Source: a bacterium
Lineage (GTDB): Bacteria; Patescibacteriota; Minisyncoccia; Phycocordibacterales; UBA12088
Assembly (NCBI GenBank): GCA_003252295.1
Contig: QKEV01000003.1
Span: forward strand, 128,701-192,700
DNA: 64,000 bases
Direction of reading: 5' to 3'
In this document: positions 1-64,000 of the stretch, piece after piece
Layout of the letters: every line of letters begins with the position of its first letter
How positions within the stretch are numbered: position 1 is the stretch's first letter
Notes under the pieces: model-generated
Databases searched by the model: none
The model's input: the letters and a program-made list of their open reading frames with translations, nothing else
Told to the model about the DNA's origin: nothing
Position numbers and translations under genes: made by a program

Positions 1-3000
1 TCGTGAAGCAGGTGGTCTTGAAACAGTAACGACGACGCTCACTGATCAGGCATGGGATACAACGGTGAGTGAAGCAGGGTTGTTCTCAATTGATGGTACC
101 GATACAACAGTTACTCTTTCAGAAGCAGGTCACTACCTTGCACTTTACAACCTTGGTATCCAGGTAACCACTGGTACCCAGAAGGGAAGTACGCATGGTT
201 TTCTTGATGTAAACGGTTCGCAAAGTCCGTATGGTCGTTCGAGTTGTTATATAGAAAATCAGACAGGACAAACAAAGTGTTGGATGTCTGGTGCTGCTAT
301 TATTGCGACTGCTGCAACGAACGAAACACTCAAGGTGCAGGCACAACGAAAGGATGATAATACACTCAGTCTTCGACGTATGAGTGGAGAAAGTGGTTTT
401 ACAATTTTGCGACTCGATGATGATTGGGAGTATGCACGAATACGTGAAGCGGGAGGTGGACAGGCGTTCAATAGTGCTACGTGGGCAACGGTAACACTTG
501 ATACCGAGGATGAGCTCGATGCTGGGTACAGTCATGCAGCAGGAGTAGTAACACTTGCAGATCCAGCTCGGTACCTGGTTACAACGAATGTTGAGTTTTA
601 CTCAACAGCAGGAGCAAAGAATAGGCTCAATGCAACTCGTCTAACTCTTGATGGTGCTGAGGTGAATGGTACCCGAGTAACGGCACTCATGACAGGAGAC
701 AACAGCTCGGTGTACTCTGTCGCATCATATGTGGGTATCATTGAAACAACAGCTACAAACCAGGTACTCACCCTAGAGGGTTCATGTATTGGTGAGACTT
801 GCAGTAAGGTTACAAATACTGCGAATCAAACGGGTATAACTATCGTGAAGCTTCCGAGCACCGTTGAAGTTGTTGGAGTGACTGAAGCAGGAGGTGGACA
901 GCAGGTCGACACAACAAGTGATCCAATTACCTGGGATACAAACAGCTTTATTGATACCGCAGCATTTTCTCACTCAACCTCACTCAACACCTCACAGGTA
1001 ACGGTATTGCAAGATGATGACTACCTATTCTTGAGTACTTTCTATAATTCACATAATACACCTGCGACCGTGATACTCGATCCCCACTGGGAGTGGCGAG
1101 TGAATGGCAGTACATTGCTTCCATACGGAAGCTTCAGTTACGTAAACCGTGGTGACGATAGTACTAACGGTGCGTGGCATTCAGGTGCATCGGGTGGTGC
1201 TATTTTCACATCGCTCACAACAAATGATTACGTTGAGGTGGTAAATACTGAGGAGAGTACAGGCACCTACACTGATCCAACATTCCAAGCAAACCTCATG
1301 GGGTTGCAAGGTTTACGTATTTCAACACTCGAGGAACCAGACATCACGGTGAGTGCTTCGGGCACACAGCAGACAACAGTCACCATTCCTACAGCAGATG
1401 CCTACCTTGGTGGAGCGTTCGTGCTCACTGCAAACAATTCGTTTCCAACTGAGACTGTTGAGTCAATCACTATTACTGAGAATGGTACCGTTGATGCACA
1501 GAATGATCTCTCAAACATTCGTCTCTTTTATGACTTAAGTACGACGACACCCTACGACTGTAGTACAGAAACGTACGATGGTACAGAGGAGCAGTACGGC
1601 GCCACAGCGAGTGCCTTTTCTGCAGCAAATGGTTCAGCAACGTTTACTGATTCTGTTGTTGCTTCAAGTACCCAAACCATATGTGTTTACGTAGTGCTCG
1701 ATGTTGATGATACAGCATCAGTTGGTGAGACTATTGAGGTAGAGATTACTGACCCATCAACAGACGTGGTGCTCGGTGGTGGTCCTGTTGGACCAAATAC
1801 AGCAGTGCTTTTGGACGGTACCACAACATTGCAAGATGATAAACTCACGCAGATACACTACCACTGGAGGAATGATGACGACACAGAGGCACTGGCAACA
1901 TCGGCAACAGGTGGTACTGAGGATACCGTACTCTCTGACTTGCCAAAAAACAACGAAAAGAGACTTCGTTTTGAAGTTTCAAACGAGGGAACTATTTCTT
2001 CTCCTGCAACACAATTCCTGCTTGAGTATGCGACACGTACTACGAGCTGTGCGGCTGTCTCGTCTGGGTGGACAGATGTTGGGATTGCTGGTGGAGCATG
2101 GGATTTGTTTGATAGTAGTAATCTTACCGATAGTGATGACACAACAAACATTGCACTTGCTACGGGAGGTGTGACGGATGAGAACACGACGTTCCTCACA
2201 CCAAATGGTGGAGTAAAGGATACGAGCTCACTCACGAGTGCTATCACACTCACTAGTACAGAGTTTGTTGAACTCGAGTACTCGATCATTGCTACCGATG
2301 TTGCTTATGACGGAGAGAGTTACTGTTTCAGGGTGACTGACAACGGAACACCACTGCCTGACTATCAGGTGTATCCGGAAGTCTCCATTGCAGCAGATGT
2401 GCTCGTCTCTGGTCTCGGTTCCCATACAGCAACAGTTGCTGCTTCAACATCGGATTTTTACATAGGTGGTAGCTGGTCAGTTGTCGACCAATCTGGAAGT
2501 CGAGATGTTACATCGATCACCTTGAACGAGACGGGAAGTGTTGATGCACTGAATGATATCTCAAACATTCGCCTCTTCTACGAGCTCGACACGAGTGTGC
2601 CGTATGACTGTAGTACGGAAACGTACGATGGTACGGAAGAACAGTACGGTGCTACTTCGAGTGCCTTCTCAGCAGCGGATGGTACAGCGACATTTTCTGA
2701 AACAGTGGGTATTTCTACCACTGAGACACTCTGTCTTTATGCTGTTGTTGATATCGATGGTACTGCTTCCGATGGTGACACGTTAGCACTTGAAATAAGT
2801 AATCCGGGAACGGAAGTCGTTGTCTCAACAGGGTCAGTAAATCCAAATGTCCCTGTGGGCCCTACTGGTTCAACAACTATCCAGAAGGCAGTGCTTGAGC
2901 AATCACACTACCACTGGCGGAATGATGATGGTACTGAAGCAAGTGCAACGAGTGCTACGGGTGGTGCGGAAGATACGGCAATTACTAACGTTAAAAAGAC

Positions 3001-6000
3001 GGAAACGCAGCGACTTCGCCTTGAGGTGAGTAATGAGGGTGGCACCTCAACAGATCCTTCCACGTACACACTGCAGTACGCGGAGTCATCAGGCTCCTGT
3101 AGTGCCTCAACCGGATGGGTGACGGTGGGTGCTGTGGGTGGTGCCTGGGCAATGAGTGACTCGGTAAACCTCACCGACGGCAACGATACGACGAACATCG
3201 CACTTGCAACAGGAGGTGTGACCGATGAGAATACGACCTTCCTCACACCAAATGGTGGGGTGTTAGATCTATATGCAACATCGAGTATTCTCACACTCTT
3301 GAACTCTCATTTTCTCGAGCTTGAGTACGGTATTGAGGCAACATCATATGCTGATTTTGGTACAACGTACTGCTTCAGGGTCCTTGGTGATGGTACAGAT
3401 GTGACAACGTACGCATCCTACCCACAGGCAACTATTCGGCAAAATCAGGATTTCTACATTCAGCGGGGTTCAACAAATATTCCAAACAGTGTTTCGAGTG
3501 TCACCATTGCTGCGGGAACTGACTATATTGCTCCGAGTGATGCATCGAAGGCGTTCATTCGCATCACCAATACGATGCACACTGGTGCGGGAGCAACCAC
3601 GGGAGGAGGTGCCCAGAATGCTGACAGTGTTACCACGTACATCAGTGATCCTGAGAACATTACCTCATCGGTAACCTTCAGTCGTACAGGAACATCGAAC
3701 TCTACGCAGATATACTGGGAAATCATTGAGTACACGGGACCAGTTGGAGGTGACAATGAGATGGTTGTGAGAGGTGTGCAGTCATACACTACAGGTGCAA
3801 AAAGCTTGACTGAAAATATAGCGGTCACCGGTGTCACTGATGATAATGATGTGGTGGTGTTCCTCACGGGGCAGAGCACACCAGAGGCTGCCACTACTGA
3901 GTATGAGACAGGTCTCTTTACCACTGACTGGGACGGAACTGCGGGGGAAGTGATACTTGAGCGTAATTCATTCGGAAGTGGTGCAGGTAACGCTGCTCAA
4001 GTGAGTTTTGCTGTAGTTGAGTTTACTGGCAGCAACTGGAAGACACAGCGAACAGAACATACGTACAATGCTGTCGGTACGACAGAAACCGGAACAATAT
4101 CGACCGTGAATGATGTTTCGCGTGCATTTCTCCATACGCAGCATAGGACGGATCAAGGCACGGTAGCTGATTATGGTCACCTCGTGTGGCTTTCGGGTGC
4201 GAGCACTGTTTCGTTTGCCTTGAACACTCAGGCATCAAGTCCTACCACACATACCTCAGTGGCTTGGGTTATAGAGAATACCCAAACGAACGGTATACCT
4301 ATGGCGGTAACGAGGAGTAATGGTTCACAAACCTCAGGTGGTGTAGAACCTTCCATTTACTCTATTGCTATTGGTAAAACTCTTGATGATATAGACGTGT
4401 CATCTATATTCACGACCATGTACTCAAATGGAGCTGATCTGGTACATCCGCACGCGATCATGGGTGCTACCATTGCTTCAACGACGCACTATGAACTGTG
4501 GATCTCAGATACTGGTTCATCACGAGCATATCGAACTGAAATAGTTGAATGGCCAACAGCAACACTTGCTGTACGGCAGAACTACTATCGTTTCTATGTT
4601 GATAACGATGCACTTGATCCGACTGATGCATGGCCGGCAGGTGCTGTTGATTTGGGGGAGAACGCAGCAATCACAGGACTCGACACACCACCTTCGAGCG
4701 GTGAACACTTGCGTCTACGCATGTCTCTAAATGTTTCCGGTGCGAACTTTTCTGCAGGACAGGGACAAGCGAAGCTTCAATACGGGGTCCGAGAGACAAG
4801 TTGTGGTGCAATAGCAATGTGGCACGACATGGGTGATATTGGATCAAGTACGGCAGTGTGGCGTGGGTATGATGGTACGCCGGTTGATGGAACAGCGCTT
4901 TCAACAAACCCTCCTACCGCTGGCGACCTCAATCTTTCAGTATCTGATATTGCAGGTACCTATGAGGAAGAGAACCTCACCGTGGCAAATCCATACAAGA
5001 TATATATCGGTGATGATGTTGAGTACGATTGGCACCTCGAGGCAAATGATGTGACTGATCTTACGAGCTACTGCTTCCGTATGGCATGGAGTGATGATGC
5101 TCCTATGGATGAGTACCTCTACTATCCGACAGTGACTATGGCAGGTTTTGAGGTAGAGCAACAAGATTGGCGCTGGTACAACGACGAGACCTCGATTACA
5201 CCTACCGTGGCGCTTGCGGCATCGAACACTGCACCTGTAAACATTGCCTACGGTGATCCATTGAAACTCAGGATACTCCTTGAAGAAATTGCTGGACGAG
5301 ACGGACAGAATGCCAAGTATAAGCTGCAGTGGTCTGAGTACTCTGATTTCAGTGTGGTGACTGATGTTGAAGATATGGACACCTGTGCCGTGGGTTCTGA
5401 GTGGTGCTACTTTGATGGGGCAGGTACCGAAGGGGCAACCATTACTGATAGTGTGCTCGAAGGAGCTGATAGCTGTGTAGCAAGTGTTGGGAGTGGATGT
5501 GGAACGCACAACGAAATGCCGTACGCACCTGATATTGTCGGTGAAGTAGGAACCACATCTACTGATAGTGTTGGTACGACGGTGACACTGCAGCACACGT
5601 ACGATGATCCTGTGTTCATTGTTGAGAGCATTGGTGGAGATGCGACAGGGGACACTGCAAATGCACCTGCGGTTGCCGTAATTACTGCTACCACTACTTC
5701 GAGTTTTACGGTTCGTATTCAAGAACCGGACAATGAGGCAGATGATCATGGTGAAGAGCTCGTTGGGTACTTCGTCATGGAGCGTGGTGCATACCAACTT
5801 CCCGATGGTAGGAGGATAGATGCTGACACCATGGATACTGCGCAGTACTACGGTAATGCAGTTAGTGGTGCGACAGATGATACGTGCAGCTTTACGCAAA
5901 CCTTTAGCACGGTACCTGTCGTCCTTGCTGCGCTTCAGAGCAACAATAATGTGAGTATTCCTGATTTCCTTACTGTTTCAAAGGCGCTCATTACTGTAGA

Positions 6001-7081
6001 TGACTTTGCTTGCTCGCTTGAAGTTCCTGATGGAGAGACGAATACACCAACAGATAGTGAGACTATTGGATGGATAGCACTTGATGGAGGAGTGTTTGCA
6101 AATAATGGTATTGCGCTTGAGGCAACCACGACGAGTGAATCGGTGACCGGCTGGACCGACACTCCTTGGTATGAACAGCTCTTCACGCAGCTATTTACAG
6201 GTGGTCCCGGCATTGTCGCTACGAAACAGACAAGAAATGGTGCCGAGGGTGGTTGGGTACGGTACGATAATGAGGACTTCAATTCGGTGCAGATGGCTAT
6301 CGATGAGCGTGATGACGGGGAACGTACACATACCACTGAGCGTATCGGCTACATTGCTTTTGCGGAAAGTGGTGTACTCTACCGAACAGGAACATCAAAC
6401 TTTACCTTTAGTGCAACTGCAGTGACCGAGTTTGAGTTTACCCTCGTGCACAACAATGCTCGTCCAAACGTAACGTACTTCTTTAGACTCTATGACGTGA
6501 ACAGTGATGAAGCGGTTGCAACTTCCACAACGAGTGTGTACCCATCACTCTCTACTGAGGGTGCGTCACTGTCGTTTAGTATTGGGGGAGTTGATTCTGG
6601 GGTAACAACAGAGGGGTTTGCTATGGATGTGACTACTACTGCCACGTCGGTACCGTTTGGTTCTCTTTCGCTTGGGGTACCAAAAAATGCAGCACAGCGC
6701 CTTACGGTATCAACTAATGCTACCGAAGGGTACCAGGTACTTGCCTACGAACAGCAAAACCTCATCAGTGGTGGGGGAACCATAGAAGATGTATCGGGAA
6801 CAAATGCTGCTCCAACCGCATGGTCTGTTGGTTGCCCTGCTGGTGCAACGAGTTGCTATGGGTACCATGCCGGAGACAATACTATGGAAGGTGGTTCAAA
6901 TAGGTTCCTCTTGGATGACACCTTTGCGGCGTTTACCGGCATCATGGAAGAGGTTGCCTATAGTTCAGGTCCCGCTTTGAACGAGTCAACAGACATTATA
7001 TATAGAGTAGAGGTGGGTGCTGGCCAACCGGCAGGAAGGTACCAGAGTAAGGTTACATATATCATAGTCCCCGTCTTCTAA
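1..7081 (+). CDS. Giant secreted/surface adhesin-like protein, 5'-partial (more than 2338 aa). It has a repeated YxWRNDDG...RLRxxVSNxG...YCFR module, tandem H-type-lectin-like domains and a C-terminal WxL-like domain ending TYIIVPVF.
   Basis: The reading frame stays open from nt 2 upstream of the listed GTG at 65, so the gene starts outside the window. There is an internal 1.05-kb duplication and a Thr/Ser/Gly/Asp-rich composition. The C-terminal 150 aa are paralogous to the C-termini of the ORFs at 16452, 24905 and 52612. Confidence 0.85.
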   Translation, partial: REAGGLETVTTTLTDQAWDTTVSEAGLFSIDGTDTTVTLSEAGHYLALYNLGIQVTTGTQKGSTHGFLDVNGSQSPYGRSSCYIENQTGQTKCWMSGAAIIATAATNETLKVQAQRKDDNTLSLRRMSGESGFTILRLDDDWEYARIREAGGGQAFNSATWATVTLDTEDELDAGYSHAAGVVTLADPARYLVTTNVEFYSTAGAKNRLNATRLTLDGAEVNGTRVTALMTGDNSSVYSVASYVGIIETTATNQVLTLEGSCIGETCSKVTNTANQTGITIVKLPSTVEVVGVTEAGGGQQVDTTSDPITWDTNSFIDTAAFSHSTSLNTSQVTVLQDDDYLFLSTFYNSHNTPATVILDPHWEWRVNGSTLLPYGSFSYVNRGDDSTNGAWHSGASGGAIFTSLTTNDYVEVVNTEESTGTYTDPTFQANLMGLQGLRISTLEEPDITVSASGTQQTTVTIPTADAYLGGAFVLTANNSFPTETVESITITENGTVDAQNDLSNIRLFYDLSTTTPYDCSTETYDGTEEQYGATASAFSAANGSATFTDSVVASSTQTICVYVVLDVDDTASVGETIEVEITDPSTDVVLGGGPVGPNTAVLLDGTTTLQDDKLTQIHYHWRNDDDTEALATSATGGTEDTVLSDLPKNNEKRLRFEVSNEGTISSPATQFLLEYATRTTSCAAVSSGWTDVGIAGGAWDLFDSSNLTDSDDTTNIALATGGVTDENTTFLTPNGGVKDTSSLTSAITLTSTEFVELEYSIIATDVAYDGESYCFRVTDNGTPLPDYQVYPEVSIAADVLVSGLGSHTATVAASTSDFYIGGSWSVVDQSGSRDVTSITLNETGSVDALNDISNIRLFYELDTSVPYDCSTETYDGTEEQYGATSSAFSAADGTATFSETVGISTTETLCLYAVVDIDGTASDGDTLALEISNPGTEVVVSTGSVNPNVPVGPTGSTTIQKAVLEQSHYHWRNDDGTEASATSATGGAEDTAITNVKKTETQRLRLEVSNEGGTSTDPSTYTLQYAESSGSCSASTGWVTVGAVGGAWAMSDSVNLTDGNDTTNIALATGGVTDENTTFLTPNGGVLDLYATSSILTLLNSHFLELEYGIEATSYADFGTTYCFRVLGDGTDVTTYASYPQATIRQNQDFYIQRGSTNIPNSVSSVTIAAGTDYIAPSDASKAFIRITNTMHTGAGATTGGGAQNADSVTTYISDPENITSSVTFSRTGTSNSTQIYWEIIEYTGPVGGDNEMVVRGVQSYTTGAKSLTENIAVTGVTDDNDVVVFLTGQSTPEAATTEYETGLFTTDWDGTAGEVILERNSFGSGAGNAAQVSFAVVEFTGSNWKTQRTEHTYNAVGTTETGTISTVNDVSRAFLHTQHRTDQGTVADYGHLVWLSGASTVSFALNTQASSPTTHTSVAWVIENTQTNGIPMAVTRSNGSQTSGGVEPSIYSIAIGKTLDDIDVSSIFTTMYSNGADLVHPHAIMGATIASTTHYELWISDTGSSRAYRTEIVEWPTATLAVRQNYYRFYVDNDALDPTDAWPAGAVDLGENAAITGLDTPPSSGEHLRLRMSLNVSGANFSAGQGQAKLQYGVRETSCGAIAMWHDMGDIGSSTAVWRGYDGTPVDGTALSTNPPTAGDLNLSVSDIAGTYEEENLTVANPYKIYIGDDVEYDWHLEANDVTDLTSYCFRMAWSDDAPMDEYLYYPTVTMAGFEVEQQDWRWYNDETSITPTVALAASNTAPVNIAYGDPLKLRILLEEIAGRDGQNAKYKLQWSEYSDFSVVTDVEDMDTCAVGSEWCYFDGAGTEGATITDSVLEGADSCVASVGSGCGTHNEMPYAPDIVGEVGTTSTDSVGTTVTLQHTYDDPVFIVESIGGDATGDTANAPAVAVITATTTSSFTVRIQEPDNEADDHGEELVGYFVMERGAYQLPDGRRIDADTMDTAQYYGNAVSGATDDTCSFTQTFSTVPVVLAALQSNNNVSIPDFLTVSKALITVDDFACSLEVPDGETNTPTDSETIGWIALDGGVFANNGIALEATTTSESVTGWTDTPWYEQLFTQLFTGGPGIVATKQTRNGAEGGWVRYDNEDFNSVQMAIDERDDGERTHTTERIGYIAFAESGVLYRTGTSNFTFSATAVTEFEFTLVHNNARPNVTYFFRLYDVNSDEAVATSTTSVYPSLSTEGASLSFSIGGVDSGVTTEGFAMDVTTTATSVPFGSLSLGVPKNAAQRLTVSTNATEGYQVLAYEQQNLISGGGTIEDVSGTNAAPTAWSVGCPAGATSCYGYHAGDNTMEGGSNRFLLDDTFAAFTGIMEEVAYSSGPALNESTDIIYRVEVGAGQPAGRYQSKVTYIIVPVF
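1340..3440 (+). repeat. In-frame tandem duplication (two units of about 1.05 kb) inside the first giant CDS.
   Basis: Protein segments NDLSNIRLFYDLSTTTPYDCSTETYDGTEEQYGATASAFSAANGSATF...HYHWRNDDDTEA...YCFRV and NDISNIRLFYELDTSVPYDCSTETYDGTEEQYGATSSAFSAADGTATF...HYHWRNDDGTEA...YCFRV are near-identical and about 350 aa apart. Confidence 0.8.
5578..6095 (+). other. Two tandem H-type-lectin-like domains within the first giant protein.
   Basis: Segments HTYDDPVFIVESIGGD...ITATTTSSFTVRIQEPD...VGYFVMERG and FTQTFSTVPVVLAALQSNNNVSIPDFLTVSKALITVDDFACSLEV...ETIGWIALDGG fit the H-type lectin pattern (F..PP.V.vsl...d....v.v.nvt.tgF.i....w......i.WiA). I could not run an HMM search to confirm. Confidence 0.45.
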
Positions 7082-7094
7082 TTAATGTGTATGT

Positions 7095-7375
7095 AATTAG
7101 CGAATTTCTGCGTTACTTCACTCGTTCAAATACTCACCGTATGTACAATACGGCTCGTATTTTCACTCGCTTGTGCCTTGAACTTCATCTAATTACATAC
7201 ACATTAAACCGCAAGCTATATTTGACGAATTTCTTCGTTGCTACGTTAAAAATATCATTCACCGTATAAAAAATACGACTCACTCTATTTTTAACTAGCA
7301 CCTCGAACTTCATTCAAATCTGTACACCCTACCACAAGGTAGATGTCTTGAACTTCATCTAATTACATATATTTT
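7095..7375 (+). repeat. Conserved intergenic element, copies A and B in tandem. Core is ttcaCCGTAT-N5-6-ATACGGct (or ATACGAct) followed by c(c/t)ttgaacttcatctaattacata.
   Basis: Hairpin cores at 7135-7157 and 7258-7281. The 23-nt motif cttgaacttcatctaattacata repeats at 7175-7198 and 7346-7369. Homologous copies occur at 22010-22232 and 56975-57095. Confidence 0.7.
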
Positions 7376-7480
7376 GAGAATAATGTATGTGTTCAAAAAA
7401 TATACAGATTTCCTGTTGTGCTATTTATTACCATCTTGCATGGTATTATCAGTAGGCGGTACACTAGTGGTACTAGCTAT

Positions 7481-10400
7481 ATGAATAGAAATATAGACGG
7501 ACCACCGTTTAATGGTGATGCAAGGAAAAAAAATGCACTTACTGATGTGCTTCCTAAACAGGGAGTACCTAGTACTGAGGTGCAGGAAAAGTACCTTGTG
7601 GGTGATGAAGCAGTACAGGCAATACAAAACGCCGAAGGATTGCATGGTTTTTCAGCAGATAGGGAAGAGGAACCTGGATCAAGTGTTAATGAGAACGCAG
7701 TAGAAAGTGCGGTAATTACGGTTGATAATCCTGCAGAAAAAAAGGAAAAGAAAGGCGGTTTTCTTGCTTCACTCTTTGGTGAAGAGATTGCTGATGGCGT
7801 TGAAGCGGTTGACCCTGCTCCAAAAGATCATACTTCTGTAGCTCCTGAAACTGTTCAAGATAGTCCAGTAGCAAAGACGGAGGGTGCACAAGAGGTGGTG
7901 CAAGATAGGAGAGGGGTGCAGGAGCAGGAAGGAGTTGGTCTTGAGACACTTCTCAAAAAAAAGGAAACCAACACAGAAGAAAATCAGCGAGAACAGGGTG
8001 ACAGGGTGGAACATGAGGATTCTCAAGAGAAGGTTAGAGAACTATCAAAGGAAGAAATAGAGTACAAAGCGTCACGAAAAGAGTATAAGCGATACAAAAA
8101 AGAGCTCCATAAGGTTCGTGAAAACTTTGAAAAACTTGCAGATGAGTATAAGGAGGAGAGTGAAAAATCAGGTTTCCTTTCTCGTTTTATGGACACTACC
8201 CCTGAGCTTAGAAAGAAAAAAAAGGAAATGGAAGAAGCTCTTGTGGTGTATGACCATTATCTCGAAAAAATACGTAATGAAAGGGAGAGGAGGATACAAG
8301 CTTCTGTTGAGAAGTTTTCAACTATTGCTGGTGCTGAAAAACAAGAAGATGAGGTGCAGTATATAGCACTTCATGAAGCACTCCTTGAAAAGCAAATAGA
8401 TAACGAGGCGGCAATGCTTGAGTCAATTAAGCAGCGGGAAAATAAAGATGGTGAACCAAACTTTTTTGCACTTCGGTGGATGAAGAAAGGTCTTGGTTAC
8501 TACAGTAAGCTTCCAAAAGCGGGACGTATTGCAATTGGTGCAGGTATTGGTGCTGCTGTTGGGTCACTGGCTGCTGTTGGTGCAGGAGCTGCTGCAGGAG
8601 GTGTACTTGCTGCTGGCGTTGCTGGTGGGTTTACGAAAGGTGCAAGAAAGACGGCTGGGGTATTCCTTGCGCCATTAGCAGCACTTGAAACAAAGAAATT
8701 TTTAGATAAGGAGGTTGATGTATATGAAGAGGTTGCAATGACGGAGCAGAAAAATACCTTTAGTGAGAAAAAGCTCAGTGAGAGTAGGCGTGAACGGAAA
8801 AATATTAAGCGTAATGTGCGTTGGGGGAAACGAAGTGCAACGGTTGGTGCAGCAGGTGCAGCCATGATCGTAGGAGGAGGAGGTAGTGCCCTTGCAGAGA
8901 ATGTTGCTGATGGTGTAGTTGATACGATCGGTGACGTACATTTTGGAGGTGTTGCGGAAGCCAATGCTGCAACTGAAGCACCACAACATTCCGCTTTGTA
9001 TAGGGAGGTTGAAGCTTCACGAAAAGCTTTCGAGGAAGGTGGTAATAGTAATCCAGAAATGAGGTCAGCAGTCCAGAACATAATGGGTAAGGCAGAAGCA
9101 GAATATGATGGTACAGCAGAAGTGGCGGTAAATAGTGCTACACCTGAAATAACCGGTACACACGATATGAGTTTTGTTGATACTGAGGAGCAGAGACCTG
9201 AAAGAACGGTACTCACTCGTCCGTCAGGGCAAAAAAGTTTTTTCCAGAACAAATTTGATGAAGCCCAGGAGCGTGTAGCACTTAGGCGTGCAAGTGGAGT
9301 ACCTGCGGGAGAGGTTGCTGGTGAGCAAATGGTAACTGAACAACCGGAGGGTGGTGTTGAGCATGTACCAGCAGCAGAAGTTGCTCCAGAACAGAGTACA
9401 ACAATGGAAGCACTGCAACAGTCCTCAGAAGGAGCTCTTACAGAGCCGGTTACTGAAGGTTGGGATATACAGCGAATACTGCAGCACATGCATGAGCAAA
9501 ATAGTGCCGACATGGAACATGTATCGACAGGAGAGGTGGCAGAAACACCTGCTGAAGCACCGCCTACCGAAGAGCAACCTGAAGTACTCACTGCTGTGGG
9601 TGAGTATGAGACAGGGTCAAGTGTCAACAAGGAACTGCAGGAATTCCTAGGAAAGGATACGTGGGTGCAAGAGCACTATCCAAATATCGATGAGGATATG
9701 CGTGGTAAAATAGCACATCGACTCTACCTTGAGCTTGCAAAAGATCATGAAGCTATGGAGCGTTTCAAGGTGCGTGGCGATGACTGGAACAGTGTGCATG
9801 AGGGAGATCACTATTCCGTTGGTATGAAGCGTGAGCTCGTTGAGAAAGCGATTAAACGTTTTTATCCAGAAGAGGGGACACAAGAGGTTGCATCTACAAT
9901 GGAAAGAAGAAGTGTTGCACAAGAGGCATTAGATGAACTGCGTGCTGAAAAAACTCCTGTTCCGACAGAGGAGAGTGTGCCTGCCGAAGCTGCAGAAGGT
10001 ACTGAGCCAGTACACTTAGCAGCAAGACACAAAGTATTATATGGAGATGCTAAGTATGAACCGCAGCATATTGAGGCAGATGAGCATAAGATACTGCGTA
10101 AACATCCTGCTGAAGTGCAGCAGTCAAATGAACCAACACCGCAAGCAGATAAGGGTGTTTGGACTAATCCTGACGACCATAAGCCGTTTGGCTCTGAGCG
10201 TAAAACCCCTGTTGAGGAACCTGTAAAAGCGTGGAAAAATCCTGATGTAGATAGAGCTGGAACAGCTGTGCCTGAAGAACATTCAGGTGAGTGGAAAAAT
10301 CCTGATCGTGGAGAAGTGTTATCTTCTCAAGCAGAAGCTGATCTAAAGTACGCACAGATGCAGATGGAGAAGCATGAGGTGCCTGACTACCAAGGTTTTA

Positions 10401-11284
10401 AGACACGACCATACATAGAAGAGCTCTTTAAAGAGGGGCATTTTGACAACACACTTGAGGGCAGAAAGAACCTTATTTTGAGCAATTGGGGACCTATCAG
10501 TCATGTACGTATGCAGGATATATATGATAATGACAAACTCCTTCATTTCTCATTTGGTGATGCTGCAGAACCACTAACACTTAGCTCTGGTATGGAAGAG
10601 ATGACAAAAAGTATGGTGAACCAGTTTGAGAGTAACTTTGCAAAGAAGGTGCCAAATATAGAGGAAATGATTGCTCAGGCTCGTGAAGATAATATCACCC
10701 TCGGTGAGTTTGTTGCACGGCTGTCTGATGCGGTAAAAGAAAAAGCTGATCATGCTGATGTTGCAGTTGAGTCGAAAGAAGTTCCTCATGTAGCAGATGT
10801 TGCTGTAGAGCAGCAGGTGGTAGTGCCGGAAGAGATACCACAGAGTGCTGCTGCAGATGCGCTTGAACAGGTGAGAGCAGAGATCGTGTATCAAAAACTT
10901 AAGGATTATACAGTACCAAAATTACCAGAAACAGTAGGGAAGGATGGTTTGTATCACACAGAACTGCAACCAGTCGAGGTGAGTGAAGATGTTCTTAAGG
11001 ATATTGAGAGGAACTACGGCTCTGAACATCCGGAATGGAGTGAGGGTACTGCCGCAGAGCTCTACCATAGTGAAGCAGGTAAGTCGTTTGTTGCTGCAAT
11101 ACAAGAACAAATGAAAGATATGGCAATAGATATACCAAAAGCATCAACGGTAAACATGAAGGATATTCGATTTGACTGGGCTGCTATGGAGAACATGACA
11201 CCAATCGAGTTCTTAGAGCAGTTGGAGCAGCATGAGCGTATGCTTGAGCGTGCAGACGGTACTGAGACAATTATTGGATCATAA
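7481..11284 (+). CDS. Large highly charged (E/K-rich) protein without a signal peptide. Two Gly/Ala-zipper hydrophobic hairpin segments lie mid-protein and there are long predicted coiled-coil regions. Function unknown.
   Basis: Long ORF. The listed GTG at 7418 is in frame, but the first ATG (MNRNIDG) at 7481 is the more likely start. Segments AIGAGIGAAVGSLAAVGAGAAAGGVLAAGVAGG and VGAAGAAMIVGGGGSALA look like glycine-zipper membrane helices. Confidence 0.6.
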   Translation: MNRNIDGPPFNGDARKKNALTDVLPKQGVPSTEVQEKYLVGDEAVQAIQNAEGLHGFSADREEEPGSSVNENAVESAVITVDNPAEKKEKKGGFLASLFGEEIADGVEAVDPAPKDHTSVAPETVQDSPVAKTEGAQEVVQDRRGVQEQEGVGLETLLKKKETNTEENQREQGDRVEHEDSQEKVRELSKEEIEYKASRKEYKRYKKELHKVRENFEKLADEYKEESEKSGFLSRFMDTTPELRKKKKEMEEALVVYDHYLEKIRNERERRIQASVEKFSTIAGAEKQEDEVQYIALHEALLEKQIDNEAAMLESIKQRENKDGEPNFFALRWMKKGLGYYSKLPKAGRIAIGAGIGAAVGSLAAVGAGAAAGGVLAAGVAGGFTKGARKTAGVFLAPLAALETKKFLDKEVDVYEEVAMTEQKNTFSEKKLSESRRERKNIKRNVRWGKRSATVGAAGAAMIVGGGGSALAENVADGVVDTIGDVHFGGVAEANAATEAPQHSALYREVEASRKAFEEGGNSNPEMRSAVQNIMGKAEAEYDGTAEVAVNSATPEITGTHDMSFVDTEEQRPERTVLTRPSGQKSFFQNKFDEAQERVALRRASGVPAGEVAGEQMVTEQPEGGVEHVPAAEVAPEQSTTMEALQQSSEGALTEPVTEGWDIQRILQHMHEQNSADMEHVSTGEVAETPAEAPPTEEQPEVLTAVGEYETGSSVNKELQEFLGKDTWVQEHYPNIDEDMRGKIAHRLYLELAKDHEAMERFKVRGDDWNSVHEGDHYSVGMKRELVEKAIKRFYPEEGTQEVASTMERRSVAQEALDELRAEKTPVPTEESVPAEAAEGTEPVHLAARHKVLYGDAKYEPQHIEADEHKILRKHPAEVQQSNEPTPQADKGVWTNPDDHKPFGSERKTPVEEPVKAWKNPDVDRAGTAVPEEHSGEWKNPDRGEVLSSQAEADLKYAQMQMEKHEVPDYQGFKTRPYIEELFKEGHFDNTLEGRKNLILSNWGPISHVRMQDIYDNDKLLHFSFGDAAEPLTLSSGMEEMTKSMVNQFESNFAKKVPNIEEMIAQAREDNITLGEFVARLSDAVKEKADHADVAVESKEVPHVADVAVEQQVVVPEEIPQSAAADALEQVRAEIVYQKLKDYTVPKLPETVGKDGLYHTELQPVEVSEDVLKDIERNYGSEHPEWSEGTAAELYHSEAGKSFVAAIQEQMKDMAIDIPKASTVNMKDIRFDWAAMENMTPIEFLEQLEQHERMLERADGTETIIGS

Positions 11285-11294
11285 GAGAAAGACT

Positions 11295-11630
11295 ATGGAT
11301 AATACAAACAGCACACTTTTACAGTACTTTGACCTTGAAGATGGTTCTGATGAGATGCAGGGTGAGTTTCTTGAAGAACTTGCCGAGACACTTTTTGGTT
11401 CAATTGTGCGTAAGGCATGGGTAGAGTTTGATGGTGATAAAAAGGAAACATTTGCAAAACTACTTGAGGAAAGCAGTGATGATCCCGAAAGTGTTGAAAA
11501 GTATACCGCAGTACTCACCTTTCTTGATGAACATATTGTAAACCTCCGTGATTTTATAGAAAAAGAACTCAGAGAGTTGCAGAAATCGTATAAAACAACG
11601 AGGGATGAACTCCAGGATTCACTGGTATAA
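11295..11630 (+). CDS. Small acidic hypothetical protein of about 111 aa.
   Basis: ATG at 11295 is preceded by a purine-rich AGAGAAAGA stretch. The longer listed start at 11232 overlaps the stop of the previous gene. Confidence 0.4.
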   Translation: MDNTNSTLLQYFDLEDGSDEMQGEFLEELAETLFGSIVRKAWVEFDGDKKETFAKLLEESSDDPESVEKYTAVLTFLDEHIVNLRDFIEKELRELQKSYKTTRDELQDSLV

Positions 11631-11635
11631 AAAGT

Positions 11636-12172
11636 ATGAAGCGAGAACTACTACGTAAAGGTGTACACGTACTTCTCGCTTTTTTCTTTGCAGCTGCCTC
11701 TGTTTTTCTTACACAACAGGTGCTGTTTCTGTTCGTTGGTGTACTCTTTGTTGCACTCATTCTCTTGAGGAAGACAAAGTTTGCACAGTTTTTGCGTGGT
11801 GTGCCACGGGTGAACAGTGGTGAATTCTTTTTTGTATTTGGTGTGACCAGTGTCATTTTTTTAACTGGTGGTGCCGAGTATCTCTTTAGGATTGCGATGC
11901 TCATACTTGCACTTGCTGATACCTCAGCATCACTTATTGGTATATTCTATGGAAAACATCAATACAAAGTGTTTGGTGAGATACGTTCATTTGAGGGGTC
12001 TTTTGCATGCGCTCTTGTATCGATGAGTATCTTCTTGTTGTTTGGGTACAGCTTTATTGCCTCAATACTTGCAGGTACTTTACTTGCTCTCGTGGAAGCA
12101 CTTTCCTGCAAGGGTTCAGACAACTTGTCTTTACCAATTACTGCTGTACTTACCGCCTTCTTTTTGGGGTGA
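11636..12172 (+). CDS. Integral membrane polyprenol (dolichol/phytol) kinase-like protein, CTP-dependent kinase / CdsA superfamily.
   Basis: N-terminal RKGVHVLLAF resembles the polyprenol-kinase N-terminal motif. About six TM helices. The C-terminal LADTSASLIGIFYGKH...FEGS resembles the conserved D..A..iG...GK...EGS block. Confidence 0.5.
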   Translation: MKRELLRKGVHVLLAFFFAAASVFLTQQVLFLFVGVLFVALILLRKTKFAQFLRGVPRVNSGEFFFVFGVTSVIFLTGGAEYLFRIAMLILALADTSASLIGIFYGKHQYKVFGEIRSFEGSFACALVSMSIFLLFGYSFIASILAGTLLALVEALSCKGSDNLSLPITAVLTAFFLG

Positions 12173-12262
12173 TATACACAGCTACTGCCCATTTTTTTGG
12201 CATAAGTACGGTACAATATGCGTATGCACATATGCATAGTTGAAAGGGCCGTTACGAGGGCC

Positions 12263-13654
12263 ATGCTTTTTGCTGTACTGACAGCAGTGCTTTTTGGGTT
12301 GGGTGGTTTGTATGTTTTTGCCCAGGATGGAGAGGAAAACTATGAAGAAGCGCTCGGAGTGGTACCAGAAGAGGAAGTAGATGAGGTTATGTCAGATGAC
12401 ATGACTGAAGTGGTAGTTGCTGATGAGGTGTCCGAAGAAGAAGCTGAAGTGGATACAGAAAAGACGCCAACCTATACAGTCTTTTCAGATGCAAAGTTCA
12501 CTGTTACTCCAGTTGTTGCAAATGAGAAGGCAAAACCAAGGGACATCATTAAAAAGGAACTTATTGTTACCAACAATACAGACCATCGCCTCGATCTTTA
12601 TATTTCTGTAGAAAATATTGACCCAAATGAAGGCGCACAGGAATTTGTAAGTCCCGGTGTCTCTGATCTTTCGACATCACTTGCAAACTGGGTGGAAATA
12701 ACACGTGGTGTCATAGAACTTGAAGCGGGTGAAAGTCGAAAGATACCGTACCTTATACATGTGAACCTTACAGCACAACCAGGAAGCTACTATGCTCGGA
12801 TACAGTTCAAAGAGGGTCCAAAACGTGCCGAGGCAACAGCGAGTGCGGAAGGTTCTGCACTCATGCTCAATCTTGAGGTTGAAGATGATGCTATTGAGCG
12901 CTTGCAACTCGGGAACTTTTTGAGTGAGGATAGTGTCATTTTTGGAAATAGTGTCTCATTTTCGTACCTTTTAGAGAATGTTGGCAATAGGCTCATAGAA
13001 CCTCGAGGATCTATTCGTATTTTTAACCGTCGCGGGGAAGAAGTGGGCAGTGTACCACTCAATGCTGATGGAGATGAGATAACTCCTGAAAATAAGGAGC
13101 AACTTGCAGCTGTGTGGAACGCGACCGGACGTTTCGGTAAGTACAAAGCGTACCTTGACCTTGAGTACGGAGAGAGTCAGCTTGCGAGTGTACAGGATAC
13201 GGTGTACTTCTGGGTGTTTCCATGGAAAGAGATACTCACTGCTCTTTTAGGGGTACTCCTCCTTGGTGTAGTTGGTACCTACATAGTACATATGCGATCA
13301 ATAGCTCGACCGGTGCCAGCACGAAGCAGGCAGATGCAGCATGCAGGGCAGTCAGGTGGACACAGGGGTGTGGTACCTTCTCCACAACAGGTTCGTCACC
13401 CAACTATCACACAGGTGATGCCGGCAGTAGCTCCTGCTCCTGTGCAAGCAACACCAGCAAAGAGTTTGAAGCACCTCGACATACTTCATGCAAATATGAA
13501 AAAACCTCAGACAGCAGTGCAGGGTGATACGGTGCGTTTAGGAAGTGTTTCTGAGAAGCGTGGCGGACAGGTTGTTACACTTGGACGAAACGTTCCTCAG
13601 GAAGAAGTTAGGGTAAATGGTAATGTTGTGCAGCTTTCATCACATCGTAAATAG
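12263..13654 (+). CDS. Cell-surface protein, DUF916/DUF3324-like (CscA-like) paralog 1. Signal peptide, two beta-rich domains, a C-terminal TM anchor and a Pro/Gln-rich cytoplasmic tail.
   Basis: Signal peptide MLFAVLTAVLFGLGGLYVFAQ. The block ANWVEITRGVIELEAGESRKIPYLIHVNLTAQPGSYYARIQF is shared with the ORFs at 13680, 17729 and 54694. TM helix ILTALLGVLLLGVVGTYIV lies near the C-terminus. Confidence 0.7.
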   Translation: MLFAVLTAVLFGLGGLYVFAQDGEENYEEALGVVPEEEVDEVMSDDMTEVVVADEVSEEEAEVDTEKTPTYTVFSDAKFTVTPVVANEKAKPRDIIKKELIVTNNTDHRLDLYISVENIDPNEGAQEFVSPGVSDLSTSLANWVEITRGVIELEAGESRKIPYLIHVNLTAQPGSYYARIQFKEGPKRAEATASAEGSALMLNLEVEDDAIERLQLGNFLSEDSVIFGNSVSFSYLLENVGNRLIEPRGSIRIFNRRGEEVGSVPLNADGDEITPENKEQLAAVWNATGRFGKYKAYLDLEYGESQLASVQDTVYFWVFPWKEILTALLGVLLLGVVGTYIVHMRSIARPVPARSRQMQHAGQSGGHRGVVPSPQQVRHPTITQVMPAVAPAPVQATPAKSLKHLDILHANMKKPQTAVQGDTVRLGSVSEKRGGQVVTLGRNVPQEEVRVNGNVVQLSSHRK

Positions 13655-13679
13655 GGTATATACAGTTTTTACAGCATGC

Positions 13680-15011
13680 ATGCTCGTATGCATTTTGTTG
13701 TCCCCCTTTAGTGCGTCTGCTGCTCAAGGTGATGGTATGAGTATCACCATTACTCCACCACTCTTTCAGCTCGCGCTCCAGCCAGGTGAGAGCTGGTCTT
13801 CAAATGTTACGGTGGTAAACAATAACGCGTATAGTCTGTCGCTCTATGCAAACCCTGTACTCTTTCGACCCTCAGGTGAGACGGGAAAACCTGCATTCCT
13901 TGTAAACACTATTGGTGACGGTCCCATGGCAACTGTTGACGAGTCGACGCTTGCAGGATGGATCACTGTGCCGGAGGGAGCTTTTGCTATACAACGTGAA
14001 CAAACATACTCACTTCCCATCACTATCCATGTACCTAATGATGCGACCCCTGGTGGACACTATGCTGCGATACTCATCGGAAACAATGCACCGGAGAGTG
14101 TCACACAAGAGGGAACGGTAAATGTAACGAGTTCTGTTGCAGTACTCATTTTTCTGACGGTTTCAGGTGACGTGGTTGAAGAGGGGCGTGTGCGAGAATT
14201 TTCAACGGAAAAGACACTCTATGAGACAGCAGAAGCTCACTTTACCCTACGTTTTGAAAATCAAGGCAATGTACACCTCTTACCCCAGGGGAACATAGTC
14301 ATATACAACATGTTCGGGAAGGAGCGCGGTACGATACCGATAAACCTCGATGGTAACTATGGAAATGTGCTCCCTGAAAGTATAAGAAACTACAGTTTTT
14401 CATGGAAGTCAGACTCAGGACTCTGGGACATAGGGCGATACAAGGCAATAGCAACCATAGGGTATGGAAAGAACGGTAAGCAGTCGACATACTCAGTAGC
14501 ATACTTCTACATTCTCCCGATCATTCCGCTCCTAGAGGTTATAGGTGGCGCCCTTTTCCTCATATTCCTCTTTACCTGGTCACTTAAGCACTACATCCGT
14601 CGTGCACTTTCACTTGAAACAAAACAAATGGGTATACAGCCTCAAGAGCAGTTACGAGAGGTGAGAGAAAAGACAAAACAGCAAGTACAGAACAGTAAGG
14701 TACGTATTGGAGCACTCGTTGAACCTATTCGTGAGGGATTTGTTGACCTACGTAGTGCTAGTGTAGGACGGCATGATGGTAGTAGTGTGGTAGGTAGTGG
14801 TGCACATGTTGATGCCTCGTCGTCTCATGATGTGTATAGCGCCTCTTCTTTCATAAAGAAGTATCGGTTATTCTTTATTTTCATCATCCTGCTCTGTATT
14901 GGGTGGTATGCACTTACCATTTACTTACGTGATGTAATGACCGAAGAACGTGCATACGATGCATCTGAAGTGTTACCTGATGGTAGTCATGTGCCAATTT
15001 ACTTTGATTAG
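13680..15011 (+). CDS. Cell-surface protein, DUF916/DUF3324-like paralog 2, with C-terminal TM anchors.
   Basis: Signal peptide MLVCILLSPFSASAAQ. Conserved AGWITVPEGAFAIQREQTYSLPITIHVPNDATPGGHYAAILIG. TM helices PIIPLLEVIGGALFLIFLF and FFIFIILLCIGWYALTIYL. Confidence 0.7.
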   Translation: MLVCILLSPFSASAAQGDGMSITITPPLFQLALQPGESWSSNVTVVNNNAYSLSLYANPVLFRPSGETGKPAFLVNTIGDGPMATVDESTLAGWITVPEGAFAIQREQTYSLPITIHVPNDATPGGHYAAILIGNNAPESVTQEGTVNVTSSVAVLIFLTVSGDVVEEGRVREFSTEKTLYETAEAHFTLRFENQGNVHLLPQGNIVIYNMFGKERGTIPINLDGNYGNVLPESIRNYSFSWKSDSGLWDIGRYKAIATIGYGKNGKQSTYSVAYFYILPIIPLLEVIGGALFLIFLFTWSLKHYIRRALSLETKQMGIQPQEQLREVREKTKQQVQNSKVRIGALVEPIREGFVDLRSASVGRHDGSSVVGSGAHVDASSSHDVYSASSFIKKYRLFFIFIILLCIGWYALTIYLRDVMTEERAYDASEVLPDGSHVPIYFD

Positions 15012-15064
15012 AATGGACATTACCAGTAGTAACAAAAATTAATAGTTTTTATAAGAAATAATAT

Positions 15065-16192
15065 ATGAAAAAAGTAACAAAAAATGTCTTTTTCGGTGGC
15101 GTGTTTGGAGTAGCACTCCTTGCAGCTGCGGTCGCAAGCTTGAGTGCTTCAAGTGACACGTACATCCCATTTTTGTCTCAGACTGAGACAGGTAAGACAA
15201 CTCCTGCTGAACTAGGGCAGTACCAGCAGCTCGACTGCGCGAGTATTGGGTATGATATTGCTCAGGCACAGCTCGCTCTTTCAAGTGAAACCCTTGCCTC
15301 AACACAGAACATTCAACTCGTGTTTGGAACGGTGAGCGGGAAGGGTGCCTGGGACAAGCTCAAGCGTCGTGAGATCGCTCGAAGTGAGACGGTATCGTAC
15401 TCACCAAGCAGTCTATCGTTTGTCACCTTCTCTTTCCCAACGCCGGTTGATGTAGATAAGCTTTGTCCAAGTAGTGATGGTATGGCGTACATGCGACTCG
15501 AGGGTGTTGAGGACACCGGAGTATTTATCCATGGTAGCTTAGCGGATGCCTACGCTGGACCACTCTACAACTGTGTACTCGATAACGGTATGCCGTGTAC
15601 GGGAACGATAATAGATATGGCATTTGTGTTCTCAACCCTAGCGAACAATGCACCGGTAATAGATGAGGTGCTACCGATTGAAGCAGTAGAAGGAGAGCCG
15701 CTCGCCTTTACTCTTACCGCTACCGACCCTGATGGTGACAGTGTCACCTGGGGTTCCGGTAACCTACCAGAGGGAGCGGAACTCAATGCGGAGACAGGTG
15801 AGTTTTCTTGGACACCGGGAAGTGACCAGGTGAAGGACTACAAGGTTACCTTTGTTGCAACAGATGATGGAGGTCCGGTAGAAGAATCAAGCAGTATTAC
15901 TGTCTTCATTCACGTGGTAGAGGTAGAGACACCGGTAGAGACCAACGAGCTACTTGAGGATACAGTTGTATCACTGGAACTTGATACAAACGTAGAGAAT
16001 TCATACTTAGCAAACATTAAAAATGTTGAGGATTTCATTGAAAAAGAGCAGTACCAAGCCGCGGAAAACCAGCTCAATGCGATCGTAAACAAGCTTGATG
16101 GAGACCTCAAGAAAGAGCTTATTACACAGGATGAGTACGACACAGTGCTCGCAAAAGTGAATGAACTCTTAGCGAAAATCACAGTAGAGTAG
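15065..16192 (+). CDS. Secreted protein with a cadherin-like / putative-Ig (He_PIG / dystroglycan-type) domain and a C-terminal coiled-coil.
   Basis: Signal peptide VFFGGVFGVALLAAAVASLSASS. The block PVIDEVLPIEAVEGEPLAFTLTATDPDGDSVTWGSGNLPEGAELNAETGEFSWTPGSDQVKDYKVTFVATDDGG matches the putative-Ig / cadherin-like pattern. Confidence 0.65.
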   Translation: MKKVTKNVFFGGVFGVALLAAAVASLSASSDTYIPFLSQTETGKTTPAELGQYQQLDCASIGYDIAQAQLALSSETLASTQNIQLVFGTVSGKGAWDKLKRREIARSETVSYSPSSLSFVTFSFPTPVDVDKLCPSSDGMAYMRLEGVEDTGVFIHGSLADAYAGPLYNCVLDNGMPCTGTIIDMAFVFSTLANNAPVIDEVLPIEAVEGEPLAFTLTATDPDGDSVTWGSGNLPEGAELNAETGEFSWTPGSDQVKDYKVTFVATDDGGPVEESSSITVFIHVVEVETPVETNELLEDTVVSLELDTNVENSYLANIKNVEDFIEKEQYQAAENQLNAIVNKLDGDLKKELITQDEYDTVLAKVNELLAKITVE

Positions 16193-16195
16193 AAC

Positions 16196-16243
16196 AGAAC
16201 AAAAAAACCACCGTGCATATTGCACGGTGGTTTTTTTGTTTAT
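16196..16243. terminator. Bidirectional rho-independent terminator.
   Basis: aaaaaaaccaccgtgcatattgcacggtggttttttt is a perfect 11-bp stem (ccaccgtgca / tgcacggtgg) flanked by an A-run and a T-run. Confidence 0.8.
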
Positions 16244-16451
16244 CCACATAATAGTGTGGTATTGCGTGTTGCAATAGCGGTATACTTACTAGTGAATGCA
16301 ATTGACAGTTTTTGTTCTGCATTTCACCATCACAAAGTCAACGTCGTTTCTTCGACGTCGCTAAATTTTTGTAGCAAAAATTTATCAGCCCCCTGTAGTT
16401 ACCCAAAAACAATTAGCAAGGGTACCTATCTTTATTAATTCACTTGCACGC

Positions 16452-17630
16452 ATGAAAAACACAACTTTAACTTTACCTATACAACTACGCACGGTAGCGT
16501 TAGTGACAGCACTTGCGCTCCTTGCATGGACTATTGGTCTTCCAGCCTGGATACATCAGGCGAATGCAGCCAATGTTGATGAATTTTCTGACACCTTGTC
16601 TGACTCAGATCTTGGTCTTCCTTCAGTTCATACACTTGTATTTGGACTCAATACAACCATTGCAGCCTCAGAGACTTTAAGAGTCACTTTTGACTCAGTT
16701 GGACAGGCTTTTGACCTTACCGCCCTCACAAATGGTGATGTTACCATTTCAGCGGTTTCTGGTGGCACAATAAATCAAGTTGCTTCAGTCGCAGCTTGTA
16801 GTGGTGCTACGAATGAAATTTATGTAAGCAACATTGATACAACAAATGACTACGTAGAACTCACTGTTTGTACAGGTGATTCAATTGACGCAGGAACAGT
16901 TACTGAGATAGTAGTAGGTAGTACAAATTTTATTGTTAATCCAGTTGCAGAAGGTTCATACGTTGTCAGCATTGGTGGAACTATGACTGATACAGGTGAT
17001 ACGCGAGTAGCTATCATTGACGATGTTACCGTAACCGCGGCAGTTGACACCATTTTCAGCTTCTCTATTAATGGTGTTGCCGGCGGTAAGACGGTAAACG
17101 ATGATGTAACCACAACCTTTGCTTCTTCTACCGCTACGACAGTACCGTTTGGTATCATTGCACCAGATACTCCTAAGCTCATGGCTCAGGAGCTACGAGT
17201 GGACACGAATGCCCTAAACGGCTTCTCGGTTTCAGTGTTTGCTGACCAGACCCTTACCGCAGGAAACGGTGCAACTATAGATCCGTATATTGATGGTAGC
17301 GAGCTTGAAGTTCCTGATACGTGGAATGGTCCAGCTGGTACACTCGGTCTGACCGATACCTACGGACACTGGGGACTCACCTCAGATGATGATGTAGTGA
17401 GCTCATCCACCGCTCCAGGCCTATGGGGTTCAGGTATTGCTAACTATGTAGGAAACTTCATCAACAACCCGGTAGAGGTCTTCTACAACAACACTCCTGT
17501 GGAGTTCGACCAAGGTGGTATGGGAGTAGGTTCAACAACCGTTGCCTACAAAGTCGAGATCAGCAACCTTCAGGAAGCTGCTAAGGACTACACCGCGACC
17601 CTCACCTACATCGCAACTCCAGTCTTCTAG
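16452..17630 (+). CDS. Secreted 392-aa protein with a WxL-like C-terminal domain, ending DYTATLTYIATPVF.
   Basis: Signal peptide LVTALALLAWTIGLPAWIHQANA. C-terminal VPFGIIAPDTPKLMAQELRVDTNALNGF...YGHWGLT...TLTYIATPVF parallels the C-termini of the two giants and of the ORF at 52612. Confidence 0.6.
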   Translation: MKNTTLTLPIQLRTVALVTALALLAWTIGLPAWIHQANAANVDEFSDTLSDSDLGLPSVHTLVFGLNTTIAASETLRVTFDSVGQAFDLTALTNGDVTISAVSGGTINQVASVAACSGATNEIYVSNIDTTNDYVELTVCTGDSIDAGTVTEIVVGSTNFIVNPVAEGSYVVSIGGTMTDTGDTRVAIIDDVTVTAAVDTIFSFSINGVAGGKTVNDDVTTTFASSTATTVPFGIIAPDTPKLMAQELRVDTNALNGFSVSVFADQTLTAGNGATIDPYIDGSELEVPDTWNGPAGTLGLTDTYGHWGLTSDDDVVSSSTAPGLWGSGIANYVGNFINNPVEVFYNNTPVEFDQGGMGVGSTTVAYKVEISNLQEAAKDYTATLTYIATPVF

Positions 17631-17728
17631 ACATTTCTCTCATGTGTTAGCAAGTGCTATACTAAACACCTCTGCGCGCTCTGCGCGTGGAGGTCTTAGT
17701 ATAGGCGTAACAAATGTAATAAACATCC

Positions 17729-18799
17729 ATGTTCACATCAACTTATAGAAACACCCTGTTCGCTTTTTCATCAGTACTTCTTTTCATTGGGCTTGTAGGA
17801 TCCGTATCGGTAGCAAATGCACAAGGTCTTGCGGTAAAAGTTCAGCCGAGCACTATTGATGAGAAAGTTGACCCGGGGCAGTCACTCGAGGGAGTACTCA
17901 CAGTGACCAACCAGAACGGTGGTGAACAAACCTACTACATTTCAACAAGAAACGTGGTTGGTATGCAGGAAAATGGAACACCAACCTTTGAGAATGAGGA
18001 TGCAGAGGATCCTCTTGAAGCTGCTGCGTGGATACATCCTTTCAAGGATGCAGTGACGATTCAGGTTGGCGAATCAGTAGAGATACCGTATCGTATCGAC
18101 GTACCTGCTGATGCATCTCCGGGAAGCTACTTTGCAGCATTTTTTGTTACCCGTGAGGCAGAAGCTGCAACAGAGTCAGGTGCTGGAGTTGGTTTCAATG
18201 TGGCATCGCTCGTAAACCTTCGGGTGAGTGGCGAGGTGAGCGAGGACATGCTCTTCCGTGAGTTTTACACAGACAAGTCCTTCTATACCGACCCAAGCGT
18301 GCTCTTCAATGCAAAAATAGACAATGAAGGAACCATACATCAGCGCCCTCGAGGTATCATCACAATCACCGATATGTTTGGCAACGATGTTGGACAGGTA
18401 ACGTTCAATGACAGTGCTGGAGCAATTCTTCCTAAGAATGATCGAGTCTTTGAAACAAGTTGGAACCATGATGGGTTTGCTCTTGGTCGCTACAGGGCAA
18501 GTGCGAGTATTCTCTTTGGTGAGTCACAGAAAAAGACTGAGACACGCGAGGTTAGTTTTTGGATCGTACCACTCAAGGAGGTGGGGATAGTGGTTGGTGT
18601 TATCGTGGCCCTTCTCCTCTTTATTGTCTTTGGTATTCGCCGTTACATCAGGAATGCGTTGAAGCGTGCGGGACATGATGTGCTGCCAAATGCTGAGAAG
18701 CACACTGTGTCTCTGGCAAAGAAGATGATACGTACCATTATGTGGATCATTGCATTTGTGATGCTCCTGTTTATAGGAATGATTGTGTTTTTCTCCTAG
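17729..18799 (+). CDS. Cell-surface protein, DUF916/DUF3324-like paralog 3, with C-terminal TM anchors.
   Basis: Signal peptide LFAFSSVLLFIGLVGSVSVANAQ. Conserved AAWIHPFKDAVTIQVGESVEIPYRIDVPADASPGSYFAAFFV. TM helices VGIVVGVIVALLLFIVFGI and IMWIIAFVMLLFIGMIVFF. Confidence 0.7.
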   Translation: MFTSTYRNTLFAFSSVLLFIGLVGSVSVANAQGLAVKVQPSTIDEKVDPGQSLEGVLTVTNQNGGEQTYYISTRNVVGMQENGTPTFENEDAEDPLEAAAWIHPFKDAVTIQVGESVEIPYRIDVPADASPGSYFAAFFVTREAEAATESGAGVGFNVASLVNLRVSGEVSEDMLFREFYTDKSFYTDPSVLFNAKIDNEGTIHQRPRGIITITDMFGNDVGQVTFNDSAGAILPKNDRVFETSWNHDGFALGRYRASASILFGESQKKTETREVSFWIVPLKEVGIVVGVIVALLLFIVFGIRRYIRNALKRAGHDVLPNAEKHTVSLAKKMIRTIMWIIAFVMLLFIGMIVFFS

Positions 18800-18817
18800 T
18801 CGACGTACAGTAGAGGT

Positions 18818-19192
18818 ATGTTTTGGGTACATTCTACGCATGAGATAAAAGCACTGCTTGTTGCATCACTGCTCTTATTTTCTGGTTTTGCTTTTACAAT
18901 AGGTAGCTCATGGCATGCTACCGCTACTCATGCACTGTTACTCCCAGCGAACTCAGTTGGAGTATTTGCAGGTGTGGAGGAGAATGAAGTGAATGCACTT
19001 GCTACACAACTTGACGCACGAGAACGTGCACTCAATGCACGGGAAGAAGCGCTTCTTACTGCTCAGAGTTCAACAACTGATGAGCTTACCTTATTGCTCT
19101 TGACACTCTCTGGTTTTGGGATGTTTGGACTCATACTCTTGAATTTTTACCTTGATGGACGAAGGAGGATGTCTATTGCACCTGTAGTGTAG
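18818..19192 (+). CDS. Small membrane protein: N-terminal TM, coiled-coil, C-terminal TM. Hypothetical.
   Basis: 124-aa ORF. It fills an otherwise empty 475-bp gap. It has two hydrophobic helices and an alanine/glutamate-rich heptad segment. Confidence 0.35.
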   Translation: MFWVHSTHEIKALLVASLLLFSGFAFTIGSSWHATATHALLLPANSVGVFAGVEENEVNALATQLDARERALNAREEALLTAQSSTTDELTLLLLTLSGFGMFGLILLNFYLDGRRRMSIAPVV

Positions 19193-19274
19193 TGGATAGC
19201 CTGTTCGGGCTATCCGTAGAATAAGGGTACAATGTAGGTACGGAGTACAGTAGCTGTATTCCGCAGCCCCCGAT

Positions 19275-20132
19275 ATGTTACAAAGTCTTGCAAAGACCAC
19301 AGCGGTCATTGTGAGCTCCACCGTCTTGGCAACGCTTGCTGTGAACGCTGTTGATATGAACGGCGCATTCTCCCACTCAATGCTTGGAGGACTGCTGTTT
19401 TCTGTTAGTAGTGAAGAAACTGAGACATGTCCTCCAAACATGGTGCTCGTCACACAAGCGCTCGTGCCATTTTGTGTTGATATGTATGAGGTGTCCGCAG
19501 GTGATGCGTGTGTATACGCTGAACCAGCTGATGAAGCAGAAACCATGTTAAATCTCAATGATAGAAAATGCACACCTGTCTCAGAGGTAAACAAAAAACC
19601 ATGGACTAATGTGTCACTCGATCAAGCACAGCAAGCATGTTCACGAGCAGGGAAACGACTTCCAACAGCGAGTGAATGGTACAAGGCAGCAATAGGTACT
19701 CCTGACATGTCCTCTGGTTGGAACGAAGAGCAGTGTAATGTTGCCAATAATCGTGCAGATGGTGCGTCACTAACGGGAGGTGGTATGCGCTGCATTTCTG
19801 ATGCTGGTGCGTACGACATGGTGGGAAACGTCTGGGAGTGGGTAGCTGATACTGTAGATAATGGTGTATGGGATGGGAGAGAGCTACCGATGACAGGTTT
19901 TGTGGCAGGTGTTGATATTGATGGTATACCGTACCTCACAGAACAAACAAAAAATGCAACCTTTAATAATGATAGGTTTTGGATGGATAGTACTATTCAT
20001 GCAGGTGTACTGCGAGGTGGATACTACAACAGTCAGAGTCAATCAGGAGTGTACGCTACCTACATGGCGAGCCCTCCAACATTTAGTGGTGATGCAGTGG
20101 GTTTTAGATGTGTGACAACAGTTCATGAGTAG
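19275..20132 (+). CDS. Secreted FGE-sulfatase (SUMF1 / formylglycine-generating-enzyme) domain protein.
   Basis: Signal peptide. Motifs KRLPTASEWYKAA, MVGNVWEWVAD, LRGGYY and GFRCV match PF03781 hallmarks (RLPTEAEWE, GNVWEW, RGGS., GFRC). Confidence 0.75.
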   Translation: MLQSLAKTTAVIVSSTVLATLAVNAVDMNGAFSHSMLGGLLFSVSSEETETCPPNMVLVTQALVPFCVDMYEVSAGDACVYAEPADEAETMLNLNDRKCTPVSEVNKKPWTNVSLDQAQQACSRAGKRLPTASEWYKAAIGTPDMSSGWNEEQCNVANNRADGASLTGGGMRCISDAGAYDMVGNVWEWVADTVDNGVWDGRELPMTGFVAGVDIDGIPYLTEQTKNATFNNDRFWMDSTIHAGVLRGGYYNSQSQSGVYATYMASPPTFSGDAVGFRCVTTVHE

Positions 20133-21996
20133 TACTATAAATACAAAAATTTGGTGGTGGGGAGGTTGTGTACTATTCATGTTTTTAATGATGTGTGTGC
20201 ATGTGGTGAGCTCACAGTCGACCTCATACTTGACGTACGTGAGCGATCGATTGACGCATAGTGCACCTGCTGCATCAACAAACCATACGATTACCTTTAC
20301 ATTGACACAGGCAGTACCAGCGGGCGGTGCTGTTGAGCTGCTCTTTGATGAAGGTGGAATAACTATCCCGGCAGCACTCGACTACACTGATGTTGATATG
20401 GCATTTGCAGCAGTAGCAGGTGGTCCCTATACGGAACGTCCTCTGTCATGGCTACAGAGCGCTGGAACTGATGATGTGACCGTGACGAGTGGTGCAAATG
20501 GGAGTGTGCGCTTTGACCTTAATACATCGGTAGGTATTGCCGCTGGTAATGAAGTAGTAGTTGAAATAGGTACTAATGCAACCTATGGTGCTCTTGGTGA
20601 TCAGCAAACGACACTGATCAATGCTACCGGTACGTATCCGGTAACCATTTACACATACGATGCTTCGGATATAGAAATAGATTATGGTAGAACAGTTTTT
20701 GTTGTAGTTGAGCCGGTGACGGCTGGTCCAGTGGATACCACAGACACTGACCCACCGATCATTATAAGTTCATGGCCAAGCGGCATTCTGCAAACGGGAA
20801 CAGAGGCAGCTGAGATGTATGTAGAGACAAATGAGTTGGCAACCTGTAAGTACGCAACATCGAGCATGTCGTACTCGCTCATGCCGTATACATTCTGGTC
20901 AACCTCAACATCTGATTATGCACTATGGAACTTTGCACAACTCACCGGACTCACTGATGGTGAGTCGTACATATACTATGTTCGCTGTATTGACTTTCGT
21001 TTGAATGAAATGAACCCGGATTACATTATTGCGTTTGAGGTAGGTATTCCTCCTGGAAGTTCGACAACTACCTCGACTAGTACGAGTGTCGGTACCGGAA
21101 TAGGTGATGTTGCAAGTTCTACCTGTATTGGAGACCAATGTGTTGGAGACGACATTGGTTCCGGTAGTGGTTCAACAGGTACGGGAGACGGTAGTAGTCC
21201 TACAGGAGGTGATAATAGTGGTAGTGGCAACGGAGGAGGTAGTAGTGGTGGTGATTACTTACCACAAGCTGATGTAATGATCGATGGTTGGGCATATCCG
21301 AACTCAACAGTGTATCTTTTGCGTGATGGGGTAGAAGTAGGTACTGAGTCACCAGGAGGTGACGCATACTTTAGTAACCTTACTGAAGGACTTGATCGTG
21401 GTTCGTACTCATTTTCAGTGTATGCCATAGATGCAAAAAATGGACGCAGTGCAACAATCAGTACCACGCTCTGGTTGCAACAAGATACGTACAATGAGAT
21501 CAGTAACGTCATGCTTCCTCCTACGGTGCATGTCGTTGAGAATTCTGTTGCACCAGGTGCACCATTAGAGGTGAGTGGATATACTGCTCCACGAGCAACA
21601 GTGACAACATGGCTCAGGCCAAAACTTGCAGAGGTAACGAGTGCTGATATTGTTGCAACAACAACAGCAACTGCTGCAGGTACCTGGGCGCTCACCATAA
21701 GTACTACAGGACTCTCTCAAGGAACCTATGAACTTATAGCACAAGCAGTAATGCCAGATGGAACAGTAGAGAGTGATAAGAGTTTGCGGAAGACTATCGG
21801 TATTGGGGTAGACGTGGGTGCAGATGGAGATTGTATCAGTATAGGAGACCTCAACTGTGATGGGTATGTGAACCTTGTAGACTTTTCTATCTTGCTCTTC
21901 AATTGGAACACCTCAAGTGCAACAGCAGATATAAATGGTGATGGTTTAGTATCATTGCCTGACTTCTCGATTATGCTCTACAACTGGACGGGCTAA
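20125..21996 (+). CDS. Secreted 623-aa protein with a Gly/Ser-rich linker, an Ig-like domain and a C-terminal type-I dockerin-like module.
   Basis: The C-terminus GDLNCDGYVNLVDFSILLFNWNTSSATADINGDGLVSLPDFSIMLYNWTG carries two Ca-binding F-hand-like segments (D.N.DG.V...D). Start codon overlaps the stop of the FGE-like gene (20125 vs 20132). Confidence 0.8.
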   Translation: MSSTINTKIWWWGGCVLFMFLMMCVHVVSSQSTSYLTYVSDRLTHSAPAASTNHTITFTLTQAVPAGGAVELLFDEGGITIPAALDYTDVDMAFAAVAGGPYTERPLSWLQSAGTDDVTVTSGANGSVRFDLNTSVGIAAGNEVVVEIGTNATYGALGDQQTTLINATGTYPVTIYTYDASDIEIDYGRTVFVVVEPVTAGPVDTTDTDPPIIISSWPSGILQTGTEAAEMYVETNELATCKYATSSMSYSLMPYTFWSTSTSDYALWNFAQLTGLTDGESYIYYVRCIDFRLNEMNPDYIIAFEVGIPPGSSTTTSTSTSVGTGIGDVASSTCIGDQCVGDDIGSGSGSTGTGDGSSPTGGDNSGSGNGGGSSGGDYLPQADVMIDGWAYPNSTVYLLRDGVEVGTESPGGDAYFSNLTEGLDRGSYSFSVYAIDAKNGRSATISTTLWLQQDTYNEISNVMLPPTVHVVENSVAPGAPLEVSGYTAPRATVTTWLRPKLAEVTSADIVATTTATAAGTWALTISTTGLSQGTYELIAQAVMPDGTVESDKSLRKTIGIGVDVGADGDCISIGDLNCDGYVNLVDFSILLFNWNTSSATADINGDGLVSLPDFSIMLYNWTG

Positions 21997-22009
21997 CCAG
22001 AAGCGTATT

Positions 22010-22232
22010 TTTGGCGACCATCTTCAGTATTTTCGTTGTTAGTTTGTTCACCGTATATCGAATACGGCTTACAAACACAACTCCTCAATACTTCGATATT
22101 CATCCAAAATGTACACTTCTGGAAACTTCAATATGTAACTCTTGAATGAATTCCTTGACGCCTTGAACCTTACTCAAGAAATTAATACCTTGCAGTTCAA
22201 GGGTATAGCTCCTTGGTGCCTTGAATTTGCTT
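22010..22232 (+). repeat. Conserved intergenic element, copy C.
   Basis: tttcgttgtt...ttcaCCGTATatcgaATACGGctt at 22047-22070, then ccttgacgccttgaacctta (22153-22172) and ggtgccttgaatttgc. It lies downstream of the dockerin gene. Confidence 0.65.
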
Positions 22233-22483
22233 TAAAGTATACTGCCAGCTACTTTCGTATTTTCAATTACTCAAGACCAAAACAATCAGGGTTTGTGTTT
22301 TAAATGTAAAAAAGTAAATTAAAAATTATAAAGATAGTGTGGTGGAATATTTTATCCACAAAAGTTTGTGTATTGTTTTTTTAAAAAAAAGTACAAGGAG
22401 TGCTATACTCTAAGTACGGCGCAAACTACATATGCAACGGGGGTTGCTATTACGCGCGTTCTTTAGTCATAGTTCATTAGAAT

Positions 22484-22987
22484 ATGGGTACTTTTATGGA
22501 TAAACTTAAAGGCAAGGGTCTTGTAGACAAGGAGGGGAATCCGATGGATCCTGCATCAGCTCAGCAAAACCAGCAAGCTCAACAAGGAGTGTTGCCTGGG
22601 CATGCTTTGCAGCTCCCAGTTGACGTATTTCAGTCAGATAATGAAATCGTTATTTATGCCCAACTCGCGGGTATGGACATGCAGACACTTGACGTGTCTA
22701 TTGCTGGTGAAAACGACGTCGTGAGTATACAGGGCTCTGCACTCCGGCCAGAGCAGCTCATGCATGACGCAAGTGCCTCACACAATGGTGATTTTACCCT
22801 TGAAGAGTGTCATTGGGGTGACTTTTACCGACAGATCATTCTTCCAGATGAGATAGATCCTGAGCATGCGGAGGCAAAAACAAAAGATGGTGTACTCGTA
22901 TTACGATTGCCACTCCTTGGAAAACAAGCAAAGGGTTTACGATTAAATGTGACTCGTGTAGACGACCACACAGTGCAGAGTCAATAA
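22484..22987 (+). CDS. Small heat-shock protein, Hsp20 / alpha-crystallin family.
   Basis: 167 aa. The alpha-crystallin domain ends ...AEAKTKDGVLVLRLPL. There is no signal peptide. Confidence 0.75.
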   Translation: MGTFMDKLKGKGLVDKEGNPMDPASAQQNQQAQQGVLPGHALQLPVDVFQSDNEIVIYAQLAGMDMQTLDVSIAGENDVVSIQGSALRPEQLMHDASASHNGDFTLEECHWGDFYRQIILPDEIDPEHAEAKTKDGVLVLRLPLLGKQAKGLRLNVTRVDDHTVQSQ

Positions 22988-22988
22988 A

Positions 22989-24473
22989 ATGCTTTGCTCA
23001 TCGCGAAAACATATGAGCAAGGGTGTAAGTATACAACGTAACACAAGGCATCTTGGGAAACTACTCAGTTTGCTTTTTGTGTTTTTACTTGTTTTGGTCT
23101 TGCCGCGACCTTCATACGCGGCGAGCTATGCGTTTTCTCCTGCAACAGGTTCCTATGAGGTGGGTAAGAGTTTTACTGTAAAGGTGATGGTGAATGCTGG
23201 TGGAGACGCAGTGAACACAGGTGATGCTACCATTACATATGATTCGAACTTACTCACCGCTGTGTCTGCTGCAAAAGAATCAGCGTTCAATCTTTGGGTT
23301 ACTGAACCGACCATAAAAGCTGGTACGATAACATTTGCAGGAGGAGGCACCACTGCTATTTCTGGAACAAAAGCAATTGTCACGATCACCTTCAAAGCAA
23401 AGGCTGAGGGTACGGCGACGGTAGCCTTTTCAAAGGCAACACTCTTAGCTGGAGCAGGACAGAATGTTCTTAGTGGTTCTGATGGAGCAACGTTTACTAT
23501 TACACCTGCAGCTGCTACACCGGAACCTACTGCAGATCCGGAGGAGGAGAATCGAAACACAAAGATACCACCACCTGATGCACCTGTTATAAAGAGTACA
23601 ACACATCCTGAGAGTGAAGAGTGGTACGCTGCGTCTGATGCTGCGTTTAACTGGGATATACCGTATGGTGTAACTGCCATGCGTCTTTCCTTTGATCAAG
23701 ATGAGAAGGGTGCTCCTACTGAACAGCACAAGCCACCGATAGGTGAGTGGAAGACGAGTGGTGTAACTGATGGTGTTTGGTATCTCCATGCTGATTTTGA
23801 AAATCGTGGTGGCTGGGGAAGTTCTACTTCCTTTGCGATACATGTGGATACAACACCTCCTGAGGAGTTTAGTGTTTCTGCTGCTGGTGGAGATCTTACA
23901 GCAGAATTGCGTTTTGAAGCAGTAGATGCACTCTCTGGTATTTCATATTATGAGGTGTCTATTGATGATGGTAGTCCACGAGACGTACAGCCAACAGAGC
24001 TTACAGATGGCTATCGACTCACCAATCTTGATCCGGGTGAGCATACGATAGCAGTGACAGCATTTGATATGGCAGGGAATGAACGTTCAGCAGGTGGATC
24101 GGTTGAGGTGACAGGCACAAAACAGGTTGAGGAGGAGGTCTCTGAACCAATAGGATTTGACGCTATCTACTGGGTATCACTCTTGTTCATGGCAGCACTT
24201 GCAGTGGTAATAACCATGCTCATCAAGGAACGTCGCAAGTTTGTTGAAGAAAAAGATCATATTAAACGTGAGACCATGGAGGTAGGTGACCGACTCATAA
24301 ACATTTTTGGTGTACTTCGTGATGAGATTGAGGAAAAGGTGATAGAACTTTCTCATAAGCCAAATATGACCGACAATGAACGTAATATACTCGAGGGCTT
24401 GAAAGATGCACTCGATATTTCAGAAGAGCTTATCGATAAGGAGATCGAGGATGTTAGGAAGCTCCTCAAGTAG
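22989..24473 (+). CDS. Membrane-anchored cohesin-like scaffold protein: signal peptide, cohesin-like domain, Ig/FN3-like domain, TM helix, cytoplasmic coiled-coil tail.
   Basis: SYAFSPATGSYEVGKSFTVKVMVNAGGDAVNTGDATITYDSNLLTAV...GTITFAGGG...IVTITFKAKAEGTATVAF...ATFTI has a cohesin-like beta-sandwich pattern. TM helix IYWVSLLFMAALAVVITMLI. Paralogous to the ORF at 58948 (GEHTIAVTAFDMAGNERS vs GEHVLTVTAFDNAGNSTS). Its ATG directly abuts the Hsp20 stop. Confidence 0.65.
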   Translation: MLCSSRKHMSKGVSIQRNTRHLGKLLSLLFVFLLVLVLPRPSYAASYAFSPATGSYEVGKSFTVKVMVNAGGDAVNTGDATITYDSNLLTAVSAAKESAFNLWVTEPTIKAGTITFAGGGTTAISGTKAIVTITFKAKAEGTATVAFSKATLLAGAGQNVLSGSDGATFTITPAAATPEPTADPEEENRNTKIPPPDAPVIKSTTHPESEEWYAASDAAFNWDIPYGVTAMRLSFDQDEKGAPTEQHKPPIGEWKTSGVTDGVWYLHADFENRGGWGSSTSFAIHVDTTPPEEFSVSAAGGDLTAELRFEAVDALSGISYYEVSIDDGSPRDVQPTELTDGYRLTNLDPGEHTIAVTAFDMAGNERSAGGSVEVTGTKQVEEEVSEPIGFDAIYWVSLLFMAALAVVITMLIKERRKFVEEKDHIKRETMEVGDRLINIFGVLRDEIEEKVIELSHKPNMTDNERNILEGLKDALDISEELIDKEIEDVRKLLK

Positions 24474-24482
24474 CTACTACTC

Positions 24483-24535
24483 ATAAATATATAATTAGGT
24501 ATATAACTAATTATATACCTAATTATATACCTACT
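24483..24535. repeat. AT-rich palindromic element (aggtatata ... tatatacct repeats).
   Basis: taggtatataactaattatatacctaattatatacct contains inverted and direct repeats. It lies immediately 3' of the 22989 gene and 5' of the giant gene. Confidence 0.5.
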
Positions 24536-24874
24536 GGCAAAGATAAAAAATTATTTTTTATGTGTTGTATCTAAGATGCTCTTGAAAAATAAACATACTG
24601 TTGCACAATTTTTCTAGAAAAATAGTTACACAACAGCTCTCACTCAAAAAGTGTAAGCTGTTTTATTTTATAAAAGATATAGGGGGAGAGATAAGTTATT
24701 TTTTTTCTTGTCTATGAAGAAACTGTGGGCTCACATACGGCTTGAGTGTTGTGTTTAAGGAAAGGGTATAAAAAATATTTTTTATACTATAGTTTATTTG
24801 TAATATGGCTAGAAATATACATATTTTATTATTTATGTTGCTGGTTCTGTGAGATAATGTAGGTATCGAATACT
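24536..24874 (+). promoter_or_regulatory. AT-rich upstream / promoter region of the 5883-aa giant gene.
   Basis: About 340 bp of non-coding AT-rich sequence with several TATA(A/T)T-like hexamers, for example tatactatag, taatat and atatac. No ORF. Confidence 0.3.
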
Positions 24875-24904
24875 GTGCGTGCACAGGGGTTGTTCGGTGT
24901 AGAA

Positions 24905-27900
24905 ATGTTGAAACGTTTTTCATTTATTTATCGAAACAAGATACCACTCATAGTGGCAACACTCGTTGTGTTCATAGCAACACTCGTTGTATTTGCAGTG
25001 GAAGAGGAGAAAACGATCCATGTTTTTCCAACTGCAGTGAAGAGTGAGAACTGGATGAAAGAGAATAACGCACTTGAGCAGAGTCTTGGTGATCAAGCGG
25101 TACTTGAAGACTTTGATAGAGATAATTCTGCCTTTGTAATCTTTATAGAACATGAAAAACCTGATGAGGTTAAAGAGGAGGTATCAGAGGAAGAGGGTGG
25201 CACTGAGGGTGTCACACCTAATGATGCAGCAGAGGAGACAGAACAAGATGGGGTAACTGAAGAGGTGAATAATGAAGCAGGTGAGAGTACTCCTGCTGAG
25301 GAAGTGATAGAGGAAGAAGAAGTAGAAGAGCAGGAAACAATAGAAGAAGAGGAATCAACTATTGCGCCGATGGAAGATCTCACTATGCATGAGTATCTTT
25401 TTGATCTTGGAAGAGGTTTTGTTGGAAAACAAGCACATGCACAGGAGGTGGTTGAAGATACAGAAGAAGTAGAACAGGTTCCTGAGGAGGTTGAGGAACC
25501 ACAGATGAACAGTGAAGAGGAGGCAGTTGTAGCAGAACCTGTTACAGAAGAAATTGTTGAGGAAGTGTCGGAAGTTGAAGATATACAAACAGACGAGACG
25601 TCTTCAGGTGTGGAAGAGACGGTATCTGAGCCAGAGGAAGGTATTGCTGATGAGATAATGGATGAAGAAGTGGTAGAGGATGATACTGAAAATTCTGACC
25701 AGGTGGAAGAAGTACAGGAAGAGCAAGAGATTAAGGATGTGGTGAGTGATGAAGAGGTGATAACCGATACTTCCGTTGAGGAGGGTGTAGATGAGGATGT
25801 CCGTGTATGTAAGGTGCTCGGTACAGAATGCTACACACTTGAGTTTGATGGCTTCGATATCGGCAGTGTGCTTTCAGAGGAAACGGTAACAGGGTACACC
25901 TTGAATGCATCACTCGCAGCGCACTCTGATATAGATAGGTTTACGGATGATAAGGTACTCGTTCGTTACTTCTACAAGGGTAAGTGGCACCTTGCTGGTG
26001 AGATTGCCATTCGAGATACCATTTCAAACTTTGAGAATGGTGGTCATTTCCGTTTTGCTCTGCCTGATCTTTCAGGATGGGATGCGCTCCATACCTTTAA
26101 AGTTGAATTTGAGTTTGTTCGTCAGAGTGATGTGCGAACTGATTTCTATCTCGACAGTGTTTGGGTGGAAACAACATACCGGACTGATGGAAACGAAGGT
26201 CCTGTGTTTCCTGACAATGTACTTGAAGAACTCGAACACCTCGAGCAGGCACGTCGAGGTGATTTGTTGCGGGTAGATGATGACACGGTCATTACACTTC
26301 CATACGCAACTACCGATGGTGATGATCTGGTCATTCGTTCAAGTGAGGTAGCACTCGAGAGTCCTGGTACTGGTGAGATGTACTTTTCGGTGACCAATAT
26401 TGGAGATTCCAAGAAAGACTTCTCACTTTCGTTTTACATGCCGGATGAAGAGAGTGAACCACAGATGCTGCGGCAGTGGATGTACAACATTCCAGAAGAG
26501 GAAGAGGTGATTGAGTATGGCAGTCTTGCTCAGTACTGTGAGGGGACGTGGGTGCCGGATGAAGATGAGCCAGAGCGCTACTTGTGTGCTGAAACCGGAG
26601 TTGATCTCTACTGTAGCGAGCTCAACAGTGATATGACGAACTGTATTGAGAACAATGTTGAAGTTGGGCGTCATACAGAAACAGCTTACCGTGAGGGTTG
26701 GCATGAGTACCTGCTTGATCAAGAAGTGAAGGAGTCATCTAATGAAGAGGAAGTTGGAGAAAATGGAGAAACTGCTACTGATGCTATGTCTGCACAGGTA
26801 GCAGCAACAGAAGATGAGAAAGAAAAAGAGAGTTTCATTGACCGAGTCCGACGTTGGTTTAGTTTTACCAAACAGCCGGAACGTGATGCTGCTGTTACCT
26901 ACACTTCAAAAAATACTTTTACCGTTGCTCCTGACCAAACACTCTTCTTCTCGTCTCGTATTGAGTACCCGCAGATATCTGAGGGTGGTTTTGCGGTAGT
27001 TGCTACAGCTCGTAACGAGGCACCAGCACTTGATATTTCTTGGAAGAGTGATTGGCGTTACCGACTACCTGTTGAGTTTGATAGGGACATGGTCGGAGAT
27101 CGTCTCGATCTAAAACTCACTGTTGATGATGTACCACACATGTTTTCACATGTGGGTGATTGGTCGCAACTCTTCATACGTGAAGCTGATTCACATAGTG
27201 CAGAGTGGCTTCCGTTCACCCATACGGTGGTGAGTGACAGTAGGGTAGAGCTTTCAGTCGATCTGAGCACACTCTCTTCTGGTGCGCATGAACTTGAGGT
27301 CTACTATGGTGATGATGAAGTAATGAAAGAAGAGCGTAAGTTGCGAGGCAGTAAGCTGTTTATTAATCCTGAAGCACTATCTCTTGGTAGAGATGCTGAA
27401 GGTGCAGCAGATGATCTTACTGAACTCGGTTACAGAGTTGGTACGGTACAAGAGGTGGTGCTTGATGATGAGCCAAACCATCGGGTCCTTGTTGGGGAGG
27501 AGGAAGATGGCAGTTTCCCAGAAGATGGAAAACTTGTCTTTGCGTACCGTTCAAACAGAGCTGAGTCAAGGGAAGGAGTGTTTGCCGATGTTCCTGACAC
27601 GAATGATTTCAGTATTGCGCGCGCAACCCTTATTCATGCAGGTAAGGGTGAGGTACCTGATACAAGTGTGATCAAAACGGTTGGCAATGAGTGGGTGCTC
27701 AACACAGGCATGAGCAAGCGCACCTTTACCCCAGGAAAGTATATTCTTGAGGTTGAGGTGGTTGAGGGAGATACACGATATGTTGATACACAGGAGTTCT
27801 ACTGGGGTGTACTCACCTGGAACACAACAAAGAGTGTCTATGAAGTAGGTGAGACCGCTACCATGCACATGGGAGTTCTTGCTGACAGTGGTAGTACTGT

Positions 27901-30900
27901 TTGCGATGCAACGCTTGAACTCACACTCCGTACCCCAAGTGGTGAGGAGGTAACGGTACCTGTGTCAGCAAGTGGTGTGTGTGTTGGTAACACTGTTGTT
28001 GGTGTACCGGACTACAGTGCTGCGTACACACTCGGAGAGGTGGGGACCTACGATGTACTCCTCAAGTCCATTGGCAAGGATGGCACGGTACTTCATCAAA
28101 TAGAGGATAGTATCGTCGTCGAAACAAATACACCGTATATTATTGAGCGAACAGGACCAACGAGAATCTATCCAGTTGCTGATTACATAATGATGCTTGC
28201 GGTTACCACAGATAACACGTACGTGGGAACTGTACGTGAGGTAGTGCCGGCGTCATTTAGGGTGTACGACTACGGAGATGCTCGTATCTACACTGAAGGA
28301 AATGAGACATTCATTGAGTGGGATGTGGCACTCATTGGCGGCGAACGTGCTGAACTTTCATACAGCTTCGATGCACCCGATATAAGTCCGTACGTGTACC
28401 GACTTGGTCCTGCAACACTTGGAGATGTATTTACTGAACTGCGGGAGTGGCAGATAGCTTCAGATGCCACAGGAAACATGCTCATCCTCTGGGATGATGG
28501 TGCTACGGTGCCTACCGGTTGGACCTGTGTATCGTGTACCTCTGGAGATCCGTTCTATCAGCGGTTTATCATGGGAAGCTCCACGTACAACACCACGGGT
28601 GGTGCGACGACGCATAATCATTCAGCAACAGGAAGTGTCTATACTAGTGGTGCCGGAGCGACAGAGAGTCTTGGTAGTGGTGTCATTGAGGTGGTTGGTC
28701 ACACACATACCTACACGCCAACTATTTCTTCAGAGAACAACTTGCCGTTGTATCGTCAGCTTCGCGTGCTCGAGTACAACTCTGCCGGTGAACCTACAGA
28801 GCTACCGGCAGGTGCAATAGTGTACTTTGATGCCACAGTGCCGAGTGGTTGGACTCAGTACGCAGCTCAGGATGGGTACTACGTGTACGGTGAAAATACG
28901 CCGGGAACGACAGGTGGGTCAAATACTCATAGTCACACCATTTCAGGTTCAACAGATACTTCAGTTGGAGACTCGGTGGGAAGCCGAGGAGGTGGCACAC
29001 AAGCTTCTGCTGCAACAGATGCACATACGCATACGGTTTCTGGTGGTACACTCACAGATTCAAATGAACCACCGTACGTTGAGATGATTCTTGGTAAACT
29101 TGATGCAACAACAACACTGCCAAATGGCATGATAGGTATGTGGACTGATGAAGTGCCGACTGGTTGGTTAACCATTTCGAGCTCAACGGAGACGCTCGAG
29201 AACAAGTTTATAAAACCTGCTGCAACATACGGTAGTGAGGGAGGATCAGCAGCACATGCTCACAGCGATGTTACAGGACTCACCTCAAGTTTGGTAGGTG
29301 GTGCAGCGAGTAGAGCTGGTAGCTCTGGAGTAGAACCACATACGCACACTGTTGATGTGACGAGCTTCTCAACGGAATCGAGTCTGCCTCCGTACGCTAC
29401 TGCTATATTTGGAAAACGTTTCTCCGATGACCCTATTTACACGCAGAACTACTACCGCTTCTACGTGAATGAAGACGCAGAACCACCAACAGATCCATGG
29501 CCAGCAGGAGTGACTGATCTTGCTGAGAATGCTCGTATCACGACGAGCGACTACACGAGTAAGGGTGATGTGGTACGTATGCGCATGTCGGTCAGTGTCA
29601 CCAATGCAACCTCAACCGCAGATACTGATGCCTTCAAGTTGCAGTATGCAGCCGGGTCAACCTGTAGTGACTCAGGACTCGTTTGGTACGATGTTGCACC
29701 AATAGGTTCAACGACGGCACCATGGCGAGGCTACGACAATAGCTCGCTCACCGATGGTACTGAGGTGAGTTCCACAACACTTTCCGTTTCAGATGTGTTT
29801 GAAACATACGAAGAGGAGAATCCTTCAGCGAGCACCACCAACGACATTGAGATAGACCAAGAAGGTGAGTGGGACTGGGTGGTGCAGCACAACAATGCAA
29901 GTGCGGGAACCGACTACTGTTTCAGGATGGTGCAGAGTGATGGAAGGGTGTTCTCTGGGTACAACAACTATCCGCAACTCATCACCGATGAGGCGCCGGT
30001 CGCTGCGACACTCCTTACGCCGTTTGATAATGAGAAAGCTTCAAGTACAGCACCAGTCTTCACCTTTTACACCACTGATCCTGAGGGAGATGCTATCCAC
30101 TACCAGATACAAGTAGATGACGATTATCTCTTTGGAAGTCCTGTAATAGATGCAAATTCAATAACTTCGACGAGTGATTTTGGAAACGTGGATACACCTG
30201 CAGATAAGGCACCGTTCAACTCGGGAGACACTATGAAGTACGATGGGGCTTCAGGTCTTTCCAACAATACGACGTACTGGTGGCGTGTTCGAGGTCGTGA
30301 TACAGAGGGTTCTGACCAATGGGGTGATTGGTCCGACGCAAGGAGCTTCACCACTGATACGTCGGTCACTATTTCTACTTGGTTCCAGACAACTGATGAA
30401 CAATTTGATACTGATACACTCACTGGTACAGAAAGTTCCGGTGGTTCTGATCAGGTAGTGCTTACTACGGGAAGTACAACAGGTTCGGTTGTTTCAACAG
30501 CTATTGATTTTGATTGGGGCACTGATGGAAACGCATGGGGATACCTCTACTTCACCGATACTGAGATATCGAGTGATTTGAAGTACAGTATTGAGTACTA
30601 TGATACCGATAGTGAAGAGTGGGGCTTGATACCTGATACAGATCTTTCTGGCAACTCTACTGGATTTGATACCTCACCAGTCACACTTCTTTCTCTAGAT
30701 ACATCTACCTATAACCAGATTCGCTTGGTTGCTGATCTTACCAATAGTGGTGCAAGTCCAATTCTCCATGACTGGACGGTGGAGTGGGGAACGAGGGTGC
30801 AGCAGCCGACACTTATGAAATTGTTTGATAATGAGAAGACGGGAACAACAACACCATCATTTGAGTTTACTACGACTGATCCACAAGATGATGATCTGGT

Positions 30901-39900: not shown

Positions 39901-42526
39901 GCACTACAGTTTTGCAGGTATGGATACAGAAGGGGTTCAGTTCAGTGGAAACCCAAGCATAACAACACTCAATGATGGTACCTACACGCTCGATGTGGAT
40001 GGAGGTACTATGATCACCGTATCTAGTTCAACCATCAACAACAACCCTTCACGAACGTTTGATGGTCTCAGCTTCTCAACTGGAGCAGGTGTCTCATCTG
40101 GATATAACGTAACACTGAGTGGTACCACAAATAATATCTGGCAGTTTACAAACCATACGGGAAACTACGATGGTGAGGATTACGACAATGATGGTGTTGA
40201 TGCTTGCGGTCAGATCAGGTGGTCTGATAGCGCTTGTCTCGAGGTGAGTCAGACACACTACCGCTTTAGAAATGATGATGGAGGCGAGGGTGCACCGAGT
40301 GGCGAGTGGTTCAATGCGAGTTGGGATAAACGACGACTCATTAAGGTATTCAACACGAGTGGTCCAGCAGTTACTAACTACGCCTTTAAGGTTGCAATAC
40401 CGTATGACGGAGATATGCAAGCTGACTTTGATGATGTTCGGTTTACCGATAGTTCAGGAACAACTGAACTTTCATACTGGTTTGAAGATGTACAACTCTC
40501 AGCCACGGCAACAGCATGGGTAAAGATACCAAGTTTGGAGGCAAATTCGGTAAATGAGATATACATGTACTATGGTAATGCACTCGTTGCGAGTGGTGAG
40601 AATGGTGCAGACACCTTCAGTTTCTTCGATGATTTTGAGGATAATGATATTTCTGAATACTCGGGAAGCGCGCAGGACCTTTCATACTTTGCTACAAATG
40701 CGAGCTATAACTACGAAGGGTCGTACGGTCTTGCAGCATCAGGAGGTAATACTGATAAGCAGACGAATGGCGGTATTTATCAAACAAGTACGACATTTTC
40801 ACAAGGTTCTACTGTCCGTTTCTTCCAAAAAATAACAGCAGGCACTGACGATGAACCATGTACACTCTTTGGTGTACAGGGTTCTGGACAGAACTACGCT
40901 GTGTGTCTTGATCAGTATCCATCAGACACGATTGTTATATCTCGAGATGTAACGAGTAACAGTGATGATGGAAGTGCAACGGAACTTGCATCAACAGGAG
41001 TGACCTGGTCAAGCGGTTGGTATGAGGTTGAAATAAACTGGCTCACCGATGACTCTATAGATGTTACTGTGTACGATTCTACAGGAAGTGTTTTTGCAAC
41101 AGTGTCGACAACTGACAGTACGTACACTTCCGGAGGTATGGGATTTGCCTTTTGGTACCAGAGTGAAGGGTGGGATTTCTACACGGTGCGTCCATACGTA
41201 GCAAGTGACCCAAGTTATACTATTGGTGCTTCTGAGCAACCGGAGGGCGGTGCTACATGGAAGGTTGCGCAGGATACACCGCTCACTGGACAGGCTCCAA
41301 ACGAGAACTTTAGGGTGCGCTTTACTGTTGAAAATACTGGTACACAAATAACAGGGCAGACTTGGCGGTTGCAGTATGCTCCAAAGAGTACGTACGGTGC
41401 TTGTGAGGGAGTACCATCTGTAAACTACAATGATGTACCGAGTGCTGTCTCATGTGGACTTTCTCCTGTGTGTATGACCTCGAGTATTGATATTACTGAT
41501 CAGGAGACCACAACAGAACATCTCTCAACAAACCTTTTTGGTACATTTGTGAATGGTTACATGACCGAGTCACCGTCAAATCAAACAACAGCTATGACCC
41601 TTGAGCAAAATGAGTACACGGAAACAGAGTACTCAATAGAGTTTACCGATTATGCTACTGATTCAAACTACTGTTTACGTACTACAAATGGTGGTACTGA
41701 GGTTGATACCTACCTTCGTGTTGCTGAAGCTTCTGTACGTTTTGCTCCTGTTATTACCAACTGGCGTTTGAATGCTGATGAGGATATTTCACTTGTTGAG
41801 GGAGAGACAACAACAGTCTATGCAACCGGTACCGTGAGTGACCTAAATGGTTTCGGAGATATGCTCTATGCGACAAGTACTATTTACCGTTCAGGAGTTG
41901 GTTCTGATTGCACCGCAAATGACAACAACTGCTATCCAATTACCTCACTCTCGTGTCCATTTACTAACTGTTCAGGCAATTCTTGTGATGTTGAGTGTAG
42001 TGCAGAAATTCAATACTTTGCTGAACCTACTGATGCTGGTACCTATGCTGGTGAGCACTGGGAGGCAAGTCTCTTTGTGATTGATACAACAAACAACTAT
42101 GCTACTGACACATCTGTTGCAGTTGATCTCAATACACTTTGGGCACTCTCGCTCACCTCGAATGATATCAACTACGGAACGCTTGGTATTGGGGAAGATA
42201 CTGGAGCAGTAAACGCCACAACGAGTTTACAAAATACAGGAAACGATAATGTAGATGTAGAAGTTGAGGGAACCAATATGACCGCTTCAGGTAGCTCTAT
42301 TCCAGTTGGAAATCAAATGTTTGCTACATCGAGCTTTACCTACTCAAGTTGTGTTATTTGTACAGCACTTTCAGGTAGTGCGAGTCCATATGAGGTAGAT
42401 CTGATAAAACCAACTTCTGCTTCAACACCGGTAACTGACACCTTATACTGGGGTATCTACGTACCAGTAGGTACTGCAGGAACATCTCATTATGGTCAAA
42501 ACACGTTCTATGCTATTGGTGACTAA
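24905..42526 (+). CDS. Giant (about 5870-5883 aa) N-terminally membrane-anchored surface protein. Modules in order: acidic low-complexity stalk; 3 tail-collar (MdpB-like) domains; FN3-like repeats; a 7-bladed lectin-like propeller; beta-helix-like 60-aa repeats; 3 tandem 2.3-kb repeats; DUF2341 plus LamG-like; a WxL-like C-terminal domain.
   Basis: One uninterrupted ORF of 17.6 kb, with a GTG at 24875 or an ATG at 24905 as start. TM helix IPLIVATLVVFIATLVVFAV follows the start. The C-terminal 300 aa are paralogous to the ORF at 52612 (EIQYFAEPTDAGTYAGEHWE vs LWYIADPTDVGSLYAGEDWR). Confidence 0.85.
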   Translation: MLKRFSFIYRNKIPLIVATLVVFIATLVVFAVEEEKTIHVFPTAVKSENWMKENNALEQSLGDQAVLEDFDRDNSAFVIFIEHEKPDEVKEEVSEEEGGTEGVTPNDAAEETEQDGVTEEVNNEAGESTPAEEVIEEEEVEEQETIEEEESTIAPMEDLTMHEYLFDLGRGFVGKQAHAQEVVEDTEEVEQVPEEVEEPQMNSEEEAVVAEPVTEEIVEEVSEVEDIQTDETSSGVEETVSEPEEGIADEIMDEEVVEDDTENSDQVEEVQEEQEIKDVVSDEEVITDTSVEEGVDEDVRVCKVLGTECYTLEFDGFDIGSVLSEETVTGYTLNASLAAHSDIDRFTDDKVLVRYFYKGKWHLAGEIAIRDTISNFENGGHFRFALPDLSGWDALHTFKVEFEFVRQSDVRTDFYLDSVWVETTYRTDGNEGPVFPDNVLEELEHLEQARRGDLLRVDDDTVITLPYATTDGDDLVIRSSEVALESPGTGEMYFSVTNIGDSKKDFSLSFYMPDEESEPQMLRQWMYNIPEEEEVIEYGSLAQYCEGTWVPDEDEPERYLCAETGVDLYCSELNSDMTNCIENNVEVGRHTETAYREGWHEYLLDQEVKESSNEEEVGENGETATDAMSAQVAATEDEKEKESFIDRVRRWFSFTKQPERDAAVTYTSKNTFTVAPDQTLFFSSRIEYPQISEGGFAVVATARNEAPALDISWKSDWRYRLPVEFDRDMVGDRLDLKLTVDDVPHMFSHVGDWSQLFIREADSHSAEWLPFTHTVVSDSRVELSVDLSTLSSGAHELEVYYGDDEVMKEERKLRGSKLFINPEALSLGRDAEGAADDLTELGYRVGTVQEVVLDDEPNHRVLVGEEEDGSFPEDGKLVFAYRSNRAESREGVFADVPDTNDFSIARATLIHAGKGEVPDTSVIKTVGNEWVLNTGMSKRTFTPGKYILEVEVVEGDTRYVDTQEFYWGVLTWNTTKSVYEVGETATMHMGVLADSGSTVCDATLELTLRTPSGEEVTVPVSASGVCVGNTVVGVPDYSAAYTLGEVGTYDVLLKSIGKDGTVLHQIEDSIVVETNTPYIIERTGPTRIYPVADYIMMLAVTTDNTYVGTVREVVPASFRVYDYGDARIYTEGNETFIEWDVALIGGERAELSYSFDAPDISPYVYRLGPATLGDVFTELREWQIASDATGNMLILWDDGATVPTGWTCVSCTSGDPFYQRFIMGSSTYNTTGGATTHNHSATGSVYTSGAGATESLGSGVIEVVGHTHTYTPTISSENNLPLYRQLRVLEYNSAGEPTELPAGAIVYFDATVPSGWTQYAAQDGYYVYGENTPGTTGGSNTHSHTISGSTDTSVGDSVGSRGGGTQASAATDAHTHTVSGGTLTDSNEPPYVEMILGKLDATTTLPNGMIGMWTDEVPTGWLTISSSTETLENKFIKPAATYGSEGGSAAHAHSDVTGLTSSLVGGAASRAGSSGVEPHTHTVDVTSFSTESSLPPYATAIFGKRFSDDPIYTQNYYRFYVNEDAEPPTDPWPAGVTDLAENARITTSDYTSKGDVVRMRMSVSVTNATSTADTDAFKLQYAAGSTCSDSGLVWYDVAPIGSTTAPWRGYDNSSLTDGTEVSSTTLSVSDVFETYEEENPSASTTNDIEIDQEGEWDWVVQHNNASAGTDYCFRMVQSDGRVFSGYNNYPQLITDEAPVAATLLTPFDNEKASSTAPVFTFYTTDPEGDAIHYQIQVDDDYLFGSPVIDANSITSTSDFGNVDTPADKAPFNSGDTMKYDGASGLSNNTTYWWRVRGRDTEGSDQWGDWSDARSFTTDTSVTISTWFQTTDEQFDTDTLTGTESSGGSDQVVLTTGSTTGSVVSTAIDFDWGTDGNAWGYLYFTDTEISSDLKYSIEYYDTDSEEWGLIPDTDLSGNSTGFDTSPVTLLSLDTSTYNQIRLVADLTNSGASPILHDWTVEWGTRVQQPTLMKLFDNEKTGTTTPSFEFTTTDPQDDDLVYEINWSTDYTFITGITSRVSDTDTGFQNITNGVDTSPFTSGDDIRFTVQGSDALTNGSTYWWRVRAKDPSGGDTWSDWSEKWSFTVDTSVVASTWFQTTNEQFDTDGLFGITTLGGNAEVATSVTDVLVAYGQAGSNAPKYRFWDGSSWGNEYSALDVGAVPYWVVTHAHPSAEMYALATIGLDADVNVQLYEDGSWGSLQEMTTTISNTNARGVDIAFEQSSGDLMVAYCDGDADPSYRVYNESTGWGTVGAINLSSTNNCEWIQLAADPVSDEIIVVSLDSTGSQYEAQVWNGTAWGNATIMGSMLTSGHEGIAVEYEESGDQAIVAVSDGNGNRIRYNTWNGTTWGTVSTEALGDNYEWGTFARDDGTDAMTLCYVDFDTDIGALFWTGSAWVAYTERETVGSTNSARPVACQYETEGVRDGYLMMSYSDDTNARYQAYNGATWSTEASISTITDSAPVQSVRSDDGLILSMFFDGTNGRYDFSYWNGSSWSTAETLESSPSVTGAPYKEPFMMAPRNSAVEGTMYSSAINYSDGTGPQWDLVSWNDSEPGASTLIYQVQYYDDSTSNWLLVPDSALLGNSVGTSTSPIDISNLSTVTYSQIRIKASFTCDSGSCPSLYDWTVTWSEGFTVSGIAREYDQTTAVTAGSIAIAVNGSLQVGKTGTVSGGVWTISNVTAFEDDVITVWIDGAAEANEAVGVTRYDGLGPITGMTLYERHLAIGSDDHPTISNTDLAYFDYSVSGDEDILHDVDINNDLYVCATGQATCGNEQLWVQDGSVFEPATSTSEFVYTHDVDIEGTIEGDSNTFEVSGSWTNEGIFNADGSSVVFDATSTSESIDSSSATTSSFYDVTFGQGASTATWSLSSPLDVNGSLTLASGTFAPGAGYTISVAEDLTVESAGVFTKNTGTTTLDGTLQSYWTDSSATLQDMGTVVVDGTSKTVSLGSDVRATTVVIGADDILALGGNTLELTGSFDNNGSLVPQLGEVLFIGTTVGNTVDGGASSFYDLSFNGSGGNWSFPSGRVSVSNDVSIVDGIVTMPNGTSTIGGSLTVTGGSFVHNNGVVYFTSNTTETITANSSLFYDMKFNGNGNWTITDTNATSSNDVSLLSGTLHAPTGTFAIGGSLIATGGIYNHSSGTLRLYGSGVEVLRVNNSNLNDVLIDGTGSYTMTDTNLSILGDLDMYTAGVTFPTGVLTLSGSLNNVSGSFTHNSGSVLFNATSTGHSVTVNGSPFYNVTFDAAAGGWTVTNSATSANNWSLLAASSFTAPNGGTVEVQGDFLNEVGGVETNWTGSTLYLNSGATSTINTKVLGADSYATLQVGANTGVKMWNSDASSYLIDSSGYLYSQDHAGSDGDLYVWGSYVRDSGTEYWSYATDFDGEDITGSERAVSVLFADGAYATVTEATLEILGTAAATTTIDRQGSGSYSVVLSDGAVNAQYYSFANLNSNGFTLTGSSSITKLGYGAYTLGVNGGSLITVSSTTLDANPARQWSGMNFATTTAISGYNVSLIGTPVSYWTFKDHTGNLSGEEYDNDPGGDPGNLRWDDSAFSITISGTVYSDVASGVPSFCDGSTDTVFLKVDGGGSWSTSCDAGTGAYSISGVDFSGDATLTLYLKSAGTTGAVVTKTPNGDIADMDIYEHYTIVRHEDVSPLAIADMDTFDSGDDSDVPFTVAVGTPNTLTVASDSGLYIWNGKEFAPDGNITLLGGGAGASYDGTLRFGTSSVLTAQGIETYTVGGSWIAVQPSTFIKAESTVVFSATTGGKILAPASTFNNVTFNGTGGVWSIASSTTVRGEIDLSAGTVTGSADLTVFLGPVTGAGVFDMTGGTVTILSGSDFGGTVDWTFNNLIFSTTTATTTTKVGAGNVVIDGTLTIGTNNTLEAGNVEWFFGGSGDVLIIDGVFDPQTSTTTYNGSSDLTVAATDYHMLNFAPTSGAPTYTIEAGNFSVDENMFVGSGSTVTVTADTNDPLITVLGDVTIAGNGTYIAAGSNDLFIGGSYDNNGTFTANAGGVIFNSTDTGETIAAGSSPLHHVYFTSDTGGWTLTENLTASGNFVLASSSDWTLASGSTLQVQGVFNNHVGGSATTWTGSTLTLNSGTSYSINGSGHTGDSYSTLNIGANTDVKMWYSSSTSYSVNASGSLYSQDHSGVDGDLYIFGDFVQSSGNQYWSYATDFDGSDLSGGTERKVDVYVANGSDVTLSGGTLELLGTSTATTTITNQGSGIYGFAVTGGTIDAEYYALRNLDATGLNISGSPTITSLSYGDYELAVNGGSLITVAGSAITANQLRIMYNNRFATSSGALSGTNVTATGVTGSSWRFTSHYGGLDGEGYDTDPGGDPGYVIWDDSAAQITISGNVLGTDEATVSSACDGSSQVVRFLINGASPQTTSCNAGTGYYAFTGIVYNVGDVFTVYLDTNGGAKASNVTVDPITNINDMHLYENRAIVRHESGTPVTITDLAVYDSDQDSDIPYDADAGSFTVTTGGKLIVWSGKSFAPGGDVTVASLGNGTSYDGDIELKDTASFIAAGTENHTIGGSFISGSGASLTAANSTFNFTSTSTGETIDTNTSAFANITFNGSGADWTFLEANATTTGDVTITNGTVTLATSSLAVGGSFVNTDTFIGTTTVFNFTSATAESVTFGGYDTGSLNFTGTGSWIMTDTDATTTGSVYIGNGLVILPSGTLAVRTSFENDGADMYHTGTLNLYGSEAAQTLAFGSSTAGSVLISGGGSWIFGNTQATTTGSVTIENGGLTAPSEALGIGGSLVSSGIFNANAGLLNFFATTTGHTVAVNGAVLGTVYFDGVGGGWTVAGSATSTSDWRLLHGSSFEMASSTILEVGGEFENIIGGSATNWTDSTLYLNASGTTFAINGKTDNGDSYANLIIGENTEVSMWNSSGATTTVDSTSYLYSQDHAANDGDLYIYGTYILTSGNEYWSYATDFDGTSLGGSSRAVDVRIASSSSVTVTGGTLEMLGVSGGTTTVDVIGGTGGYGFAIAGGTFNAEHYSFAGMDTEGVQFSGNPSITTLNDGTYTLDVDGGTMITVSSSTINNNPSRTFDGLSFSTGAGVSSGYNVTLSGTTNNIWQFTNHTGNYDGEDYDNDGVDACGQIRWSDSACLEVSQTHYRFRNDDGGEGAPSGEWFNASWDKRRLIKVFNTSGPAVTNYAFKVAIPYDGDMQADFDDVRFTDSSGTTELSYWFEDVQLSATATAWVKIPSLEANSVNEIYMYYGNALVASGENGADTFSFFDDFEDNDISEYSGSAQDLSYFATNASYNYEGSYGLAASGGNTDKQTNGGIYQTSTTFSQGSTVRFFQKITAGTDDEPCTLFGVQGSGQNYAVCLDQYPSDTIVISRDVTSNSDDGSATELASTGVTWSSGWYEVEINWLTDDSIDVTVYDSTGSVFATVSTTDSTYTSGGMGFAFWYQSEGWDFYTVRPYVASDPSYTIGASEQPEGGATWKVAQDTPLTGQAPNENFRVRFTVENTGTQITGQTWRLQYAPKSTYGACEGVPSVNYNDVPSAVSCGLSPVCMTSSIDITDQETTTEHLSTNLFGTFVNGYMTESPSNQTTAMTLEQNEYTETEYSIEFTDYATDSNYCLRTTNGGTEVDTYLRVAEASVRFAPVITNWRLNADEDISLVEGETTTVYATGTVSDLNGFGDMLYATSTIYRSGVGSDCTANDNNCYPITSLSCPFTNCSGNSCDVECSAEIQYFAEPTDAGTYAGEHWEASLFVIDTTNNYATDTSVAVDLNTLWALSLTSNDINYGTLGIGEDTGAVNATTSLQNTGNDNVDVEVEGTNMTASGSSIPVGNQMFATSSFTYSSCVICTALSGSASPYEVDLIKPTSASTPVTDTLYWGIYVPVGTAGTSHYGQNTFYAIGD
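28472..29420 (+). other. Three tandem phage tail-collar / MdpB-like domains inside the giant protein.
   Basis: Repeats of G.I..W.d.vPtGW...(sg. F)...G....g..GG...H.H...G, e.g. LILWDDGATVPTGWTCVSC...TTGGATTHNHSATGS; AIVYFDATVPSGWTQY...TTGGSNTHSHTISGS; MIGMWTDEVPTGWLTISS...EGGSAAHAHSDVTG. Each is followed by ...HTHT...LPPY....G(K). Confidence 0.6.
31283..32405 (+). other. Seven-bladed beta-propeller with RSL/AAL/PLL-type fucose-lectin-like blades, inside the giant protein.
   Basis: Seven approximately 50-aa repeats: KYRFWDGSSWGNE, SYRVYNESTGWGTV, YEAQVWNGTAWGNA, RIRYNTWNGTTWGTV, GALFWTGSAWVAY, RYQAYNGATWSTE, RYDFSYWNGSSWSTA. They match the (R)vY...nG..W.t blade signature of Ralstonia RSL / Aleuria AAL / Photorhabdus PLL lectins. 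Confidence 0.5.
33300..34760 (+). repeat. Degenerate repeats of about 60 aa (180 nt), beta-helix-like, inside the giant protein.
   Basis: Recurrent units F(Y)D(V/L/M).F.G.GG.W(S/T)......(T/V).NDVS...G.(L/V).(A/M)P.G(T/L).(T/A)(I/L)GGSL...GG.F.HN.G.(V/L).F.. Confidence 0.6.
34762..40250 (+). repeat. Three in-frame tandem repeats of about 2.3 kb (units near 34762-37149 and 37150-39442; third unit from 39443 to about 40250 is truncated).
   Basis: Each unit starts T(N/T)WTGSTL(Y/T)LNSG and contains YLYSQDH.G.DGDLY..G....SG..YWSYATDFDG...L.GGT.RAV.V, then Y..D.DPGGDPG...WDDSA, then ITISG.V....A.V.S.CDGS. The units are about 60-70% identical at protein level. Confidence 0.85.
40320..41200 (+). other. 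DUF2341-like domain followed by a LamG / concanavalin-like domain, inside the giant protein.
   Basis: WDKRRLIKVFNTSGPAVTNYAFKVAIPYDGDMQADFDDVRFTDSSGTTELSYWFEDV...ATAWVKIPSL...NEIYMYYGN matches the DUF2341 pattern (W.yR..i.i.....l.nf.v.......F.D.RF.d..G..L.Y.iE.....A.vWVk.P.l....IY.YYGN). Confidence 0.5.
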
Positions 42527-42541
42527 ACATACAATATATAT

Positions 42542-43225
42542 ATGAAGTTTTTGATCACCATTTTAATTGCAGTACTACTTGGAGGAGGAGGGACATTCTT
42601 GTGGGTGTACTATGGTGGTTTTGAAGAGGAAAAATCAGAAGCCGTAGCGTTTATTGATATGTACGGTGAGTATAATGAAGTGGCAGAACAGGTTGAGTTT
42701 TTGGTACATCTTCCTGGTACAGAGAATAATACCGATAGGGCAGAGTTATTTTCACTATTGAGCTCCATGCTTACTGAAACAATGGAACCAGTGCGACGTG
42801 AAGAGCTTGCTCGTCTCGCATACACGAATCTTGATGCACTTAAGAAAGAGGTGGATGCTGCACAAATTGCTCAGGCAAAACTATACGATGCACTACAAGA
42901 ACTCGAATTAGCTGCTAATAGTTTCAAATCAATTGAGCTTCGAACAAAAGCAGGTGAGATAGTATTGCTTTCTCGAAAACGAGCAGAGGTTTCAGCAAGG
43001 ATCACCTCTGTGCTATCAGAAACAAATGAGCAAACGCACTCTATTATCACTCGCATCCTTTCAGAAGAGGGTGTTCTGTCACATCAACATATTATTGAGA
43101 TAAATGCTACTACAGAAAGTGCCGAAGAGCGTTTTGCAACACTTGAGGGGCTATACAGTCAGCTTATACGTATGAAGGAAGAAGTGGATACGTTATTTAC
43201 TGAATTTGTTCAAGCCGCATTGTAG
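42542..43225 (+). CDS. Small membrane-anchored coiled-coil protein, hypothetical.
   Basis: N-terminal TM helix FLITILIAVLLGGGGTFLWVYY. The rest is helical and charged. Start is 15 nt after the giant gene's stop. Confidence 0.5.
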   Translation: MKFLITILIAVLLGGGGTFLWVYYGGFEEEKSEAVAFIDMYGEYNEVAEQVEFLVHLPGTENNTDRAELFSLLSSMLTETMEPVRREELARLAYTNLDALKKEVDAAQIAQAKLYDALQELELAANSFKSIELRTKAGEIVLLSRKRAEVSARITSVLSETNEQTHSIITRILSEEGVLSHQHIIEINATTESAEERFATLEGLYSQLIRMKEEVDTLFTEFVQAAL

Positions 43226-43285
43226 CTTTCCACAATACGGGGAAAAGACAGAAGTAAAGGGGATAAAAACACATATAATAGAAGT

Positions 43286-45772
43286 ATGAGGACAGTACGC
43301 ATACAAGTTGCTGTTGGGATGAGCTTTTTTGCTCTCATGCTGTCTTTGTTCTCCTATTCATTCGGCACAACTTTTGATACTGCGGAGCGTGGCACCCTCC
43401 TTGCAGCCGTTTGTTACGATGCTAACAACATGCCATATGACTGTAGTGATGAAGATTATATGGATTTGTTGGATGGTACTACAGATACCACTACCACAGA
43501 GAACACAACAAGTGATGAGACAGTGGTTGATGATGCAGCAACAAATGATGAAGTTACTTCTTCTGACGCTCTATCGGCACGTTGTCCATTTGAGAAAAAG
43601 GACAACAGGACCATTGTTGATTTTACTAATGGTGGAACAGAAGCGTTACAAGATCTTACTATTGTGGCAAATGGTACCCGTGATGATGCTGTTAACGATC
43701 ATGCAGTTTGGTTGACCAAAGGAGTATACAACATCCATCTCGCAAGTCAGCATCAGATAGATAATACTGATTTGAAGACGTCATACAATGAACGATGGTA
43801 CGTTGATTTGTACAACCCATCGGGATCCAAGATATTTACGAGTGATTCAATACGATACACATACCATGATGAACTGTATGTAGAAGAAACAGTTGAGCAA
43901 GATGCACAGATCACTGATACAGTAGCGTGGGTGGATGCTGTACACACAGCCTATTTGGCAGATAGTTCGTTTACTTTAGCGCCACTGTGCGTAGCATTTG
44001 ATTACCAAGGAGCACTTCCTGGTGATGAAGACACTACTGAAACAACTACAAAATATAGCGATGATCCTGTTTTATCTACCGTTCTAAAGTGTCCTCTTTT
44101 GGCAAAAACAGGACGGACAATTTTTGATTTTACTGCTAATGGTACAGTGCCGCTCGGTGATCACAGGGTGAGTGCTGATCCATCTACTGGTGTTCCTAGT
44201 GTTACTGGGGTGAAAGAGTTTTTATTGCCCGCAGGTGTCTATGCGGTGACAGCGGTGAGTTATGGTCGTGATTTAAATACTAGTGAATCAAATAGTCAGA
44301 TGTGGTATCTTCGTCTTTTAAACAAGAACAAAGGTTCTGTTGTAAGTACACCAACCACAAGTGATGTTTCTGAAAGTGAAACGTATCATTTAGATGTTTT
44401 GAGTAAAAATTTTACGGTTAATCAGCAGGTAGGGTATGCATATGCACAACATGGTTGGTTTTTACCTGATGATCCAAATAGTGTCGCTCCAGTTTGCGTT
44501 GTCTTTGATTTATTACAACCACTTAATGATACAACAACCACTACTACTGTAGAACCAGTAGTTACTACTCCGACGGATACCACTACTACGGTTACTGCTC
44601 CAACAGCAGTTACCTCAGCAACAGTATCTACACAACTAACAGCACCTTCAACTGCTTCATACAATATTTTTACCGGAGTTGAAGGGGAGGGTGCCTCTGA
44701 GACATCGGGAACCATTGTTATGAATAGCGATGGGGTGGCTGATGTTGAACGTGTAGTAACTACCTACAAGAGTGTTGGTGTAAACAACAGTACAGAAGAA
44801 GTGTATCTTCCTACACAAGTAGTAGAAGAGAGGGAAAAAATAATAACAGGATTGGATAAACCATTGCTGTTTTCTCTGACACAAATGATGGAAGTGCAAC
44901 GAAAAGAGGTAGTGAGAACATATATCGAACTTCATGAGACAGATGAGGCAAGGGTAGAAGAGAAAACACAAACAGTTGTTGCAAGAAAAAGTATAGAGGA
45001 GCATGTTGGTAGCAGTACTCCAGGTGATCTTGGTTATGTCTATGAGGCATTTCGATTACAGGAACGTACTGAACTTGATCCAGACAATAAAGATTCTGAC
45101 GGTGACGGAGTTACTGATTATGACGAACAGTATGTTTATAAAACTGACCCAAACAATGCATTTACAGGAGGTGATATTCTTACCGATGGAGAACGAATTC
45201 TCCTGGGACTTAATCCAAAAGACAGTTCACTTGACCCTATTCCTGTAGAGTCACCAAGATTTGCCGGAGAGGAGGCGAAAGACCTTTTTGTGGTAGAGAA
45301 CATTGATCTTGTGCAAGAAGATACAGCTGATTCTGATGTTGCTCCACAGAAGCAAATGCGAGTACGAGGAAAAGCACAACCAAGTTCTTTTGTTACTTTG
45401 TATGTATACTCAACCCCTATTGTTGTAACAGTACGTACAGATGAAAGTGGGGCATTTGAGTACTTGTTTGATAAGACACTTGAGGATGGAGATCATGAGT
45501 TGTTTGTTGCGAGTGTAAACACCTCTGGAAAAATTCTTGCAAAGAGTGAATCGTTCCCATTTATTAAAACTGCTGAAGCTATCGAGTATACGCCTATAAT
45601 TACCGTACAAATGGATGATCCTGTAGATACCTCAATGCAAACTTTTGTGACATTTATGCTCATGCTCCTCATACTTGTTGTGGTTGGTGCTGTTGTGTGG
45701 ATCGGTATGCAGAGACCACATGTGTCTGATGGGGTAGATACTATTGAGAAGCTTGAAGATGACATACGTTAA
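43286..45772 (+). CDS. Type-I membrane-anchored surface protein. It has two tandem Cys-bounded domains of about 150 aa, Thr-rich linkers, a calcium-binding TSP3-like DxDGDGxxD motif, an Ig-like domain and a C-terminal TM helix.
   Basis: Signal peptide. Repeats CPFEKKDNRTIVDFTNGG...LAPLCVAFD and CPLLAKTGRTIFDFTANG...VAPVCVVFD. DSDGDGVTDYDEQ. TM helix FVTFMLMLLILVVVGAVVWIGM. TATAAT at 43274-43279 lies 6 nt before the ATG. Confidence 0.7.
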   Translation: MRTVRIQVAVGMSFFALMLSLFSYSFGTTFDTAERGTLLAAVCYDANNMPYDCSDEDYMDLLDGTTDTTTTENTTSDETVVDDAATNDEVTSSDALSARCPFEKKDNRTIVDFTNGGTEALQDLTIVANGTRDDAVNDHAVWLTKGVYNIHLASQHQIDNTDLKTSYNERWYVDLYNPSGSKIFTSDSIRYTYHDELYVEETVEQDAQITDTVAWVDAVHTAYLADSSFTLAPLCVAFDYQGALPGDEDTTETTTKYSDDPVLSTVLKCPLLAKTGRTIFDFTANGTVPLGDHRVSADPSTGVPSVTGVKEFLLPAGVYAVTAVSYGRDLNTSESNSQMWYLRLLNKNKGSVVSTPTTSDVSESETYHLDVLSKNFTVNQQVGYAYAQHGWFLPDDPNSVAPVCVVFDLLQPLNDTTTTTTVEPVVTTPTDTTTTVTAPTAVTSATVSTQLTAPSTASYNIFTGVEGEGASETSGTIVMNSDGVADVERVVTTYKSVGVNNSTEEVYLPTQVVEEREKIITGLDKPLLFSLTQMMEVQRKEVVRTYIELHETDEARVEEKTQTVVARKSIEEHVGSSTPGDLGYVYEAFRLQERTELDPDNKDSDGDGVTDYDEQYVYKTDPNNAFTGGDILTDGERILLGLNPKDSSLDPIPVESPRFAGEEAKDLFVVENIDLVQEDTADSDVAPQKQMRVRGKAQPSSFVTLYVYSTPIVVTVRTDESGAFEYLFDKTLEDGDHELFVASVNTSGKILAKSESFPFIKTAEAIEYTPIITVQMDDPVDTSMQTFVTFMLMLLILVVVGAVVWIGMQRPHVSDGVDTIEKLEDDIR

Positions 45773-47129
45773 AACAGTTTTCTCAAGAGGTATTACTTTT
45801 CTACGTGAACATCCACAACTTTGGTTTACTGCGCTGGTTGCAGTAGTGATTCTCTCCTCGTATCTCTACTTTGCTTGGCGTTTTGCAAGCATTGCCCAAA
45901 ATGCACAGGAAGATCTCGTAAATGTGCGTGCAGGGTCATTTCTAGATACATTTGTCGTTTTTGTCCCTGATACCATTAATGACAGAGAACTGCTGCGAAC
46001 TCATGTATCACAACTACGAGAAGAGAACCCCACCATTGATTCACTTGTTATATATGCAGAGCATGGGAATGGTGACCTGCGGGTGTACTTATCGGACAAT
46101 GGTCCAAATGAGGGCACCGTTATCCAAGATGTCCCAGACCTGTACTCGCTTGCATACTCGACCGACAGTTCTTATACCATGAAGACACAACGTGACGGTG
46201 AGCGGTACTTCATTACAGCACGAGCAATACATGACCAAAATGGTTCACCTATTGCACTTGCGGTTATGGAACAGAGTATGGCAGAAGCTGACAAGCAGAT
46301 CACTGAAAATATTCAAATGAGTATGTACCTCCTATTGGGGGTACTTTTTGTAATAGTGGTACTGTTCTTGCGTCATGCTCGTATCGTTGATTTTGCAACA
46401 CTGTATAAGAAACAGGTTGAGATAGATAAAATGAAGGATAGTTTTGTCTCTATGGCGAGTCATGAGCTTAAGAGTCCACTATCAGTGATACGTGGGTATG
46501 TAGAACTACTGGAAGATGGAGCAAAGGATGAAGAAGAGCATGCAGAGTATTTGCGAAGAATAAGTATTTCAGCAAATGAATTGAGAGACCTCATTGATGA
46601 TATTTTAGATGTTTCAAGAATTGAAATGGGTAGGTTGCGTTTCTCTGCTGAACCAGTGAAAACTGCTGATATTTTACGCGAGGTGACTGACATGTTTGCT
46701 GTTCAGGCTGAGGGTAAAGGTTTAGAATTATCACTCACTATAGAAGAGGGTGCTGAAGATGCAGTAGCAAGTGTTGATAGGGGAAGGTTGAAGCAGGTTG
46801 CTGTCAATCTTTTTTCCAATGCGCTCAAATATACACTTGAAGGGAAGGTTGCTGTGACACAGAAGGTACTCGATGGAAAAATCATTGAATTTTCAGTAAA
46901 GGACAGCGGTATTGGTATGACTGCAGATGAGCTCAAGAAACTATTTGATAAGTTTTATCGTGCTGAAGCGAAAGAAGCGAGAGCAGTGAAGGGAACAGGA
47001 CTTGGTCTATGGATCACTAAGTACATTATTGAGCACATGAAAGGCACGATATCAGTTGAGTCAATCAAGGGAGAGGGTTCGAGATTTGTCGTGCAATTCC
47101 CGGTTAGTAAGGAAATACAAGTACAATAA
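45744..47129 (+). CDS. Sensor histidine kinase (HisKA + HATPase_c), 2 TM. No adjacent response regulator.
   Basis: H-box SMASHELKSPLSVIRGY. N/G boxes VNLFSNALKYT and GTGLGLWITKYIIEHMKG. Start overlaps the upstream gene's end by 29 nt. Confidence 0.85.
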   Translation: MRSLKMTYVKTVFSRGITFLREHPQLWFTALVAVVILSSYLYFAWRFASIAQNAQEDLVNVRAGSFLDTFVVFVPDTINDRELLRTHVSQLREENPTIDSLVIYAEHGNGDLRVYLSDNGPNEGTVIQDVPDLYSLAYSTDSSYTMKTQRDGERYFITARAIHDQNGSPIALAVMEQSMAEADKQITENIQMSMYLLLGVLFVIVVLFLRHARIVDFATLYKKQVEIDKMKDSFVSMASHELKSPLSVIRGYVELLEDGAKDEEEHAEYLRRISISANELRDLIDDILDVSRIEMGRLRFSAEPVKTADILREVTDMFAVQAEGKGLELSLTIEEGAEDAVASVDRGRLKQVAVNLFSNALKYTLEGKVAVTQKVLDGKIIEFSVKDSGIGMTADELKKLFDKFYRAEAKEARAVKGTGLGLWITKYIIEHMKGTISVESIKGEGSRFVVQFPVSKEIQVQ

Positions 47130-47130
47130 C

Positions 47131-47928
47131 TTACTGCAGTATGGTAAGTGTGTTTGCTTCAGGGATGTCACCAAGGTAGATAGTTGGAGGGATAGCGATT
47201 GCACTAATGCCATTTGTGTCTCGTTGTAAACTAATAGGTGCATTAGCTTTTATAAGTGTGTCATGAATCAGTGTGAGTGTGTTTTTGTCAGCACCATAGA
47301 GTACCACGGTTTTTTCTCCAAAGAACCAATCACCGAGTTCAGGTTCAAGTAAGTTCGCATTTCCTTTAGCGCGTATGAGTCCTTTTTGAACAATTTCTCC
47401 TGTAAGCGCCACACTCGTTTTTGCAATATCTGCTTTACTTAATGCTTGAAGCTTTTTAGTGTTGATGAGGATATCAATTGGATGATGTTTTCTTTTCATT
47501 TTACCCATAATGCCAATAGGGAGTACTCCAATTTCAATACCAAGTACGACCGCTTTCGGTTCTTCCCACTCATGTGCATGTGCCCAGTTTGAAAGCAGTG
47601 TCATTGCAGGGAGTGTGTCTCTATTTGAATTATCATGCAACCAAAAGATCCATTGCGCTCTCCGGACCGCTTGTTGCTCGTCGTGGAGGGTGAAGATATT
47701 TACATGATGGGGTTGAGGTACAACAGATGTGAAATTTTCAAAAGTGTCTAAAGTAAAAGCTCCAACAGAAGAGGAAAGCCATTGGGAAAATGTTGTGTTT
47801 TTTTCAGCAAAATCAATAAGAGAAAAAGCGAGTGCTTCGTAGTATGAAAGAAATTGTACTTGTTTAGTGTGTTGATGTTGCTTCATACGTTTTACTGTAC
47901 AGTAGTTAGTTTTTTCAAAGTGTATCAT
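47131..47928 (-). CDS. Hypothetical cytoplasmic protein of 265 aa.
   Basis: Clean ORF on the minus strand, convergent with the HK gene. No recognisable motif. Confidence 0.45.
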   Translation of the reverse strand: MIHFEKTNYCTVKRMKQHQHTKQVQFLSYYEALAFSLIDFAEKNTTFSQWLSSSVGAFTLDTFENFTSVVPQPHHVNIFTLHDEQQAVRRAQWIFWLHDNSNRDTLPAMTLLSNWAHAHEWEEPKAVVLGIEIGVLPIGIMGKMKRKHHPIDILINTKKLQALSKADIAKTSVALTGEIVQKGLIRAKGNANLLEPELGDWFFGEKTVVLYGADKNTLTLIHDTLIKANAPISLQRDTNGISAIAIPPTIYLGDIPEANTLTILQ

Positions 47929-48021
47929 GATAAAAAGTAAATGAAATTAGTAATTGCTCTCACAGGTAACTGGATAGTCAGGTAGAGTTTAGAGGTGCAC
48001 TCTTGTATACTTAGAAGTACG

Positions 48022-48360
48022 ATGGATGAAATTGAAAGAAAGGGAAGGAGACGCACACAAAGAAAACGTGGCTTTTTAAGTGTTACGTTTCGCACCATTG
48101 GTGCATTGGTGCGTTTTCTTTTTGAAAAAATGCGTGAGGATGTGGCAGTAATGCTAATAAATGCTCGGCTCTATATAGGTCTGGCATTCCTCATTGTTGG
48201 TCTTCTTTCATTCTCATCAGGGAAGTATTGTGATGGCAACTCTTCGAGTTACTATGCATGCACTCGTCCATCAACGTACTACTACTACTCATGGTGGGCA
48301 ACAATACTTGTAGTAGTAGGGTCATTCTTTATAGTTCTTTGGTTCCTTCGTAGAAAATAA
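48022..48360 (+). CDS. Small membrane protein with 2 TM, hypothetical.
   Basis: ATG at MDEIERKG. TM helices LYIGLAFLIVGLLSF and WATILVVVGSFFIVLWFL. Confidence 0.35.
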   Translation: MDEIERKGRRRTQRKRGFLSVTFRTIGALVRFLFEKMREDVAVMLINARLYIGLAFLIVGLLSFSSGKYCDGNSSSYYACTRPSTYYYYSWWATILVVVGSFFIVLWFLRRK

Positions 48361-48389
48361 TAGCTTCTGCGTAGTGCCAAACTTTGCAT

Positions 48390-49856
48390 ATGGGCAAAAA
48401 AAGGTACTTCATCTCGCTCTTCATAGGTGTATTTGTAACAGCGCTGACCATGAGCGTGGGAGACCTTTTTGCTGATGATCCACCAGAGATTACAGGAGTA
48501 ACAGTAGAGAGTACGTCTAACAATCAGGCGGTTGTGACCTGGTATACAGACAAGGCTTCTGATTCAATTGTTAATTTTGGAAAACAGCCACACTATGGCA
48601 TTATGCGCACCCCAGGTTTTGATAAGGTAGTGCACTCTGTCGTACTTGATGATCTGGATGCGTCAACGTACTACCATTTTCGAGTATCAAGTACAGATGA
48701 ACTTGGTAACCAGGGTGTTTCAGGAGATTATGTTTTTAGGACAGGTGGTTTTTTAGATATTGAAAACATACAACAGGTAAGTTCTGAAGAACAACAGATG
48801 CTTGTTGGACAGGCAAAAGATGTTATAGCTCAAATCACTGATCCTGCCGCGCTTGAGCTCGTGCAGACTGAGGTGCAGGCACAGGCACAGGATCTTTTAC
48901 GACCCCCTGAGGTCATTGGCTTACCACGAGCAATCGATATTACCTCAACAGAGGCAAAGATTATTTGGGCAACAAGCAGGGATTCAAACTCAATCGTTAA
49001 CTATGCGACTGAGGCTCAGTATGATGGTACCAACTATGCACAAACCGTTGCACAGCTTGATGACTCTACAAAAGACCATGAAGTGTTGCTCACAGGACTC
49101 AATCCAGCAACAACGTATCATTTCATGGTTGAGTCAGAAGATGAGTTTGGTCTTTCTGGAGCAGGAAGCGACGTTACCTTTACGACAAAATCTCCTATTC
49201 CTACCATCGAAGATGTGCAGATTATTAAGATCGAGGAGGACTCAGCAACATTTGCCTGGTCTACAGATATTCCAGCTGCTGGTGCTGTGATATATGAAAA
49301 CTCAGTAACAGGTGAAATACGCTCTGAGGGAAGTCCTGAATTTTTGACGACACAGACGGTGCGTCTCACTGACCTTACACTTGGAGTGACATATATAGCG
49401 ACAGTGCAAGCTGAAAATAGCCAAGGTGAGATGCGAGAGAGTGAACCAATCAGTTTTACCACTATTCGTGATGAGGAACCACCGATCATTAGTCGTGTGA
49501 ATAATGAATCAACACTGTACCCAGGTGCAGAGACACGAATTCAAACGATAGTATCTTGGGGTACTGATGAACCAAGCTACTGTAGGTTGTACTATAGCCA
49601 AGGTCTTGGAGGTGCTGAAAATGCTACTGAAATGGAAGAAAATACAGAGCCATCACTTGAGCATGTGCGTGTAATCACCGAGTTCTTGCCGTCAACGGTA
49701 TACAAGTACTGGGTGGCATGTAAAGATCGTTCTGGAAATGAGGAGGCATCAGATGACTTTGTGCTCTTTACCCCTGAAAAGGAAAAGAGCATCATTGATA
49801 TCATTCTTGAGAACTTCGAGGGAACCTTTGGTTGGGTAAAGAATATTGGAGGATAA
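48390..49856 (+). CDS. Secreted protein with four FN3-like (purple-acid-phosphatase N-terminal-type) domains.
   Basis: Signal peptide MGKKRYFISLFIGVFVTALTMSVG. Repeats VTVESTSNNQAVVTWYTDKASDSIVNFG...TYYHFRVSSTDELGN...FRT, ITSTEAKIIWATSRDSNSIVNY...TTYHFMVESEDEFG...FTT, and two more. Confidence 0.7.
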   Translation: MGKKRYFISLFIGVFVTALTMSVGDLFADDPPEITGVTVESTSNNQAVVTWYTDKASDSIVNFGKQPHYGIMRTPGFDKVVHSVVLDDLDASTYYHFRVSSTDELGNQGVSGDYVFRTGGFLDIENIQQVSSEEQQMLVGQAKDVIAQITDPAALELVQTEVQAQAQDLLRPPEVIGLPRAIDITSTEAKIIWATSRDSNSIVNYATEAQYDGTNYAQTVAQLDDSTKDHEVLLTGLNPATTYHFMVESEDEFGLSGAGSDVTFTTKSPIPTIEDVQIIKIEEDSATFAWSTDIPAAGAVIYENSVTGEIRSEGSPEFLTTQTVRLTDLTLGVTYIATVQAENSQGEMRESEPISFTTIRDEEPPIISRVNNESTLYPGAETRIQTIVSWGTDEPSYCRLYYSQGLGGAENATEMEENTEPSLEHVRVITEFLPSTVYKYWVACKDRSGNEEASDDFVLFTPEKEKSIIDIILENFEGTFGWVKNIGG

Positions 49857-49857
49857 T

Positions 49858-51309
49858 ATGCGATCGATCATTCAAACAAAAGACGTTGACGTAACGTACA
49901 ATAACGGAAAATCAAATGAGTTTAAGGCACTCAAAGGAGTGACTTGTGAGATTGCAGCACGTGAGTACATCATCTTTTTTGGTCCTTCTGGATGTGGCAA
50001 ATCAACACTCCTCTACTCTATTTTTGGCGTACTTGAGCCATCATCAGGCGACGTGATTGTGAAGGGTGATTCAATATATAAGTATGAGCCAATGGATCTA
50101 GTGATGTACCAGAGAAAAACGATGGGTATCATGTACCAATCCTTCAACCTTATTCCATCACTTACAGTTCTTGATAATGTCCAGTTGCCACTTATCTTTG
50201 CTGGTTTTCCACCTTCAACACGTGAGCGTACAGCTATGGATCTGCTCGATAGGTTTGGTATTGCGCATGTTGCACATAAGCGCCCTGGTTTGCTTTCAGG
50301 AGGTCAGCAACAACGTGTGTCAGTTGCAAGAAGTTTAGTGAATGATCCAGAGATTCTCATTGCTGATGAGCCAGTCGGTAACCTTGATTTCGTTTCAGCG
50401 GAAGCCGTTATGAATACGCTTCAGGAAATTAACATGAACGACAAGAAGACGGTTCTCCTCGTTACACATGATGCTAAGTATTTACCATATGCTCATCGAG
50501 TCTTTTACCTTGATTACGGAAGGATTGATCGTATTGTTCCAAACCCAGAAAAGCGGCAAATTATCAAAGTCCGCCCTGGTGAGACGATCGTTACCGAGCT
50601 TGAGCAGCTCGCACGTATTTATCCGTACGATTCACCTGAACAGTTGCGGGTGAAGAGTATTGTAAACTTCCTTACTCAAAACCTTTCTTATGATCAGATA
50701 GTGCGTCTTGAAAAAATGACACAGCATGTGATTGAAGGGGTATTATCCAAAGAACAGTTTGGTGCACTCATGACCACTGATTATGAAGCAGGAGGATGTG
50801 GTATTAAACCGAAGCAAGCAAAAGAGATGACTGAGAAAATGTACACCATACTTGAACAATCAGAAGATGTGGTGCGCTTTAGACGTGTTTCAAGAGATCA
50901 AAATACAATTGATCTTGCTCGTCTTGAACTCATTAAACATATCCATAAGTATATGGTAGAAGAGTGTCATGTCGAACTTGATTCAAAACTGCTTGAACAG
51001 CTCACAAAGATGGTTACCGTTCGTGTGTTTGGATATATTACGCGAGAAGAATTCCACAGGCAGTTACGTATGCCGGCAGACGAAGGTGGTGGTGGTTTTG
51101 ACATATACCTTGCAGCAGATCTCTCACGATACCTTGAGAAACTTATTGCTCAAGGGGTATCACATTTCCAACAACATCAAGAAGCACGTCCTGATGCAAC
51201 AAACCTCCATGCTCAGCAGGCCAAGAAGTTTGAAGATATGGATAAGGGTATATTATCGAAACTTACTCACCTTTTTTCCAAGAAAAAAGAAAAAGGGGAT
51301 AAAAAATAG
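49858..51309 (+). CDS. ABC transporter ATP-binding protein, MacB/LolD/FtsE-like, with an unusual C-terminal extension of about 250 aa.
   Basis: Walker A GPSGCGKST, signature LSGGQQQRVSVARS, Walker B ILIADEP. GGAGG Shine-Dalgarno 5 nt upstream of the ATG at 49858. The gene starts 1 nt after the previous stop. Confidence 0.9.
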   Translation: MRSIIQTKDVDVTYNNGKSNEFKALKGVTCEIAAREYIIFFGPSGCGKSTLLYSIFGVLEPSSGDVIVKGDSIYKYEPMDLVMYQRKTMGIMYQSFNLIPSLTVLDNVQLPLIFAGFPPSTRERTAMDLLDRFGIAHVAHKRPGLLSGGQQQRVSVARSLVNDPEILIADEPVGNLDFVSAEAVMNTLQEINMNDKKTVLLVTHDAKYLPYAHRVFYLDYGRIDRIVPNPEKRQIIKVRPGETIVTELEQLARIYPYDSPEQLRVKSIVNFLTQNLSYDQIVRLEKMTQHVIEGVLSKEQFGALMTTDYEAGGCGIKPKQAKEMTEKMYTILEQSEDVVRFRRVSRDQNTIDLARLELIKHIHKYMVEECHVELDSKLLEQLTKMVTVRVFGYITREEFHRQLRMPADEGGGGFDIYLAADLSRYLEKLIAQGVSHFQQHQEARPDATNLHAQQAKKFEDMDKGILSKLTHLFSKKKEKGDKK

Positions 51310-51315
51310 TGAACC

Positions 51316-52521
51316 ATGAGGATAGCAGACATTGCCAGACTTTCAACACGTATGTTTAAGACAAACCCGGCTCGTACCTGGTTGACTATTTTAGGTATGG
51401 GTGTTGGTACTGGTGCTGTGGTAACGCTCGTAGGTCTTGGTTTTGGTTTGCAAAATATTATCCTTGAGCAGATTGTCCTTGGAGATACATTGCGATCACT
51501 CAATGTGACACCTCCTCCAGCGAGAAGTGTGACATTGAATCCACAAACGGTGCAGGAGTTTTTCGAAATTGAGCGAGTAAAGGATGTTGCACCACTCGCT
51601 AGTTTTGAAGCAAACATTACATTTGAAGGGTATACCGGAAGTACCTTCTTACAGGGTGCAAACCCAAACTACTTTGGCTACACGGGTACCAAAGAAATAG
51701 CAGGTAGGTTGTTTACAGAAGATACGATTGATGAGGACAGAAACAGTGTCATTCTGTCGAGTGCTATGCTCAAACTCTTTGAAGTTGAGGATCCTGAAGA
51801 GGCTATTGGCAAACAAGTTTCCTTTAATGTGTTTGTTTCCACTGAGGATGGTGGCACTATTGAGACTGAGTTTAAAAAACGGTACACAGTGGTCGGGGTG
51901 AGTAGTGAGGAGAGTAGTCCGGATGCAATACTTTTACTCGATGAGCTTACAAGTCAGATTGTTGTTGATGAGTATGAACGTGCGCAGGTTTTAGTTGATA
52001 GTGCAGACTATCTTGATCAGGTTACCGAGGCGATCATTGAACGAGGTTTCGGTGTAACAGCACTCAGTAAAACTGTAGATCAAGCAAAGAAGATCTTTCA
52101 AGGTATTCAGGGAGTGCTTGCTGTATTCGGAGGTATCGCACTTGTGGTGTCTGCGATTGGTATGTTCAACACTATGACCGTTACCCTTCTCGAGAGAACT
52201 GGTGAGATCGGTATTATGCGCACACTTGGTGCTAGTTCAAACGATATTAAGATACTTTTCATTGCTGAAGCTGTTGTTGTGGGATTCTTGGGAGGTGTTG
52301 TTGGAATTATGATTGGAGTAGGTATCGGTTTTTCATTGAACACTATGGTAAATATCTTGGCTACATCAAATGGTGGAAAGGCTGTTGCTTTGTTTGCGTA
52401 TCCACCTATATTCATCATGTTTATTGCAGGATTTTCAGCAGTTGTTGGGTTTTTGACTGGAGTTTTTCCGGCAACTCGAGCTGCAGCACTAAACCCACTT
52501 GACGCAATTAGGTATAAATAG
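51316..52521 (+). CDS. ABC transporter permease, FtsX/MacB family (4 TM plus a periplasmic domain).
   Basis: N-terminal TM, large extracytoplasmic domain, C-terminal IGIMRTLGASSNDIKILFIAEAVVVGFLGG...FPATRAAALNPLDAIRY typical of the FtsX domain. Confidence 0.85.
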   Translation: MRIADIARLSTRMFKTNPARTWLTILGMGVGTGAVVTLVGLGFGLQNIILEQIVLGDTLRSLNVTPPPARSVTLNPQTVQEFFEIERVKDVAPLASFEANITFEGYTGSTFLQGANPNYFGYTGTKEIAGRLFTEDTIDEDRNSVILSSAMLKLFEVEDPEEAIGKQVSFNVFVSTEDGGTIETEFKKRYTVVGVSSEESSPDAILLLDELTSQIVVDEYERAQVLVDSADYLDQVTEAIIERGFGVTALSKTVDQAKKIFQGIQGVLAVFGGIALVVSAIGMFNTMTVTLLERTGEIGIMRTLGASSNDIKILFIAEAVVVGFLGGVVGIMIGVGIGFSLNTMVNILATSNGGKAVALFAYPPIFIMFIAGFSAVVGFLTGVFPATRAAALNPLDAIRYK

Positions 52522-52548
52522 GGAACTGTGTAATTTTCCACAATTTTT

Positions 52549-52600
52549 GTGCATAAGGTGTGCATAAGGTGTTTGAAAACTAGTGTATAATTAGTGGGAT
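52549..52600 (+). promoter_or_regulatory. Putative promoter of the 52612 gene: tandem 11-mer gtgcataaggt x2, then a TATAAT box.
   Basis: gtgcataaggtgtgcataaggt at 52549-52570. tgtataat at about 52583-52590, roughly 20 nt before the ATG. Confidence 0.35.
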
Positions 52601-52611
52601 AAAGGTTTTGC

Positions 52612-54492
52612 ATGACTGAGAACATACGACACATAGTACAAAAAAGAGGTAAGGTAGCGCTTGTTGCGTTGCTTTCTGTTGTTTCAGTATTCATCCTCAG
52701 TGTCTTGTTTGATACACAGGAGATGAGTAGTGTTCACAGTGTTCAGGCAACAAGTACCGCAACGACGACGGTACGAGTTTTGAATACTCCACCTGCATGG
52801 ACAACAACTGCATATGAAAAGTATGATTCATCAACAACCACTCCTACTAACGTAGGAACATCAACTGTATGGACTGCTCAGGCAACTGATAGTAATGGTG
52901 AGCCATACTATCTACTTGTTTGCATGTCGAGTTCGACACCAATTGCTATAGGTGGACAACCACCTGTTTGTGGTGGGGGAAGTACTGATCAGTGGGCTAT
53001 TTCTGCGCTTACACCGAGTGGTACCTTTGCGGAAGTTTCCACAACAACACAGGTATCTTGGAATGAGAGGAATCCTTGGTACGCTTACATTTGTGATAGT
53101 AATGCTGGTGATCCATCATGTAACGATATTATGTACAATGGTCTCGATGATGGTACAGCAGACCCTCAAGATTCACCGTTTATAGTGAACCACCCAGCAA
53201 GTTTTACCGTTGCAGCTGATGATTCTCCAACACTTCCAGGTGATACGGTGACCTGGACTACAACTGCAACTGATACCGTTGATACACTTCGTGGTACTGA
53301 CTCACTGCAACTCTTTGTCTGTAAATCAAATGATTTTGATGTTTCAATACCCGGATGTGGTCCTTCAGGTGCATGGGCAACAAGTACTCTCTTTGCTGCA
53401 GGTAACCCATCAACCTCTACAGTCCTCGCTATTCCACTTCAAGATACTGACCATGATGCCTACGTATATGTAGTTGATGAATTTAATCTCGCTGCAACAG
53501 GAGCTGCTCAAGGTTCAAATACAACACTAACGGTGAGCAATGCAACACCATACGTAGCAAGCTCTACGATAACTGTATATGACGTTGGTATGGTTGATAC
53601 TAATCTTAGACTTACGACTGAAGAGGGTGAGACTGAGAATTTTGTGATGCGTTTTGAGGTTGTTGATGATAATAGCTGTTTAAATGCTGCAAGTGGTAAT
53701 GAGATTACTGATGTTGATATTAATGTATTTCGTTCAGGAGTAGGATTACTAGACAGTACTGGTTGTGATGAGGCTGGAGAATACAATGCTAACAACTGCT
53801 ACACGGACACAACTAATGCTTCTAACTGGAGTCCGACATGTACCCAGGTACCAGGTGATTGTTTAGGTGCTACACAAGCGAGTGTGGAATGGGAGTGTAC
53901 GTTCCCACTTTGGTACATAGCTGATCCAACCGATGTAGGTAGCTTGTACGCAGGTGAGGATTGGCGTGGCGCTGCACGTGCAACTGATGATGATGCTGCA
54001 ACTACTGCATACTACTCAGTCGATGATGAAGCTGCTGACGGTGCTTCACAGTTGCTACAGTTCTTATCATTTAGGGCAACAGGTTCACCAATTGCTTATG
54101 GATCTCTTGAGCCAGGTGACTTCAATCCTCTTGAGTTCGCTACAACGACACTCTATGCTACAGGCAATACTGGTCTTGATCAGTACCTCTCAGGTGATGC
54201 GATGTGTGTGACCTATCCAACCTGTTCTAATGACCCGACAGATACCATTTATGTGCCGTATCAGCACTACTCACTCACCGAAGGAGCAGCCTTTGCTGCT
54301 GGAACACAGCTTTCTACAAGTACAGCACCTGCATACGTTGATGTGACAGTGCTCAAGACCACTGCTACATCAACACCGACGAGTGATGATACCTTCTGGG
54401 CTATTCAGGTACCAAGCAGTATTACTTTTGCCGGTGATTACATAGGACGCAACTACATTGATGCGGCAGTATCACCTAGTGGTGAATGGTAG
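52612..54492 (+). CDS. Secreted 626-aa protein whose C-terminal half is paralogous to the C-terminus of the 5883-aa giant, including the WxL-like domain.
   Basis: Signal anchor VALVALLSVVSVFILSVLF. Segments LWYIADPTDVGSLYAGEDWRGAARATDDD and IAYGSLEPGDFNPLEF...TFWAIQVP align with the giant's EIQYFAEPTDAGTYAGEHWEASLFVIDTT and INYGTLGIGEDTGAV...TLYWGIYVP. Confidence 0.7.
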   Translation: MTENIRHIVQKRGKVALVALLSVVSVFILSVLFDTQEMSSVHSVQATSTATTTVRVLNTPPAWTTTAYEKYDSSTTTPTNVGTSTVWTAQATDSNGEPYYLLVCMSSSTPIAIGGQPPVCGGGSTDQWAISALTPSGTFAEVSTTTQVSWNERNPWYAYICDSNAGDPSCNDIMYNGLDDGTADPQDSPFIVNHPASFTVAADDSPTLPGDTVTWTTTATDTVDTLRGTDSLQLFVCKSNDFDVSIPGCGPSGAWATSTLFAAGNPSTSTVLAIPLQDTDHDAYVYVVDEFNLAATGAAQGSNTTLTVSNATPYVASSTITVYDVGMVDTNLRLTTEEGETENFVMRFEVVDDNSCLNAASGNEITDVDINVFRSGVGLLDSTGCDEAGEYNANNCYTDTTNASNWSPTCTQVPGDCLGATQASVEWECTFPLWYIADPTDVGSLYAGEDWRGAARATDDDAATTAYYSVDDEAADGASQLLQFLSFRATGSPIAYGSLEPGDFNPLEFATTTLYATGNTGLDQYLSGDAMCVTYPTCSNDPTDTIYVPYQHYSLTEGAAFAAGTQLSTSTAPAYVDVTVLKTTATSTPTSDDTFWAIQVPSSITFAGDYIGRNYIDAAVSPSGEW

Positions 54493-54522
54493 TACTAGGA
54501 CATATTACATAGAACTAATTTT

Positions 54523-54549
54523 AAAAGGGCACGTATGTGCTCTTTTTTG
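54523..54549 (+). terminator. Rho-independent terminator.
   Basis: aaaagggcacgtatgtgctctttttt: a 7-bp stem with one G-U pair and a T6 run, 30 nt after the stop. Confidence 0.55.
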
Positions 54550-54693
54550 CTATGGTTTAACATCTAAAACTGTGGCGTAGTCATGGCTACCCACAACTTG
54601 TACCCAAAAGCAAGTATCATGTTTTCTTATTTATAGCTACAATAGATATACATCGGGACTTGTCCCGATTGTGGTTAATCACATAAATTTTGC

Positions 54694-55779
54694 ATGTTAC
54701 AACGGCTCGCAGTAGTAGCTGCCTTGTTAGTAATGCTTGTTAACGTGAATGTGGCTCACGCTGGTTTTGGAATAACGCCACCATACGTTCGTAACGATAA
54801 ACTTACTCAGGGCTCAACGTACACACAGGAGATAATTCTTGTGCGTGGTGACCCTGTTGAGGACCTGAAAGCTGAGATCACGGTTAACGTTCCAGGTATT
54901 GAGGACTGGATCACTATTGATAAGGGAAATGAATTTTTGCTTCCAGCAGGGGCTAAGCAGGTACCTATGCAGGTAACCGTTAGTGTCCCTGATAATGCGG
55001 CATATGAACGTTACCAAGGAAATATTCGTATACGCACCCTTTCACCTGACCCAGCAAGTGGTGTGTCTATCGCACTTGGTGCACAGATAGATGTTGATTT
55101 GCGTGTTGTTGATGAGATACGTGACTTTGAGGTAAAGCGTGTGCAAATGAGTGAGACTGAGGAGCCAACACGTCTGTGGTGGCTTGAGTTTCCAGGAAGG
55201 ATACAGTTTTCGATGGGTATAGAGAACACTGGTAATGCTCCAGTTGCCCCATCAAAGGTGCAGTTGGATATATATGATAGGAAGGGGAATATTGTACTTG
55301 AAACAACATATAATACGAATGAACTTGATGAGATCCTACCTTTCGAGACGCGTGAGATATATGCATTCATCCCTACTCGACTGCCTTCTGGCGCGTACCT
55401 CGTAAAGTACTCTATTTTTAGGTATGACGATGATATTAAACGTACTGGTGAACTAACGCTTTCTATACTGCCATCAGGAACACTGAGTTCGTACGCTGGG
55501 TACGGTTTTGAGGGACTTTCCATGTCTGACAAAATGACTATTTTTGTTCCGATTGGTCTCTTACTCCTCATACTCATACTGACCATTACGATTTTGTCTT
55601 TGCGAAAAAAGAATAAGAAACAGCGACGACATACACCGCGAGGGAAAGGAGGACATGAAGATTATGACGCATCTTACTACCGTGATCCGAGAACGCCACA
55701 ACGCAGGGCGCCACCACAGAAAACACAGTATGGTGGTAGTCATGAGGTTGTTGACCTATCTCGTACAAGGAGACGGTAG
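54694..55779 (+). CDS. Cell-surface protein, DUF916/DUF3324-like paralog 4, with a C-terminal TM anchor and a basic tail.
   Basis: Signal peptide LAVVAALLVMLVNVNVAHA. Conserved EDWITIDKGNEFLLPAGAKQVPMQVTVSVPDNAAYERYQGNIRIRT. TM helix IFVPIGLLLLILILTITILSL, then KKNKKQRRH. CATAAAT box 5 nt before the ATG. Confidence 0.7.
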   Translation: MLQRLAVVAALLVMLVNVNVAHAGFGITPPYVRNDKLTQGSTYTQEIILVRGDPVEDLKAEITVNVPGIEDWITIDKGNEFLLPAGAKQVPMQVTVSVPDNAAYERYQGNIRIRTLSPDPASGVSIALGAQIDVDLRVVDEIRDFEVKRVQMSETEEPTRLWWLEFPGRIQFSMGIENTGNAPVAPSKVQLDIYDRKGNIVLETTYNTNELDEILPFETREIYAFIPTRLPSGAYLVKYSIFRYDDDIKRTGELTLSILPSGTLSSYAGYGFEGLSMSDKMTIFVPIGLLLLILILTITILSLRKKNKKQRRHTPRGKGGHEDYDASYYRDPRTPQRRAPPQKTQYGGSHEVVDLSRTRRR

Positions 55780-55785
55780 CAAGGT

Positions 55786-56973
55786 ATGATTTCCTCAGTG
55801 CTCAGTGTAAGGTGTAAGGCACAACTACTTATTGTACTTGGAACTGTTCTTACAGGAATTGTATTTGCTCTGTCTACTCAAAGTGCGTATGCACAGTACA
55901 CTGCTACAACAACAGTATCATTAACGGTTTGTGGAGATGCTATTGTTGCACCTGGTGAGTTTTGTGATGATGGAATAAATACTGGTGCTTACGGTGACTC
56001 TATTGCTGGAAGGGTTTGCGATCCAATCTGTAGTGCGTGGGGACCGTACTGTGGTGATGGCGTAATACAAGCTTTTTACGGAGAGGAATGTGATGATGGT
56101 AATAACACCTCTGGCGATATTTGTAGTGCAACGTGTCAAAATGAGACCGATCCAGTTACTGAAGGTGGAGGTGGTAGCGGTGGTCCAGGTGGAGGTGGTG
56201 GAGAGAGTAGTGGTGGAAGTGGTATAAAAGGTGCAAGTAAAGACGGTGAGATTGATTATGAAGGTGACACGAATGTAAACATAAACGGAAGAGCATGTCC
56301 TGGTTCAACTATAACCGTGCTTCGTGATGGTGAGGTTGATCGAGTGGTGGAAGCAGATTCTTCTTCAGAGTTTAGTTTTACGCTCACTGATCAAACCCCA
56401 GGCATCACCACATTAGGTTTTTGGGTACTTGATAATGATGGAAGACGTTCAGTAACATACTCTGCAACATTTCAAATAATTGAAAATGCTGTAACGACAC
56501 TTTCTGGTGTACTCATTCCACCTACCATTGCAGTAGTACCTGAGCAAGTACCATACGGTGAGGCAGTTACCTTTGAAGGATGTGCGCTTCCTGCAACACA
56601 GATTCAGGCATACATTGATAGCAATGAGACACCAGATGAAACGTTGGTTGCAAATAATGGTGACTGGGCAATCGTGCATGACACAACAGAACTTAGTAAT
56701 GAATCGTTCCATACAGTGAAGGCGAACTACATAGATCCGACAAACATTGAACTCAAGAGCGGATATAGTTTGATTACTAGTTTTTATGTAGGGAACAGAG
56801 ACGTAAACACAAATATGACTGCAGACCTCAACTTTGATGGGTTTGTAAATTTGACAGATTTTTCCATCCTTCTCTTTAACTGGGGCATGACAGGAGGGAT
56901 AGCGGACATAGATCAAAATGGCAGTGTAGCGTTGTCGGACTTCTCCATCATGCTTTTTTACTGGACTGGGTAA
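55786..56973 (+). CDS. Secreted protein with a Myxococcus-type Cys-rich repeat region, an Ig-like domain and a C-terminal type-I dockerin-like module.
   Basis: CGDAIVAPGEFCDDGINTG...CGDGVIQAFYGEECDDGNNTSGDICSATC fits the C..CGDG....E.CDDGN repeat. The Ig-like block is shared with the ORF at 20125. C-terminus ADLNFDGFVNLTDFSILLFNWGMTGGIADIDQNGSVALSDFSIMLFYWTG. Confidence 0.8.
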   Translation: MISSVLSVRCKAQLLIVLGTVLTGIVFALSTQSAYAQYTATTTVSLTVCGDAIVAPGEFCDDGINTGAYGDSIAGRVCDPICSAWGPYCGDGVIQAFYGEECDDGNNTSGDICSATCQNETDPVTEGGGGSGGPGGGGGESSGGSGIKGASKDGEIDYEGDTNVNINGRACPGSTITVLRDGEVDRVVEADSSSEFSFTLTDQTPGITTLGFWVLDNDGRRSVTYSATFQIIENAVTTLSGVLIPPTIAVVPEQVPYGEAVTFEGCALPATQIQAYIDSNETPDETLVANNGDWAIVHDTTELSNESFHTVKANYIDPTNIELKSGYSLITSFYVGNRDVNTNMTADLNFDGFVNLTDFSILLFNWGMTGGIADIDQNGSVALSDFSIMLFYWTG

Positions 56974-56974
56974 A

Positions 56975-57095
56975 TATCGCCAGTTTTGGATAATTTCGTT
57001 GTTATCTGTGTCGATAACTTTTTCACCGTATACTTATACGGCTCAAAAGTGTATCTCCTTGACGCCTAGAACTTATCTCAAAACTGGCGATATTT
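56975..57095 (+). repeat. Conserved intergenic element, copy D, bounded by a perfect 17-bp inverted repeat.
   Basis: aaatatcgccagttttg (56975-56991) pairs with caaaactggcgatattt (57079-57095). Inside are gttatctgtgtcgataac and ttcaCCGTATacttATACGGctc (57022-57044), then ctccttgacgcctagaactta. Confidence 0.7.
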
Positions 57096-57187
57096 AAGCT
57101 TCGATGTTTTAAAAACAAAACCCTCAGATACTACGATATTGCATATGTTTTATTTAATGTGGTGTTAAGATAGTAATATAAGAATGT

Positions 57188-57796
57188 ATGAAAAAATTAC
57201 TACTCACATCAAATGGTCTTAGGAATGAACAAATTATTAAAACATTTCTTGATGAACTATCTAAAAAGGTTGAGGAGATCAATGCGTTAGTTGTTGCATA
57301 TGCACAAACTCAAGAGGAAGAGTTTTATGTAAATGAGTCAAAACAAGAGTTGCTTAAACTTGGTGTACAAACTGTTGTAGTAAAAAACATAAACGACTTA
57401 GTTGATGTGGATAAATTACCTGATTTTGATCTTATGTATGTCTGTGGTGGTAATACTTTTAAAATTTTACATAAACTACGAGAAACTAGGTTGGATGTGT
57501 ATATAACAAAGCAAGTTGAACAAGGGGCACTGTATGTAGGTGTATCTGCAGGAAGTATTATAGCTGGACCTGATATAGAAATTGCCGGTTGGGGCAGCGA
57601 GGGTGATGAAAATGAGGTTAACTTACAAGATCTAGAGGGTTTTAATTTCACAGACATTGCGGTTTTCCCGCATTTTCATGAAGAACTAAGGAGGGAAGTG
57701 GAAGAGTTTAGGAAGAAGGTTGAGTATAGGGTGGTTGAGTTGACAGACGAACAGGCGCTTATTGTAATAGATGATTTTGATAAACTTGTAGGGTAG
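57188..57796 (+). CDS. pepE: Peptidase S51 family (dipeptidase E / PepE-like).
   Basis: LLLTSNG, VCGGNTFKILHKL, GALYVGVSAGSIIAG and FNFTDIAVFPHF align with E. coli PepE motifs LLLSNS, VGGGNTFQLL, GALYIGWSAGA and LNLFPLQINPHF. Confidence 0.8.
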   Translation: MKKLLLTSNGLRNEQIIKTFLDELSKKVEEINALVVAYAQTQEEEFYVNESKQELLKLGVQTVVVKNINDLVDVDKLPDFDLMYVCGGNTFKILHKLRETRLDVYITKQVEQGALYVGVSAGSIIAGPDIEIAGWGSEGDENEVNLQDLEGFNFTDIAVFPHFHEELRREVEEFRKKVEYRVVELTDEQALIVIDDFDKLVG

Positions 57797-57806
57797 AAAT
57801 ATTGAT

Positions 57807-57830
57807 TGCTCGCGAATTAATTCGCGAGCA
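57807..57830. terminator. Perfect 24-bp palindrome / terminator hairpin.
   Basis: tgctcgcgaattaattcgcgagca, 10 nt after the pepE-like stop. Confidence 0.55.
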
Positions 57831-57879
57831 GAACTCTAAACACTAAACTTTTCACTCCAAACTCACTTAGCTATCCACT

Positions 57880-57910
57880 CAGAACTCAGAACTCAGAACC
57901 CAGAACCCAG
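57880..57910. repeat. Short tandem repeat (cagaact x2 then cagaacc x2).
   Basis: cagaactcagaactcagaacccagaacccag, upstream of a tatactatagg -10-like box and the ATG at 57933. Confidence 0.6.
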
Positions 57911-57932
57911 TAAACTACGGTATACTATAGGC

Positions 57933-58970
57933 ATGTACTACCAGCGTTTTTTTGGGGTGCTTTTACTTGTACTGTTGCTTGTTCCGCAAGGTGTTGGTGC
58001 TGTTCAAATCACTCTTGATACAGAGGAAGAGATGCAAAATCATCTTGATACTTTTTACGTACCAGTGCGTATTGATACTGAAGGTGAATGTATTAATGCA
58101 GTAAAGGTTGTTCTTGCTTACAATCCAGACGAAATTTCTATCAAAGATGTACTCACTGGTGATTCAGTGGTGACTTTATGGACAGAGAAACCTACTGTTG
58201 CACTAGAGGATGGCCATGAGATGGGGCGTGTGAGTTTTGAGGGTGGTATACCTGGAGGGTACTGCGGGAGGGTGGCAGGTGATCCTGGGCTTACTAATAT
58301 TTTAGCAAAACTTGCGGTGACAGGTGTTCCTGGGTCAGTTGAATTTGGTAGCACCTTGGAAACACAGATAGTGGTTGATCCAAACACCAAAGTATTTCTC
58401 CACGATGGACTTGGTACTGAAGCATCACTTACCACACTAGGTCTTGAACTTTCAGTAACACACTCAACAACCACAGGAAGTAATATCTGGCTTAGAGATG
58501 TACAAGCAGACACCATAGCCCCTGAAGATTTTGATATTACCCTTGTTGAGGGACCATCAGCAGGGAACCAGAAGCATTACATTGTTTTCAATACGACCGA
58601 TAAGCAGAGTGGTGTTGATCACTATGAAGTGCTGGAAACAGATCCTGACAAGTTTGGTTTCCTCTCCTGGTTGCCTAAAAAGGCTTACTGGGTGATAGCT
58701 GAAAGCCCCTTTGTGCTTCGAGACCAAAGGTTGCAATCAAAAATAATGGTGAAAGCGGTTGATAAGAATGGTAATGAGCGCATCAGTATATATACACCAC
58801 CTATTTCAACATTTGATCAACTTACAAGGATGAGTACCATGTTACCACTTCTTGGAATACTGCTCTTCATAGCAGTGCTTGCTGTCGTACTTTTGCGGAT
58901 GAGGAGGTGGTGTACAGAAAAAGAAAAGGTAAAGGAATCAACAAGTCATGACCATGAATCATATGAATAG
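57933..58970 (+). CDS. Membrane-anchored cohesin-like protein: signal peptide, cohesin-like domain, Ig-like domain, C-terminal TM.
   Basis: VQITLDTEEEMQNHLDTFYVPVRIDTEGECINAVKVVLAYNPDEISIKDV...GRVSFEGG has a cohesin-like pattern. TM helix LPLLGILLFIAVLAVVLL. Paralogous to the ORFs at 22989 and 58948. Confidence 0.55.
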   Translation: MYYQRFFGVLLLVLLLVPQGVGAVQITLDTEEEMQNHLDTFYVPVRIDTEGECINAVKVVLAYNPDEISIKDVLTGDSVVTLWTEKPTVALEDGHEMGRVSFEGGIPGGYCGRVAGDPGLTNILAKLAVTGVPGSVEFGSTLETQIVVDPNTKVFLHDGLGTEASLTTLGLELSVTHSTTTGSNIWLRDVQADTIAPEDFDITLVEGPSAGNQKHYIVFNTTDKQSGVDHYEVLETDPDKFGFLSWLPKKAYWVIAESPFVLRDQRLQSKIMVKAVDKNGNERISIYTPPISTFDQLTRMSTMLPLLGILLFIAVLAVVLLRMRRWCTEKEKVKESTSHDHESYE

Positions 58971-60828
58971 ATTGATACTGCTTTGTATTTTTGGATTGTC
59001 ATTCCTGTTTCTTGGAACAGGAACGGTGTTTGCTCAAGAGGCGGCATCACTCTCTCTTGTGCCAGCAACAGGAGTGTATCCTGTAGGTGAGGAGTTTACG
59101 ATTGAGGTACGACTGGATACAGCTGGTGTTCAGGTAAGTACGGCTGATGCAACTATTTCATACAATCCTGAAGATATGTCATTTGTCTCTGTTTCAGGGG
59201 AGGGGTCAATTTTTAATCATGTGAGTCAGGTGGTTGATTCTGAGAAGGGTGAGGTGAGTATCTCCGGATTAGTTACCGGTGGTCAACAGGATTATGTCGG
59301 TGTCTACGGTCTAGTGGCAAGTATCACTTTTATGCCGAAGAGAAACGTTGCAACACAGCTGCACTTTGCAAGTGGTGGTGCTCGGAAGCTTCAGTTGGGG
59401 GCATCTGTGGGAGATGCACTCAATATTCTTTCTGTGCTCAATACTGCTACCTATACGTTTGTGCCAAGAGAAAATACAGTAGCATCTGTACAGCAAATGG
59501 TGGCAGGAGATATGACAAGTAAGCTTGAAATAACACCACTCCCCGTTCCAGATGGTGATTGGTTTGCCACAACAACAGTAAAGCTTAGTTGGACGGTACC
59601 AGAGGGTGCCTTGGAGATGCGTACACTCACAACAGGTGATCCAAGTGATATGCCAACTGAGTCGTACCAAATACCAGTTTCATCTATCGTTGTTGATGAT
59701 TTAAAAGAGGGAACAAACTACTTTTTGCTACAGTTTAAATTTGCAAGTGGTGATTGGGATTCGGTGATACAGTACCCATTACAGGTAGATATCTCAGATC
59801 CTGATTACATTACGGTACGGGAAGCACAACGTGAAGATGGAGCTGATCCACGTGTATCTTTTGAAGTAGAGGCAGGTGACAGTGTATCTGATATTTCTCA
59901 TTTTGAAATGGGTATTGATGGTGAACCAGGAGAGAAGTGGGTTAAAGAGGAACGTTCAGATAAGTATAGACCAGAAGAGTTAACGGCAGGAGAGCATGTC
60001 CTGACGGTTACTGCGTTTGATAATGCTGGAAACAGCACCTCTTCTGATTATGTATTTCTCGTGAGTTCACTTGAACCACCAACACTCACTCCTGAGAGTG
60101 TTCCAGATAGGGTACTCACCGGAGATACTATTACTGTTTCAGGAAGCTCGTACCCAAATGCTCAAGTGACAACATATATTTCTCTGAATGATGGTGAAGC
60201 GTCAGAAAAAACAGTGAAGACAGATGGTGTTGGCAACTTTGTTGTAGATATAACTGATGGTGCGCGTGCAGGGAAGTATACGATGTGGTTTTCAGTAACT
60301 GATGAGCGTGGAGCAACGAGCCCTAATTCAATACGTCGTTCAGTAACCGTAACACAACCAACCATCATGCTGTTAGGTCAGAAACCAATTACGTACTTAG
60401 CGGTCATTGTGCCACTCATTGCACTCATCGTCCTTTTGGGACTCGTGCTCTGGCTAGCGTATACGTGGGTCCGTGGGTATAGGAACAGGGTAAGACATGA
60501 GACGGGAGATGCGTACTACGCAGCAAAGGGAGAGTTTGACAAGCTTCGTAAGGAACTTGTTGAGCAGATAGGTATGTTAGAAAAGGCAAACCAATTACGT
60601 GAGCTTACACGAGAAGAGATGCGTATTTTTATAAACCTTTCGAAGCGACTCGATAAGATGGAACGACATATTATCCAAGAGATAGAAGATATTGAGGTGT
60701 TTGATGAGGATGAGAGTCTTGTAGAGGAAGAGTTGCATTCAGACAAAGAGGGCTCACTGGAACACTACAGGGAGAAGGTGAAGTTTGGTGAGCAGAAGTA
60801 CGACGAATCACATATTATTCGTTTGTAG
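58948..60828 (+). CDS. Membrane-anchored cohesin-like scaffold protein: cohesin-like domain, Ig/FN3-like domains, TM helix, cytoplasmic coiled-coil tail.
   Basis: ASLSLVPATGVYPVGEEFTIEVRLDTAGVQVSTADATISYNPEDMSFVSVSGEG...VASITFMPKRNVATQLHF. TM helix AVIVPLIALIVLLGLVLWLAY. The tail ...ELTREEMRIFINLSKRLDKMER resembles the tail of the ORF at 22989. Confidence 0.65.
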   Translation: MTMNHMNRLILLCIFGLSFLFLGTGTVFAQEAASLSLVPATGVYPVGEEFTIEVRLDTAGVQVSTADATISYNPEDMSFVSVSGEGSIFNHVSQVVDSEKGEVSISGLVTGGQQDYVGVYGLVASITFMPKRNVATQLHFASGGARKLQLGASVGDALNILSVLNTATYTFVPRENTVASVQQMVAGDMTSKLEITPLPVPDGDWFATTTVKLSWTVPEGALEMRTLTTGDPSDMPTESYQIPVSSIVVDDLKEGTNYFLLQFKFASGDWDSVIQYPLQVDISDPDYITVREAQREDGADPRVSFEVEAGDSVSDISHFEMGIDGEPGEKWVKEERSDKYRPEELTAGEHVLTVTAFDNAGNSTSSDYVFLVSSLEPPTLTPESVPDRVLTGDTITVSGSSYPNAQVTTYISLNDGEASEKTVKTDGVGNFVVDITDGARAGKYTMWFSVTDERGATSPNSIRRSVTVTQPTIMLLGQKPITYLAVIVPLIALIVLLGLVLWLAYTWVRGYRNRVRHETGDAYYAAKGEFDKLRKELVEQIGMLEKANQLRELTREEMRIFINLSKRLDKMERHIIQEIEDIEVFDEDESLVEEELHSDKEGSLEHYREKVKFGEQKYDESHIIRL

Positions 60829-60854
60829 GAATATTTATCATTATAGTAAGAAGA

Positions 60855-60891
60855 AAACCCCATACGACTAGTACCACGTCGTATGGGGTTC
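60855..60891. terminator. Bidirectional terminator between convergent genes.
   Basis: aagaaaaccccatacgactagtaccacgtcgtatggggtt: a perfect 11-bp stem (ccccatacgac / gtcgtatgggg). Confidence 0.7.
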
Positions 60892-60900
60892 GGTGGCGTT

Positions 60901-61425
60901 TTACTTTCTTTTCCACTGGACGTAGCTTTTTCTGGCTACTTCCTCCTGAATACAAATTTGCATCTCTTGTTCTGCATGTTGTTCAGCGCTGTTTCTGCTG
61001 TTTCTAATTCTTTTTCCAGCTTTGTCTGCAATTATGGTTGCATCGGCACTTTTTGTTAGCCCTCCTGCAATTAGAGCGGGTGCCATTTGTTTTAATTTTC
61101 CAAGGAATCTCTCTTTGCTTTTTTGAAACCTGGACTTTTGTCCAACGAGTACAACTTTTGCACGAATTCCTTGCTCTGCCCACATTTTATTAATCCTTTT
61201 TGCACACACGGGATATGCATCGAGGTGTGCTTGGGTAACCTGCATGCTTCTGTATTTAGGCATTTCAATTTCAAACACATGCACACCTGGTGTTCTGTTG
61301 CTGCTTGGCAGCATTTCTTTGGCATTTGATATACCCTGTGCGATATTTTCAACGCATGCTGTCTGGCTGAAAGCCAGAAATAATATCGCTACACAAAGAA
61401 GTGCAGCTCTCCATGTTTTTTTCAT
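60901..61425 (-). CDS. Putative secreted protein or lipoprotein of 174 aa, function unknown.
   Basis: Signal peptide ALLCVAILFLAFSQTAC with a possible lipobox Cys. The remainder is basic and helical. Confidence 0.5.
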   Translation of the reverse strand: MKKTWRAALLCVAILFLAFSQTACVENIAQGISNAKEMLPSSNRTPGVHVFEIEMPKYRSMQVTQAHLDAYPVCAKRINKMWAEQGIRAKVVLVGQKSRFQKSKERFLGKLKQMAPALIAGGLTKSADATIIADKAGKRIRNSRNSAEQHAEQEMQICIQEEVARKSYVQWKRK

Positions 61426-61519
61426 TTTGCACCTCCTTTGGGCACACTAAATTTGTTGTAAGTAAAACGCTATTTCCTAGATTCGTAATACCATACTTTT
61501 ATAAAAAAAGCAATATTTT

Positions 61520-62260
61520 CTATATCCAGCCAACCGCGAGTGATCCTAAGTTAGAGTCAGTTCCCATGTTTTTTATGAGTACACCTATGTCACTGAGGGT
61601 TATCTTTCCATCAAGGTTGAGGTCGTATGCACGTTCGTAGGCCATGAAGAGTCGTGCTGATACAATACCAAAATCAAAGAGATTGACTGTTTTGTCACCA
61701 TTCACGTCAGGACTTGGGTGCTCAGGAGGGCGGATGGTAAGTACAAGTGCATTGTTGCTGCTTGAAACTGGCATACCGGTGCCATCATGAGCCAGCATCT
61801 CTGAATTCTCAATATCTATTTTTGCAATACCTTCAGCTGTTGGTATGACAATAAAGGTAAGCACTACCCCATTTCCTAGAAAGCCGTTTTCAGTGACCAT
61901 GCCACCAGAAAACGTTATTTTGTTATCACTGGTTATTGTTGGCTCTTGTGTCCACAAATCAATAATAGAGTTTTCCCTTGAAATAGCATCAATAGAGACA
62001 AGTTCTTGTGGGGCAACAATAGTTGCTCCTAGTACATTTATCGGTTCGTTTGCATCAGCTATAACTTGTATGGTTACCTGTTCTCCCACCTCAACAAAAC
62101 GGTTGTCTTCAGAGGAGAGGTATATTTCTTCAGGGTCACGTATGAGAGAAAACGAAGATGCGAGCAAAAAAGCGATTGGCAAGGTAATGGCAATTTTTGT
62201 TCTATGTTTCTTCAAGTGGTGTCGTACGCTCATTATGGTACTAGTATACAGGTAAATCAT
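61520..62260 (-). CDS. Secreted adaptor protein carrying both a cohesin-like domain and a C-terminal dockerin-like module.
   Basis: Signal anchor IAITLPIAFLLASSFSL. Cohesin-like VEVGEQVTIQVIADANEPINVLGATIVAPQELVSIDAIS...ITFSGG...VLTFIVIPTAEG. C-terminus DVNGDKTVNLFDFGIVSARLF...DLNLDGKITLSDIGVLIKNMG, a duplicated D.N.D(G/K).(V/I)...D segment. Confidence 0.6.
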   Translation of the reverse strand: MIYLYTSTIMSVRHHLKKHRTKIAITLPIAFLLASSFSLIRDPEEIYLSSEDNRFVEVGEQVTIQVIADANEPINVLGATIVAPQELVSIDAISRENSIIDLWTQEPTITSDNKITFSGGMVTENGFLGNGVVLTFIVIPTAEGIAKIDIENSEMLAHDGTGMPVSSSNNALVLTIRPPEHPSPDVNGDKTVNLFDFGIVSARLFMAYERAYDLNLDGKITLSDIGVLIKNMGTDSNLGSLAVGWI

Positions 62261-62440
62261 TGTCTTTGTGGTAAGTGAGTCCTTAGGTGCTGTAGATAAC
62301 AGTTGCGATTATGTTCATTGTAATATGTTTTTTACAAGAAAAGAAAAACTTTTTAGTAGTTCTGGTGTATATGCAATACGTCAACCTTTTTGATGTAACT
62401 GGTACATTTGCTTAAGCGGTAGTATAGTAAATATCTGTAA

Positions 62441-63697
62441 TTGTATTTGCCTATGAAAAAGTATCTTTCACTCTTAGTTTTTATTTTGGGATCAGTAGTG
62501 ATGCCGTTTTTTATTACGTCTGCACAGGTAGACGCACCCCAAGTAACAAGTGAGATCGATAGTGCTGAAGAGACTGCATCTGTAGAAGAGTATGTATATG
62601 ATGGTCCAGCAATTGATGAGAGTGCACTCAACCTGTTCTTTAGTCCAACATGTCCACACTGCCATAAAGAGCGTGAATTTTTGAAAAAAATGGCAGTAAA
62701 GTATCCTGAGCTTACTATTAACGAGTACGACGTAGCCAATAAGGAAAGTATTGTCATGATATTTGAGCTTGCTCGGAGACATAATATGGATGAAAGCATG
62801 CTTGGGGGCGTACCACTCACGTTCATAGGTGATAAGTACTTCCTTGGTTATGGAACAGATGAGACATCAGGAAAGGCGATCGAAGATGCAATAATCACAT
62901 TTCTTGGTGGTCAGGTTGCAGAACCTGAACGTGAAGGTGAGTCTTTTACACTTCCGTTTCTAGGGAAAATATATGCTCAAGATTTTTCACTTGGAGCACT
63001 GTCTGTACTACTTGGTTTCTTGGATGGTTTCAACATCTGTTCACTCGGCGCTCTCATACTTATTATTGGACTCACGCTTAAGTTGCAAAATAGAAAAGCG
63101 ATTATATTTCTTGGGGGGACGTTTATTGTTACAACAGCTGTTGTATATGGAGCACTTATTGTACTTTGGGCTAAACTGTTTGCAGTACTCGGAGCTTACG
63201 TTGATTACGTAAAAATATTCATTGCACTTTTGGCACTAGGAGGTGGTCTGTACTTCTTGAAGGAGTATTTTCGTATGGTAAAACAGGGTGCAATGTGTGA
63301 GATGCAGGAGTCAAAACTTATTAACTCCATGATGGAACGCACTGGTCGAGCTTTTGAGGACAATACGAAGTTGCTCTCTCTCATAGGAAGTGTATTTTTG
63401 TTTGCGGCAGTCATAGCGATCGTTGAGTTTCCGTGTTCTGCCGCGACCCCGCTTGTGTTTGCAGGAATAGTGAGTCATGCAGGTATTGGCTGGGCACTGC
63501 AGTTTGTCTACATCAGTGTATTCGTACTCTTCTACATGCTTGATGAGATTGTTGTGTTTGCTATAGCGGCGTATCGACTTAAGCTTTGGATGACAAGTGG
63601 GACCTTTACCAAGTATGCAGTGCTCACCGAAGCGGTGGTTCTTATACTTATTGCAGCGGTATATATTTGGCCACTGCTGAGTGCTTATTTTAGTTAG
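62441..63697 (+). CDS. Thioredoxin-fold (CPHC) domain fused to a CcdA/DsbD-like transmembrane thiol-disulfide transporter.
   Basis: Signal peptide. SPTCPHCHKEREFL is a thioredoxin/glutaredoxin-type CxxC. The membrane domain has conserved Cys residues in TM segments (GFNICSLGA and EFPCSAATPL), as in CcdA. Confidence 0.6.
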   Translation: MYLPMKKYLSLLVFILGSVVMPFFITSAQVDAPQVTSEIDSAEETASVEEYVYDGPAIDESALNLFFSPTCPHCHKEREFLKKMAVKYPELTINEYDVANKESIVMIFELARRHNMDESMLGGVPLTFIGDKYFLGYGTDETSGKAIEDAIITFLGGQVAEPEREGESFTLPFLGKIYAQDFSLGALSVLLGFLDGFNICSLGALILIIGLTLKLQNRKAIIFLGGTFIVTTAVVYGALIVLWAKLFAVLGAYVDYVKIFIALLALGGGLYFLKEYFRMVKQGAMCEMQESKLINSMMERTGRAFEDNTKLLSLIGSVFLFAAVIAIVEFPCSAATPLVFAGIVSHAGIGWALQFVYISVFVLFYMLDEIVVFAIAAYRLKLWMTSGTFTKYAVLTEAVVLILIAAVYIWPLLSAYFS

Positions 63698-63960
63698 GAT
63701 TTTCTAGAACTGGAACATTTAGGACAAACACAGCCCTTGGGTTTAATAAACTCATCAAAGTACTCTGTGCCATAGTCATAGGCAAGTTCAGTGCCTGCTG
63801 GTACGTTTTTTATTGCTTTTATATAGATATGCTTACCATTTTGTACTGATTCACAGTTTGGTGCGCAGGAGTGGTTGATGTAGCGTGCGAGATTTTTTCT
63901 CGTACTGCCATCAATAGTCCAACGAGCATTTATTTCAAAAAGGTAACGTGCACCCACCAT
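63694..63960 (-). CDS. Mini SET-domain-like protein of 88 aa (C-terminal SET core plus a Cys-rich post-SET).
   Basis: RYINHSCAPNCE (NHSC motif), GTELAYDYG (ELxxDY motif) and CVCPKCSS. A strong AAGGAGG Shine-Dalgarno (plus-strand cctcctt at 63969-63975) sits 8 nt upstream of the ATG. Confidence 0.6.
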   Translation of the reverse strand: MVGARYLFEINARWTIDGSTRKNLARYINHSCAPNCESVQNGKHIYIKAIKNVPAGTELAYDYGTEYFDEFIKPKGCVCPKCSSSRKS

Positions 63961-64000
63961 AGTCTCTGCCTCCTTGTTTGGAATGATGGTACCTATGTAT

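What the first reader, a model, noticed from the sequence alone, without database searches (positions are those of the whole stretch)
1..55779. Csc/WxL-like cell-surface complex: four DUF916/DUF3324-like TM-anchored paralogs plus four proteins sharing a WxL-like C-terminal domain
ORFs 12263-13654, 13680-15011, 17729-18799 and 54694-55779 are clear paralogs. Each has a signal peptide, a conserved W(I/V)...E.....P..I.V...A.PG.Y.A block, a second beta-rich domain and a C-terminal TM anchor. That is the architecture of CscA (DUF916+DUF3324) proteins of Lactobacillales WxL loci. Four other proteins share a roughly 150-aa C-terminal domain: ORF1 1-7081, 16452-17630, the 5883-aa giant and 52612-54492. 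Within it, (V/I).(F/Y)G.L....... is followed by a W-x-(L/V/I) motif (HWGLT, AWSVG, YWGIY, FWAIQ). The ends TLTYIATPVF and KVTYIIVPVF resemble the terminal LTW.L...P of WxL domains. The genes are interleaved as in Csc clusters. WxL/Csc systems are known from low-GC Gram-positive bacteria, where they bind peptidoglycan non-covalently and are implicated in polysaccharide binding. Here the same C-terminal module is attached to giant lectin-bearing adhesins. That pairing would be novel.
Basis: partly seen in the sequence, partly recalled or inferred. Interest (0 to 1): 0.75.

Follow-up and report, generated by a model that had tools for sequence, protein, structure and literature searches.

The report
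WxLIP-like surface anchoring modules in Parcubacteria
An uncultivated ultra-small bacterium (Parcubacteria) carries distant relatives of the membrane-anchored partner protein of Gram-positive WxL surface complexes, encoded next to small and giant secreted proteins whose shared tail domains are new, pilin-like folds rather than WxL domains; this may be how these bacteria hold giant adhesins on their surface.

Summary
Partly right. The four membrane-anchored paralogs are real. They are distant but significant homologues of WxLIP/CscA (DUF916+DUF3324+TM): the profile hits solved EfmWxLIP1 at E=6e-6, and hhalign against Firmicutes WxLIP gives 95% probability over both Ig domains. The fourth paralog (54694-55779) belongs to a divergent sister family.

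The cluster logic does mirror WxL loci. A small and a giant secreted protein share an unanchored C-terminal domain and sit beside a WxLIP-like membrane protein. This is conserved across Parcubacteria: 25 of 27 informative metagenome loci. A third domain type shows the same arrangement in a distant relative.

Lectin plus WxL pairing is already known in CscC proteins.

Verdict: a new variant of a known kind. The proposed mechanism (retention by beta-strand complementation) is inferred, not shown.

The parts
2..7081 (+). Large secreted protein, cut at the window edge (at least 2359 aa). Its last ~170 aa (6569-7078) are a 'cprC' C-terminal domain.
   Evidence: The 16452-family profile matches aa 2190-2359 at 7e-25. 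It is 40% identical to the 16452 C-terminus. No Pfam hit.
12263..13654 (+). A1: WxLIP-like protein with a signal peptide, two Ig-like domains, one TM helix and a 126-aa basic cytoplasmic tail.
   Evidence: The A3-orthologue profile matches at 7e-44. TM segment at 13214-13270. Tail pI 11.8.
13680..15011 (+). A2: WxLIP-like paralog with two C-terminal TM segments.
   Evidence: Profile match 2.4e-64. TM segments at 14511-14567 and 14847-14903.
15065..16192 (+). Secreted Ig (He_PIG) plus FIMAH-domain protein. It is a lineage-specific insertion in the module.
   Evidence: Pfam He_PIG 2.4e-13. The gene is absent at this position in L013, L017 and L018.
16452..17630 (+). Small secreted two-domain protein. 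The N-domain spans 16569-17027 and the cprC C-terminal domain spans 17028-17627. It has no C-terminal anchor.
17729..18799 (+). A3: WxLIP-like protein of 356 aa. It is the most conserved paralog and lies immediately downstream of the small cprC protein.
   Evidence: PF06030 16.1 bits, below the cut-off. The family profile matches EfmWxLIP1 at 6e-6. hhalign against WxLIP gives 95%. Synteny is shown.
18818..19192 (+). Small two-TM protein conserved after A3.
   Evidence: TM scan. Genes of 111-130 aa occupy the same position in L013, L017 and L018. No family hit.
19275..20132 (+). FGE-sulfatase-domain protein conserved in the operon.
   Evidence: Pfam PF03781 2.4e-21. Conserved position in L013, L014 and L017.
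20125..21996 (+). Protein with the same N-domain as 16452 (20230-20712) but a C-terminal dockerin in place of cprC.
   Evidence: The N-domain profile matches at 1.5e-14. Dockerin_1 4.7e-5.
24875..42526 (+). Giant 5883-aa secreted protein with Ig_Rha78A_N and DUF2341 domains. A 'gC' C-terminal domain spans about 41858-42517.
   Evidence: Pfam results. The gC profile matches at 6.6e-56. BLASTP against 52612 gives 2e-9.
49846..52521 (+). LolD/MacB-like ABC ATPase plus a MacB_PCD/FtsX permease. The pair is conserved directly upstream of the gC-small/A4 pair.
   Evidence: NCBIfam results. Same order in L011 and in seven inspected metagenome loci.
52612..54492 (+). Small (626 aa) secreted protein carrying the gC C-terminal domain (53692-54489).
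   Evidence: The gC profile matches at 3e-111. 37 homologues, none with a Pfam domain. No Pfam hit.
54694..55779 (+). A4: divergent WxLIP-like protein with one TM helix. It always follows the gC-small gene.
   Evidence: hhalign against the A family gives 76%, E 2e-5, and against WxLIP 45%, E 2e-4. Adjacency holds in L011, in L019-L021 and in 15 metagenome loci.
55786..56973 (+). DUF4215 plus dockerin-like protein that follows A4.
   Evidence: Pfam results. Paralog of 20125, BLASTP 2e-29. Conserved position.

Best explanation
The window is part of a Parcubacteria (CPR/Patescibacteria) cell-surface gene island. It contains two copies of a three-part module.

(1) One or more proteins stay in the cytoplasmic membrane through C-terminal TM helices. 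They expose two tandem Ig-like domains homologous to WxLIP/CscA, the WxL-interacting protein of Firmicutes.

(2) A small secreted protein and (3) a giant secreted protein share a module-specific C-terminal beta-sandwich of about 170-260 aa. It sits at the extreme C-terminus and has no TM helix or LPXTG anchor. The two domain families are 'cprC' (ORF1 and 16452) and 'gC' (giant and 52612).

Shown here: the homology of the anchored proteins to WxLIP; the two domain families; their strictly C-terminal position on cargo of very different size; and the conserved gene neighbourhood.

Inferred: the WxLIP-like protein holds the small and giant proteins at the cell surface by binding their shared C-terminal domain. 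The likely mode is beta-strand insertion or complementation, as proposed for WxLIP and WxL. The giant proteins would then project DUF2341 and Ig-type domains outward for attachment.

The C-terminal domains are not WxL-family members. They are new families with a pilin-like Ig fold.
For: WxLIP homology.

Topology: an N-terminal signal, C-terminal TM segments, an acidic ectodomain and a basic tail.

The cprC domain:
- It has 1064 representatives at E<=1e-3. In the 150 listed it ends at the protein's C-terminus in all but one, on proteins of about 350-400 aa and of 1000-3350 aa.
- The same N-terminal head domain occurs fused either to cprC (16452) or to a dockerin (20125). This suggests cprC is an interchangeable anchoring module.

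Synteny:
- The same gene order as the window occurs in four independent genomes.
- Of 27 metagenome loci chosen only by cprC and with enough flanking DNA, 25 carry an A-superfamily gene within 4 kb upstream or 1.5 kb downstream.
- The gC-small gene is followed directly by A4 in every locus seen.

A third case: in locus L016 a 2408-aa DUF2341/LamG protein and two 200-aa proteins share yet another C-terminal domain (4e-45). They are followed by an A-like gene.

Known systems: a WxL-WxLIP complex has been solved as 9i25. The strand-insertion model is proposed in PMC10599100.
Against: - No binding was tested, and no complex prediction was possible with these tools.
- The AF2 model of cprC folds as a complete, confident domain (pTM 0.88), with no obvious need for a donated strand.
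- In 15 of 27 loci the cprC-small gene lies near an A4-type gene only, not an A1-A3-type gene. A strict cognate pairing of A1-A3 with cprC is therefore not general.
- These islands are dense in surface-protein genes (cohesins, dockerins), so adjacency could reflect general clustering.
- The conserved WxLIP motif NQIDKxxxYFDLK is not conserved in the CPR proteins; the alignment has a gap at YFDL.
Confidence: 0.5

Rival explanations
1. It is a true, highly diverged WxL/Csc system. The C-terminal domains are homologous to WxL domains that have lost the tryptophans, and they bind peptidoglycan non-covalently, stabilised by the WxLIP-like proteins.
For: - The partner protein is a WxLIP homologue.
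- The small-plus-large architecture with a strictly C-terminal domain matches WxL clusters (PMC9772566).
- hhalign, though not significant, aligns four motifs in the same order: ldFG with vpFG; VQVxDxRGxxxGWxLxV with LRVxTNAxNGFSVTV; GA with GA; and Y.ttLTWxL..P with DYTATLTYIATPVF (WxL invariant residues).
Against: - Pfam WxL hits 0 of 49 members.
- hhalign gives P=0.05, probability about 1%, even with a richer profile of 151 sequences.
- Sub-threshold HMM hits to WxL proteins are a composition artefact, because an unrelated control domain gives the same enrichment.
- The W, D and R residues that define the WxL motifs are absent.
- A C-terminal G.Y..T.T. strand is common to many pilin-type Ig domains (own knowledge).
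Confidence: 0.15
2. It is a donor-strand-exchange fibre system of a monoderm bacterium. The conserved 16452-type protein polymerises through its pilin-like C-terminal domain. Giant proteins with the same domain are incorporated as tip adhesins, as FimH and PapG are. The two-Ig WxLIP-like proteins act as membrane-anchored PapD-like chaperones or base anchors.
For: - 16452 orthologues are unusually conserved for a surface protein, at 44-74% identity.
- The layout of a lectin-like head with a C-terminal pilin-like domain parallels the FimH/PapG architecture (own knowledge).
Against: - The modelled domain appears complete.
- No N-terminal extension is evident; the mature N-terminus is modelled as a strand of the N-domain.
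- There is no usher or sortase gene in the window.
Confidence: 0.15
3. There is no specific partnership. The A proteins are independent membrane-anchored Ig adhesins. The shared C-terminal domains bind the wall, the S-layer or a host ligand directly. Co-location reflects only the clustering of surface genes in a CPR 'surface island'.
For: - The window is full of other surface-protein genes with their own anchoring system: TM-anchored cohesins and dockerin proteins.
- The type of A gene next to cprC-small differs between lineages.
- In L017 and L018 the large upstream protein lacks cprC.
Against: - The pairing recurs with three different C-terminal domain types.
- The gC-small and A4 adjacency is invariant.
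- The A proteins are homologous to a protein whose known role is to bind such a partner (PMC10599100).
Confidence: 0.2

Closest known systems
WxL/Csc clusters of Lactobacillales and Bacillales: CscA (WxLIP; PF06030 + PF11797 + TM), CscB (small WxL), CscC (large WxL), CscD (LPXTG)
   Same: - A membrane-anchored protein with two Ig domains, homologous to WxLIP.
- A small and a large secreted protein share a strictly C-terminal domain of about 170-200 aa and lack any covalent or TM anchor.
- The genes are interleaved.
- The large protein carries ConA-like/adhesin-type domains.
   Different: - The C-terminal domains are not PF13731 members by sequence, profile or structure search.
- Two, and elsewhere three, unrelated-looking domain types replace WxL.
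- There are up to three WxLIP-like genes per module instead of one, and two of them have a second TM segment and long tails.
- There is no CscD/LPXTG gene.
- The NQIDKxxxYFDLK motif is absent.
- The cargo proteins are giant (2,300-7,800 aa).
- The host is a CPR bacterium, not a Firmicute.
Donor-strand-complemented pilins: chaperone-usher subunits (CsuA/B, FimH/PapG pilin domains), TasA, archaeal threads and bundling pili, and TLP-1 fibrils (PDB 9ikk)
   Different: There is no usher and no evident N-terminal donor extension. The domain is modelled as complete. No sequence similarity is detectable. The partner is TM-anchored and homologous to WxLIP, not to PapD.
Cohesin-dockerin surface display
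   Same: It is a modular anchor-receptor logic: a TM-anchored receptor plus cargo bearing a C-terminal anchoring module. It is present in the same window and shares a cargo head domain with 16452.
   Different: It uses different folds and a different, calcium-dependent dockerin interaction. It is a separate system.

Membership tests
WxLIP / CscA (PF06030 PGBD + PF11797 HBD + TM) | DUF916/PGBD domain detectable | tested here: met
   The window proteins are below Pfam's cut-off (A3: 16.1 bits against 27.3). However, 15 of 41 family members hit PF06030, best 2.7e-7. The profile matches PDB EfmWxLIP1 at 5.7e-6. hhalign gives 95%. This is membership at superfamily level, not by Pfam's gathering score.
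WxLIP / CscA (PF06030 PGBD + PF11797 HBD + TM) | Second Ig domain DUF3324/HBD directly following | tested here: inconclusive
   None of 41 members hits PF11797. The hhalign alignment does run in the same order through the HBD region, to template column 279 of 355. hmmsearch shows a non-significant second stretch at the right place.
WxLIP / CscA (PF06030 PGBD + PF11797 HBD + TM) | N-terminal signal peptide and C-terminal TM helix | tested here: met
   The hydropathy scan finds both in all four paralogs. A2 and A3 have an extra TM segment.
WxLIP / CscA (PF06030 PGBD + PF11797 HBD + TM) | Conserved N-terminal motif NQIDKxxxYFDLK (PMC10599100) | tested here: not met
   In the hhalign alignment the CPR consensus VQPSt--IeE-------vDPG has a gap where YFDL lies.
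WxLIP / CscA (PF06030 PGBD + PF11797 HBD + TM) | Encoded in a cluster with at least two WxL (PF13731) proteins (cluster definition in PMC10599100) | tested here: not met
   No PF13731 protein was found in the window proteins scanned or among the homologues. My WxL HMM finds nothing in the CPR loci. Analogous small and large proteins with other shared C-terminal domains are present instead.
WxL domain (PF13731) | Match to the family HMM | tested here: not met
   No hit at E<=1 for 16452 or 52612, and none in any of 49 relatives. Genuine WxL controls score 33-134 bits.
WxL domain (PF13731) | Two Trp-x-Leu motifs in conserved context (Asp at W1-8, Arg at W1-6, GTxAG turn, C-terminal LTWxL..P) | tested here: not met
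The WxL invariant residues D135, R137, W144 and L146 have no counterpart. The positions that hhalign pairs with them read TNAxNGFSV and LTYIA.
WxL domain (PF13731) | Profile-profile or structural similarity to WxL | tested here: not met
WxL domain (PF13731) | Located at the extreme C-terminus of both small and large secreted proteins | tested here: met
   In the 150 listed representatives the domain ends at the protein's C-terminus in all but one (P0113). The window proteins behave the same way.
WxL domain (PF13731) | Non-covalent peptidoglycan binding | not testable with these tools
   This needs a binding assay with the recombinant domain.
Donor-strand-exchange pilins | Pilin-type Ig fold | tested here: met
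Donor-strand-exchange pilins | Incomplete fold with a groove filled by a donated strand, and an N-terminal donor extension | tested here: inconclusive
   The isolated domain is modelled as complete, with pTM 0.88. Model coordinates could not be inspected, and no multimer prediction was available.
Donor-strand-exchange pilins | Dedicated usher or assembly platform gene | tested here: not met
   No usher-like or sortase family appears in any window protein scanned.

The most novel reading that the evidence does not exclude
Parcubacteria may use a family of interchangeable C-terminal 'sorting/anchoring' domains (cprC, gC and at least one more). Each would be recognised by a WxLIP-like membrane receptor through strand complementation, to display or polymerise small conserved proteins and multi-thousand-residue adhesins. 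If so, this is a CPR-wide surface-attachment system, evolutionarily linked to Firmicutes WxL clusters on the receptor side but with novel pilin-like partner domains. It might be coupled to the adjacent MacB-type ABC transporter.
Probability: 0.3. Interest if true: 0.75.

Novelty: new variant of a known kind. Interest (0 to 1): 0.55.

Why it matters
CPR/Patescibacteria are thought to live attached to host cells. How they hold their giant surface proteins, and what these proteins bind, is largely unknown.

This finding offers three concrete leads:
- a conserved, testable receptor-plus-tail-domain module gives a handle on that question;
- it extends the WxLIP superfamily far outside the Firmicutes;
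- it defines at least two large unannotated domain families. One of them, cprC, has more than 1000 representatives at 50% clustering.

It also suggests that the WxLIP scaffold can partner with domains other than WxL. That bears on how WxL clusters themselves work.

Tried and rejected
- AFDB fold search: the library was unavailable.
- hhalign in global mode gave a nonsense alignment.
- Sub-threshold HMM evidence for a cprC-WxL link: the top three hits of the cprC HMM among 200 Firmicutes ORFs were WxL proteins. The unrelated N-domain control gave the same enrichment (Mann-Whitney 8e-6 against 2e-5), so this is a composition artefact.
- Looking for a solved WxL structure with single WxL sequences found nothing. 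A 13-sequence profile was needed to find 9i25_A.
- FGE substrate motif CxPxR: none in any window protein.
- Promoter and terminator scan of 11-25 kb: no enrichment, so operon boundaries remain undefined.
- Organism name for the window contig: not on record.
- The B. cereus 'legume lectin domain protein' in a WxL locus did not itself hit my WxL HMM. I therefore rely on PMC1534035 for the known lectin-CscC pairing.
Full report
**Origin and layout**

The window has about 45% GC. Almost all genes lie on the + strand. Homologues of its proteins come from Parcubacteria/Patescibacteria metagenome bins. It is a surface-protein island containing two giant ORFs, several cohesin and dockerin proteins, an ABC exporter, and the genes named in the finding.

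**The four TM-anchored paralogs**

Paralogy:
- A1 (12263-13654), A2 (13680-15011) and A3 (17729-18799) are clear paralogs, with BLASTP E-values of 1e-26 to 2e-41.
- A4 (54694-55779) is linked only weakly, at 8e-5 to A1.
- A profile of A3 orthologues alone recovers A1 and A2 but not A4.
- A five-member A4 family aligns to the A family by hhalign at 76% probability, E 2e-5. It aligns to Firmicutes WxLIP at 45%, E 2e-4.

Topology:
- All four have an N-terminal hydrophobic signal and C-terminal TM segments: one in A1 and A4, two in A2 and A3.
- All four have acidic ectodomains and basic tails.

Relationship to WxLIP/CscA:
- Pfam on the window proteins gives only a sub-threshold PF06030 hit for A3: 16.1 bits against a cut-off of 27.3.
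- 15 of 41 family members hit PF06030, best 2.7e-7. None hits PF11797.
- The family profile finds the solved EfmWxLIP1 (9i25_C, 9i1y_A) at E about 6e-6 over the PGBD.
- I collected nine genuine WxLIPs and 20 genuine WxL domains from Enterococcus, Melissococcus and Bacillus plasmids, and verified a sample of them against Pfam.
- hhalign of A3 orthologues against these WxLIPs gives 95% probability, E 3.7e-8, over 243 columns spanning both Ig domains. That A3 set excludes the window paralogs and the PF06030-positive members.
- The NQIDKxxxYFDLK signature of WxLIP is not conserved (motif from PMC10599100).

Conclusion: these are remote but real WxLIP-superfamily proteins.

**The C-terminal domains**

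The 16452 family has 747 homologues, none with a Pfam domain.
- Its profile matches the last 170 aa of ORF1 at 7e-25. It does not match the giant or 52612.
- The giant and 52612 share a different C-terminal region: BLASTP 2e-9, and profile 7e-56 and 3e-111.
- Between the two families hhalign gives P=0.04, or 0.008 with a richer 151-sequence profile. Controls give 0.37-0.46, so the link is marginal.

Against WxL:
- No Pfam hit in any of 49 members.
- hhalign P=0.048-0.09.
- The alignment does place four motifs in the same order.
- A sub-threshold HMM enrichment for WxL proteins proved to be a composition artefact.

A WxL chain is in the PDB as 9i25_A, found with a WxL profile at 2e-6.

**Structure of 16452**

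- AF2 models 16452 as two beta domains with pLDDT 89.6.
- The C-domain alone gives pLDDT 91.9 and pTM 0.88.
- TLP-1 is an environmental fibril assembled by donor-strand exchange (PMC11494351).

**Distribution and context**

- A two-sequence profile of cprC finds 1064 representatives at 50% clustering.
- In the 150 listed, the domain ends at the protein's C-terminus in all but one. The host proteins are about 350-400 aa or 1000-3350 aa.
- Four genomes share the window's gene order: [A1][A2][cprC-small][A3][small TM protein][FGE][N-domain-dockerin protein][HSP20][cohesin][giant DUF2341 protein].
- More distant lineages have [ABC][FtsX][gC-small][A4][dockerin][cprC-small].
- I retrieved 80 metagenome loci by cprC alone. 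Of these, 27 have at least 4 kb upstream and 1.5 kb downstream.
- 25 of those 27 carry an A-superfamily gene in that span: 15 of the A4 type together with gC-small, and 10 of the A1-A3 type.
- Loci retrieved by A4 all have gC-small immediately upstream.
- In L016 a 2408-aa DUF2341/LamG protein and two 200-aa proteins share a third C-terminal domain type (4e-45). They precede an A-like gene.

**Interpretation**

The receptor side of the Csc/WxL system is conserved in CPR. The partner domain is not WxL. It is a set of new pilin-like C-terminal domains.

The recurring arrangement of a small and a giant protein sharing an unanchored tail domain, next to a WxLIP-like membrane protein, argues that the system works like a WxL cluster. 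The cargo would be retained at the membrane and wall through the WxLIP-like protein, plausibly by strand complementation. This step is inferred. Three rivals remain open: true diverged WxL, a donor-strand-exchange fibre, and no specific partnership.

What is new is the lineage, the giant size of the cargo and the replacement of WxL by other domain families.

No paper in the searched library links DUF916 or WxL to CPR.

Noticed in passing
window 22989-24473, 57933-58970, 58948-60828 (+); 20125-21996, 55786-56973 (+); 61520-62260 (-): The window holds a full cohesin-dockerin set. There are TM-anchored cohesin proteins and dockerin-bearing proteins. One minus-strand protein has a cohesin-like N-terminus plus a dockerin, which suggests an adaptor.
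   Followed up: partly
window 16569-17027 and 20230-20712: The BslA/YweA/YcnI-like N-domain of 16452 recurs at the N-terminus of dockerin protein 20125 and of its orthologues. The same head domain therefore sits on two different anchoring modules.
   Followed up: partly
window 22484-22987: An HSP20/alpha-crystallin gene is conserved inside the surface-protein operon, between the dockerin and cohesin genes. It is also present at that position in L017 and L018.
   Followed up: no
window 19275-20132 (overlaps 20125-21996 by 8 bases): An FGE-sulfatase-domain protein with an N-terminal hydrophobic segment is conserved after A3 and the small two-TM protein (18818-19192). No CxPxR target motif occurs in any window protein.
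   Followed up: partly
window 49846-52521: A LolD/MacB-like ABC ATPase with a C-terminal extension of about 250 aa, plus a MacB_PCD/FtsX permease, always lies directly upstream of gC-small and A4 in related loci. This could be an export or assembly motor.
   Followed up: partly
window 16452-16570: The signal-peptide region of the 16452 family is unusually conserved (W26 invariant; G29 and P31 nearly invariant). This hints at a specialised processing or sorting signal.
   Followed up: no
L016 1383-9916: A distant CPR locus has a third C-terminal domain type, ending ...GxYxDTITYSCLxN and rich in Cys. It is shared by one 2408-aa protein and two 200-aa proteins, which lie next to an A-like gene.
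   Followed up: partly
window 24875-25900 and 7418-11284: Long, highly acidic, Glu-rich low-complexity stretches follow the TM segment of the giant protein. They also occur in the 1288-aa ORF 7418-11284, which has no signal peptide and no family hit.
   Followed up: no
window 62441-63697: A glutaredoxin/thioredoxin-like domain is fused to a multi-TM region, resembling DsbD/CcdA-type disulfide-reductant transfer. It lies next to Cys-rich surface proteins.
   Followed up: no

What the first reader, a model, noticed from the sequence alone, without database searches (positions are those of the whole stretch)
7095..57095. Recurrent structured intergenic element downstream of big surface-protein genes (4 copies at 3 loci)
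Copies at 7095-7205, 7228-7375, 22010-22232 and 56975-57095 share, in order: tttcgttg(t/c)t; then a hairpin ttcaCCGTAT-N5-6-ATACGGct; then c(c/t)ttgac/ccttgaac boxes. Copy D is additionally bracketed by a perfect 17-bp inverted repeat (aaatatcgccagttttg / caaaactggcgatattt). Each copy sits immediately 3' of a large secreted-protein gene (ORF1, dockerin 20125, dockerin 55786) and 5' of an unrelated gene (the charged protein, Hsp20, pepE-like). It could be a family of factor-independent terminators or attenuators, a small structured RNA, or a miniature inverted-repeat element that has seeded these loci.
Basis: seen in the sequence. Interest (0 to 1): 0.6.

Follow-up and report, generated by a model that had tools for sequence, protein, structure and literature searches.

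The report
Fold-back mobile repeat at gene ends
The four repeats are real copies of an apparently undescribed 120-128-base hairpin-shaped repeat element, common in the tiny-celled Patescibacteria (CPR), that sits exactly at the ends of genes of all kinds and behaves like a small mobile element, not a terminator.

Summary
Copies A (7082-7207), C (21997-22122) and D (56971-57096) are each exactly 126 nt. Each folds into one long rod hairpin. B (7208-7332) is a decayed copy that abuts A, and 3'-half fragments follow B and C.

A covariance model confirmed about 200 copies, mostly in Patescibacteria and a few in other phyla. The rod is supported by heavy covariation: 87% of cells paired against 55% in shuffles, and 38 of 39 pairs have double changes.

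The element starts at the stop codon of a co-oriented upstream gene of any kind, including tuf, rplB, secY, ssb and a tRNA. The link to surface-protein genes is coincidental. It is not an intrinsic terminator.

One metagenome holds about 17 near-identical copies at different loci, with 17-nt terminal inverted repeats and 2-bp duplications. That shows real transposition. An in-frame copy inside the Saccharibacteria IleRS gene is about 10-fold more conserved than its flanking codons.

In 188 of 188 distinct copies the strand antisense to the gene folds better. No antisense promoter is found, and this asymmetry remains unexplained. No Rfam family matches, and no paper in the searched library prints the conserved blocks.

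Best reading: a fold-back, MITE-like element recognised by its structure.

The parts
7082..7207 (+). Copy A. Intact 126-nt fold-back element with a perfect 19-bp outer stem (7082-7100 / 7189-7207) and an apical hairpin at 7137-7153. It starts 1 nt after the ORF1 stop codon (7079-7081). It is listed on the strand co-oriented with the gene; the - strand folds better.
   Evidence: MFE -37.4, z -7.6; I4; 123.7 bits; 113.4 bits; sense -36.7 against antisense -48.5 kcal/mol
7208..7332 (+). Copy B. Decayed copy abutting A with no spacer. Its outer stem is reduced to about 6 bp and its apical hairpin is CCGTAT/ATACGA (7262-7278).
   Evidence: z -3.9; 108.6 bits; 94.1 bits
7347..7369 (+). A 23-nt fragment identical to the 3' end of copy A (7177-7199, cttgaacttcatctaattacata). 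It is a remnant of a further copy.
   Evidence: Read directly
21997..22122 (+). Copy C. Intact 126-nt element with an imperfect 18-bp outer stem (CCAGAAGcGTAtTTTTGG / CCAAAAtgTACaCTTCTGG) and an apical hairpin at 22051-22067. It starts directly after the stop codon of the dockerin gene (20125-21996).
   Evidence: MFE -40.7, z -7.4; 120.1 bits; 95.6 bits
22128..22231 (+). Degenerate partial copies carrying 3'-half boxes: tccttgacgccttgaacctta at about 22150-22172, and ctccttggtgccttgaatttg at about 22209-22231.
   Evidence: 22128-22193, 19 bits, E 0.03
56971..57096 (+). Copy D. Intact 126-nt element with a perfect 18-bp outer stem (56971-56988 / 57079-57096) and an apical hairpin at 57026-57041. 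Its first 3 nt are the TAA stop codon of ORF 55786-56973.
   Evidence: MFE -47.1, z -8.3; I9; 118.2 bits; 110.1 bits

Best explanation
These are copies of a family of non-autonomous fold-back (fully palindromic) mobile repeat elements of 120-128 nt. The family is abundant in Patescibacteria (CPR) and occurs sporadically in other bacteria.

Each copy is one long imperfect hairpin with these parts:
- an 18-19-bp outer stem whose sequence is free but whose pairing is kept;
- a conserved helix, GAAnTTC paired with GAAnTTC, flanked by conserved loop blocks (GGCGAATTTCTTCGTTG and CGCCTCGAACTTCATCC on the gene-sense strand);
- two variable inner stems;
- an apex of the form TC(A/G)-NNNTAY-loop-RTANNN-CTC.

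Inferred mechanism: an enzyme encoded elsewhere recognises the folded single strand through the conserved core and apex. It acts at the base of the stem at a fixed distance. This would explain why length and pairing are conserved while the end sequences are not. The strand that is recognised is the one complementary to the neighbouring gene's mRNA, most likely as single-stranded DNA.

New copies land at or in the stop codon of a gene, in the gene's orientation. There the element is carried along in the 3' UTR, upstream of the real terminator.

Shown: family membership, structure, covariation, position, orientation, turnover, recent transposition in one lineage, and strand asymmetry. Inferred: the enzyme, the single-stranded DNA intermediate, and whether the stop-codon position comes from targeting or from selection in very compact genomes.
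For: Family and structure:
- The covariance models give about 100 full-length hits in each set, at 33-118 bits. Chance pattern hits score 21 bits or less.
- Covariation: 87.4% of cells paired against 55.5% in shuffles and 34-43% when partners are slid; 38 of 39 pairs have double changes; score 0.70 against 0.17.

Mobility:
- About 17 near-identical 124-nt copies in Ga0247727 contigs have unrelated flanks, a 17-nt terminal inverted repeat (AGGGAACCTCTAAAAAC) and identical 2-nt flanks in 13 of 17.
- Tandem abutting copies occur in the window (A|B) and in L077 (7295-7420 | 7421-7548). The window also holds partial copies.
- Presence is patchy after orthologous genes. For example, tuf has it in Campbellbacteria but not in Lloydbacteria, and rpsJ shows the reverse.
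- A copy lies in a genuine Syntrophomonadaceae contig but is absent from relatives whose PorB is 89-90% identical.
- Two inverted copies flank a tRNA-Gly exactly.

Position:
- The upstream gene is co-oriented in 81 of about 95 copies, and the 5' end lies mostly -12 to +3 nt from the stop codon.
- This is replicated in the independent set: 42 of 100 copies against 11 of 100 for the other end.

Not a terminator.

Strand:
- The antisense strand is more stable in 98 of 98 and in 90 of 90 distinct copies.
- Isolated outer-stem mismatches number 34 of the A.C type against 5 of the G.T type on the sense strand.
- Alifold gives -32.4 kcal/mol for the antisense strand against -22.1 for the sense strand.
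- Antisense promoter-like sites are not enriched: 4 of 95, against 16 of 95 sense promoters for the next gene and 5-6 of 95 in controls.
Against: - No transposase, recombinase or reverse transcriptase recurs near the copies, and no long autonomous version was found.
- Apart from the one young family, no target-site duplication is detectable.
- Copies within a CPR genome are only about 54% identical to each other, against 46% between genomes. Most copies are therefore old, yet they keep pairing through compensatory change. That fits a selected cis function as well as it fits selection for mobility.
- The in-frame IleRS copy has 3 of 120 variable columns against 159 of 680 in the flanking codons. 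This indicates purifying selection on a fixed copy, which a purely selfish element does not predict.
- In the window the gene-sense strand is the leading strand (GC3 skew +0.10, AT3 skew -0.18). The better-folding strand is therefore the leading-strand template, which is not the strand used by known single-strand DNA transposons of the IS200/IS605 type (from established knowledge).
Confidence: 0.5

Rival explanations
1. A host cis-acting 3'-UTR RNA module. The hairpin is transcribed with the upstream gene and bound by a conserved protein or cut by RNase III. It would stabilise or process the mRNA 3' end, punctuate operons, or load Rho through its C-rich, G-poor loops.
For: - It lies between the stop codon and a canonical terminator, co-oriented with the gene.
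- It follows many highly expressed genes and sits between tRNAs.
- Old copies keep their structure through compensatory change.
- Nucleotide-level conservation is strong in the IleRS copy.
- The sense-strand loops are 66% pyrimidine with C/G of 2.3.
Against: - The transcribed strand is the worse-folding one in 188 of 188 copies. It tolerates A.C but not G.U, which is the opposite of what selection on that RNA hairpin predicts.
- Presence is patchy at orthologous genes.
- Recent dispersed amplification with 2-bp duplications occurred in one lineage.
- The family holds an in-frame coding copy.
Confidence: 0.2
2. A host DNA-level site used as a folded bottom-strand hairpin, in the manner of an integron attC site or a REP sequence. 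A conserved recombinase, nuclease or replication protein would act on it, and it would mark gene ends.
For: - The antisense strand is the well-formed hairpin, with G.T and purine-purine mismatches.
- No antisense promoter is found.
- It sits directly after ORFs in their orientation, and its length is fixed.
- The copy inside a translated region is conserved, where an RNA structure would be melted by ribosomes.
Against: - No associated integrase or HUH gene is present.
- The upstream genes are core housekeeping genes, not cassettes.
- No R-box-like terminal consensus is present.
- No known process exposes the leading-strand template as a single strand (inference).
Confidence: 0.17
3. An independent small antisense RNA gene of about 125 nt, convergent with the upstream gene, with many paralogues per genome.
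For: - The antisense strand has the hallmarks of a structured RNA. G.U exceeds A.C by 192 to 19 inside helices. Its loops are purine-rich. Next to the apex lies a tandem G.A/A.G plus G.U motif.
- Tight packing against the 3' end of a convergent gene is expected in compact genomes.
Against: - There is no promoter-like signal at a fixed or enriched position.
- In several loci a bidirectional terminator lies directly upstream of it on that strand, leaving no room for a promoter.
- Copies lie inside an essential ORF and between tRNAs.
Confidence: 0.08
4. A family of intrinsic (factor-independent) terminators or attenuators.
For: - They lie downstream of stop codons and form stable hairpins.
- In AT-rich genomes the outer 3' arm is U-rich.
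- In copy A the apical hairpin happens to be followed by CTCGTATTTT.
Against: - Copies A, C and D have no U-tract after the stem.
- Canonical terminators follow the element in at least 14 loci.
- Copies occur inside operons (after rplB and rpsJ), inside IleRS, and between tRNAs.
Confidence: 0.05

Closest known systems
MITEs and other small palindromic mobile repeats of bacteria (ERIC/IRU of enterobacteria, about 127 bp; Correia elements of Neisseria; Rickettsia palindromic elements, RPE)
   Same: - About 125 bp long and palindromic over the whole length.
- Dispersed in many copies, mostly in transcribed intergenic DNA at gene ends.
- No coding capacity.
- Partial and tandem copies occur.
- One lineage has terminal inverted repeats and a short (2-bp) duplication.
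- Like the RPEs, it can sit in-frame inside an essential protein gene.
   Different: - The end sequences are not conserved between copies of one genome, while the centre is.
- The family spans a whole superphylum plus other phyla, with the same core.
- The stems evolve by compensatory change.
- There is a universal strand asymmetry of folding.
- The 5' end sits on the stop codon.
- No partner insertion sequence is known.
- No sequence similarity was found to plasmid or phage records. Similarity to ERIC, Correia or RPE consensus sequences was not tested directly.
Integron attC sites
   Same: - An imperfect palindrome of 57-141 nt directly after an ORF and co-oriented with it, often overlapping the stop codon.
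- Structure is conserved rather than sequence.
- The bottom strand (antisense to the ORF) is the functional folded form (established knowledge). Here too the antisense strand folds better.
   Different: - No RYYYAAC / GTTRRRY boxes lie at the ends.
- The conserved part is the middle, not the ends.
- The upstream genes are core genes, not cassette arrays.
- No integrase lies nearby.
REP / REPIN sequences with RAYT transposases, and IS200/IS605 single-strand transposition
   Same: - Hairpins are recognised as single-stranded DNA on one strand only.
- The ends need not be conserved, because cleavage is set by structure and distance (established knowledge).
- They are extragenic and lie at gene ends.
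   Different: - REPs are 20-40 nt with a GTAG or CGTC head, and no such head is present here.
- No Y1/HUH gene was found.
- The IS200/IS605 family makes no duplication, whereas the young family here has 2 bp.
- The folded strand here is on the leading-strand template.
Phage T7-type RNase III processing hairpins / 3'-UTR stabiliser hairpins
   Same: They are long hairpins with conserved internal loops, placed just after stop codons within polycistronic transcripts.
   Different: The sense RNA is the poorer hairpin. No processing data exist. The copies are mobile and patchy.

Membership tests
Intrinsic (Rho-independent) terminator | A short GC-rich hairpin immediately followed by a 7-9-nt U-tract | tested here: not met
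   No T-run follows the stems of A, C or D. The element is a 126-nt rod with internal loops. Only A's apical hairpin matches a loose pattern by accident.
Intrinsic (Rho-independent) terminator | It is the last element of the transcription unit | tested here: not met
   Canonical terminators lie 12-65 nt further downstream in at least 14 loci. Copies also lie within operons, inside IleRS and between tRNAs.
MITE (non-autonomous DNA transposon) | Terminal inverted repeats | tested here: met
   Outer stems are 18-19 bp in A and D. A 17-nt terminal repeat is shared by about 17 copies of the Ga0247727 family. End sequences differ between lineages.
MITE (non-autonomous DNA transposon) | Target-site duplication | tested here: inconclusive
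   Identical 2-nt flanks occur in 13 of 17 copies of the young family. There is no enrichment in the broad sets: 2 of 40 and 5 of 40, against controls of 5 and 4. The window copies are compatible with a duplication (A TA, C AA, D TA), but this is not significant.
MITE (non-autonomous DNA transposon) | Many similar copies at unrelated loci within a genome | tested here: inconclusive
   This is met in the Ga0247727 contigs. In CPR genomes the copies are only about 54% identical.
MITE (non-autonomous DNA transposon) | A related autonomous element encoding the transposase | tested here: not met
   No recurrent transposase lies in 78 element-bearing loci. No split or long version was found. Whole genomes could not be searched.
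Integron attC | R''/R' core sites RYYYAAC ... GTTRRRY at the two ends | tested here: not met
   The ends are hypervariable. The nearest motifs (TCGAAC, CGTTG) are internal and do not fit the consensus.
Integron attC | It follows promoterless cassette ORFs in an array next to intI | tested here: not met
   The upstream genes are tuf, rplB, secY, ssb, rpoD and similar. No integrase is found in the window or the loci.
Integron attC | The bottom strand is the folded, active strand | tested here: inconclusive
   The antisense strand folds better in 188 of 188 copies. Activity is not testable with these tools.
REP/REPIN-RAYT | 20-40-nt palindromes with a GTAG/CGTC head, and a RAYT gene flanked by REPs | tested here: not met
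   The unit is a single hairpin of about 126 nt with no conserved head tetranucleotide. No Y1 transposase was seen.
Any described RNA family (Rfam 15) | Reaches a family's gathering score | tested here: not met
   There are 0 hits at gathering thresholds over the whole window. With permissive thresholds the best hit is a microRNA-precursor model at 21 bits against a gathering score of 119.
Rickettsia palindromic elements (as a kind) | A palindromic repeat able to reside in-frame within protein-coding genes | tested here: met
   It lies in-frame between the catalytic and anticodon-binding domains of IleRS in 9 Saccharibacteria loci. Sequence relatedness to the RPEs was not tested.

The most novel reading that the evidence does not exclude
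The element is the substrate of an undescribed structure-guided DNA transaction. An enzyme conserved across Patescibacteria would recognise a bottom-strand DNA hairpin through its core and apex and cut at the base of a sequence-free stem. It would insert copies at stop codons in the gene's orientation. This would be a new class of hairpin-defined mobile element, functionally parallel to attC/IntI or REP/RAYT. Some copies, such as the one in IleRS, may have been domesticated for a cis function.
Probability: 0.2. Interest if true: 0.85.

Novelty: new variant of a known kind. Interest (0 to 1): 0.62.

Why it matters
Patescibacteria have some of the smallest and most streamlined bacterial genomes. 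Even so, this 126-nt repeat occurs four times in this 64-kb window and three times in 16 kb of a Campbellbacteria genome. It has no Rfam family, and no paper in the searched library prints its conserved blocks.

If it is mobile, it is a cross-phylum selfish element that survives in streamlined genomes by sitting exactly on stop codons. It would then also be a marker for horizontal transfer, for example into Syntrophomonas.

If it is functional, it is a superphylum-wide signal at gene ends. Its combination of features does not fit any known class: strand asymmetry, conserved length, sequence-free but always-paired ends, and strong conservation inside an essential gene. Cultured Saccharibacteria make the question directly testable.

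In practical terms, gene callers extend ORFs into the element. Short tails such as ...PKIG are read from it. Terminator predictors will also misread it.

Tried and rejected
- Rfam, at gathering and at permissive thresholds: nothing.
- tRNA or tmRNA in the window: none.
- Diversity-generating retroelement idea, prompted by the FGE-sulfatase gene at 19275-20132: no reverse transcriptase and no template/variable repeat pair in the window.
- Viral contigs: 24 pattern hits, all chance, at 21 bits or less.
- Plasmid and phage BLAST: no match.
- Gene-cassette or attC reading: rejected because the upstream genes are housekeeping genes and no end boxes exist.
- Upstream proteins as one family: 47 of 65 are singletons in an all-against-all BLAST.
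- A recurrent neighbouring mobile-element gene: none.
- An ORF inserted at the apex (autonomous form): none.
- A dedicated antisense promoter: not enriched.
- Orientation tied to local majority gene direction rather than to the adjacent gene: the two could not be separated.
- Empty-site comparison for the window: impossible, because the nearest PepE homologue is only 65% identical and the source contig could not be fetched.
- Empty-site comparison for the Syntrophomonas copy: the relatives differ downstream of porB.
- Small peptide on the antisense strand: the AUG is not conserved (read).
- T-loop or kink-turn reading of the conserved blocks: inconsistent with the covarying helix.
- Literature: no description was found by topic or by sequence string.

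Full report
**1. The observation**

The hairpin core CACCGTAT-N(4-5)-ATACG occurs four times in the window, always on the + strand, at 7135, 7260, 22049 and 57024. None is expected by chance.

Reading the flanks shows what the unit is. Copies A (7082-7207), C (21997-22122) and D (56971-57096) are each exactly 126 nt. Each folds into a single rod-like hairpin:
- A: MFE -37.4 kcal/mol, z -7.6
- C: MFE -40.7 kcal/mol, z -7.4
- D: MFE -47.1 kcal/mol, z -8.3

The outer stem is a perfect 19-bp inverted repeat in A and a perfect 18-bp one in D. In C it is an 18-bp stem with small defects. The three outer stems have unrelated sequences.

B (7208-7332) abuts A with no spacer and is decayed (z -3.9). 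A 23-nt stretch identical to the 3' end of A follows B at 7347-7369. 3'-half fragments follow C at 22128-22231.

A covariance model built from the four copies finds only these four in the window at more than 100 bits. A second, broader model agrees.

**2. The family**

Most records are Patescibacteria: Saccharibacteria, Kaiser-, Campbell-, Lloyd-, Kerfeld-, Zambryski- and Uhrbacteria, Peri-/Peregrinibacteria and Paceibacterota. The covariance model confirmed about 100 full-length copies of 120-129 nt at 33-99 bits. Chance pattern hits in viral contigs and in non-CPR genomes match only the short hairpin, at 21 bits or less.

A second, independent metagenome scan used only the two arm blocks and left the apex free.

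On the first alignment, 87.4% of pair cells are standard pairs. The figure is 55.5% in shuffles and 34-43% when partners are slid. 38 of 39 pairs show double (compensatory) changes, and the covariation score is 0.70 against 0.17.

In the apex-unbiased set the apex consensus is TC(A/G)-NNNTAY-loop-RTANNN-CTC. The stem covaries, for example CCGTAT/ATACGG, CAATAT/ATATTG and CCTTAC/GTAAGG. The exact apex sequence of the window copies is therefore only one variant: 2 of 102 distinct copies carry it.

Rfam has no matching family. No paper in the library prints the conserved blocks. Topic searches found no description.

**3. Context**

In the genome set the upstream ORF is co-oriented in 81 of about 95 copies. 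The element's 5' end lies mostly -12 to +3 nt from that ORF's stop codon, and many copies begin with the stop codon itself. The distance to the next gene varies from 1 to about 1000 nt.

The independent set replicates this. In 42 of 100 copies a co-oriented stop codon lies within -35 to +20 nt of the 5' end, with a sharp peak at -6 to +2. Only 11 of 100 have a convergent stop codon near the other end.

Where ORFs overlap the element by 20-26 nt, the extra residues are read from the element itself, for example ...KTSKIG and ...NNPKIGA.

The upstream genes are unrelated to one another. 47 of 65 are singletons. The rest include EF-Tu, L2, S10, SecY, SSB, sigma-70, GreA, NusG, L7/L12, ATP synthase beta and GyrA. 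The association with surface-protein genes seen in this window is therefore coincidental.

In L087, two inverted copies flank a tRNA-Gly to within 0-2 nt.

**4. Not a terminator**

The window copies have no T-run after the stem. In at least 14 related loci a canonical GC hairpin plus T-tract follows 12-65 nt downstream. This also shows that the element lies inside the upstream gene's transcript. The window has ordinary terminators elsewhere, at 16198-16240 and 24488-24529.

**5. Evidence for mobility**

- Tandem abutting copies occur, as do partial copies.
- Presence is patchy after orthologous genes. After tuf the element is present in Campbellbacteria and absent in Lloydbacteria; after rpsJ the reverse holds. 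After rplB it is present in three lineages and absent in a Kaiserbacterium. It is also patchy after greA, nusG and gyrA.
- One copy lies downstream of porB in a genuine Syntrophomonadaceae contig. It is absent from four relatives and is flanked by a duplicated 29-nt terminator hairpin.
- Most directly, contigs of one metagenome (Ga0247727) carry about 17 near-identical 124-nt copies with unrelated flanks. They share a 17-nt terminal inverted repeat, AGGGAACCTCTAAAAAC. Their 2-nt flanks are identical in 13 of 17, with varied dinucleotides. Those contigs, and a second multi-copy group (JMSU01/MDTG01), have gene content unlike CPR: an IS66 transposase, AraC regulators and UvrA paralogues.
- The window copies are compatible with a 2-bp duplication at or in the stop codon (A TA, C AA, D TA), but this is not statistically meaningful.

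**6. Evidence that does not fit a simple selfish MITE**

- In CPR genomes, copies are only about 54% identical within a genome, against 46% between genomes.
- No duplication is detectable in the broad sets.
- The end sequences are the least conserved part.
- No transposase recurs nearby, and no autonomous form was found.
- In nine Saccharibacteria loci the element lies in-frame inside isoleucyl-tRNA synthetase, between the catalytic and anticodon-binding domains. Among six close genomes only 3 of 120 element columns vary, against 128 of 560 and 31 of 120 in the flanking codons. This means nucleotide-level constraint on a fixed copy, or recent homogenisation.

**7. The strand paradox**

The reverse complement of the gene-sense strand is predicted to be more stable in every distinct copy:
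- genome set: 98 of 98, mean -51.4 against -39.0 kcal/mol
- metagenome set: 90 of 90, mean -52.3 against -41.5 kcal/mol

Alifold gives -32.4 against -22.1 kcal/mol.

In the sequence-free outer stem, isolated mismatches flanked by Watson-Crick pairs number 34 of the A.C type and 5 of the G.T type on the sense strand. On the antisense strand this corresponds to 34 wobbles against 5 A.C mismatches. Inside helices, G.U against A.C is 192:19 on the antisense strand and 67:86 on the sense strand.

The sense-strand loops are 66% pyrimidine. The element's GC skew is -0.2, opposite to the surrounding + strand (+0.12; GC3 +0.10, AT3 -0.18). On the antisense strand the three-by-three loop next to the apex becomes U-A, G.A, A.G, G.U. 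That is a continuous helix containing a tandem G.A motif (read).

Known mutation biases on the leading or coding strand would favour the opposite pattern (inference from established knowledge). The asymmetry therefore looks selected.

Yet a dedicated antisense transcript is unlikely. Promoter-like sites upstream on that strand number 4 of 95, equal to controls, while sense promoters for the next gene number 16 of 95 in the same segments. Terminators often sit directly next to the element. Copies also lie inside an essential ORF.

The simplest reconciliation is that the relevant folded molecule is single-stranded DNA of the bottom strand. I could not test this. In the window that strand is the leading-strand template, which known single-strand transposons do not use.

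**8. Conclusion**

The finding is real. It is one locus-level view of a large, apparently undescribed family of fold-back repeat elements.

I rate 'structure-recognised, MITE-like mobile element carried in 3' UTRs' as most likely (about 0.5). The rivals are:
- a selected 3'-UTR RNA module (about 0.2)
- a host DNA-level hairpin site (about 0.17)
- an antisense sRNA (about 0.08)
- a terminator (about 0.05)

The kind is known: small palindromic mobile repeats such as ERIC, Correia, RPE and REPIN. The variant is unusual in five respects:
- a conserved centre with free but always-paired ends;
- constant length;
- placement on the stop codon;
- complete strand asymmetry;
- spread across a superphylum, with strong constraint on a copy inside IleRS.

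Noticed in passing
L098:2597-7684 (- strand), and the same gene in L059, L067, L109, L051, L104 and L081: The Saccharibacteria isoleucyl-tRNA synthetase ORF is 1695 aa in L098. Besides the in-frame repeat element, its catalytic domain is interrupted by about 900 aa. That insert carries low-molecular-weight phosphatase, NUDIX, serine-hydrolase and periplasmic-binding-like domains.
   Followed up: partly
L042:5620-5830: In a genuine Syntrophomonadaceae contig, the element plus a 29-nt extra hairpin is bracketed by two identical copies of a 29-nt terminator-like hairpin (AGGGGGACGTTTTGTTTAAACGTCCCCCT). This may be a long duplication made on insertion next to the porB terminator.
   Followed up: partly
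L087:1570-1980: A tRNA-Gly(CCC) gene (1693-1766) is flanked by two inverted copies of the element (1570-1694 on the - strand, 1768-1889 on the + strand), abutting to within 0-2 nt. A tRNA-Thr follows 15 nt later. The record is labelled Gammaproteobacteria, and its true origin was not checked.
   Followed up: partly
L151, L155, L167, L169, L178, L181, L194, L224 and others (JMSU01 / MDTG01 contigs): This is a second multi-copy lineage. The 127-nt element is always followed by a further conserved hairpin of about 37 nt (GGCTGAACTTATAAGAT...TTTATGAGACAGCCCC), which makes a composite repeat of about 165 nt. The host has AraC regulators and UvrA paralogues, so it is not CPR-like.
   Followed up: no
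window 16198-16240 and 24488-24529: At 16198-16240 there is a perfect 20-bp bidirectional terminator (AACAAAAAAACCACCGTGCA / TGCACGGTGGTTTTTTTGTT) after ORF 15065-16192. At 24488-24529 there is a perfect 19-bp, almost pure A+T palindrome after the cohesin gene 22989-24473.
   Followed up: no
window 19275-20132: An FGE-sulfatase-domain protein (285 aa) is encoded here. This is the fold typical of the variable proteins of diversity-generating retroelements. It overlaps the start of the dockerin gene by 8 nt. No reverse transcriptase or template repeat was seen in the window.
   Followed up: partly
window 24875-42526 and 65-7081: A 5883-aa ORF has internal repeats spaced about 2.3-2.4 kb apart (34919, 37304, 39599). 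The 2338-aa ORF1 has 1050-nt internal repeats. Neither has a Pfam match over most of its length (ORF1). The window is rich in cohesin and dockerin pairs.
   Followed up: no
window 57188-57796: The PepE-like protein is recorded as present (100% identity) on a 203,076-bp contig in the protein collection, but the contig look-up twice reported no record. The next homologue is only 65% identical, so the source genome has no close sequenced relative.
   Followed up: yes

Follow-up and report, generated by a model that had tools for sequence, protein, structure and literature searches.

Among the closest described counterparts of the locus analysed here were the anchoring scaffoldins of cellulosomes (C. 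thermocellum SdbA, OlpA and OlpC, and R. flavefaciens ScaE), where a cell-bound cohesin likewise receives dockerin-tagged secreted proteins; at our locus such binding is putative. The cohesin fold was close, with OlpC (4dh2) and ScaE (2zf9) among the fold matches. However, those scaffoldins are anchored through SLH domains or sortase, whereas here a C-terminal transmembrane (TM) helix was followed by a conserved cytoplasmic tail, enzymes and CBMs were missing from the locus, and the locus belonged to the reduced genome of a CPR bacterium. Adaptor scaffoldins (A. cellulolyticus ScaA, R. flavefaciens ScaH and ScaC) share with our protein I the combination of a cohesin with a dockerin that differs in type from the cargo dockerins. 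In contrast to them, I had a single cohesin, a linker of ~6 residues and an N-terminal hydrophobic helix that may keep it in the membrane.

Cohesin and dockerin modules outside cellulosomes were surveyed by Peer et al. 2009 (cited in PMC10066038). Those of A. fulgidus and C. perfringens likewise serve outside plant cell-wall degradation, as is proposed here. Among our best fold or sequence matches were the A. fulgidus cohesin (2xdh), the cohesins of the C. perfringens toxin complex (2jh2, 2vo8, 2w1n) and the NagH dockerin (2jnk, 2ozn). An A. fulgidus protein carries a cohesin and a dockerin in a single chain, like I. These precedents are soluble or enzyme-borne modules, whereas the modules found here were organised in several genes of one conserved locus, which had receptors integral to the membrane, dockerins of two classes and a linked Hsp20 gene.

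Two further systems deserved comparison. The adjacent genes Cag_2037 (cohesin) and Cag_2038 (dockerin) of the Chlorochromatium epibiont encode Ig-repeat proteins with a proposed role in tethering, and provide a precedent for neighbouring cohesin and dockerin genes in the surface attachment of a bacterium-bacterium symbiosis (bioRxiv 10.64898/2026.03.19.712371). However, these proteins are of the RTX/T1SS type, giant in size and from a diderm, whereas our receptors were small, Sec-dependent and single-pass, in a monoderm-like CPR bacterium. The WxL/WxL-interacting-protein (Csc) clusters of Firmicutes also assemble surface proteins non-covalently, including TM-anchored beta-sandwich proteins. 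Here the matches to them were below the cut-off and fell in the neighbours, not in the cohesin or dockerin proteins; they are a lead only. Within the Patescibacteria, a dockerin-domain envelope protein was essential in a cultured species (PMC10633639).

Cohesin and dockerin modules

The window (the whole 64-kb stretch of DNA that was analysed) encoded exactly four cohesin-bearing proteins (C, F, G and I), each with one cohesin, and three dockerin-bearing proteins (A, D and I; Table 1). Profile searches of all six frames of the window found no further cohesin or dockerin. Three ORFs of the window, and no others, had the two-copy dockerin motif, which did not arise in 100 DNA shuffles or in 100 residue shuffles. 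All four cohesins were mutually homologous according to BLASTP, hhalign and profile searches.

Table 1. Features of the locus, in window positions
Feature	Nucleotides	Strand	Residues	Description and basis
A	20125..21996	+		dockerin-bearing; Pfam Dockerin_1, F-hand repeats
A class-1 dockerin	21847-21993	+	575-623	23.9 bits, two F-hand repeats
Hsp20 (alpha-crystallin)	22484..22987	+		Pfam HSP20 E 2e-10
C	22989..24473	+		cohesin-bearing; Pfam Cohesin
C cohesin	23124-23504	+	46-172	Pfam Cohesin 44.2 bits
C TM helix		+	390-412	topology prediction
C cytoplasmic amphipathic tail	24225-24470	+		82 aa
Giant surface protein	24875..42526	+		5883 aa; DUF2341, Ig; N-terminally anchored
ABC ATPase and MacB/FtsX-type permease pair	49846..52521	+		Pfam; syntenic with sub-cluster 2
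M and L	52612..55779	+		626 aa with N-terminal anchor (M), 361 aa (L); conserved members of sub-cluster 2
D	55786..56973	+		dockerin-bearing; F-hand repeats, Pfam below cut-off
D class-1 dockerin	56824-56970	+	347-395	F-hand repeats; Dockerin_1 18.8 bits (<22.9)
F	57933..58970	+		cohesin-bearing; hhalign, AF2/Foldseek
F cohesin	58002-58466	+	24-178	hhalign, AF2
G	58948..60828	+		cohesin-bearing; Pfam Cohesin
G cohesin	59044-59472	+	~33-175	Pfam Cohesin 28.1 bits
H	60901..61425	-		174 aa; signal or lipoprotein-like N-terminus
I	61520..62260	-		cohesin and dockerin; Pfam Dockerin_1, hhalign, AF2/Foldseek
I cohesin	61730-62134	-		hhalign, AF2
I class-2 (asymmetric) dockerin	61556-61711	-		Pfam Dockerin_1 31.5 bits

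All seven ORFs were recovered at the positions stated for them, and the module identities that the initial annotation had assigned from the sequence were borne out by Pfam, by profile-profile comparison and by AF2 models that had cohesins as their best PDB matches. The Pfam searches alone agreed with it in part. Namely, PF00963 (Cohesin) exceeded its gathering cut-off in C and G, and PF00404 (Dockerin_1, cut-off 22.9 bits) in A and I, while neither F nor the N-terminus of I had a Pfam cohesin match and D fell short. That the cohesins of F and I and the dockerin of D were under the curated Pfam thresholds weighs against the display system proposed below. The fold comparison agreed: the top 36 Foldseek PDB matches of the F model (pLDDT 84.5) and the top 35 of the I model (pLDDT 83.8) were all cohesins. 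In hhalign, the F family was matched to the C family with a probability of 99.8% (E 3.7e-29) and I to F with 99% (E 5e-18).

Membrane-anchored cohesin proteins

With a predicted signal peptide at the N-terminus and a predicted TM helix at the C-terminal end, C, F and G are Sec-exported type-I membrane proteins, each presenting a single membrane-distal cohesin atop a stalk in which one to three Ig-like domains are arrayed. In C, which likely starts at M9 (window 23013) and had at least 94 homologues, the signal peptide and cohesin were followed by a linker, a middle domain, a Big_13-like Ig domain, the TM helix and the tail. G was a C paralogue (BLASTP E 8e-38) with one extra Ig domain and also a Pfam Big_13 match; after the signal peptide and cohesin came a middle domain and two Ig domains, and the TM helix was followed by a tail of ~121 residues. 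F was short, with one Ig domain between the cohesin and the TM helix, a signal peptide at the start and a tail of ~24 residues; it had 604 homologues. Its cohesin contained an invariant Cys pair and the insertion GGIPGGYCGRVxGDPGLTN. The F and G reading frames overlapped by 23 nt, and an F-G fusion protein was known elsewhere (P0405).

The tail was the best-conserved region of C (pairwise identity 0.65 versus 0.49 for the cohesin). C-type tails occurred in 169 representative clusters and were C-terminal in every one, and the tail of G was homologous to that of C (iE 3.5e-7 against the C profile). Both showed a strong 3.5-residue periodicity of the heptad type, whereas the heptad signal of the F tail was not significant in the periodicity test. 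Thus, of the three anchored cohesin proteins to which a coiled-coil tail had been ascribed, only C and G had a long helical cytoplasmic tail.

Dockerin-bearing proteins and protein I

A (623 aa, ending in WTG-stop) began with a signal peptide and N-terminal domains; a Gly/Ser linker and Ig-like domains led to the class-1 dockerin at its C-terminus. Its N-terminal parts matched no Pfam family at the gathering cut-off, and its PDB matches (E 0.39 and 0.83, not significant) both fell on the dockerin. In D (395 aa), a signal peptide preceded the DUF4215 repeat (Cys-rich; Pfam E 2.4e-12; TIGR02232 also matched), and a Gly-rich linker led to two Ig-like domains and the C-terminal class-1 dockerin. 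Both are secreted, non-enzymatic proteins rich in Ig-like or Cys-rich modules, and their orthologues were non-enzymatic in all relatives examined.

The two clean DxNxDGxVxLxD F-hand repeats of the D dockerin, 27 residues apart, were kept in 10/10 orthologues examined. Among distant orthologues the dockerin was the best-conserved module of D (identity 0.61), as suits a binding interface under constraint. The dockerins of A and D, described earlier as near-identical, shared 32 of 49 residues (65%); they belong to one class (class 1) of compact, internally symmetric two-F-hand modules. Ca-ligand positions were largely conserved in the orthologues of A and D, with occasional substitutions. All dockerins of the window were shorter than canonical type-I dockerins, with repeat starts 27-28 residues apart, which counts against the display system proposed below.

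I (237 aa, 72 homologues) likely starts at M10 (window 62233). A conserved N-terminal hydrophobic helix preceded the cohesin, the short linker and the class-2 dockerin. The AF2 model comprised a beta-sandwich and two helices, and the middle helix of the dockerin was not seen in it, likewise a point against that system. Ca-ligand positions D1, N3, D5 and D12 were invariant in both dockerin repeats across the family, and a search of PDB sequences matched dockerins at E 8e-5, including the non-cellulosomal NagH. The N-terminal helix had a pairwise identity of 0.60, compared with 0.24-0.27 for the signal peptides of C and F, and this unusually high conservation suggested that it may be an uncleaved anchor. 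Thus, the initial annotation, where I was a secreted protein resembling an adaptor scaffoldin, was right about its two modules, but I may be membrane-anchored through this helix and the adaptor role is one option.

Genomic context

The genes were not scattered across an island, as had been suggested, but were grouped in two tight sub-clusters of a chromosomal locus. Sub-cluster 1 had the order A-Hsp20-C-(giant gene) and sub-cluster 2 the order ABC/MacB-M-L-D-F-G|H-I; in related Patescibacteria ("Pacebacteria"/Parcubacteria) the synteny of each held at identities as low as 32-35%. The A-Hsp20-C trio, with A directly upstream of Hsp20, was contiguous in 6/6 genomes (C identity down to 35%), and the L-D-F-G|I order was found in 10 of the 12 I-containing loci (I identity down to 32%). 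A distance of ~38 kb separated the sub-clusters in the window, as it did in a 339-kb JGI contig. In one relative (L002) the trio was present with no sub-cluster 2 nearby, suggesting that joint function of the two is not required. Housekeeping genes (Peptidase_M17; RNR, enolase and PPDK) flanked the locus in relatives, so it was not an obvious acquired island. Another relative (L003) had a GH6 gene ~10 kb upstream of the C orthologue.

Hsp20, in which no signal peptide was found, always preceded the C gene by 15-25 nt (adjacency in 6/6 genomes). In one groundwater organism a single reading frame joined it to a cohesin-TM-tail protein (P0409); two independent assemblies of the same sample showed this fusion. 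A giant gene (5997-7696 aa) followed the C orthologue in 4/5 related contigs, or 5/6 genomes counting the window, and was missing from L002. Profile searches found neither a cohesin nor a dockerin in the giant protein of the window. Synteny of the ABC/MacB pair held in every contig reaching that far (L004-L006, L009, L011, L012 and L014). M and L had no cohesin or dockerin; L contained a signal, beta-sandwich domains, a C-terminal TM helix and a basic tail ending in VVDLSRTRRR. TM-anchored beta-sandwich neighbours of the p356/L type showed a weak WxLIP_PGBD similarity, all below the Pfam cut-off, and no WxL domain was matched. H kept its position between G and I with a poorly conserved sequence; ORFs of 151 and 163 aa took up this place in L004 and L005.

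In agreement with the initial annotation, none of the large ORFs of the window matched a glycoside hydrolase family, and the same Pfam searches matched no CE, PL or CBM family. SLH domains, sortase anchoring and multi-cohesin scaffoldins were also absent from the window.

Discussion

We consider it probable that this conserved chromosomal surface-protein locus encodes a non-cellulosomal cohesin-dockerin protein-display system of Patescibacteria (CPR), with putative pairing of its modules. The class-1 dockerins carried by A and D would, with Ca2+ present, plug into the cohesins of the membrane receptors, and this cargo would be tethered non-covalently to the cell surface. We inferred the pairings solely from gene order; judged by neighbourhood, the most economical would place A on C, and D on F, on G or on both. 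I might add a further layer by docking on a receptor cohesin while its own cohesin stays open to A or D; alternatively, it might link neighbouring receptors laterally. The displayed proteins would most likely be adhesive or structural (cell-cell or host attachment, envelope organisation) and are unlikely to be catalytic. Moreover, two observations suggest that the receptors are engaged from inside too: the cytoplasmic tails of C and G are amphipathic and conserved, and the cytoplasmic Hsp20 is an invariable neighbour.

It is possible, though unlikely, that the modules are real but unpaired, the cohesin-like sandwiches being adhesin tips for a ligand of a host or partner cell and the dockerin-like EF-hand pairs serving secreted proteins as tails for Ca2+-dependent stabilisation or glycan binding. 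Cohesin-like folds do exist in adhesins without known dockerin partners (the CLIPPER domain, 9ifr, was among the fold matches), non-cellulosomal dockerins have been proposed as adhesins themselves (PMC10066038), and the dockerin protein of the cultivated patescibacterium was interpreted as glycan-targeting (PMC10633639). However, dockerin and cohesin genes were adjacent in two independent sub-clusters and stayed so through deep divergence, their numbers were matched with no other copies in 64 kb, and the dockerin was the most conserved part of D. This would be expected of an intra-organism interface rather than of a fast-evolving, host-facing ligand binder.

It also seems rather improbable that the locus specifies a self-assembling envelope layer or cell-wall-associated machine instead of adhesin display. 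I, having both plug and socket, would then polymerise or cross-link C, F and G into a lattice, with the MacB/FtsX-type ABC transporter and the WxLIP-like proteins in the same envelope apparatus and with A and D as structural components. Retention of the ABC-MacB-M-L-D-F-G|I order as a single block is consistent with such a machine, as are the N-terminal helix of I (compatible with membrane anchoring) and its very short linker, the many neighbours encoding WxLIP-like anchored proteins, and the conserved cytoplasmic tails. On the other hand, A and D resembled typical modular adhesin-type proteins with Ig or Cys-rich repeats, the ABC transporter was linked by synteny alone, and the lattice would still require cohesin-dockerin binding and overlaps with protein display.

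A genuine cellulosome-like or amylosome-like complex for polysaccharide degradation is highly improbable: its enzymes could be encoded elsewhere in the genome, of which 64 kb were covered, and the GH6 gene of L003 would suit it, but the large ORFs of the window lacked all the corresponding families, both conserved dockerin carriers were non-enzymatic in every relative examined, and each cohesin protein had a single cohesin and neither SLH nor sortase anchoring. Therefore, the cellulosome-like organisation initially proposed could not be maintained in view of the single cohesins, the TM anchoring and the lack of CBM or enzyme cargo at the locus, while the non-cellulolytic cohesin-dockerin surface organiser proposed alongside it was the best available reading, given the module identities and the absence of glycoside hydrolases.

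For the display system that we favour, the unusual features were the transmembrane anchoring, a cytoplasmic tail conserved above the cohesin itself and the constant Hsp20 neighbour. An ultra-small CPR bacterium thus possesses plug-and-socket modules of the cellulosome type, apparently for hanging non-enzymatic, adhesin-like proteins on its membrane.

Inventory of the cohesin and dockerin modules

The six open reading frames that the initial annotation had grouped as a cellulosome-like toolkit were all present with exactly the proposed boundaries. Their proteins contained four cohesins (in the membrane proteins C, F, and G and in the protein I) and three dockerins (in the secreted proteins A and D and in I), all encoded inside 42 kb. 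Searches with family profiles in all six frames of the window, the 5883-aa and 2338-aa ORFs included, found no further cohesin or dockerin. Moreover, a paired dockerin-repeat pattern occurred in exactly three window ORFs (A, D, and I), each time at the C-terminal end, and in 0 of 100 DNA shuffles and 0 of 100 residue shuffles. We therefore considered four cohesins and three dockerins to be the inventory of the window. Hidden modules in the giant 5883-aa protein or in the 2338-aa protein were ruled out by the same six-frame profile and motif scans.

Cohesin and dockerin genes of the window and selected neighbors
Feature	Coordinates	Strand	Description
FGE-sulfatase domain protein	19275-20132	+	Formylglycine-generating-enzyme-like; hydrophobic segment at the N-terminus; shares 8 nt with the start of A
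A	20125-21996	+	Dockerin protein; Dockerin_1 PF00404, 23.9 bits
C	22989-24473	+	Cohesin PF00963, 44.2 bits
Giant ORF	24875-42526	+	5883 aa; N-terminal TM anchor, DUF2341, Ig_Rha78A_N-like domains
MacB/FtsX-type ABC transporter pair	49846-52521	+	Syntenic with sub-cluster 2; adjoins C in L002
D	55786-56973	+	Dockerin_1, 18.8 bits, under the cut-off
Peptidase S51	57188-57796	+	Dipeptidase E-like; between D and F; no signal peptide
F	57933-58970	+	Cohesin by profile-profile comparison and AlphaFold2/Foldseek; no Pfam match
G	58948-60828	+	Cohesin PF00963, 28.1 bits
I	61520-62260	-	Dockerin_1, 31.5 bits; N-terminal half without Pfam match, cohesin by other tests

Cohesins

At the Pfam gathering cut-off for Cohesin (24.1 bits), the HMM search recovered C and G but not F and I when these were searched alone. 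A few orthologues from the F and I families (P0255, P0257, P0261, and P0108) did pass this cut-off in precomputed annotation, and some homologues carried the public annotation 'cohesin domain-containing protein'. C and G aligned across 374 residues as clear paralogues (BLASTP E 8e-38), and BLASTP also matched the cohesin of C to the N-terminal domain of I (E 4e-12). In profile-profile comparisons, the F family was related to the C family (probability 99.8%, E 3.7e-29) over the cohesin as well as the membrane-proximal Ig domain, and the I family was related to the F family (probability 99%, E 5e-18).

AlphaFold2 models were built for I from 35 homologues and for F from 41, with mean pLDDT of 83.8 and 84.5, respectively, and mostly 89-97 in the sandwich region of I. 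When these models were compared with the PDB by Foldseek, cohesins were the first 35 matches for I and the first 36 for F (E values near 1e-8 to 1e-7, with target TM-scores reaching 0.76-0.78). The matches included Archaeoglobus fulgidus 2xdh and Clostridium perfringens 2jh2 and 2vo8, which are established cases of cohesins outside cellulosomes. Thus, the cohesin-type beta-sandwich (jelly-roll) fold was borne out by the models of I and F, with C and G tied in by homology. Searches of PDB sequences were less informative: every match to the F-family profile was a cohesin but non-significant (E 0.15-0.45), and the C-family profile matched generic Ig-like domains only.

In C, F, and G, a cleavable-looking signal peptide preceded a cohesin at the mature N-terminus, followed by Ig-like domains (one to three) and, at the C-terminus, a TM helix. 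The cohesin of F (58002-58466) also had a cysteine pair (C53 and C111) that was invariant in the F family, together with a strongly conserved insertion, GGIPGGYCGRVxGDPGLTN, not found in C, G, or I. These two features may form a disulfide-stabilized loop, a candidate specificity element.

Dockerins

The HMM search for Dockerin_1 (gathering cut-off 22.9 bits) confirmed the modules of A and I and left that of D below the threshold. The D module was matched by the I-family profile (E 0.002) and was also present in D orthologues. A, D, and I each carried two tandem F-hand segments, in which a 12-residue Ca2+ loop (D1, N/D3, D/N5, D12) is followed by a helix; the ligand positions were invariant in 35 I orthologues. 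In the model of I, two helices occupied the expected dockerin places and the usual middle helix was missing. Among PDB sequences, the I-family profile matched solved dockerins (5k39_B, 8e-5; the NagH dockerin 2jnk/2ozn, 2e-4); with A as the query the dockerin was the sole match and was not significant. NCBIfam added only sub-threshold matches in the window (GC-type dockerin, OmpL47-type barrel, and Ca_tandemer).

The dockerins of A and D had been called near-identical, but their identity was 65% (32/49), and they were better described as one class. This class 1, shared by all orthologues of A and D, had the pattern DLNGDGKVNLxDFSILLFxW, 5-7 residues, and DINGDGxVxLxDFSI[LM]LFxWTG-stop. Its halves were internally symmetric (11-13 of 22 residues identical), which would be consistent with the hallmark associated with dual-binding-mode dockerins. 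Class 2, represented by I, had the pattern PDVNGDxxVNLxDFGIVSARLF...YDLNxDGKIxxxDI and was asymmetric (6 of 21 aligned positions). In both classes the repeat starts were just 27-28 residues apart, a departure from canonical dockerins, and both are compact dockerins.

Ahead of the dockerin, A and D consisted of a signal peptide and Ig-like domains, to which D added a Cys-rich DUF4215/TIGR02232 repeat. Neither had an enzymatic domain, and the cargo was made of Ig-like and Cys-rich modules, as in the earlier description.

Gene order and genomic setting

The genes had been described as scattered, but they formed two sub-clusters, both syntenic in relatives and lying about 38 kb apart in the window as well as in a 339-kb JGI contig. 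The window itself was part of a 203-kb contig. Its genome belonged to Patescibacteria (CPR), and the homologues were named Candidatus Pacebacteria, Parcubacteria group, or Patescibacteria group.

Sub-cluster 1 consisted of A, an Hsp20 (alpha-crystallin) gene, C, and the giant gene. Each of the six genomes examined, represented by the window and the related contigs L001, L002, L003, L016, and L017, had the A-Hsp20-C trio, with the identity of C down to 35%. The giant gene (5,883-7,696 aa) followed C directly in five of the six, namely in the window and in four of the five related contigs (5997-7696 aa). It was absent from L002, where C was followed by an fn3/purple-acid-phosphatase-N protein and the ABC pair. 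Some orthologues of the giant gene in related contigs carried Laminin_G_3. L002 and L016 also had the FGE-sulfatase gene at the corresponding position, whereas it was absent from L001, L003, and L017.

Sub-cluster 2 had the order ABC - MacB - M - L - D - F - G, with H - I in convergent orientation, where M and L encoded proteins without cohesin or dockerin and H was a small ORF. Its L-D-F-G|I core was present in 10 of the 12 loci retrieved via I, with the identity of I down to 32%, and the F and G genes overlapped or abutted. ABC, MacB, and M were found wherever a related contig reached that far, and a functional tie of the transporter pair to the surface proteins is possible. The S51 gene was peculiar to the window and was absent from this position in 10 of 10 related loci.

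Housekeeping genes flanked the locus on both sides in relatives and the GC profile was flat, which argued against a recently acquired island. Given the synteny across the lineage and the lack of a sharp GC boundary, we rejected the reading as a horizontally acquired genomic island. Scans of the window for tRNA genes and Rfam families found nothing, and a promoter/terminator scan around A-Hsp20-C was uninformative, promoter-like sites being fewer than in shuffles. GC skew had local peaks at 8001-10000 (0.27) and 24001-26000 (0.30), as did AT skew (0.19 and 0.10). The first peak lay inside a 1288-aa ORF without a Pfam match (7418-11284), and the second ran across the intergenic region between C and the giant gene (24474-24874) into the beginning of the giant ORF. 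Both are probably due to biased or repetitive coding sequence.

Cytoplasmic tails and the N-terminal helix of I

Cytoplasmic coiled-coil tails had been claimed for C, F, and G. The claim was supported for C (82 residues) and G (about 121 residues), whose tails were homologous, 43-49% charged, and had a strong 3.5-residue hydrophobic periodicity; it failed for F, whose tail of about 24 residues had no significant heptad signal. The tail was the most conserved region of the C family (0.65 vs 0.49 for the cohesin). In a search of 1.84 billion representative proteins, C-type tails were found in 169 clusters. Among the 150 matches listed, the tail was located at the C-terminus or within about 70 residues of it, except in the multi-stretch proteins P0297 and P0413; the proteins were about 340-370, 490-510, or 570-600 aa long, and some lacked a cohesin.

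The conserved start of C was M9 (window 23013) and that of I was M10 (window 62233). I began with a basic stretch and a hydrophobic helix of 18-21 residues, with a pairwise identity of 0.60 among orthologues compared with 0.27 and 0.24 for the signal peptides of C and F. This conservation suggested that the helix may be an uncleaved membrane anchor. Therefore, the label 'secreted adaptor' was not secure; the cohesin and the dockerin of I were both confirmed.

The basic cytoplasmic tail of L (C-terminus at 55690-55779) ended in G-V-V-D-L-S-R-[RK]-R in 10 of 10 orthologues (L004-L014), and its 12218-type paralogues (13600-13654) ended similarly in VVQLSSHRK.

Neighboring surface proteins

L belonged to a paralogous family (17729-18799, 12218-13654, 13617-15011, and 54694-55779, plus strand) whose members combined a signal peptide and beta-sandwich domains with a TM helix at the C-terminus, and proteins of the same type were encoded at the related loci L001, L016, and L017. 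Weak matches to Pfam PF06030 (WxLIP_PGBD) were obtained for 4 of 17 homologues of p356/L-type proteins, all under the cut-off (best E 5.4e-5); the window protein 17729-18799 scored 16.1 bits against a cut-off of 27.3. A relationship between the locus and the Firmicutes surface clusters of the WxL/Csc type is possible.

A 392-aa protein (16452-17630) and its orthologues ended in ...DYTATLTYIATPVF, and the 2338-aa protein (65-7081) ended in a looser variant, ...GRYQSKVTYIIVPVF. M (52612-54492) and the giant protein (24875-42526) ended in ...YWGI.VP....G.Y.G.N.... None of these C-terminal motifs had a Pfam match; we take them to resemble the end of WxL domains.

Comparison with cellulosomes

The initial annotation had recognized the organization of a cellulosome and had noted that no glycoside hydrolase was present. 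The second observation was confirmed, as none of the large ORFs in the window matched a GH, CE, PL, or CBM family. The first was not, since three defining features were absent. Namely, A, D, and I had no catalytic domain and thus no CAZyme cargo; each cohesin protein had a single cohesin and no CBM, in place of a multi-cohesin scaffoldin; and there was no Pfam SLH match or sortase signal. Cellulosomes are anchored to the wall by SLH or sortase, whereas C, F, and G ended in a TM helix and a cytoplasmic tail. The reading as a cellulosome was therefore rejected. As expected of a non-cellulosomal system, cohesins and dockerins occurred in one locus with Ig-like or Cys-rich cargo that was not plant-wall-degrading. 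The sole glycoside hydrolase seen near any locus examined was a Glyco_hydro_6 gene (L003, 1-48) about 10 kb upstream of the trio in a distant relative.

Proposed model and alternatives

We consider it probable that the locus encodes a non-cellulosomal display system. C, F, and G would hold their cohesins clear of the membrane and, depending on Ca2+, capture the class 1 dockerins of A and D. To judge from gene order, A would pair with C, and D with F/G. I would bring a second specificity, as a bridge or a lateral cross-linker, and A and D look like adhesive or structural cargo. Comparison of near and distant orthologues, in which the D dockerin and the F cohesin were best conserved and the I dockerin changed most, did not discriminate between pairings.

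In the main alternative, the modules would not bind one another, and each would have an adhesive or Ca-binding role of its own. We regard this as unlikely, most strongly because the adjacency of plug and socket genes was deeply conserved in two separate sub-clusters. Moreover, within D, identity to distant orthologues was highest in the dockerin (0.61 vs 0.38 for the Ig domains). A lattice or envelope-machine variant seems improbable to us, and a true enzymatic complex whose enzymes would be encoded elsewhere is scarcely credible.

The Hsp20 gene ended 15-25 nt before the start of C in the six genomes. In a groundwater metagenome, Hsp20, cohesin, Ig, TM, and tail were joined in one open frame (P0409; L019 6001-8337), reproduced by two independent assemblies of one sample (SRR1534154). 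A single translated chain is putative here because an internal start ahead of the signal-like segment is possible. Another organism had an F-G fusion protein of 886 aa (P0405). The invariant Hsp20 adjacency and the in-frame fusion hint at a cytoplasmic partner for the C/G-type tail. C and G might then couple the outside of the cell to its inside, either as an outside-in link resembling integrins or as a device dedicated to chaperone-assisted assembly. In this scenario, docking or mechanical load on the cohesin would pass via the TM helix to the tail, and the tail would engage the co-transcribed Hsp20-like protein. This combination of steps is quite unlikely as a whole; if true, such a link or device in ultra-small episymbiotic bacteria would be built from cohesin-dockerin modules.

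Precedents and significance

Cohesin-dockerin pairs outside cellulosomes are established, reportedly including those in the 2009 survey of Peer et al. (cited in PMC10066038). Our literature search found no description of cohesin-dockerin systems from CPR bacteria and no paper combining 'Parcubacteria' with 'cohesin'. We describe the present locus as conserved and non-enzymatic, with tail-bearing cohesin receptors that are anchored by a membrane helix. Further cases outside cellulosomes are the R. bromii amylosomes (PMC4611034) and a cohesin/dockerin gene pair in the Chlorochromatium symbiosis (bioRxiv 10.64898/2026.03.19.712371). In a cultivated patescibacterium, an essential protein of the envelope has a dockerin domain (PMC10633639).

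The locus widens cohesin-dockerin biology to receptors anchored by a TM helix, to receptors whose cytoplasmic tails are conserved, and to a compact symmetric dockerin type that could serve as a small orthogonal affinity pair. To our knowledge, surface organization and partner attachment in Patescibacteria are largely unknown, and most of their large surface proteins are without any annotation. The locus, in which the plug-and-socket modules are defined, the specificity classes are apparently two, and both receptors and cargo can be identified, offers a concrete, testable principle of surface assembly in a widespread lineage, where the F family alone comprised more than 600 sequence clusters.

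What the first reader, a model, noticed from the sequence alone, without database searches (positions are those of the whole stretch)
24905..42526. 5883-aa membrane-anchored mosaic adhesin combining phage-type receptor-binding domains, a lectin propeller and huge internal repeats
A single 17.6-kb ORF, anchored by an N-terminal TM helix, strings together the following modules. An acidic Glu-rich stalk. Three tandem tail-collar/MdpB-like domains with HxH motifs (28472-29420), normally a phage tail-fibre or receptor-binding module. FN3-like repeats. A 7-bladed RSL/AAL/PLL-like lectin propeller (31283-32405). Beta-helix-like 60-aa repeats. Three 2.3-kb tandem repeats. DUF2341 plus LamG-like. A C-terminal domain shared with three other surface proteins in this window. 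The combination of carbohydrate-binding lectin modules with domesticated phage receptor-binding domains in a cellular protein of this size is unusual. It would fit a cell-cell or host-attachment fibre.
Basis: partly seen in the sequence, partly recalled or inferred. Interest (0 to 1): 0.85.

Follow-up and report, generated by a model that had tools for sequence, protein, structure and literature searches.

The report
Conserved giant surface fibre of Patescibacteria
This is a real 5,873-residue surface protein from a conserved, unstudied family of giant proteins in ultra-small (CPR/Patescibacteria) bacteria. It combines a histidine-rich module also found in phage tail-tip proteins with a propeller also found in pilus operons, so it is most likely an attachment fibre.

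Summary
The 17.6-kb ORF is real (ATG 24905 to stop 42526, 5,873 aa) and is not an assembly chimera. Independent metagenome proteins of 5,600-6,200 aa align with it end to end at 44-49% identity. About 25 Patescibacteria genomes carry the gene behind the same upstream cluster: FGE-sulfatase-like, dockerin protein, HSP20, cohesin membrane protein.

Corrections:
- The propeller has 8 blades, not 7.
- The short repeat is ~75 aa, not 60.
- LamG is not confirmed.
- The C-terminal module is detectably shared with one other window protein, not three.

The HxH module is not a Pfam tail-collar domain. It is clearly homologous to a three-repeat module in phage tail proteins (phiAsp2 Pas29, hhalign 99.1%), and at least 145 IMG/VR contigs encode relatives. 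One of these sits at the TMP-Dit-tip position.

The propeller shows no sequence-profile link to PLL/RSL/AAL lectins. Its relatives are pilin-like proteins, one of them inside a type IV pilus operon.

Best reading: an attachment fibre of an episymbiont. Function is inferred, not shown.

The parts
24905..42526 (+). Giant gene: 5,873 aa from ATG 24905 (an in-frame GTG at 24875 would add 10 aa)
   Evidence: ORF list and translation. Full-length orthologues P0154, P0231, P0139, P0186 and P0179.
24935..25009 (+). Only hydrophobic segment (aa 11-35): signal-anchor or long signal peptide
   Evidence: Kyte-Doolittle scan. An equivalent basic-then-hydrophobic N-terminus is present in the orthologues.
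25010..25894 (+). Acidic Glu/Val/Asp-rich low-complexity stalk (aa 36-330)
   Evidence: 27.5% Glu, net charge -95.
25895..28459 (+). N-terminal region with no family match (aa 331-1185), partly conserved in orthologues
   Evidence: No Pfam hit. Orthologues are collinear at 25-46% identity.
28460..29419 (+). HxH triple-repeat module: 3 x ~108 aa, each with GG-x3-HxH and a second HxH
   Evidence: Self-BLAST. Alignment A1 with conserved His. AF2 pLDDT 82, pTM 0.79. hhalign to phage Pas29 99.1%. Foldseek against BFVD: Pas29 E 2.8e-14. 3,432 representatives.
29432..30004 (+). Domain of unknown fold (aa 1510-1700), repeated at aa 5455-5612 and shared with ORF 65-7081
   Evidence: BLAST 40% identity to ORF 65-7081.
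30008..30355 (+). FN3-like domain 1 (Ig_Rha78A_N)
   Evidence: Pfam PF25788, 43.8 bits for the protein against a cut-off of 27.4.
30356..30808 (+). Unassigned domain, paralogous to aa 2525-2641
   Evidence: Self-BLAST 31-42% identity.
30809..31156 (+). FN3-like domain 2 (Ig_Rha78A_N, sub-threshold on its own)
   Evidence: Pfam 23.4 bits. 43-49% identical to domain 1 plus its following segment.
31280..32464 (+). Eight-bladed beta-propeller (aa 2126-2520), motif [WY]-x-G-[ST]-x-W-[GS] in each blade
32477..32827 (+). Unassigned domain (aa 2525-2641), paralogue of aa 1860-1975
   Evidence: Self-BLAST.
32828..40300 (+). Repetitive Gly/Thr/Ser/Asn-rich shaft (aa 2642-5132), presumed beta-solenoid, with ~75-aa sub-repeats
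   Evidence: Motif spacing 73-76 aa. No Pfam or PDB sequence match. The fold was not tested.
33911..36205 (+). Super-repeat 1 (aa 3003-3767)
   Evidence: Self-BLAST 33-52% identity to repeats 2 and 3.
36206..38596 (+). Super-repeat 2 (aa 3768-4564)
   Evidence: The same triplication is present in the orthologues.
38597..40300 (+). Super-repeat 3, truncated (aa 4565-5132)
40424..40651 (+). DUF2341 domain (aa 5174-5249)
   Evidence: Pfam PF10102, 86 bits, E 2e-24.
40682..41224 (+). Possible jelly-roll domain after DUF2341 (aa 5260-5440). LamG not confirmed.
   Evidence: Only a sub-threshold SO2946-like_C hit at E 9e-4.
41267..41740 (+). Second copy of the aa 1510-1700 type domain (aa 5455-5612)
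   Evidence: BLAST to ORF 65-7081.
41735..42523 (+). C-terminal ~260-aa module ending YWG-x-x-VP-x-G...G-x-NTF-x-A
   Evidence: 31% identity to the C-terminus of ORF 52612-54492. 70 homologues, including stand-alone ~305-aa proteins with a hydrophobic, signal-peptide-like N-terminus.
22989..24473 (+). Conserved upstream neighbour: cohesin-domain protein with a C-terminal TM helix
   Evidence: Pfam Cohesin E 3e-11. Syntenic in at least 25 loci.
22484..22987 (+). Conserved upstream neighbour: HSP20
20125..21996 (+). Conserved upstream neighbour: dockerin-domain protein
19275..20132 (+). Conserved upstream neighbour: FGE-sulfatase-domain protein
16452..18799 (+). Conserved upstream neighbours: a 392-aa secreted protein and a TM protein with weak WxLIP_PGBD similarity

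Best explanation
The gene encodes a member of a conserved family of giant (about 5,500-6,200 aa) extracellular fibre proteins of Patescibacteria (CPR bacteria).

Shown:
- The ORF is intact.
- Its whole domain order is conserved end to end in independent genomes.
- It sits in a conserved cluster with cohesin, dockerin, HSP20 and FGE-sulfatase-like genes.
- Its only hydrophobic segment is N-terminal.
- It contains an HxH triple-repeat module homologous to one in phage tail proteins.
- It contains an 8-bladed propeller homologous to pilin-like proteins, one of which lies in a type IV pilus operon.

Inferred mechanism: the N-terminus holds the protein in, or exports it across, the membrane. The polyanionic Glu-rich stretch acts as a flexible spacer through the envelope. 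A chain of compact domains (unassigned domains, HxH module, FN3-like, propeller) is followed by a ~2,500-residue repetitive shaft of three ancient super-repeats. These project the distal DUF2341, possible jelly-roll and C-terminal modules away from the cell.

The fibre then attaches the small cell to a host cell or surface. Binding would come from the propeller, the HxH module and/or the C-terminal tip.

The three repeats of the HxH module probably pack as a single-chain pseudo-trimer. Its paired histidines would then clamp one or two metal ions, as HxH motifs from three chains do in T4 gp37. This would make it a rigid, stable binding or connector unit.
For: Real and conserved gene:
- P0154 aligns q2-5871 in one HSP at 44% identity. 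P0231, P0139, P0186 and P0179 align over more than 4,700 aa at 45-49%.
- About 30 GTDB loci have the module 750-1,330 aa into ORFs that run more than 3,400 aa to the end of the fetched locus.
- Upstream synteny holds in at least 25 loci.

Taxon: loci are from Saccharibacteria, Paceibacterota, Kaiserbacteria and similar groups; the best is 65% identical. One orthologue is named only 'DUF2341 domain-containing protein [Candidatus Paceibacterota]'.

Extracellular topology: a single N-terminal hydrophobic segment, conserved in orthologues.

HxH module:
- His residues are conserved. 136 of 153 module instances keep 5-6 HxH motifs.
- The three repeats are modelled as one unit with pTM 0.79.
- Homology to phage Pas29: hhalign 99.1%, E 1.7e-18; Foldseek E 2.8e-14.
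- 145 IMG/VR contigs encode relatives.
- L021 has the order TMP, Dit, HxH protein.
- HxH motifs bind iron in T4 gp37 (PMC11705849).

Propeller:
- AF2 pLDDT 92.7.
- Some homologues carry N_methyl pilin signals.
- P0090 sits between PilB/PilC-type genes and pilin genes.

Epibiotic Saccharibacteria need surface adhesins (PMC10633639).
Against: - No experiment bears on this family, and cultivated Southlakia shows no obvious orthologue context.
- If the protein is N-anchored, the HxH module and propeller lie in the proximal third, not at the tip. That is odd for primary receptor binders.
- In many phage proteins the module is N-terminal. That end usually attaches a fibre to the tail rather than to the receptor.
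- 57 of 153 modules have only 5 HxH motifs and 15 have 4. Two complete His6 sites are therefore not universal.
- No lectin, adhesin or enzyme family match exists for about 85% of the protein.
- Whether the N-terminal segment is cleaved is unknown.
Confidence: 0.6

Rival explanations
1. It is a structural envelope component, such as a surface coat, an S-layer-associated spacer or a scaffold of a cohesin-dockerin surface complex. It would have no specific role in binding a host.
For: It is conserved with cohesin and dockerin genes in one cluster. The window is full of other surface proteins. Most of the protein is a repetitive shaft. The C-terminal module also occurs as small secreted proteins in paralogue clusters, which is typical of structural subunits.
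Against: No dockerin or cohesin is detectable in the giant itself. The propeller's relatives are pilus-operon proteins and the HxH module's relatives are phage tail-tip proteins, both from contexts of contact with other cells.
Confidence: 0.2
2. It is a lytic or depolymerising fibre. The long repetitive region would be a right-handed beta-helix with polysaccharide-degrading activity, like phage tailspikes. It would open the host wall for the episymbiont.
For: The 75-aa Gly/Thr/Asn-rich sub-repeats are compatible with a beta-helix. The protein shares a module with phage tail-tip proteins. Giant proteins of predatory bacteria have been linked to cell-wall degradation (bioRxiv 10.1101/2023.11.21.568195).
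Against: No pectate-lyase, glycosidase, peptidase or lysozyme family hit appears anywhere in the protein. No PDB sequence match exists for a super-repeat. The fold was not predicted.
Confidence: 0.1
3. It is a phage or prophage structural gene (a tail fibre) lying in a cellular contig.
For: The HxH module is homologous to phage tail proteins.
Against: PHROGs gives no hit for any part of the protein. The neighbours are cellular genes: HSP20, histidine kinase, ABC transporter, cohesin and dockerin. Synteny is conserved across about 25 Patescibacteria genomes. The N-terminal membrane segment is not a tail-fibre feature.
Confidence: 0.02
4. The ORF is an assembly chimera, or an artefactually fused or expanded repeat gene.
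For: It has large internal repeats and comes from a metagenome-type source.
Against: The repeats are only 33-52% identical at protein level, and no DNA tandem repeat of period up to 500 bp is detected in them, so they cannot mis-assemble. Independent assemblies give collinear full-length orthologues with the same triplication.
Confidence: 0.01

Closest known systems
Pas29/Pas28 tail proteins of Actinoplanes phage phiAsp2 (PHROG phrog_5795, 'tail protein') and their relatives on IMG/VR contigs
   Same: They share a three-repeat module with GG-x3-HxH and second HxH motifs, an [IV]P-x-G-x-I...P-x-GW start to each repeat, and a PPY end. Support: hhalign 99.1% over 264 columns and Foldseek E 2.8e-14, TMq 0.63.
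   Different: The phage versions usually carry 10-12 HxH motifs rather than 6. They sit in 400-1,600-aa virion proteins at the tail tip and have no membrane anchor. The window module does not reach the phrog_5795 HMM directly. The function of the phage module is itself untested.
HxH metal sites of T4 long tail fibre tip gp37 and short fibre gp12 (the tail-collar archetype)
   Same: Both have paired His-x-His motifs in a beta-rich, threefold arrangement. In gp37 they bind iron ions (PMC11705849).
Pilin-like beta-propeller proteins of Patescibacteria and others, one in a type IV pilus operon (functionally comparable to PilY1/PilC tip adhesins; that comparison is from general knowledge)
   Same: The propeller is homologous across its full length at 24-46% identity, E down to 1e-103. 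Free-standing members checked have N_methyl pilin leaders. P0090 lies between PilB/PilC-type genes and pilins.
   Different: Here the propeller is an internal domain of a giant protein, with no pilin leader. No homology to PilY1 itself was tested or seen.
PLL/BP39L/CV39L (and RSL/AAL) fucose-binding propeller lectins
Giant bacterial and archaeal surface adhesins (RTX adhesins such as MpIBP and SiiE, Ebh/Embp, nanohaloarchaeal giant proteins, Omnitrophota giant proteins)
   Same: All are very large, modular and extracellular, with repetitive extender regions plus ligand-binding modules, and are often the largest gene in a small genome.
   Different: This protein has no RTX/T1SS signal, no LPXTG motif and no BIg/Ig-repeat extender. 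Its module set is different (HxH triple repeat, 8-bladed propeller, 780-aa super-repeats, DUF2341). It is conserved as a single orthologous family with its own gene cluster.

Membership tests
Phage tail collar domain (Pfam PF07484 Collar; MdpB-like) | Match to the PF07484 profile | tested here: not met
   No Collar hit for the module or for any single repeat, even at E<=10. None for the 2,200-aa chunks.
Phage tail collar domain (Pfam PF07484 Collar; MdpB-like) | Homology or fold similarity to the archetype, T4 gp12, or to other solved collar domains | tested here: not met
Pas29-type phage tail protein HxH module (phrog_5795) | Profile-level homology across all three repeats | tested here: met
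   hhalign 99.1%, E 1.7e-18, 264 columns. tblastn E 0.01.
Pas29-type phage tail protein HxH module (phrog_5795) | Similar predicted fold | tested here: met
   Foldseek against BFVD: Pas29 E 2.8e-14 with TMq 0.63, Pas28 E 5.1e-14.
Pas29-type phage tail protein HxH module (phrog_5795) | Direct match to the phrog_5795 HMM | tested here: not met
   No PHROG hit at E<=0.01 for the window module. The viral relatives L021 and L004 do match.
Pas29-type phage tail protein HxH module (phrog_5795) | Encoded in a phage tail gene module | tested here: not met
   The window neighbours are cellular and syntenic across Patescibacteria. The module is shared, but the gene is not a phage gene.
gp37-type HxH metal-binding fibre segment | Six His from three HxH motifs coordinating a metal on a threefold axis | not testable with these tools
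   Six HxH motifs lie in three equivalent repeats.
PLL/RSL/AAL lectin propellers | Beta-propeller fold | tested here: met
PLL/RSL/AAL lectin propellers | Six or seven blades | tested here: not met
PLL/RSL/AAL lectin propellers | Sequence or profile relationship to the lectin families | tested here: not met
   The A2 profile against all PDB sequences matches only pilin N-termini. phmmer against PDB finds nothing. Pfam finds nothing relevant.
PLL/RSL/AAL lectin propellers | Sugar binding between blades | not testable with these tools
   Conserved Trp, Arg, Glu and Tyr columns exist, but this is not evidence of a site.
Pilin-like propeller proteins of Patescibacteria and other phyla | Full-length homology of the propeller | tested here: met
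   97 homologues; 24-46% identity over 80-100% of the domain in the better hits.
Pilin-like propeller proteins of Patescibacteria and other phyla | N-terminal class III (N_methyl) pilin leader and location in a pilus operon | tested here: not met
   Here the propeller is internal to the giant protein. The leader was seen in P0059 and P0060 and the operon context in P0090.
DUF2341 (PF10102) | Score above the Pfam gathering threshold | tested here: met
   86 bits against 23.4, E 2e-24.
LamG / Laminin_G_3 jelly roll | Pfam match | tested here: not met
   No Laminin_G family at E<=1. Only SO2946-like_C at 19.7 bits, below its cut-off of 27.
FN3-like Ig_Rha78A_N (PF25788) | Score above the Pfam gathering threshold | tested here: met
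   43.8 bits against 27.4 for the chunk holding both copies. The second copy alone scores 23.4 bits.
RTX / T1SS giant adhesins | C-terminal RTX nonapeptide repeats and T1SS signal, with a BIg extender | tested here: not met
   No HemolysinCabind, RTX or Big hits. The C-terminus is a ~260-aa module with no family match.
Sortase-anchored (LPXTG) adhesins | C-terminal LPXTG plus hydrophobic tail | tested here: not met
   The sequence ends ...NTFYAIGD, and the only hydrophobic segment is N-terminal.
Cellulosome-type dockerin-bearing subunit | Dockerin domain in the giant that could bind the adjacent cohesin protein | tested here: not met
   No Dockerin Pfam hit and no D-x-[ND]-x-[DN]-G loop motif.

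The most novel reading that the evidence does not exclude
The HxH triple repeat is a previously undescribed, single-chain, metal-clamped pseudo-trimeric host-recognition module. It circulates between phage tail tips and the giant surface fibres of episymbiotic Patescibacteria and DPANN archaea. Viruses and ultra-small cellular symbionts would then use the same hardware to recognise cell envelopes. The fibre family and its cohesin-dockerin cluster would be a conserved attachment organelle of CPR bacteria.
Probability: 0.25. Interest if true: 0.8.

Novelty: new variant of a known kind. Interest (0 to 1): 0.55.

Why it matters
How CPR/Patescibacteria and DPANN cells find and hold their hosts is largely unknown beyond type IV pili.

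This locus defines a conserved, database-visible but unstudied family of ~6,000-aa surface proteins with a conserved accessory cluster. That makes it a concrete candidate attachment structure that can be tested in cultivable relatives.

It also delimits two domain families with no match in the Pfam copy used here. One is the HxH triple repeat, with about 3,400 50%-identity clusters, shared with phage tail proteins. The other is an 8-bladed propeller shared with pilus-operon proteins.

If the HxH module is a binding unit, its sharing between phages and episymbionts would link two kinds of parasites of the same hosts. If it is only a rigid connector, the result is still a useful annotation of a large 'hypothetical' family.

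Tried and rejected
- Pfam, NCBIfam and PHROGs on the whole protein in chunks and on sub-regions gave only Ig_Rha78A_N and DUF2341.
- phmmer and profile searches against PDB for the HxH module, the propeller, a super-repeat and the C-terminal third found nothing meaningful.
- The tail-collar idea was rejected.
- A specific PLL/RSL/AAL relationship was rejected, leaving only generic propeller similarity.
- An exact-sequence look-up of the downstream 227-aa gene, meant to identify the source contig, found it is not on record.
- The first genome scan with alignment A1 failed for lack of a conserved stretch. It was repeated with the closer set A3.
- I looked for an orthologue context in the Southlakia Tn-seq tables (dockerin protein SEML1_0315, HSP20 SEML1_0020) and found no giant neighbour.
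- Literature searches for a description of this family, or of phage-like modules in CPR adhesins, found none.
- Tandem Repeats Finder found no DNA-level repeat in the super-repeats.
- Promoter and terminator scans around the gene ends were uninformative.
- A dockerin motif search in the giant was negative.
Full report
**Observation.**
The window contains one uninterrupted reading frame from 24875 (GTG) or 24905 (ATG) to the stop at 42526 on the + strand. The quoted 5,883 aa belongs to the upstream GTG. Residue numbers below count from the ATG, so window position = 24905 + 3(n-1).

A frame of this length at 45% GC cannot be open by chance.
- three ~108-aa repeats at aa 1192-1504;
- a duplicated FN3-like unit (aa 1702-1852 matching 1969-2120);
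- a duplicated unassigned domain (aa 1808-1975 matching 2457-2641);
- ~50/100-aa periodicity at aa 2125-2500;
- three super-repeats with offsets of 765 and 797 aa (starts near aa 3003, 3768 and 4565) at 33-52% identity.

Tandem Repeats Finder, which covers periods up to 500 bp, reports no DNA tandem repeat in the super-repeat region, so the copies are old and cannot mislead an assembler.

The only hydrophobic segment is aa 11-35. Residues 33-330 are 27.5% Glu with net charge -95. Pfam recognises only Ig_Rha78A_N (FN3-like, two copies) and DUF2341. NCBIfam and PHROGs recognise nothing.

**The gene is real and belongs to a conserved family.**
A scan of one genome per GTDB species with the HxH module found 51 loci. 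Almost all are Patescibacteria (Saccharibacteria, Paceibacterota, Kaiserbacteria, Kazan, Dojkabacteria), with a few Woesearchaeota and others. The best is 65% identical, so the window's own genome is not among them, but its phylum is clear.

In about 30 loci the module lies 750-1,330 aa into an ORF that runs on for more than 3,400-4,900 aa to the end of the fetched DNA. These ORFs are collinear with the window protein at 44-59% identity over thousands of residues.

An exhaustive profile search of 1.84 billion representatives returned complete proteins of similar size. P0154 (5,997 aa) aligns with residues 2-5871 in a single HSP at 44%. P0231, P0139, P0186 and P0179 (5,625-6,229 aa) align over more than 4,700 residues at 45-49%, through to the last residues. 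The only name any source gives is 'DUF2341 domain-containing protein [Candidatus Paceibacterota bacterium]'.

The genes upstream are conserved in the same order in at least 25 of the loci:
- a 392-aa secreted protein;
- a membrane protein (17729-18799);
- one or two FGE-sulfatase-domain proteins;
- a dockerin protein;
- HSP20;
- a cohesin protein with a C-terminal TM helix.

An assembly chimera, a pseudogene and a prophage gene are therefore excluded for practical purposes.

**The HxH module (window 28460-29419).**
Each repeat starts with [IV]P-x-G-x-I...P-x-GW, has GG-x3-HxH, then a Gly/Ser/Thr-rich loop, a second HxH, and ends in PPY. The histidines are the most conserved columns. Among 153 near-complete modules in the best 150 representatives, 79 have six HxH motifs, 57 have five and 15 have four.

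AlphaFold2 with 14 sequences models the three repeats as one unit with equivalent strand order (pLDDT 82, pTM 0.79). Only the three inter-HxH loops have low confidence.

It is nevertheless a module of phage tail proteins:
- tblastn against 50,697 phage genomes finds Pas29 of Actinoplanes phage phiAsp2. Its depositors annotated it as a possible receptor-recognising protein with HXHY motifs.
- hhalign of the family profile against Pas29 gives 99.1% probability and E 1.7e-18 over 264 columns spanning all three repeats.
- Foldseek against predicted viral structures puts Pas29 and Pas28 first, at E ~1e-14 and TMq 0.6.
- A scan of IMG/VR found 145 contigs encoding relatives. The 38 loci examined span 30-72% GC, and their complete ORFs are roughly 400-1,600 aa, mostly with 10-12 HxH motifs.
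- On contig L021 the gene order is tape-measure protein, Dit, then the HxH protein, which matches phrog_5795 'tail protein'. This is the tail-tip position of a siphophage.

The family has 3,432 50%-identity clusters at E<=1e-3. The module also occurs in small secreted proteins next to TasA-like (Peptidase_M73) and signal-peptidase genes. A Woesearchaeota giant protein contains it twice.

So 'phage-type' is right and 'tail-collar' is wrong. 'Receptor-binding' is an untested annotation, and 'domesticated' is undetermined.

HxH motifs from three chains bind iron in the T4 gp37 fibre tip (PMC11705849). Three equivalent repeats in one chain, each with two HxH motifs, suggest a single-chain pseudo-trimer with up to two His6 sites. 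This is inference.

**The propeller (window 31280-32464).**
There are eight ~50-aa blades with a [WY]-x-G-[ST]-x-W-[GS] motif. AlphaFold2 with 43 sequences gives pLDDT 92.7 and pTM 0.92.

The 97 sequence relatives are mostly ~560-aa proteins of Saccharimonadales, other Patescibacteria, Verrucomicrobiota and others. Two of those scanned carry a prokaryotic N-methylation pilin leader, and the family profile matches PilA N-termini in the PDB. P0090 lies between PilB- and PilC-type genes and four pilin genes; P0060, the other one checked, has no pilus genes nearby. The propeller is thus a module that elsewhere rides on a type IV pilus, which fits a contact or adhesion role. No ligand can be named.

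**The rest of the protein.**
The region aa 2642-5132 is Gly/Thr/Ser/Asn-rich, with a sub-repeat spaced 73-76 aa rather than 60. It has no Pfam or PDB sequence match. A beta-solenoid is plausible but untested.

DUF2341 is solid at 86 bits. The segment after it gives only a sub-threshold SO2946-like_C hit, so LamG is not confirmed.

A ~190-aa domain at aa 1510-1700 recurs at aa 5455-5612 and in ORF 65-7081.

The last ~260 residues are shared with the C-terminus of ORF 52612-54492 (31% identity), but not detectably with two further window proteins. The same module ends other proteins, and it also exists as stand-alone ~305-aa proteins with a hydrophobic, signal-peptide-like N-terminus, encoded next to other ~300-aa unannotated proteins. 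It has no TM, LPXTG or RTX feature.

**Interpretation.**
The best-supported reading is a cell-surface fibre of an episymbiotic Patescibacterium. It would be exported or anchored by its N-terminus and spaced from the membrane by a polyanionic linker. A chain of compact domains and a long repetitive shaft would extend it, with several candidate binding modules: propeller, HxH module and C-terminal tip.

Cultivated Saccharibacteria depend on surface adhesins and pili for epibiotic growth (PMC10633639), but that work does not describe this family. I found no paper that does.

Points that weaken an adhesin reading are stated in the evidence against. If the protein is N-anchored, the two 'binding' modules are proximal rather than distal. 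In many phage proteins the HxH module is at the N-terminal, tail-attachment end. About 85% of the protein has no functional homologue.

Rivals that remain open are a structural or scaffold role in a cohesin-dockerin surface complex, and a depolymerising beta-helix fibre.

**Novelty and score.**
Giant modular surface proteins of small symbionts and predators are a known kind. This one is a conserved orthologous family with its own accessory cluster. It is built from modules that are not in the libraries searched here and, as far as I could find, are not described.

One of these modules is shared on a large scale with phage tail tips. I rate it a new variant of a known kind, of moderate-to-good interest. 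The protein alone is not very surprising for a CPR genome. The phage-episymbiont sharing of the HxH module and the conserved cluster are concrete, testable leads.

Noticed in passing
window 16452-24473: A gene cluster lies directly upstream of the giant gene: a 392-aa secreted protein, a TM protein, an FGE-sulfatase-domain protein, a dockerin protein, HSP20, and a cohesin protein with a C-terminal TM helix. It is conserved in the same order in at least 25 Patescibacteria genomes. It may encode a surface complex that works with the fibre.
   Followed up: partly
window 17729-18799 (paralogues 12218-13654 and 13617-15011): Three paralogous membrane proteins with a C-terminal TM helix. One gives a weak, near-full-length hit to WxLIP_PGBD (PF06030, E 0.012, below threshold). 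This recalls the WxL/Csc surface-complex operons of Gram-positive bacteria.
   Followed up: partly
window 65-7081 and 16452-17630: A second very large surface protein (2,338 aa, no Pfam hit) shares a ~190-aa domain with the giant. Its C-terminus ends with the same '...Y-x-A/S-x-[LV]TYI-x-[TV]PVF' motif as the 392-aa protein.
   Followed up: partly
window 55786-56973, 57933-58970, 58948-60828, 61520-62260 (minus strand): The same 64 kb holds further cohesin- and dockerin-domain proteins, so the region is a dense island of cohesin-dockerin surface proteins.
   Followed up: no
L001 5339-10037 (ENA contig k141_396212); also L002: Small (~480-520 aa) HxH-module proteins sit beside a Peptidase_M73 (TasA/camelysin family) gene and a signal peptidase S26 gene. 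Their N-termini resemble TasA/camelysin signals (my recollection; not tested). This looks like a different, fibre-like deployment of the module.
   Followed up: no
P0124 (= ORF in L121, Woesearchaeota MAG): An archaeal 5,808-aa protein carries two HxH triple-repeat modules and repeated DUF2341 units, but is otherwise unrelated to the window protein. The module therefore crosses domains of life among ultra-small symbionts.
   Followed up: partly
L138 4323-6173; L139 8001-10781: The giant's C-terminal ~260-aa module also occurs as stand-alone ~300-aa proteins with a hydrophobic, signal-peptide-like N-terminus. They are followed by other ~300-aa unannotated proteins, possibly subunits of a surface structure.
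   Followed up: partly
window 24484-24533: An AT-rich 12-bp tandem repeat (about 4 copies) lies just after the cohesin gene stop, inside the 430-bp intergenic region before the giant gene. Its function is unknown.
   Followed up: no
whole window: There are no tRNA genes in 64 kb. Nearly all ORFs are on the + strand and GC skew is positive throughout.
   Followed up: no
table (P0032, P0035, P0040 and others): Some propeller homologues carry a precomputed Pfam label, PF26696.1. That family is absent from the local Pfam copy, so its name and definition could not be checked.
   Followed up: no
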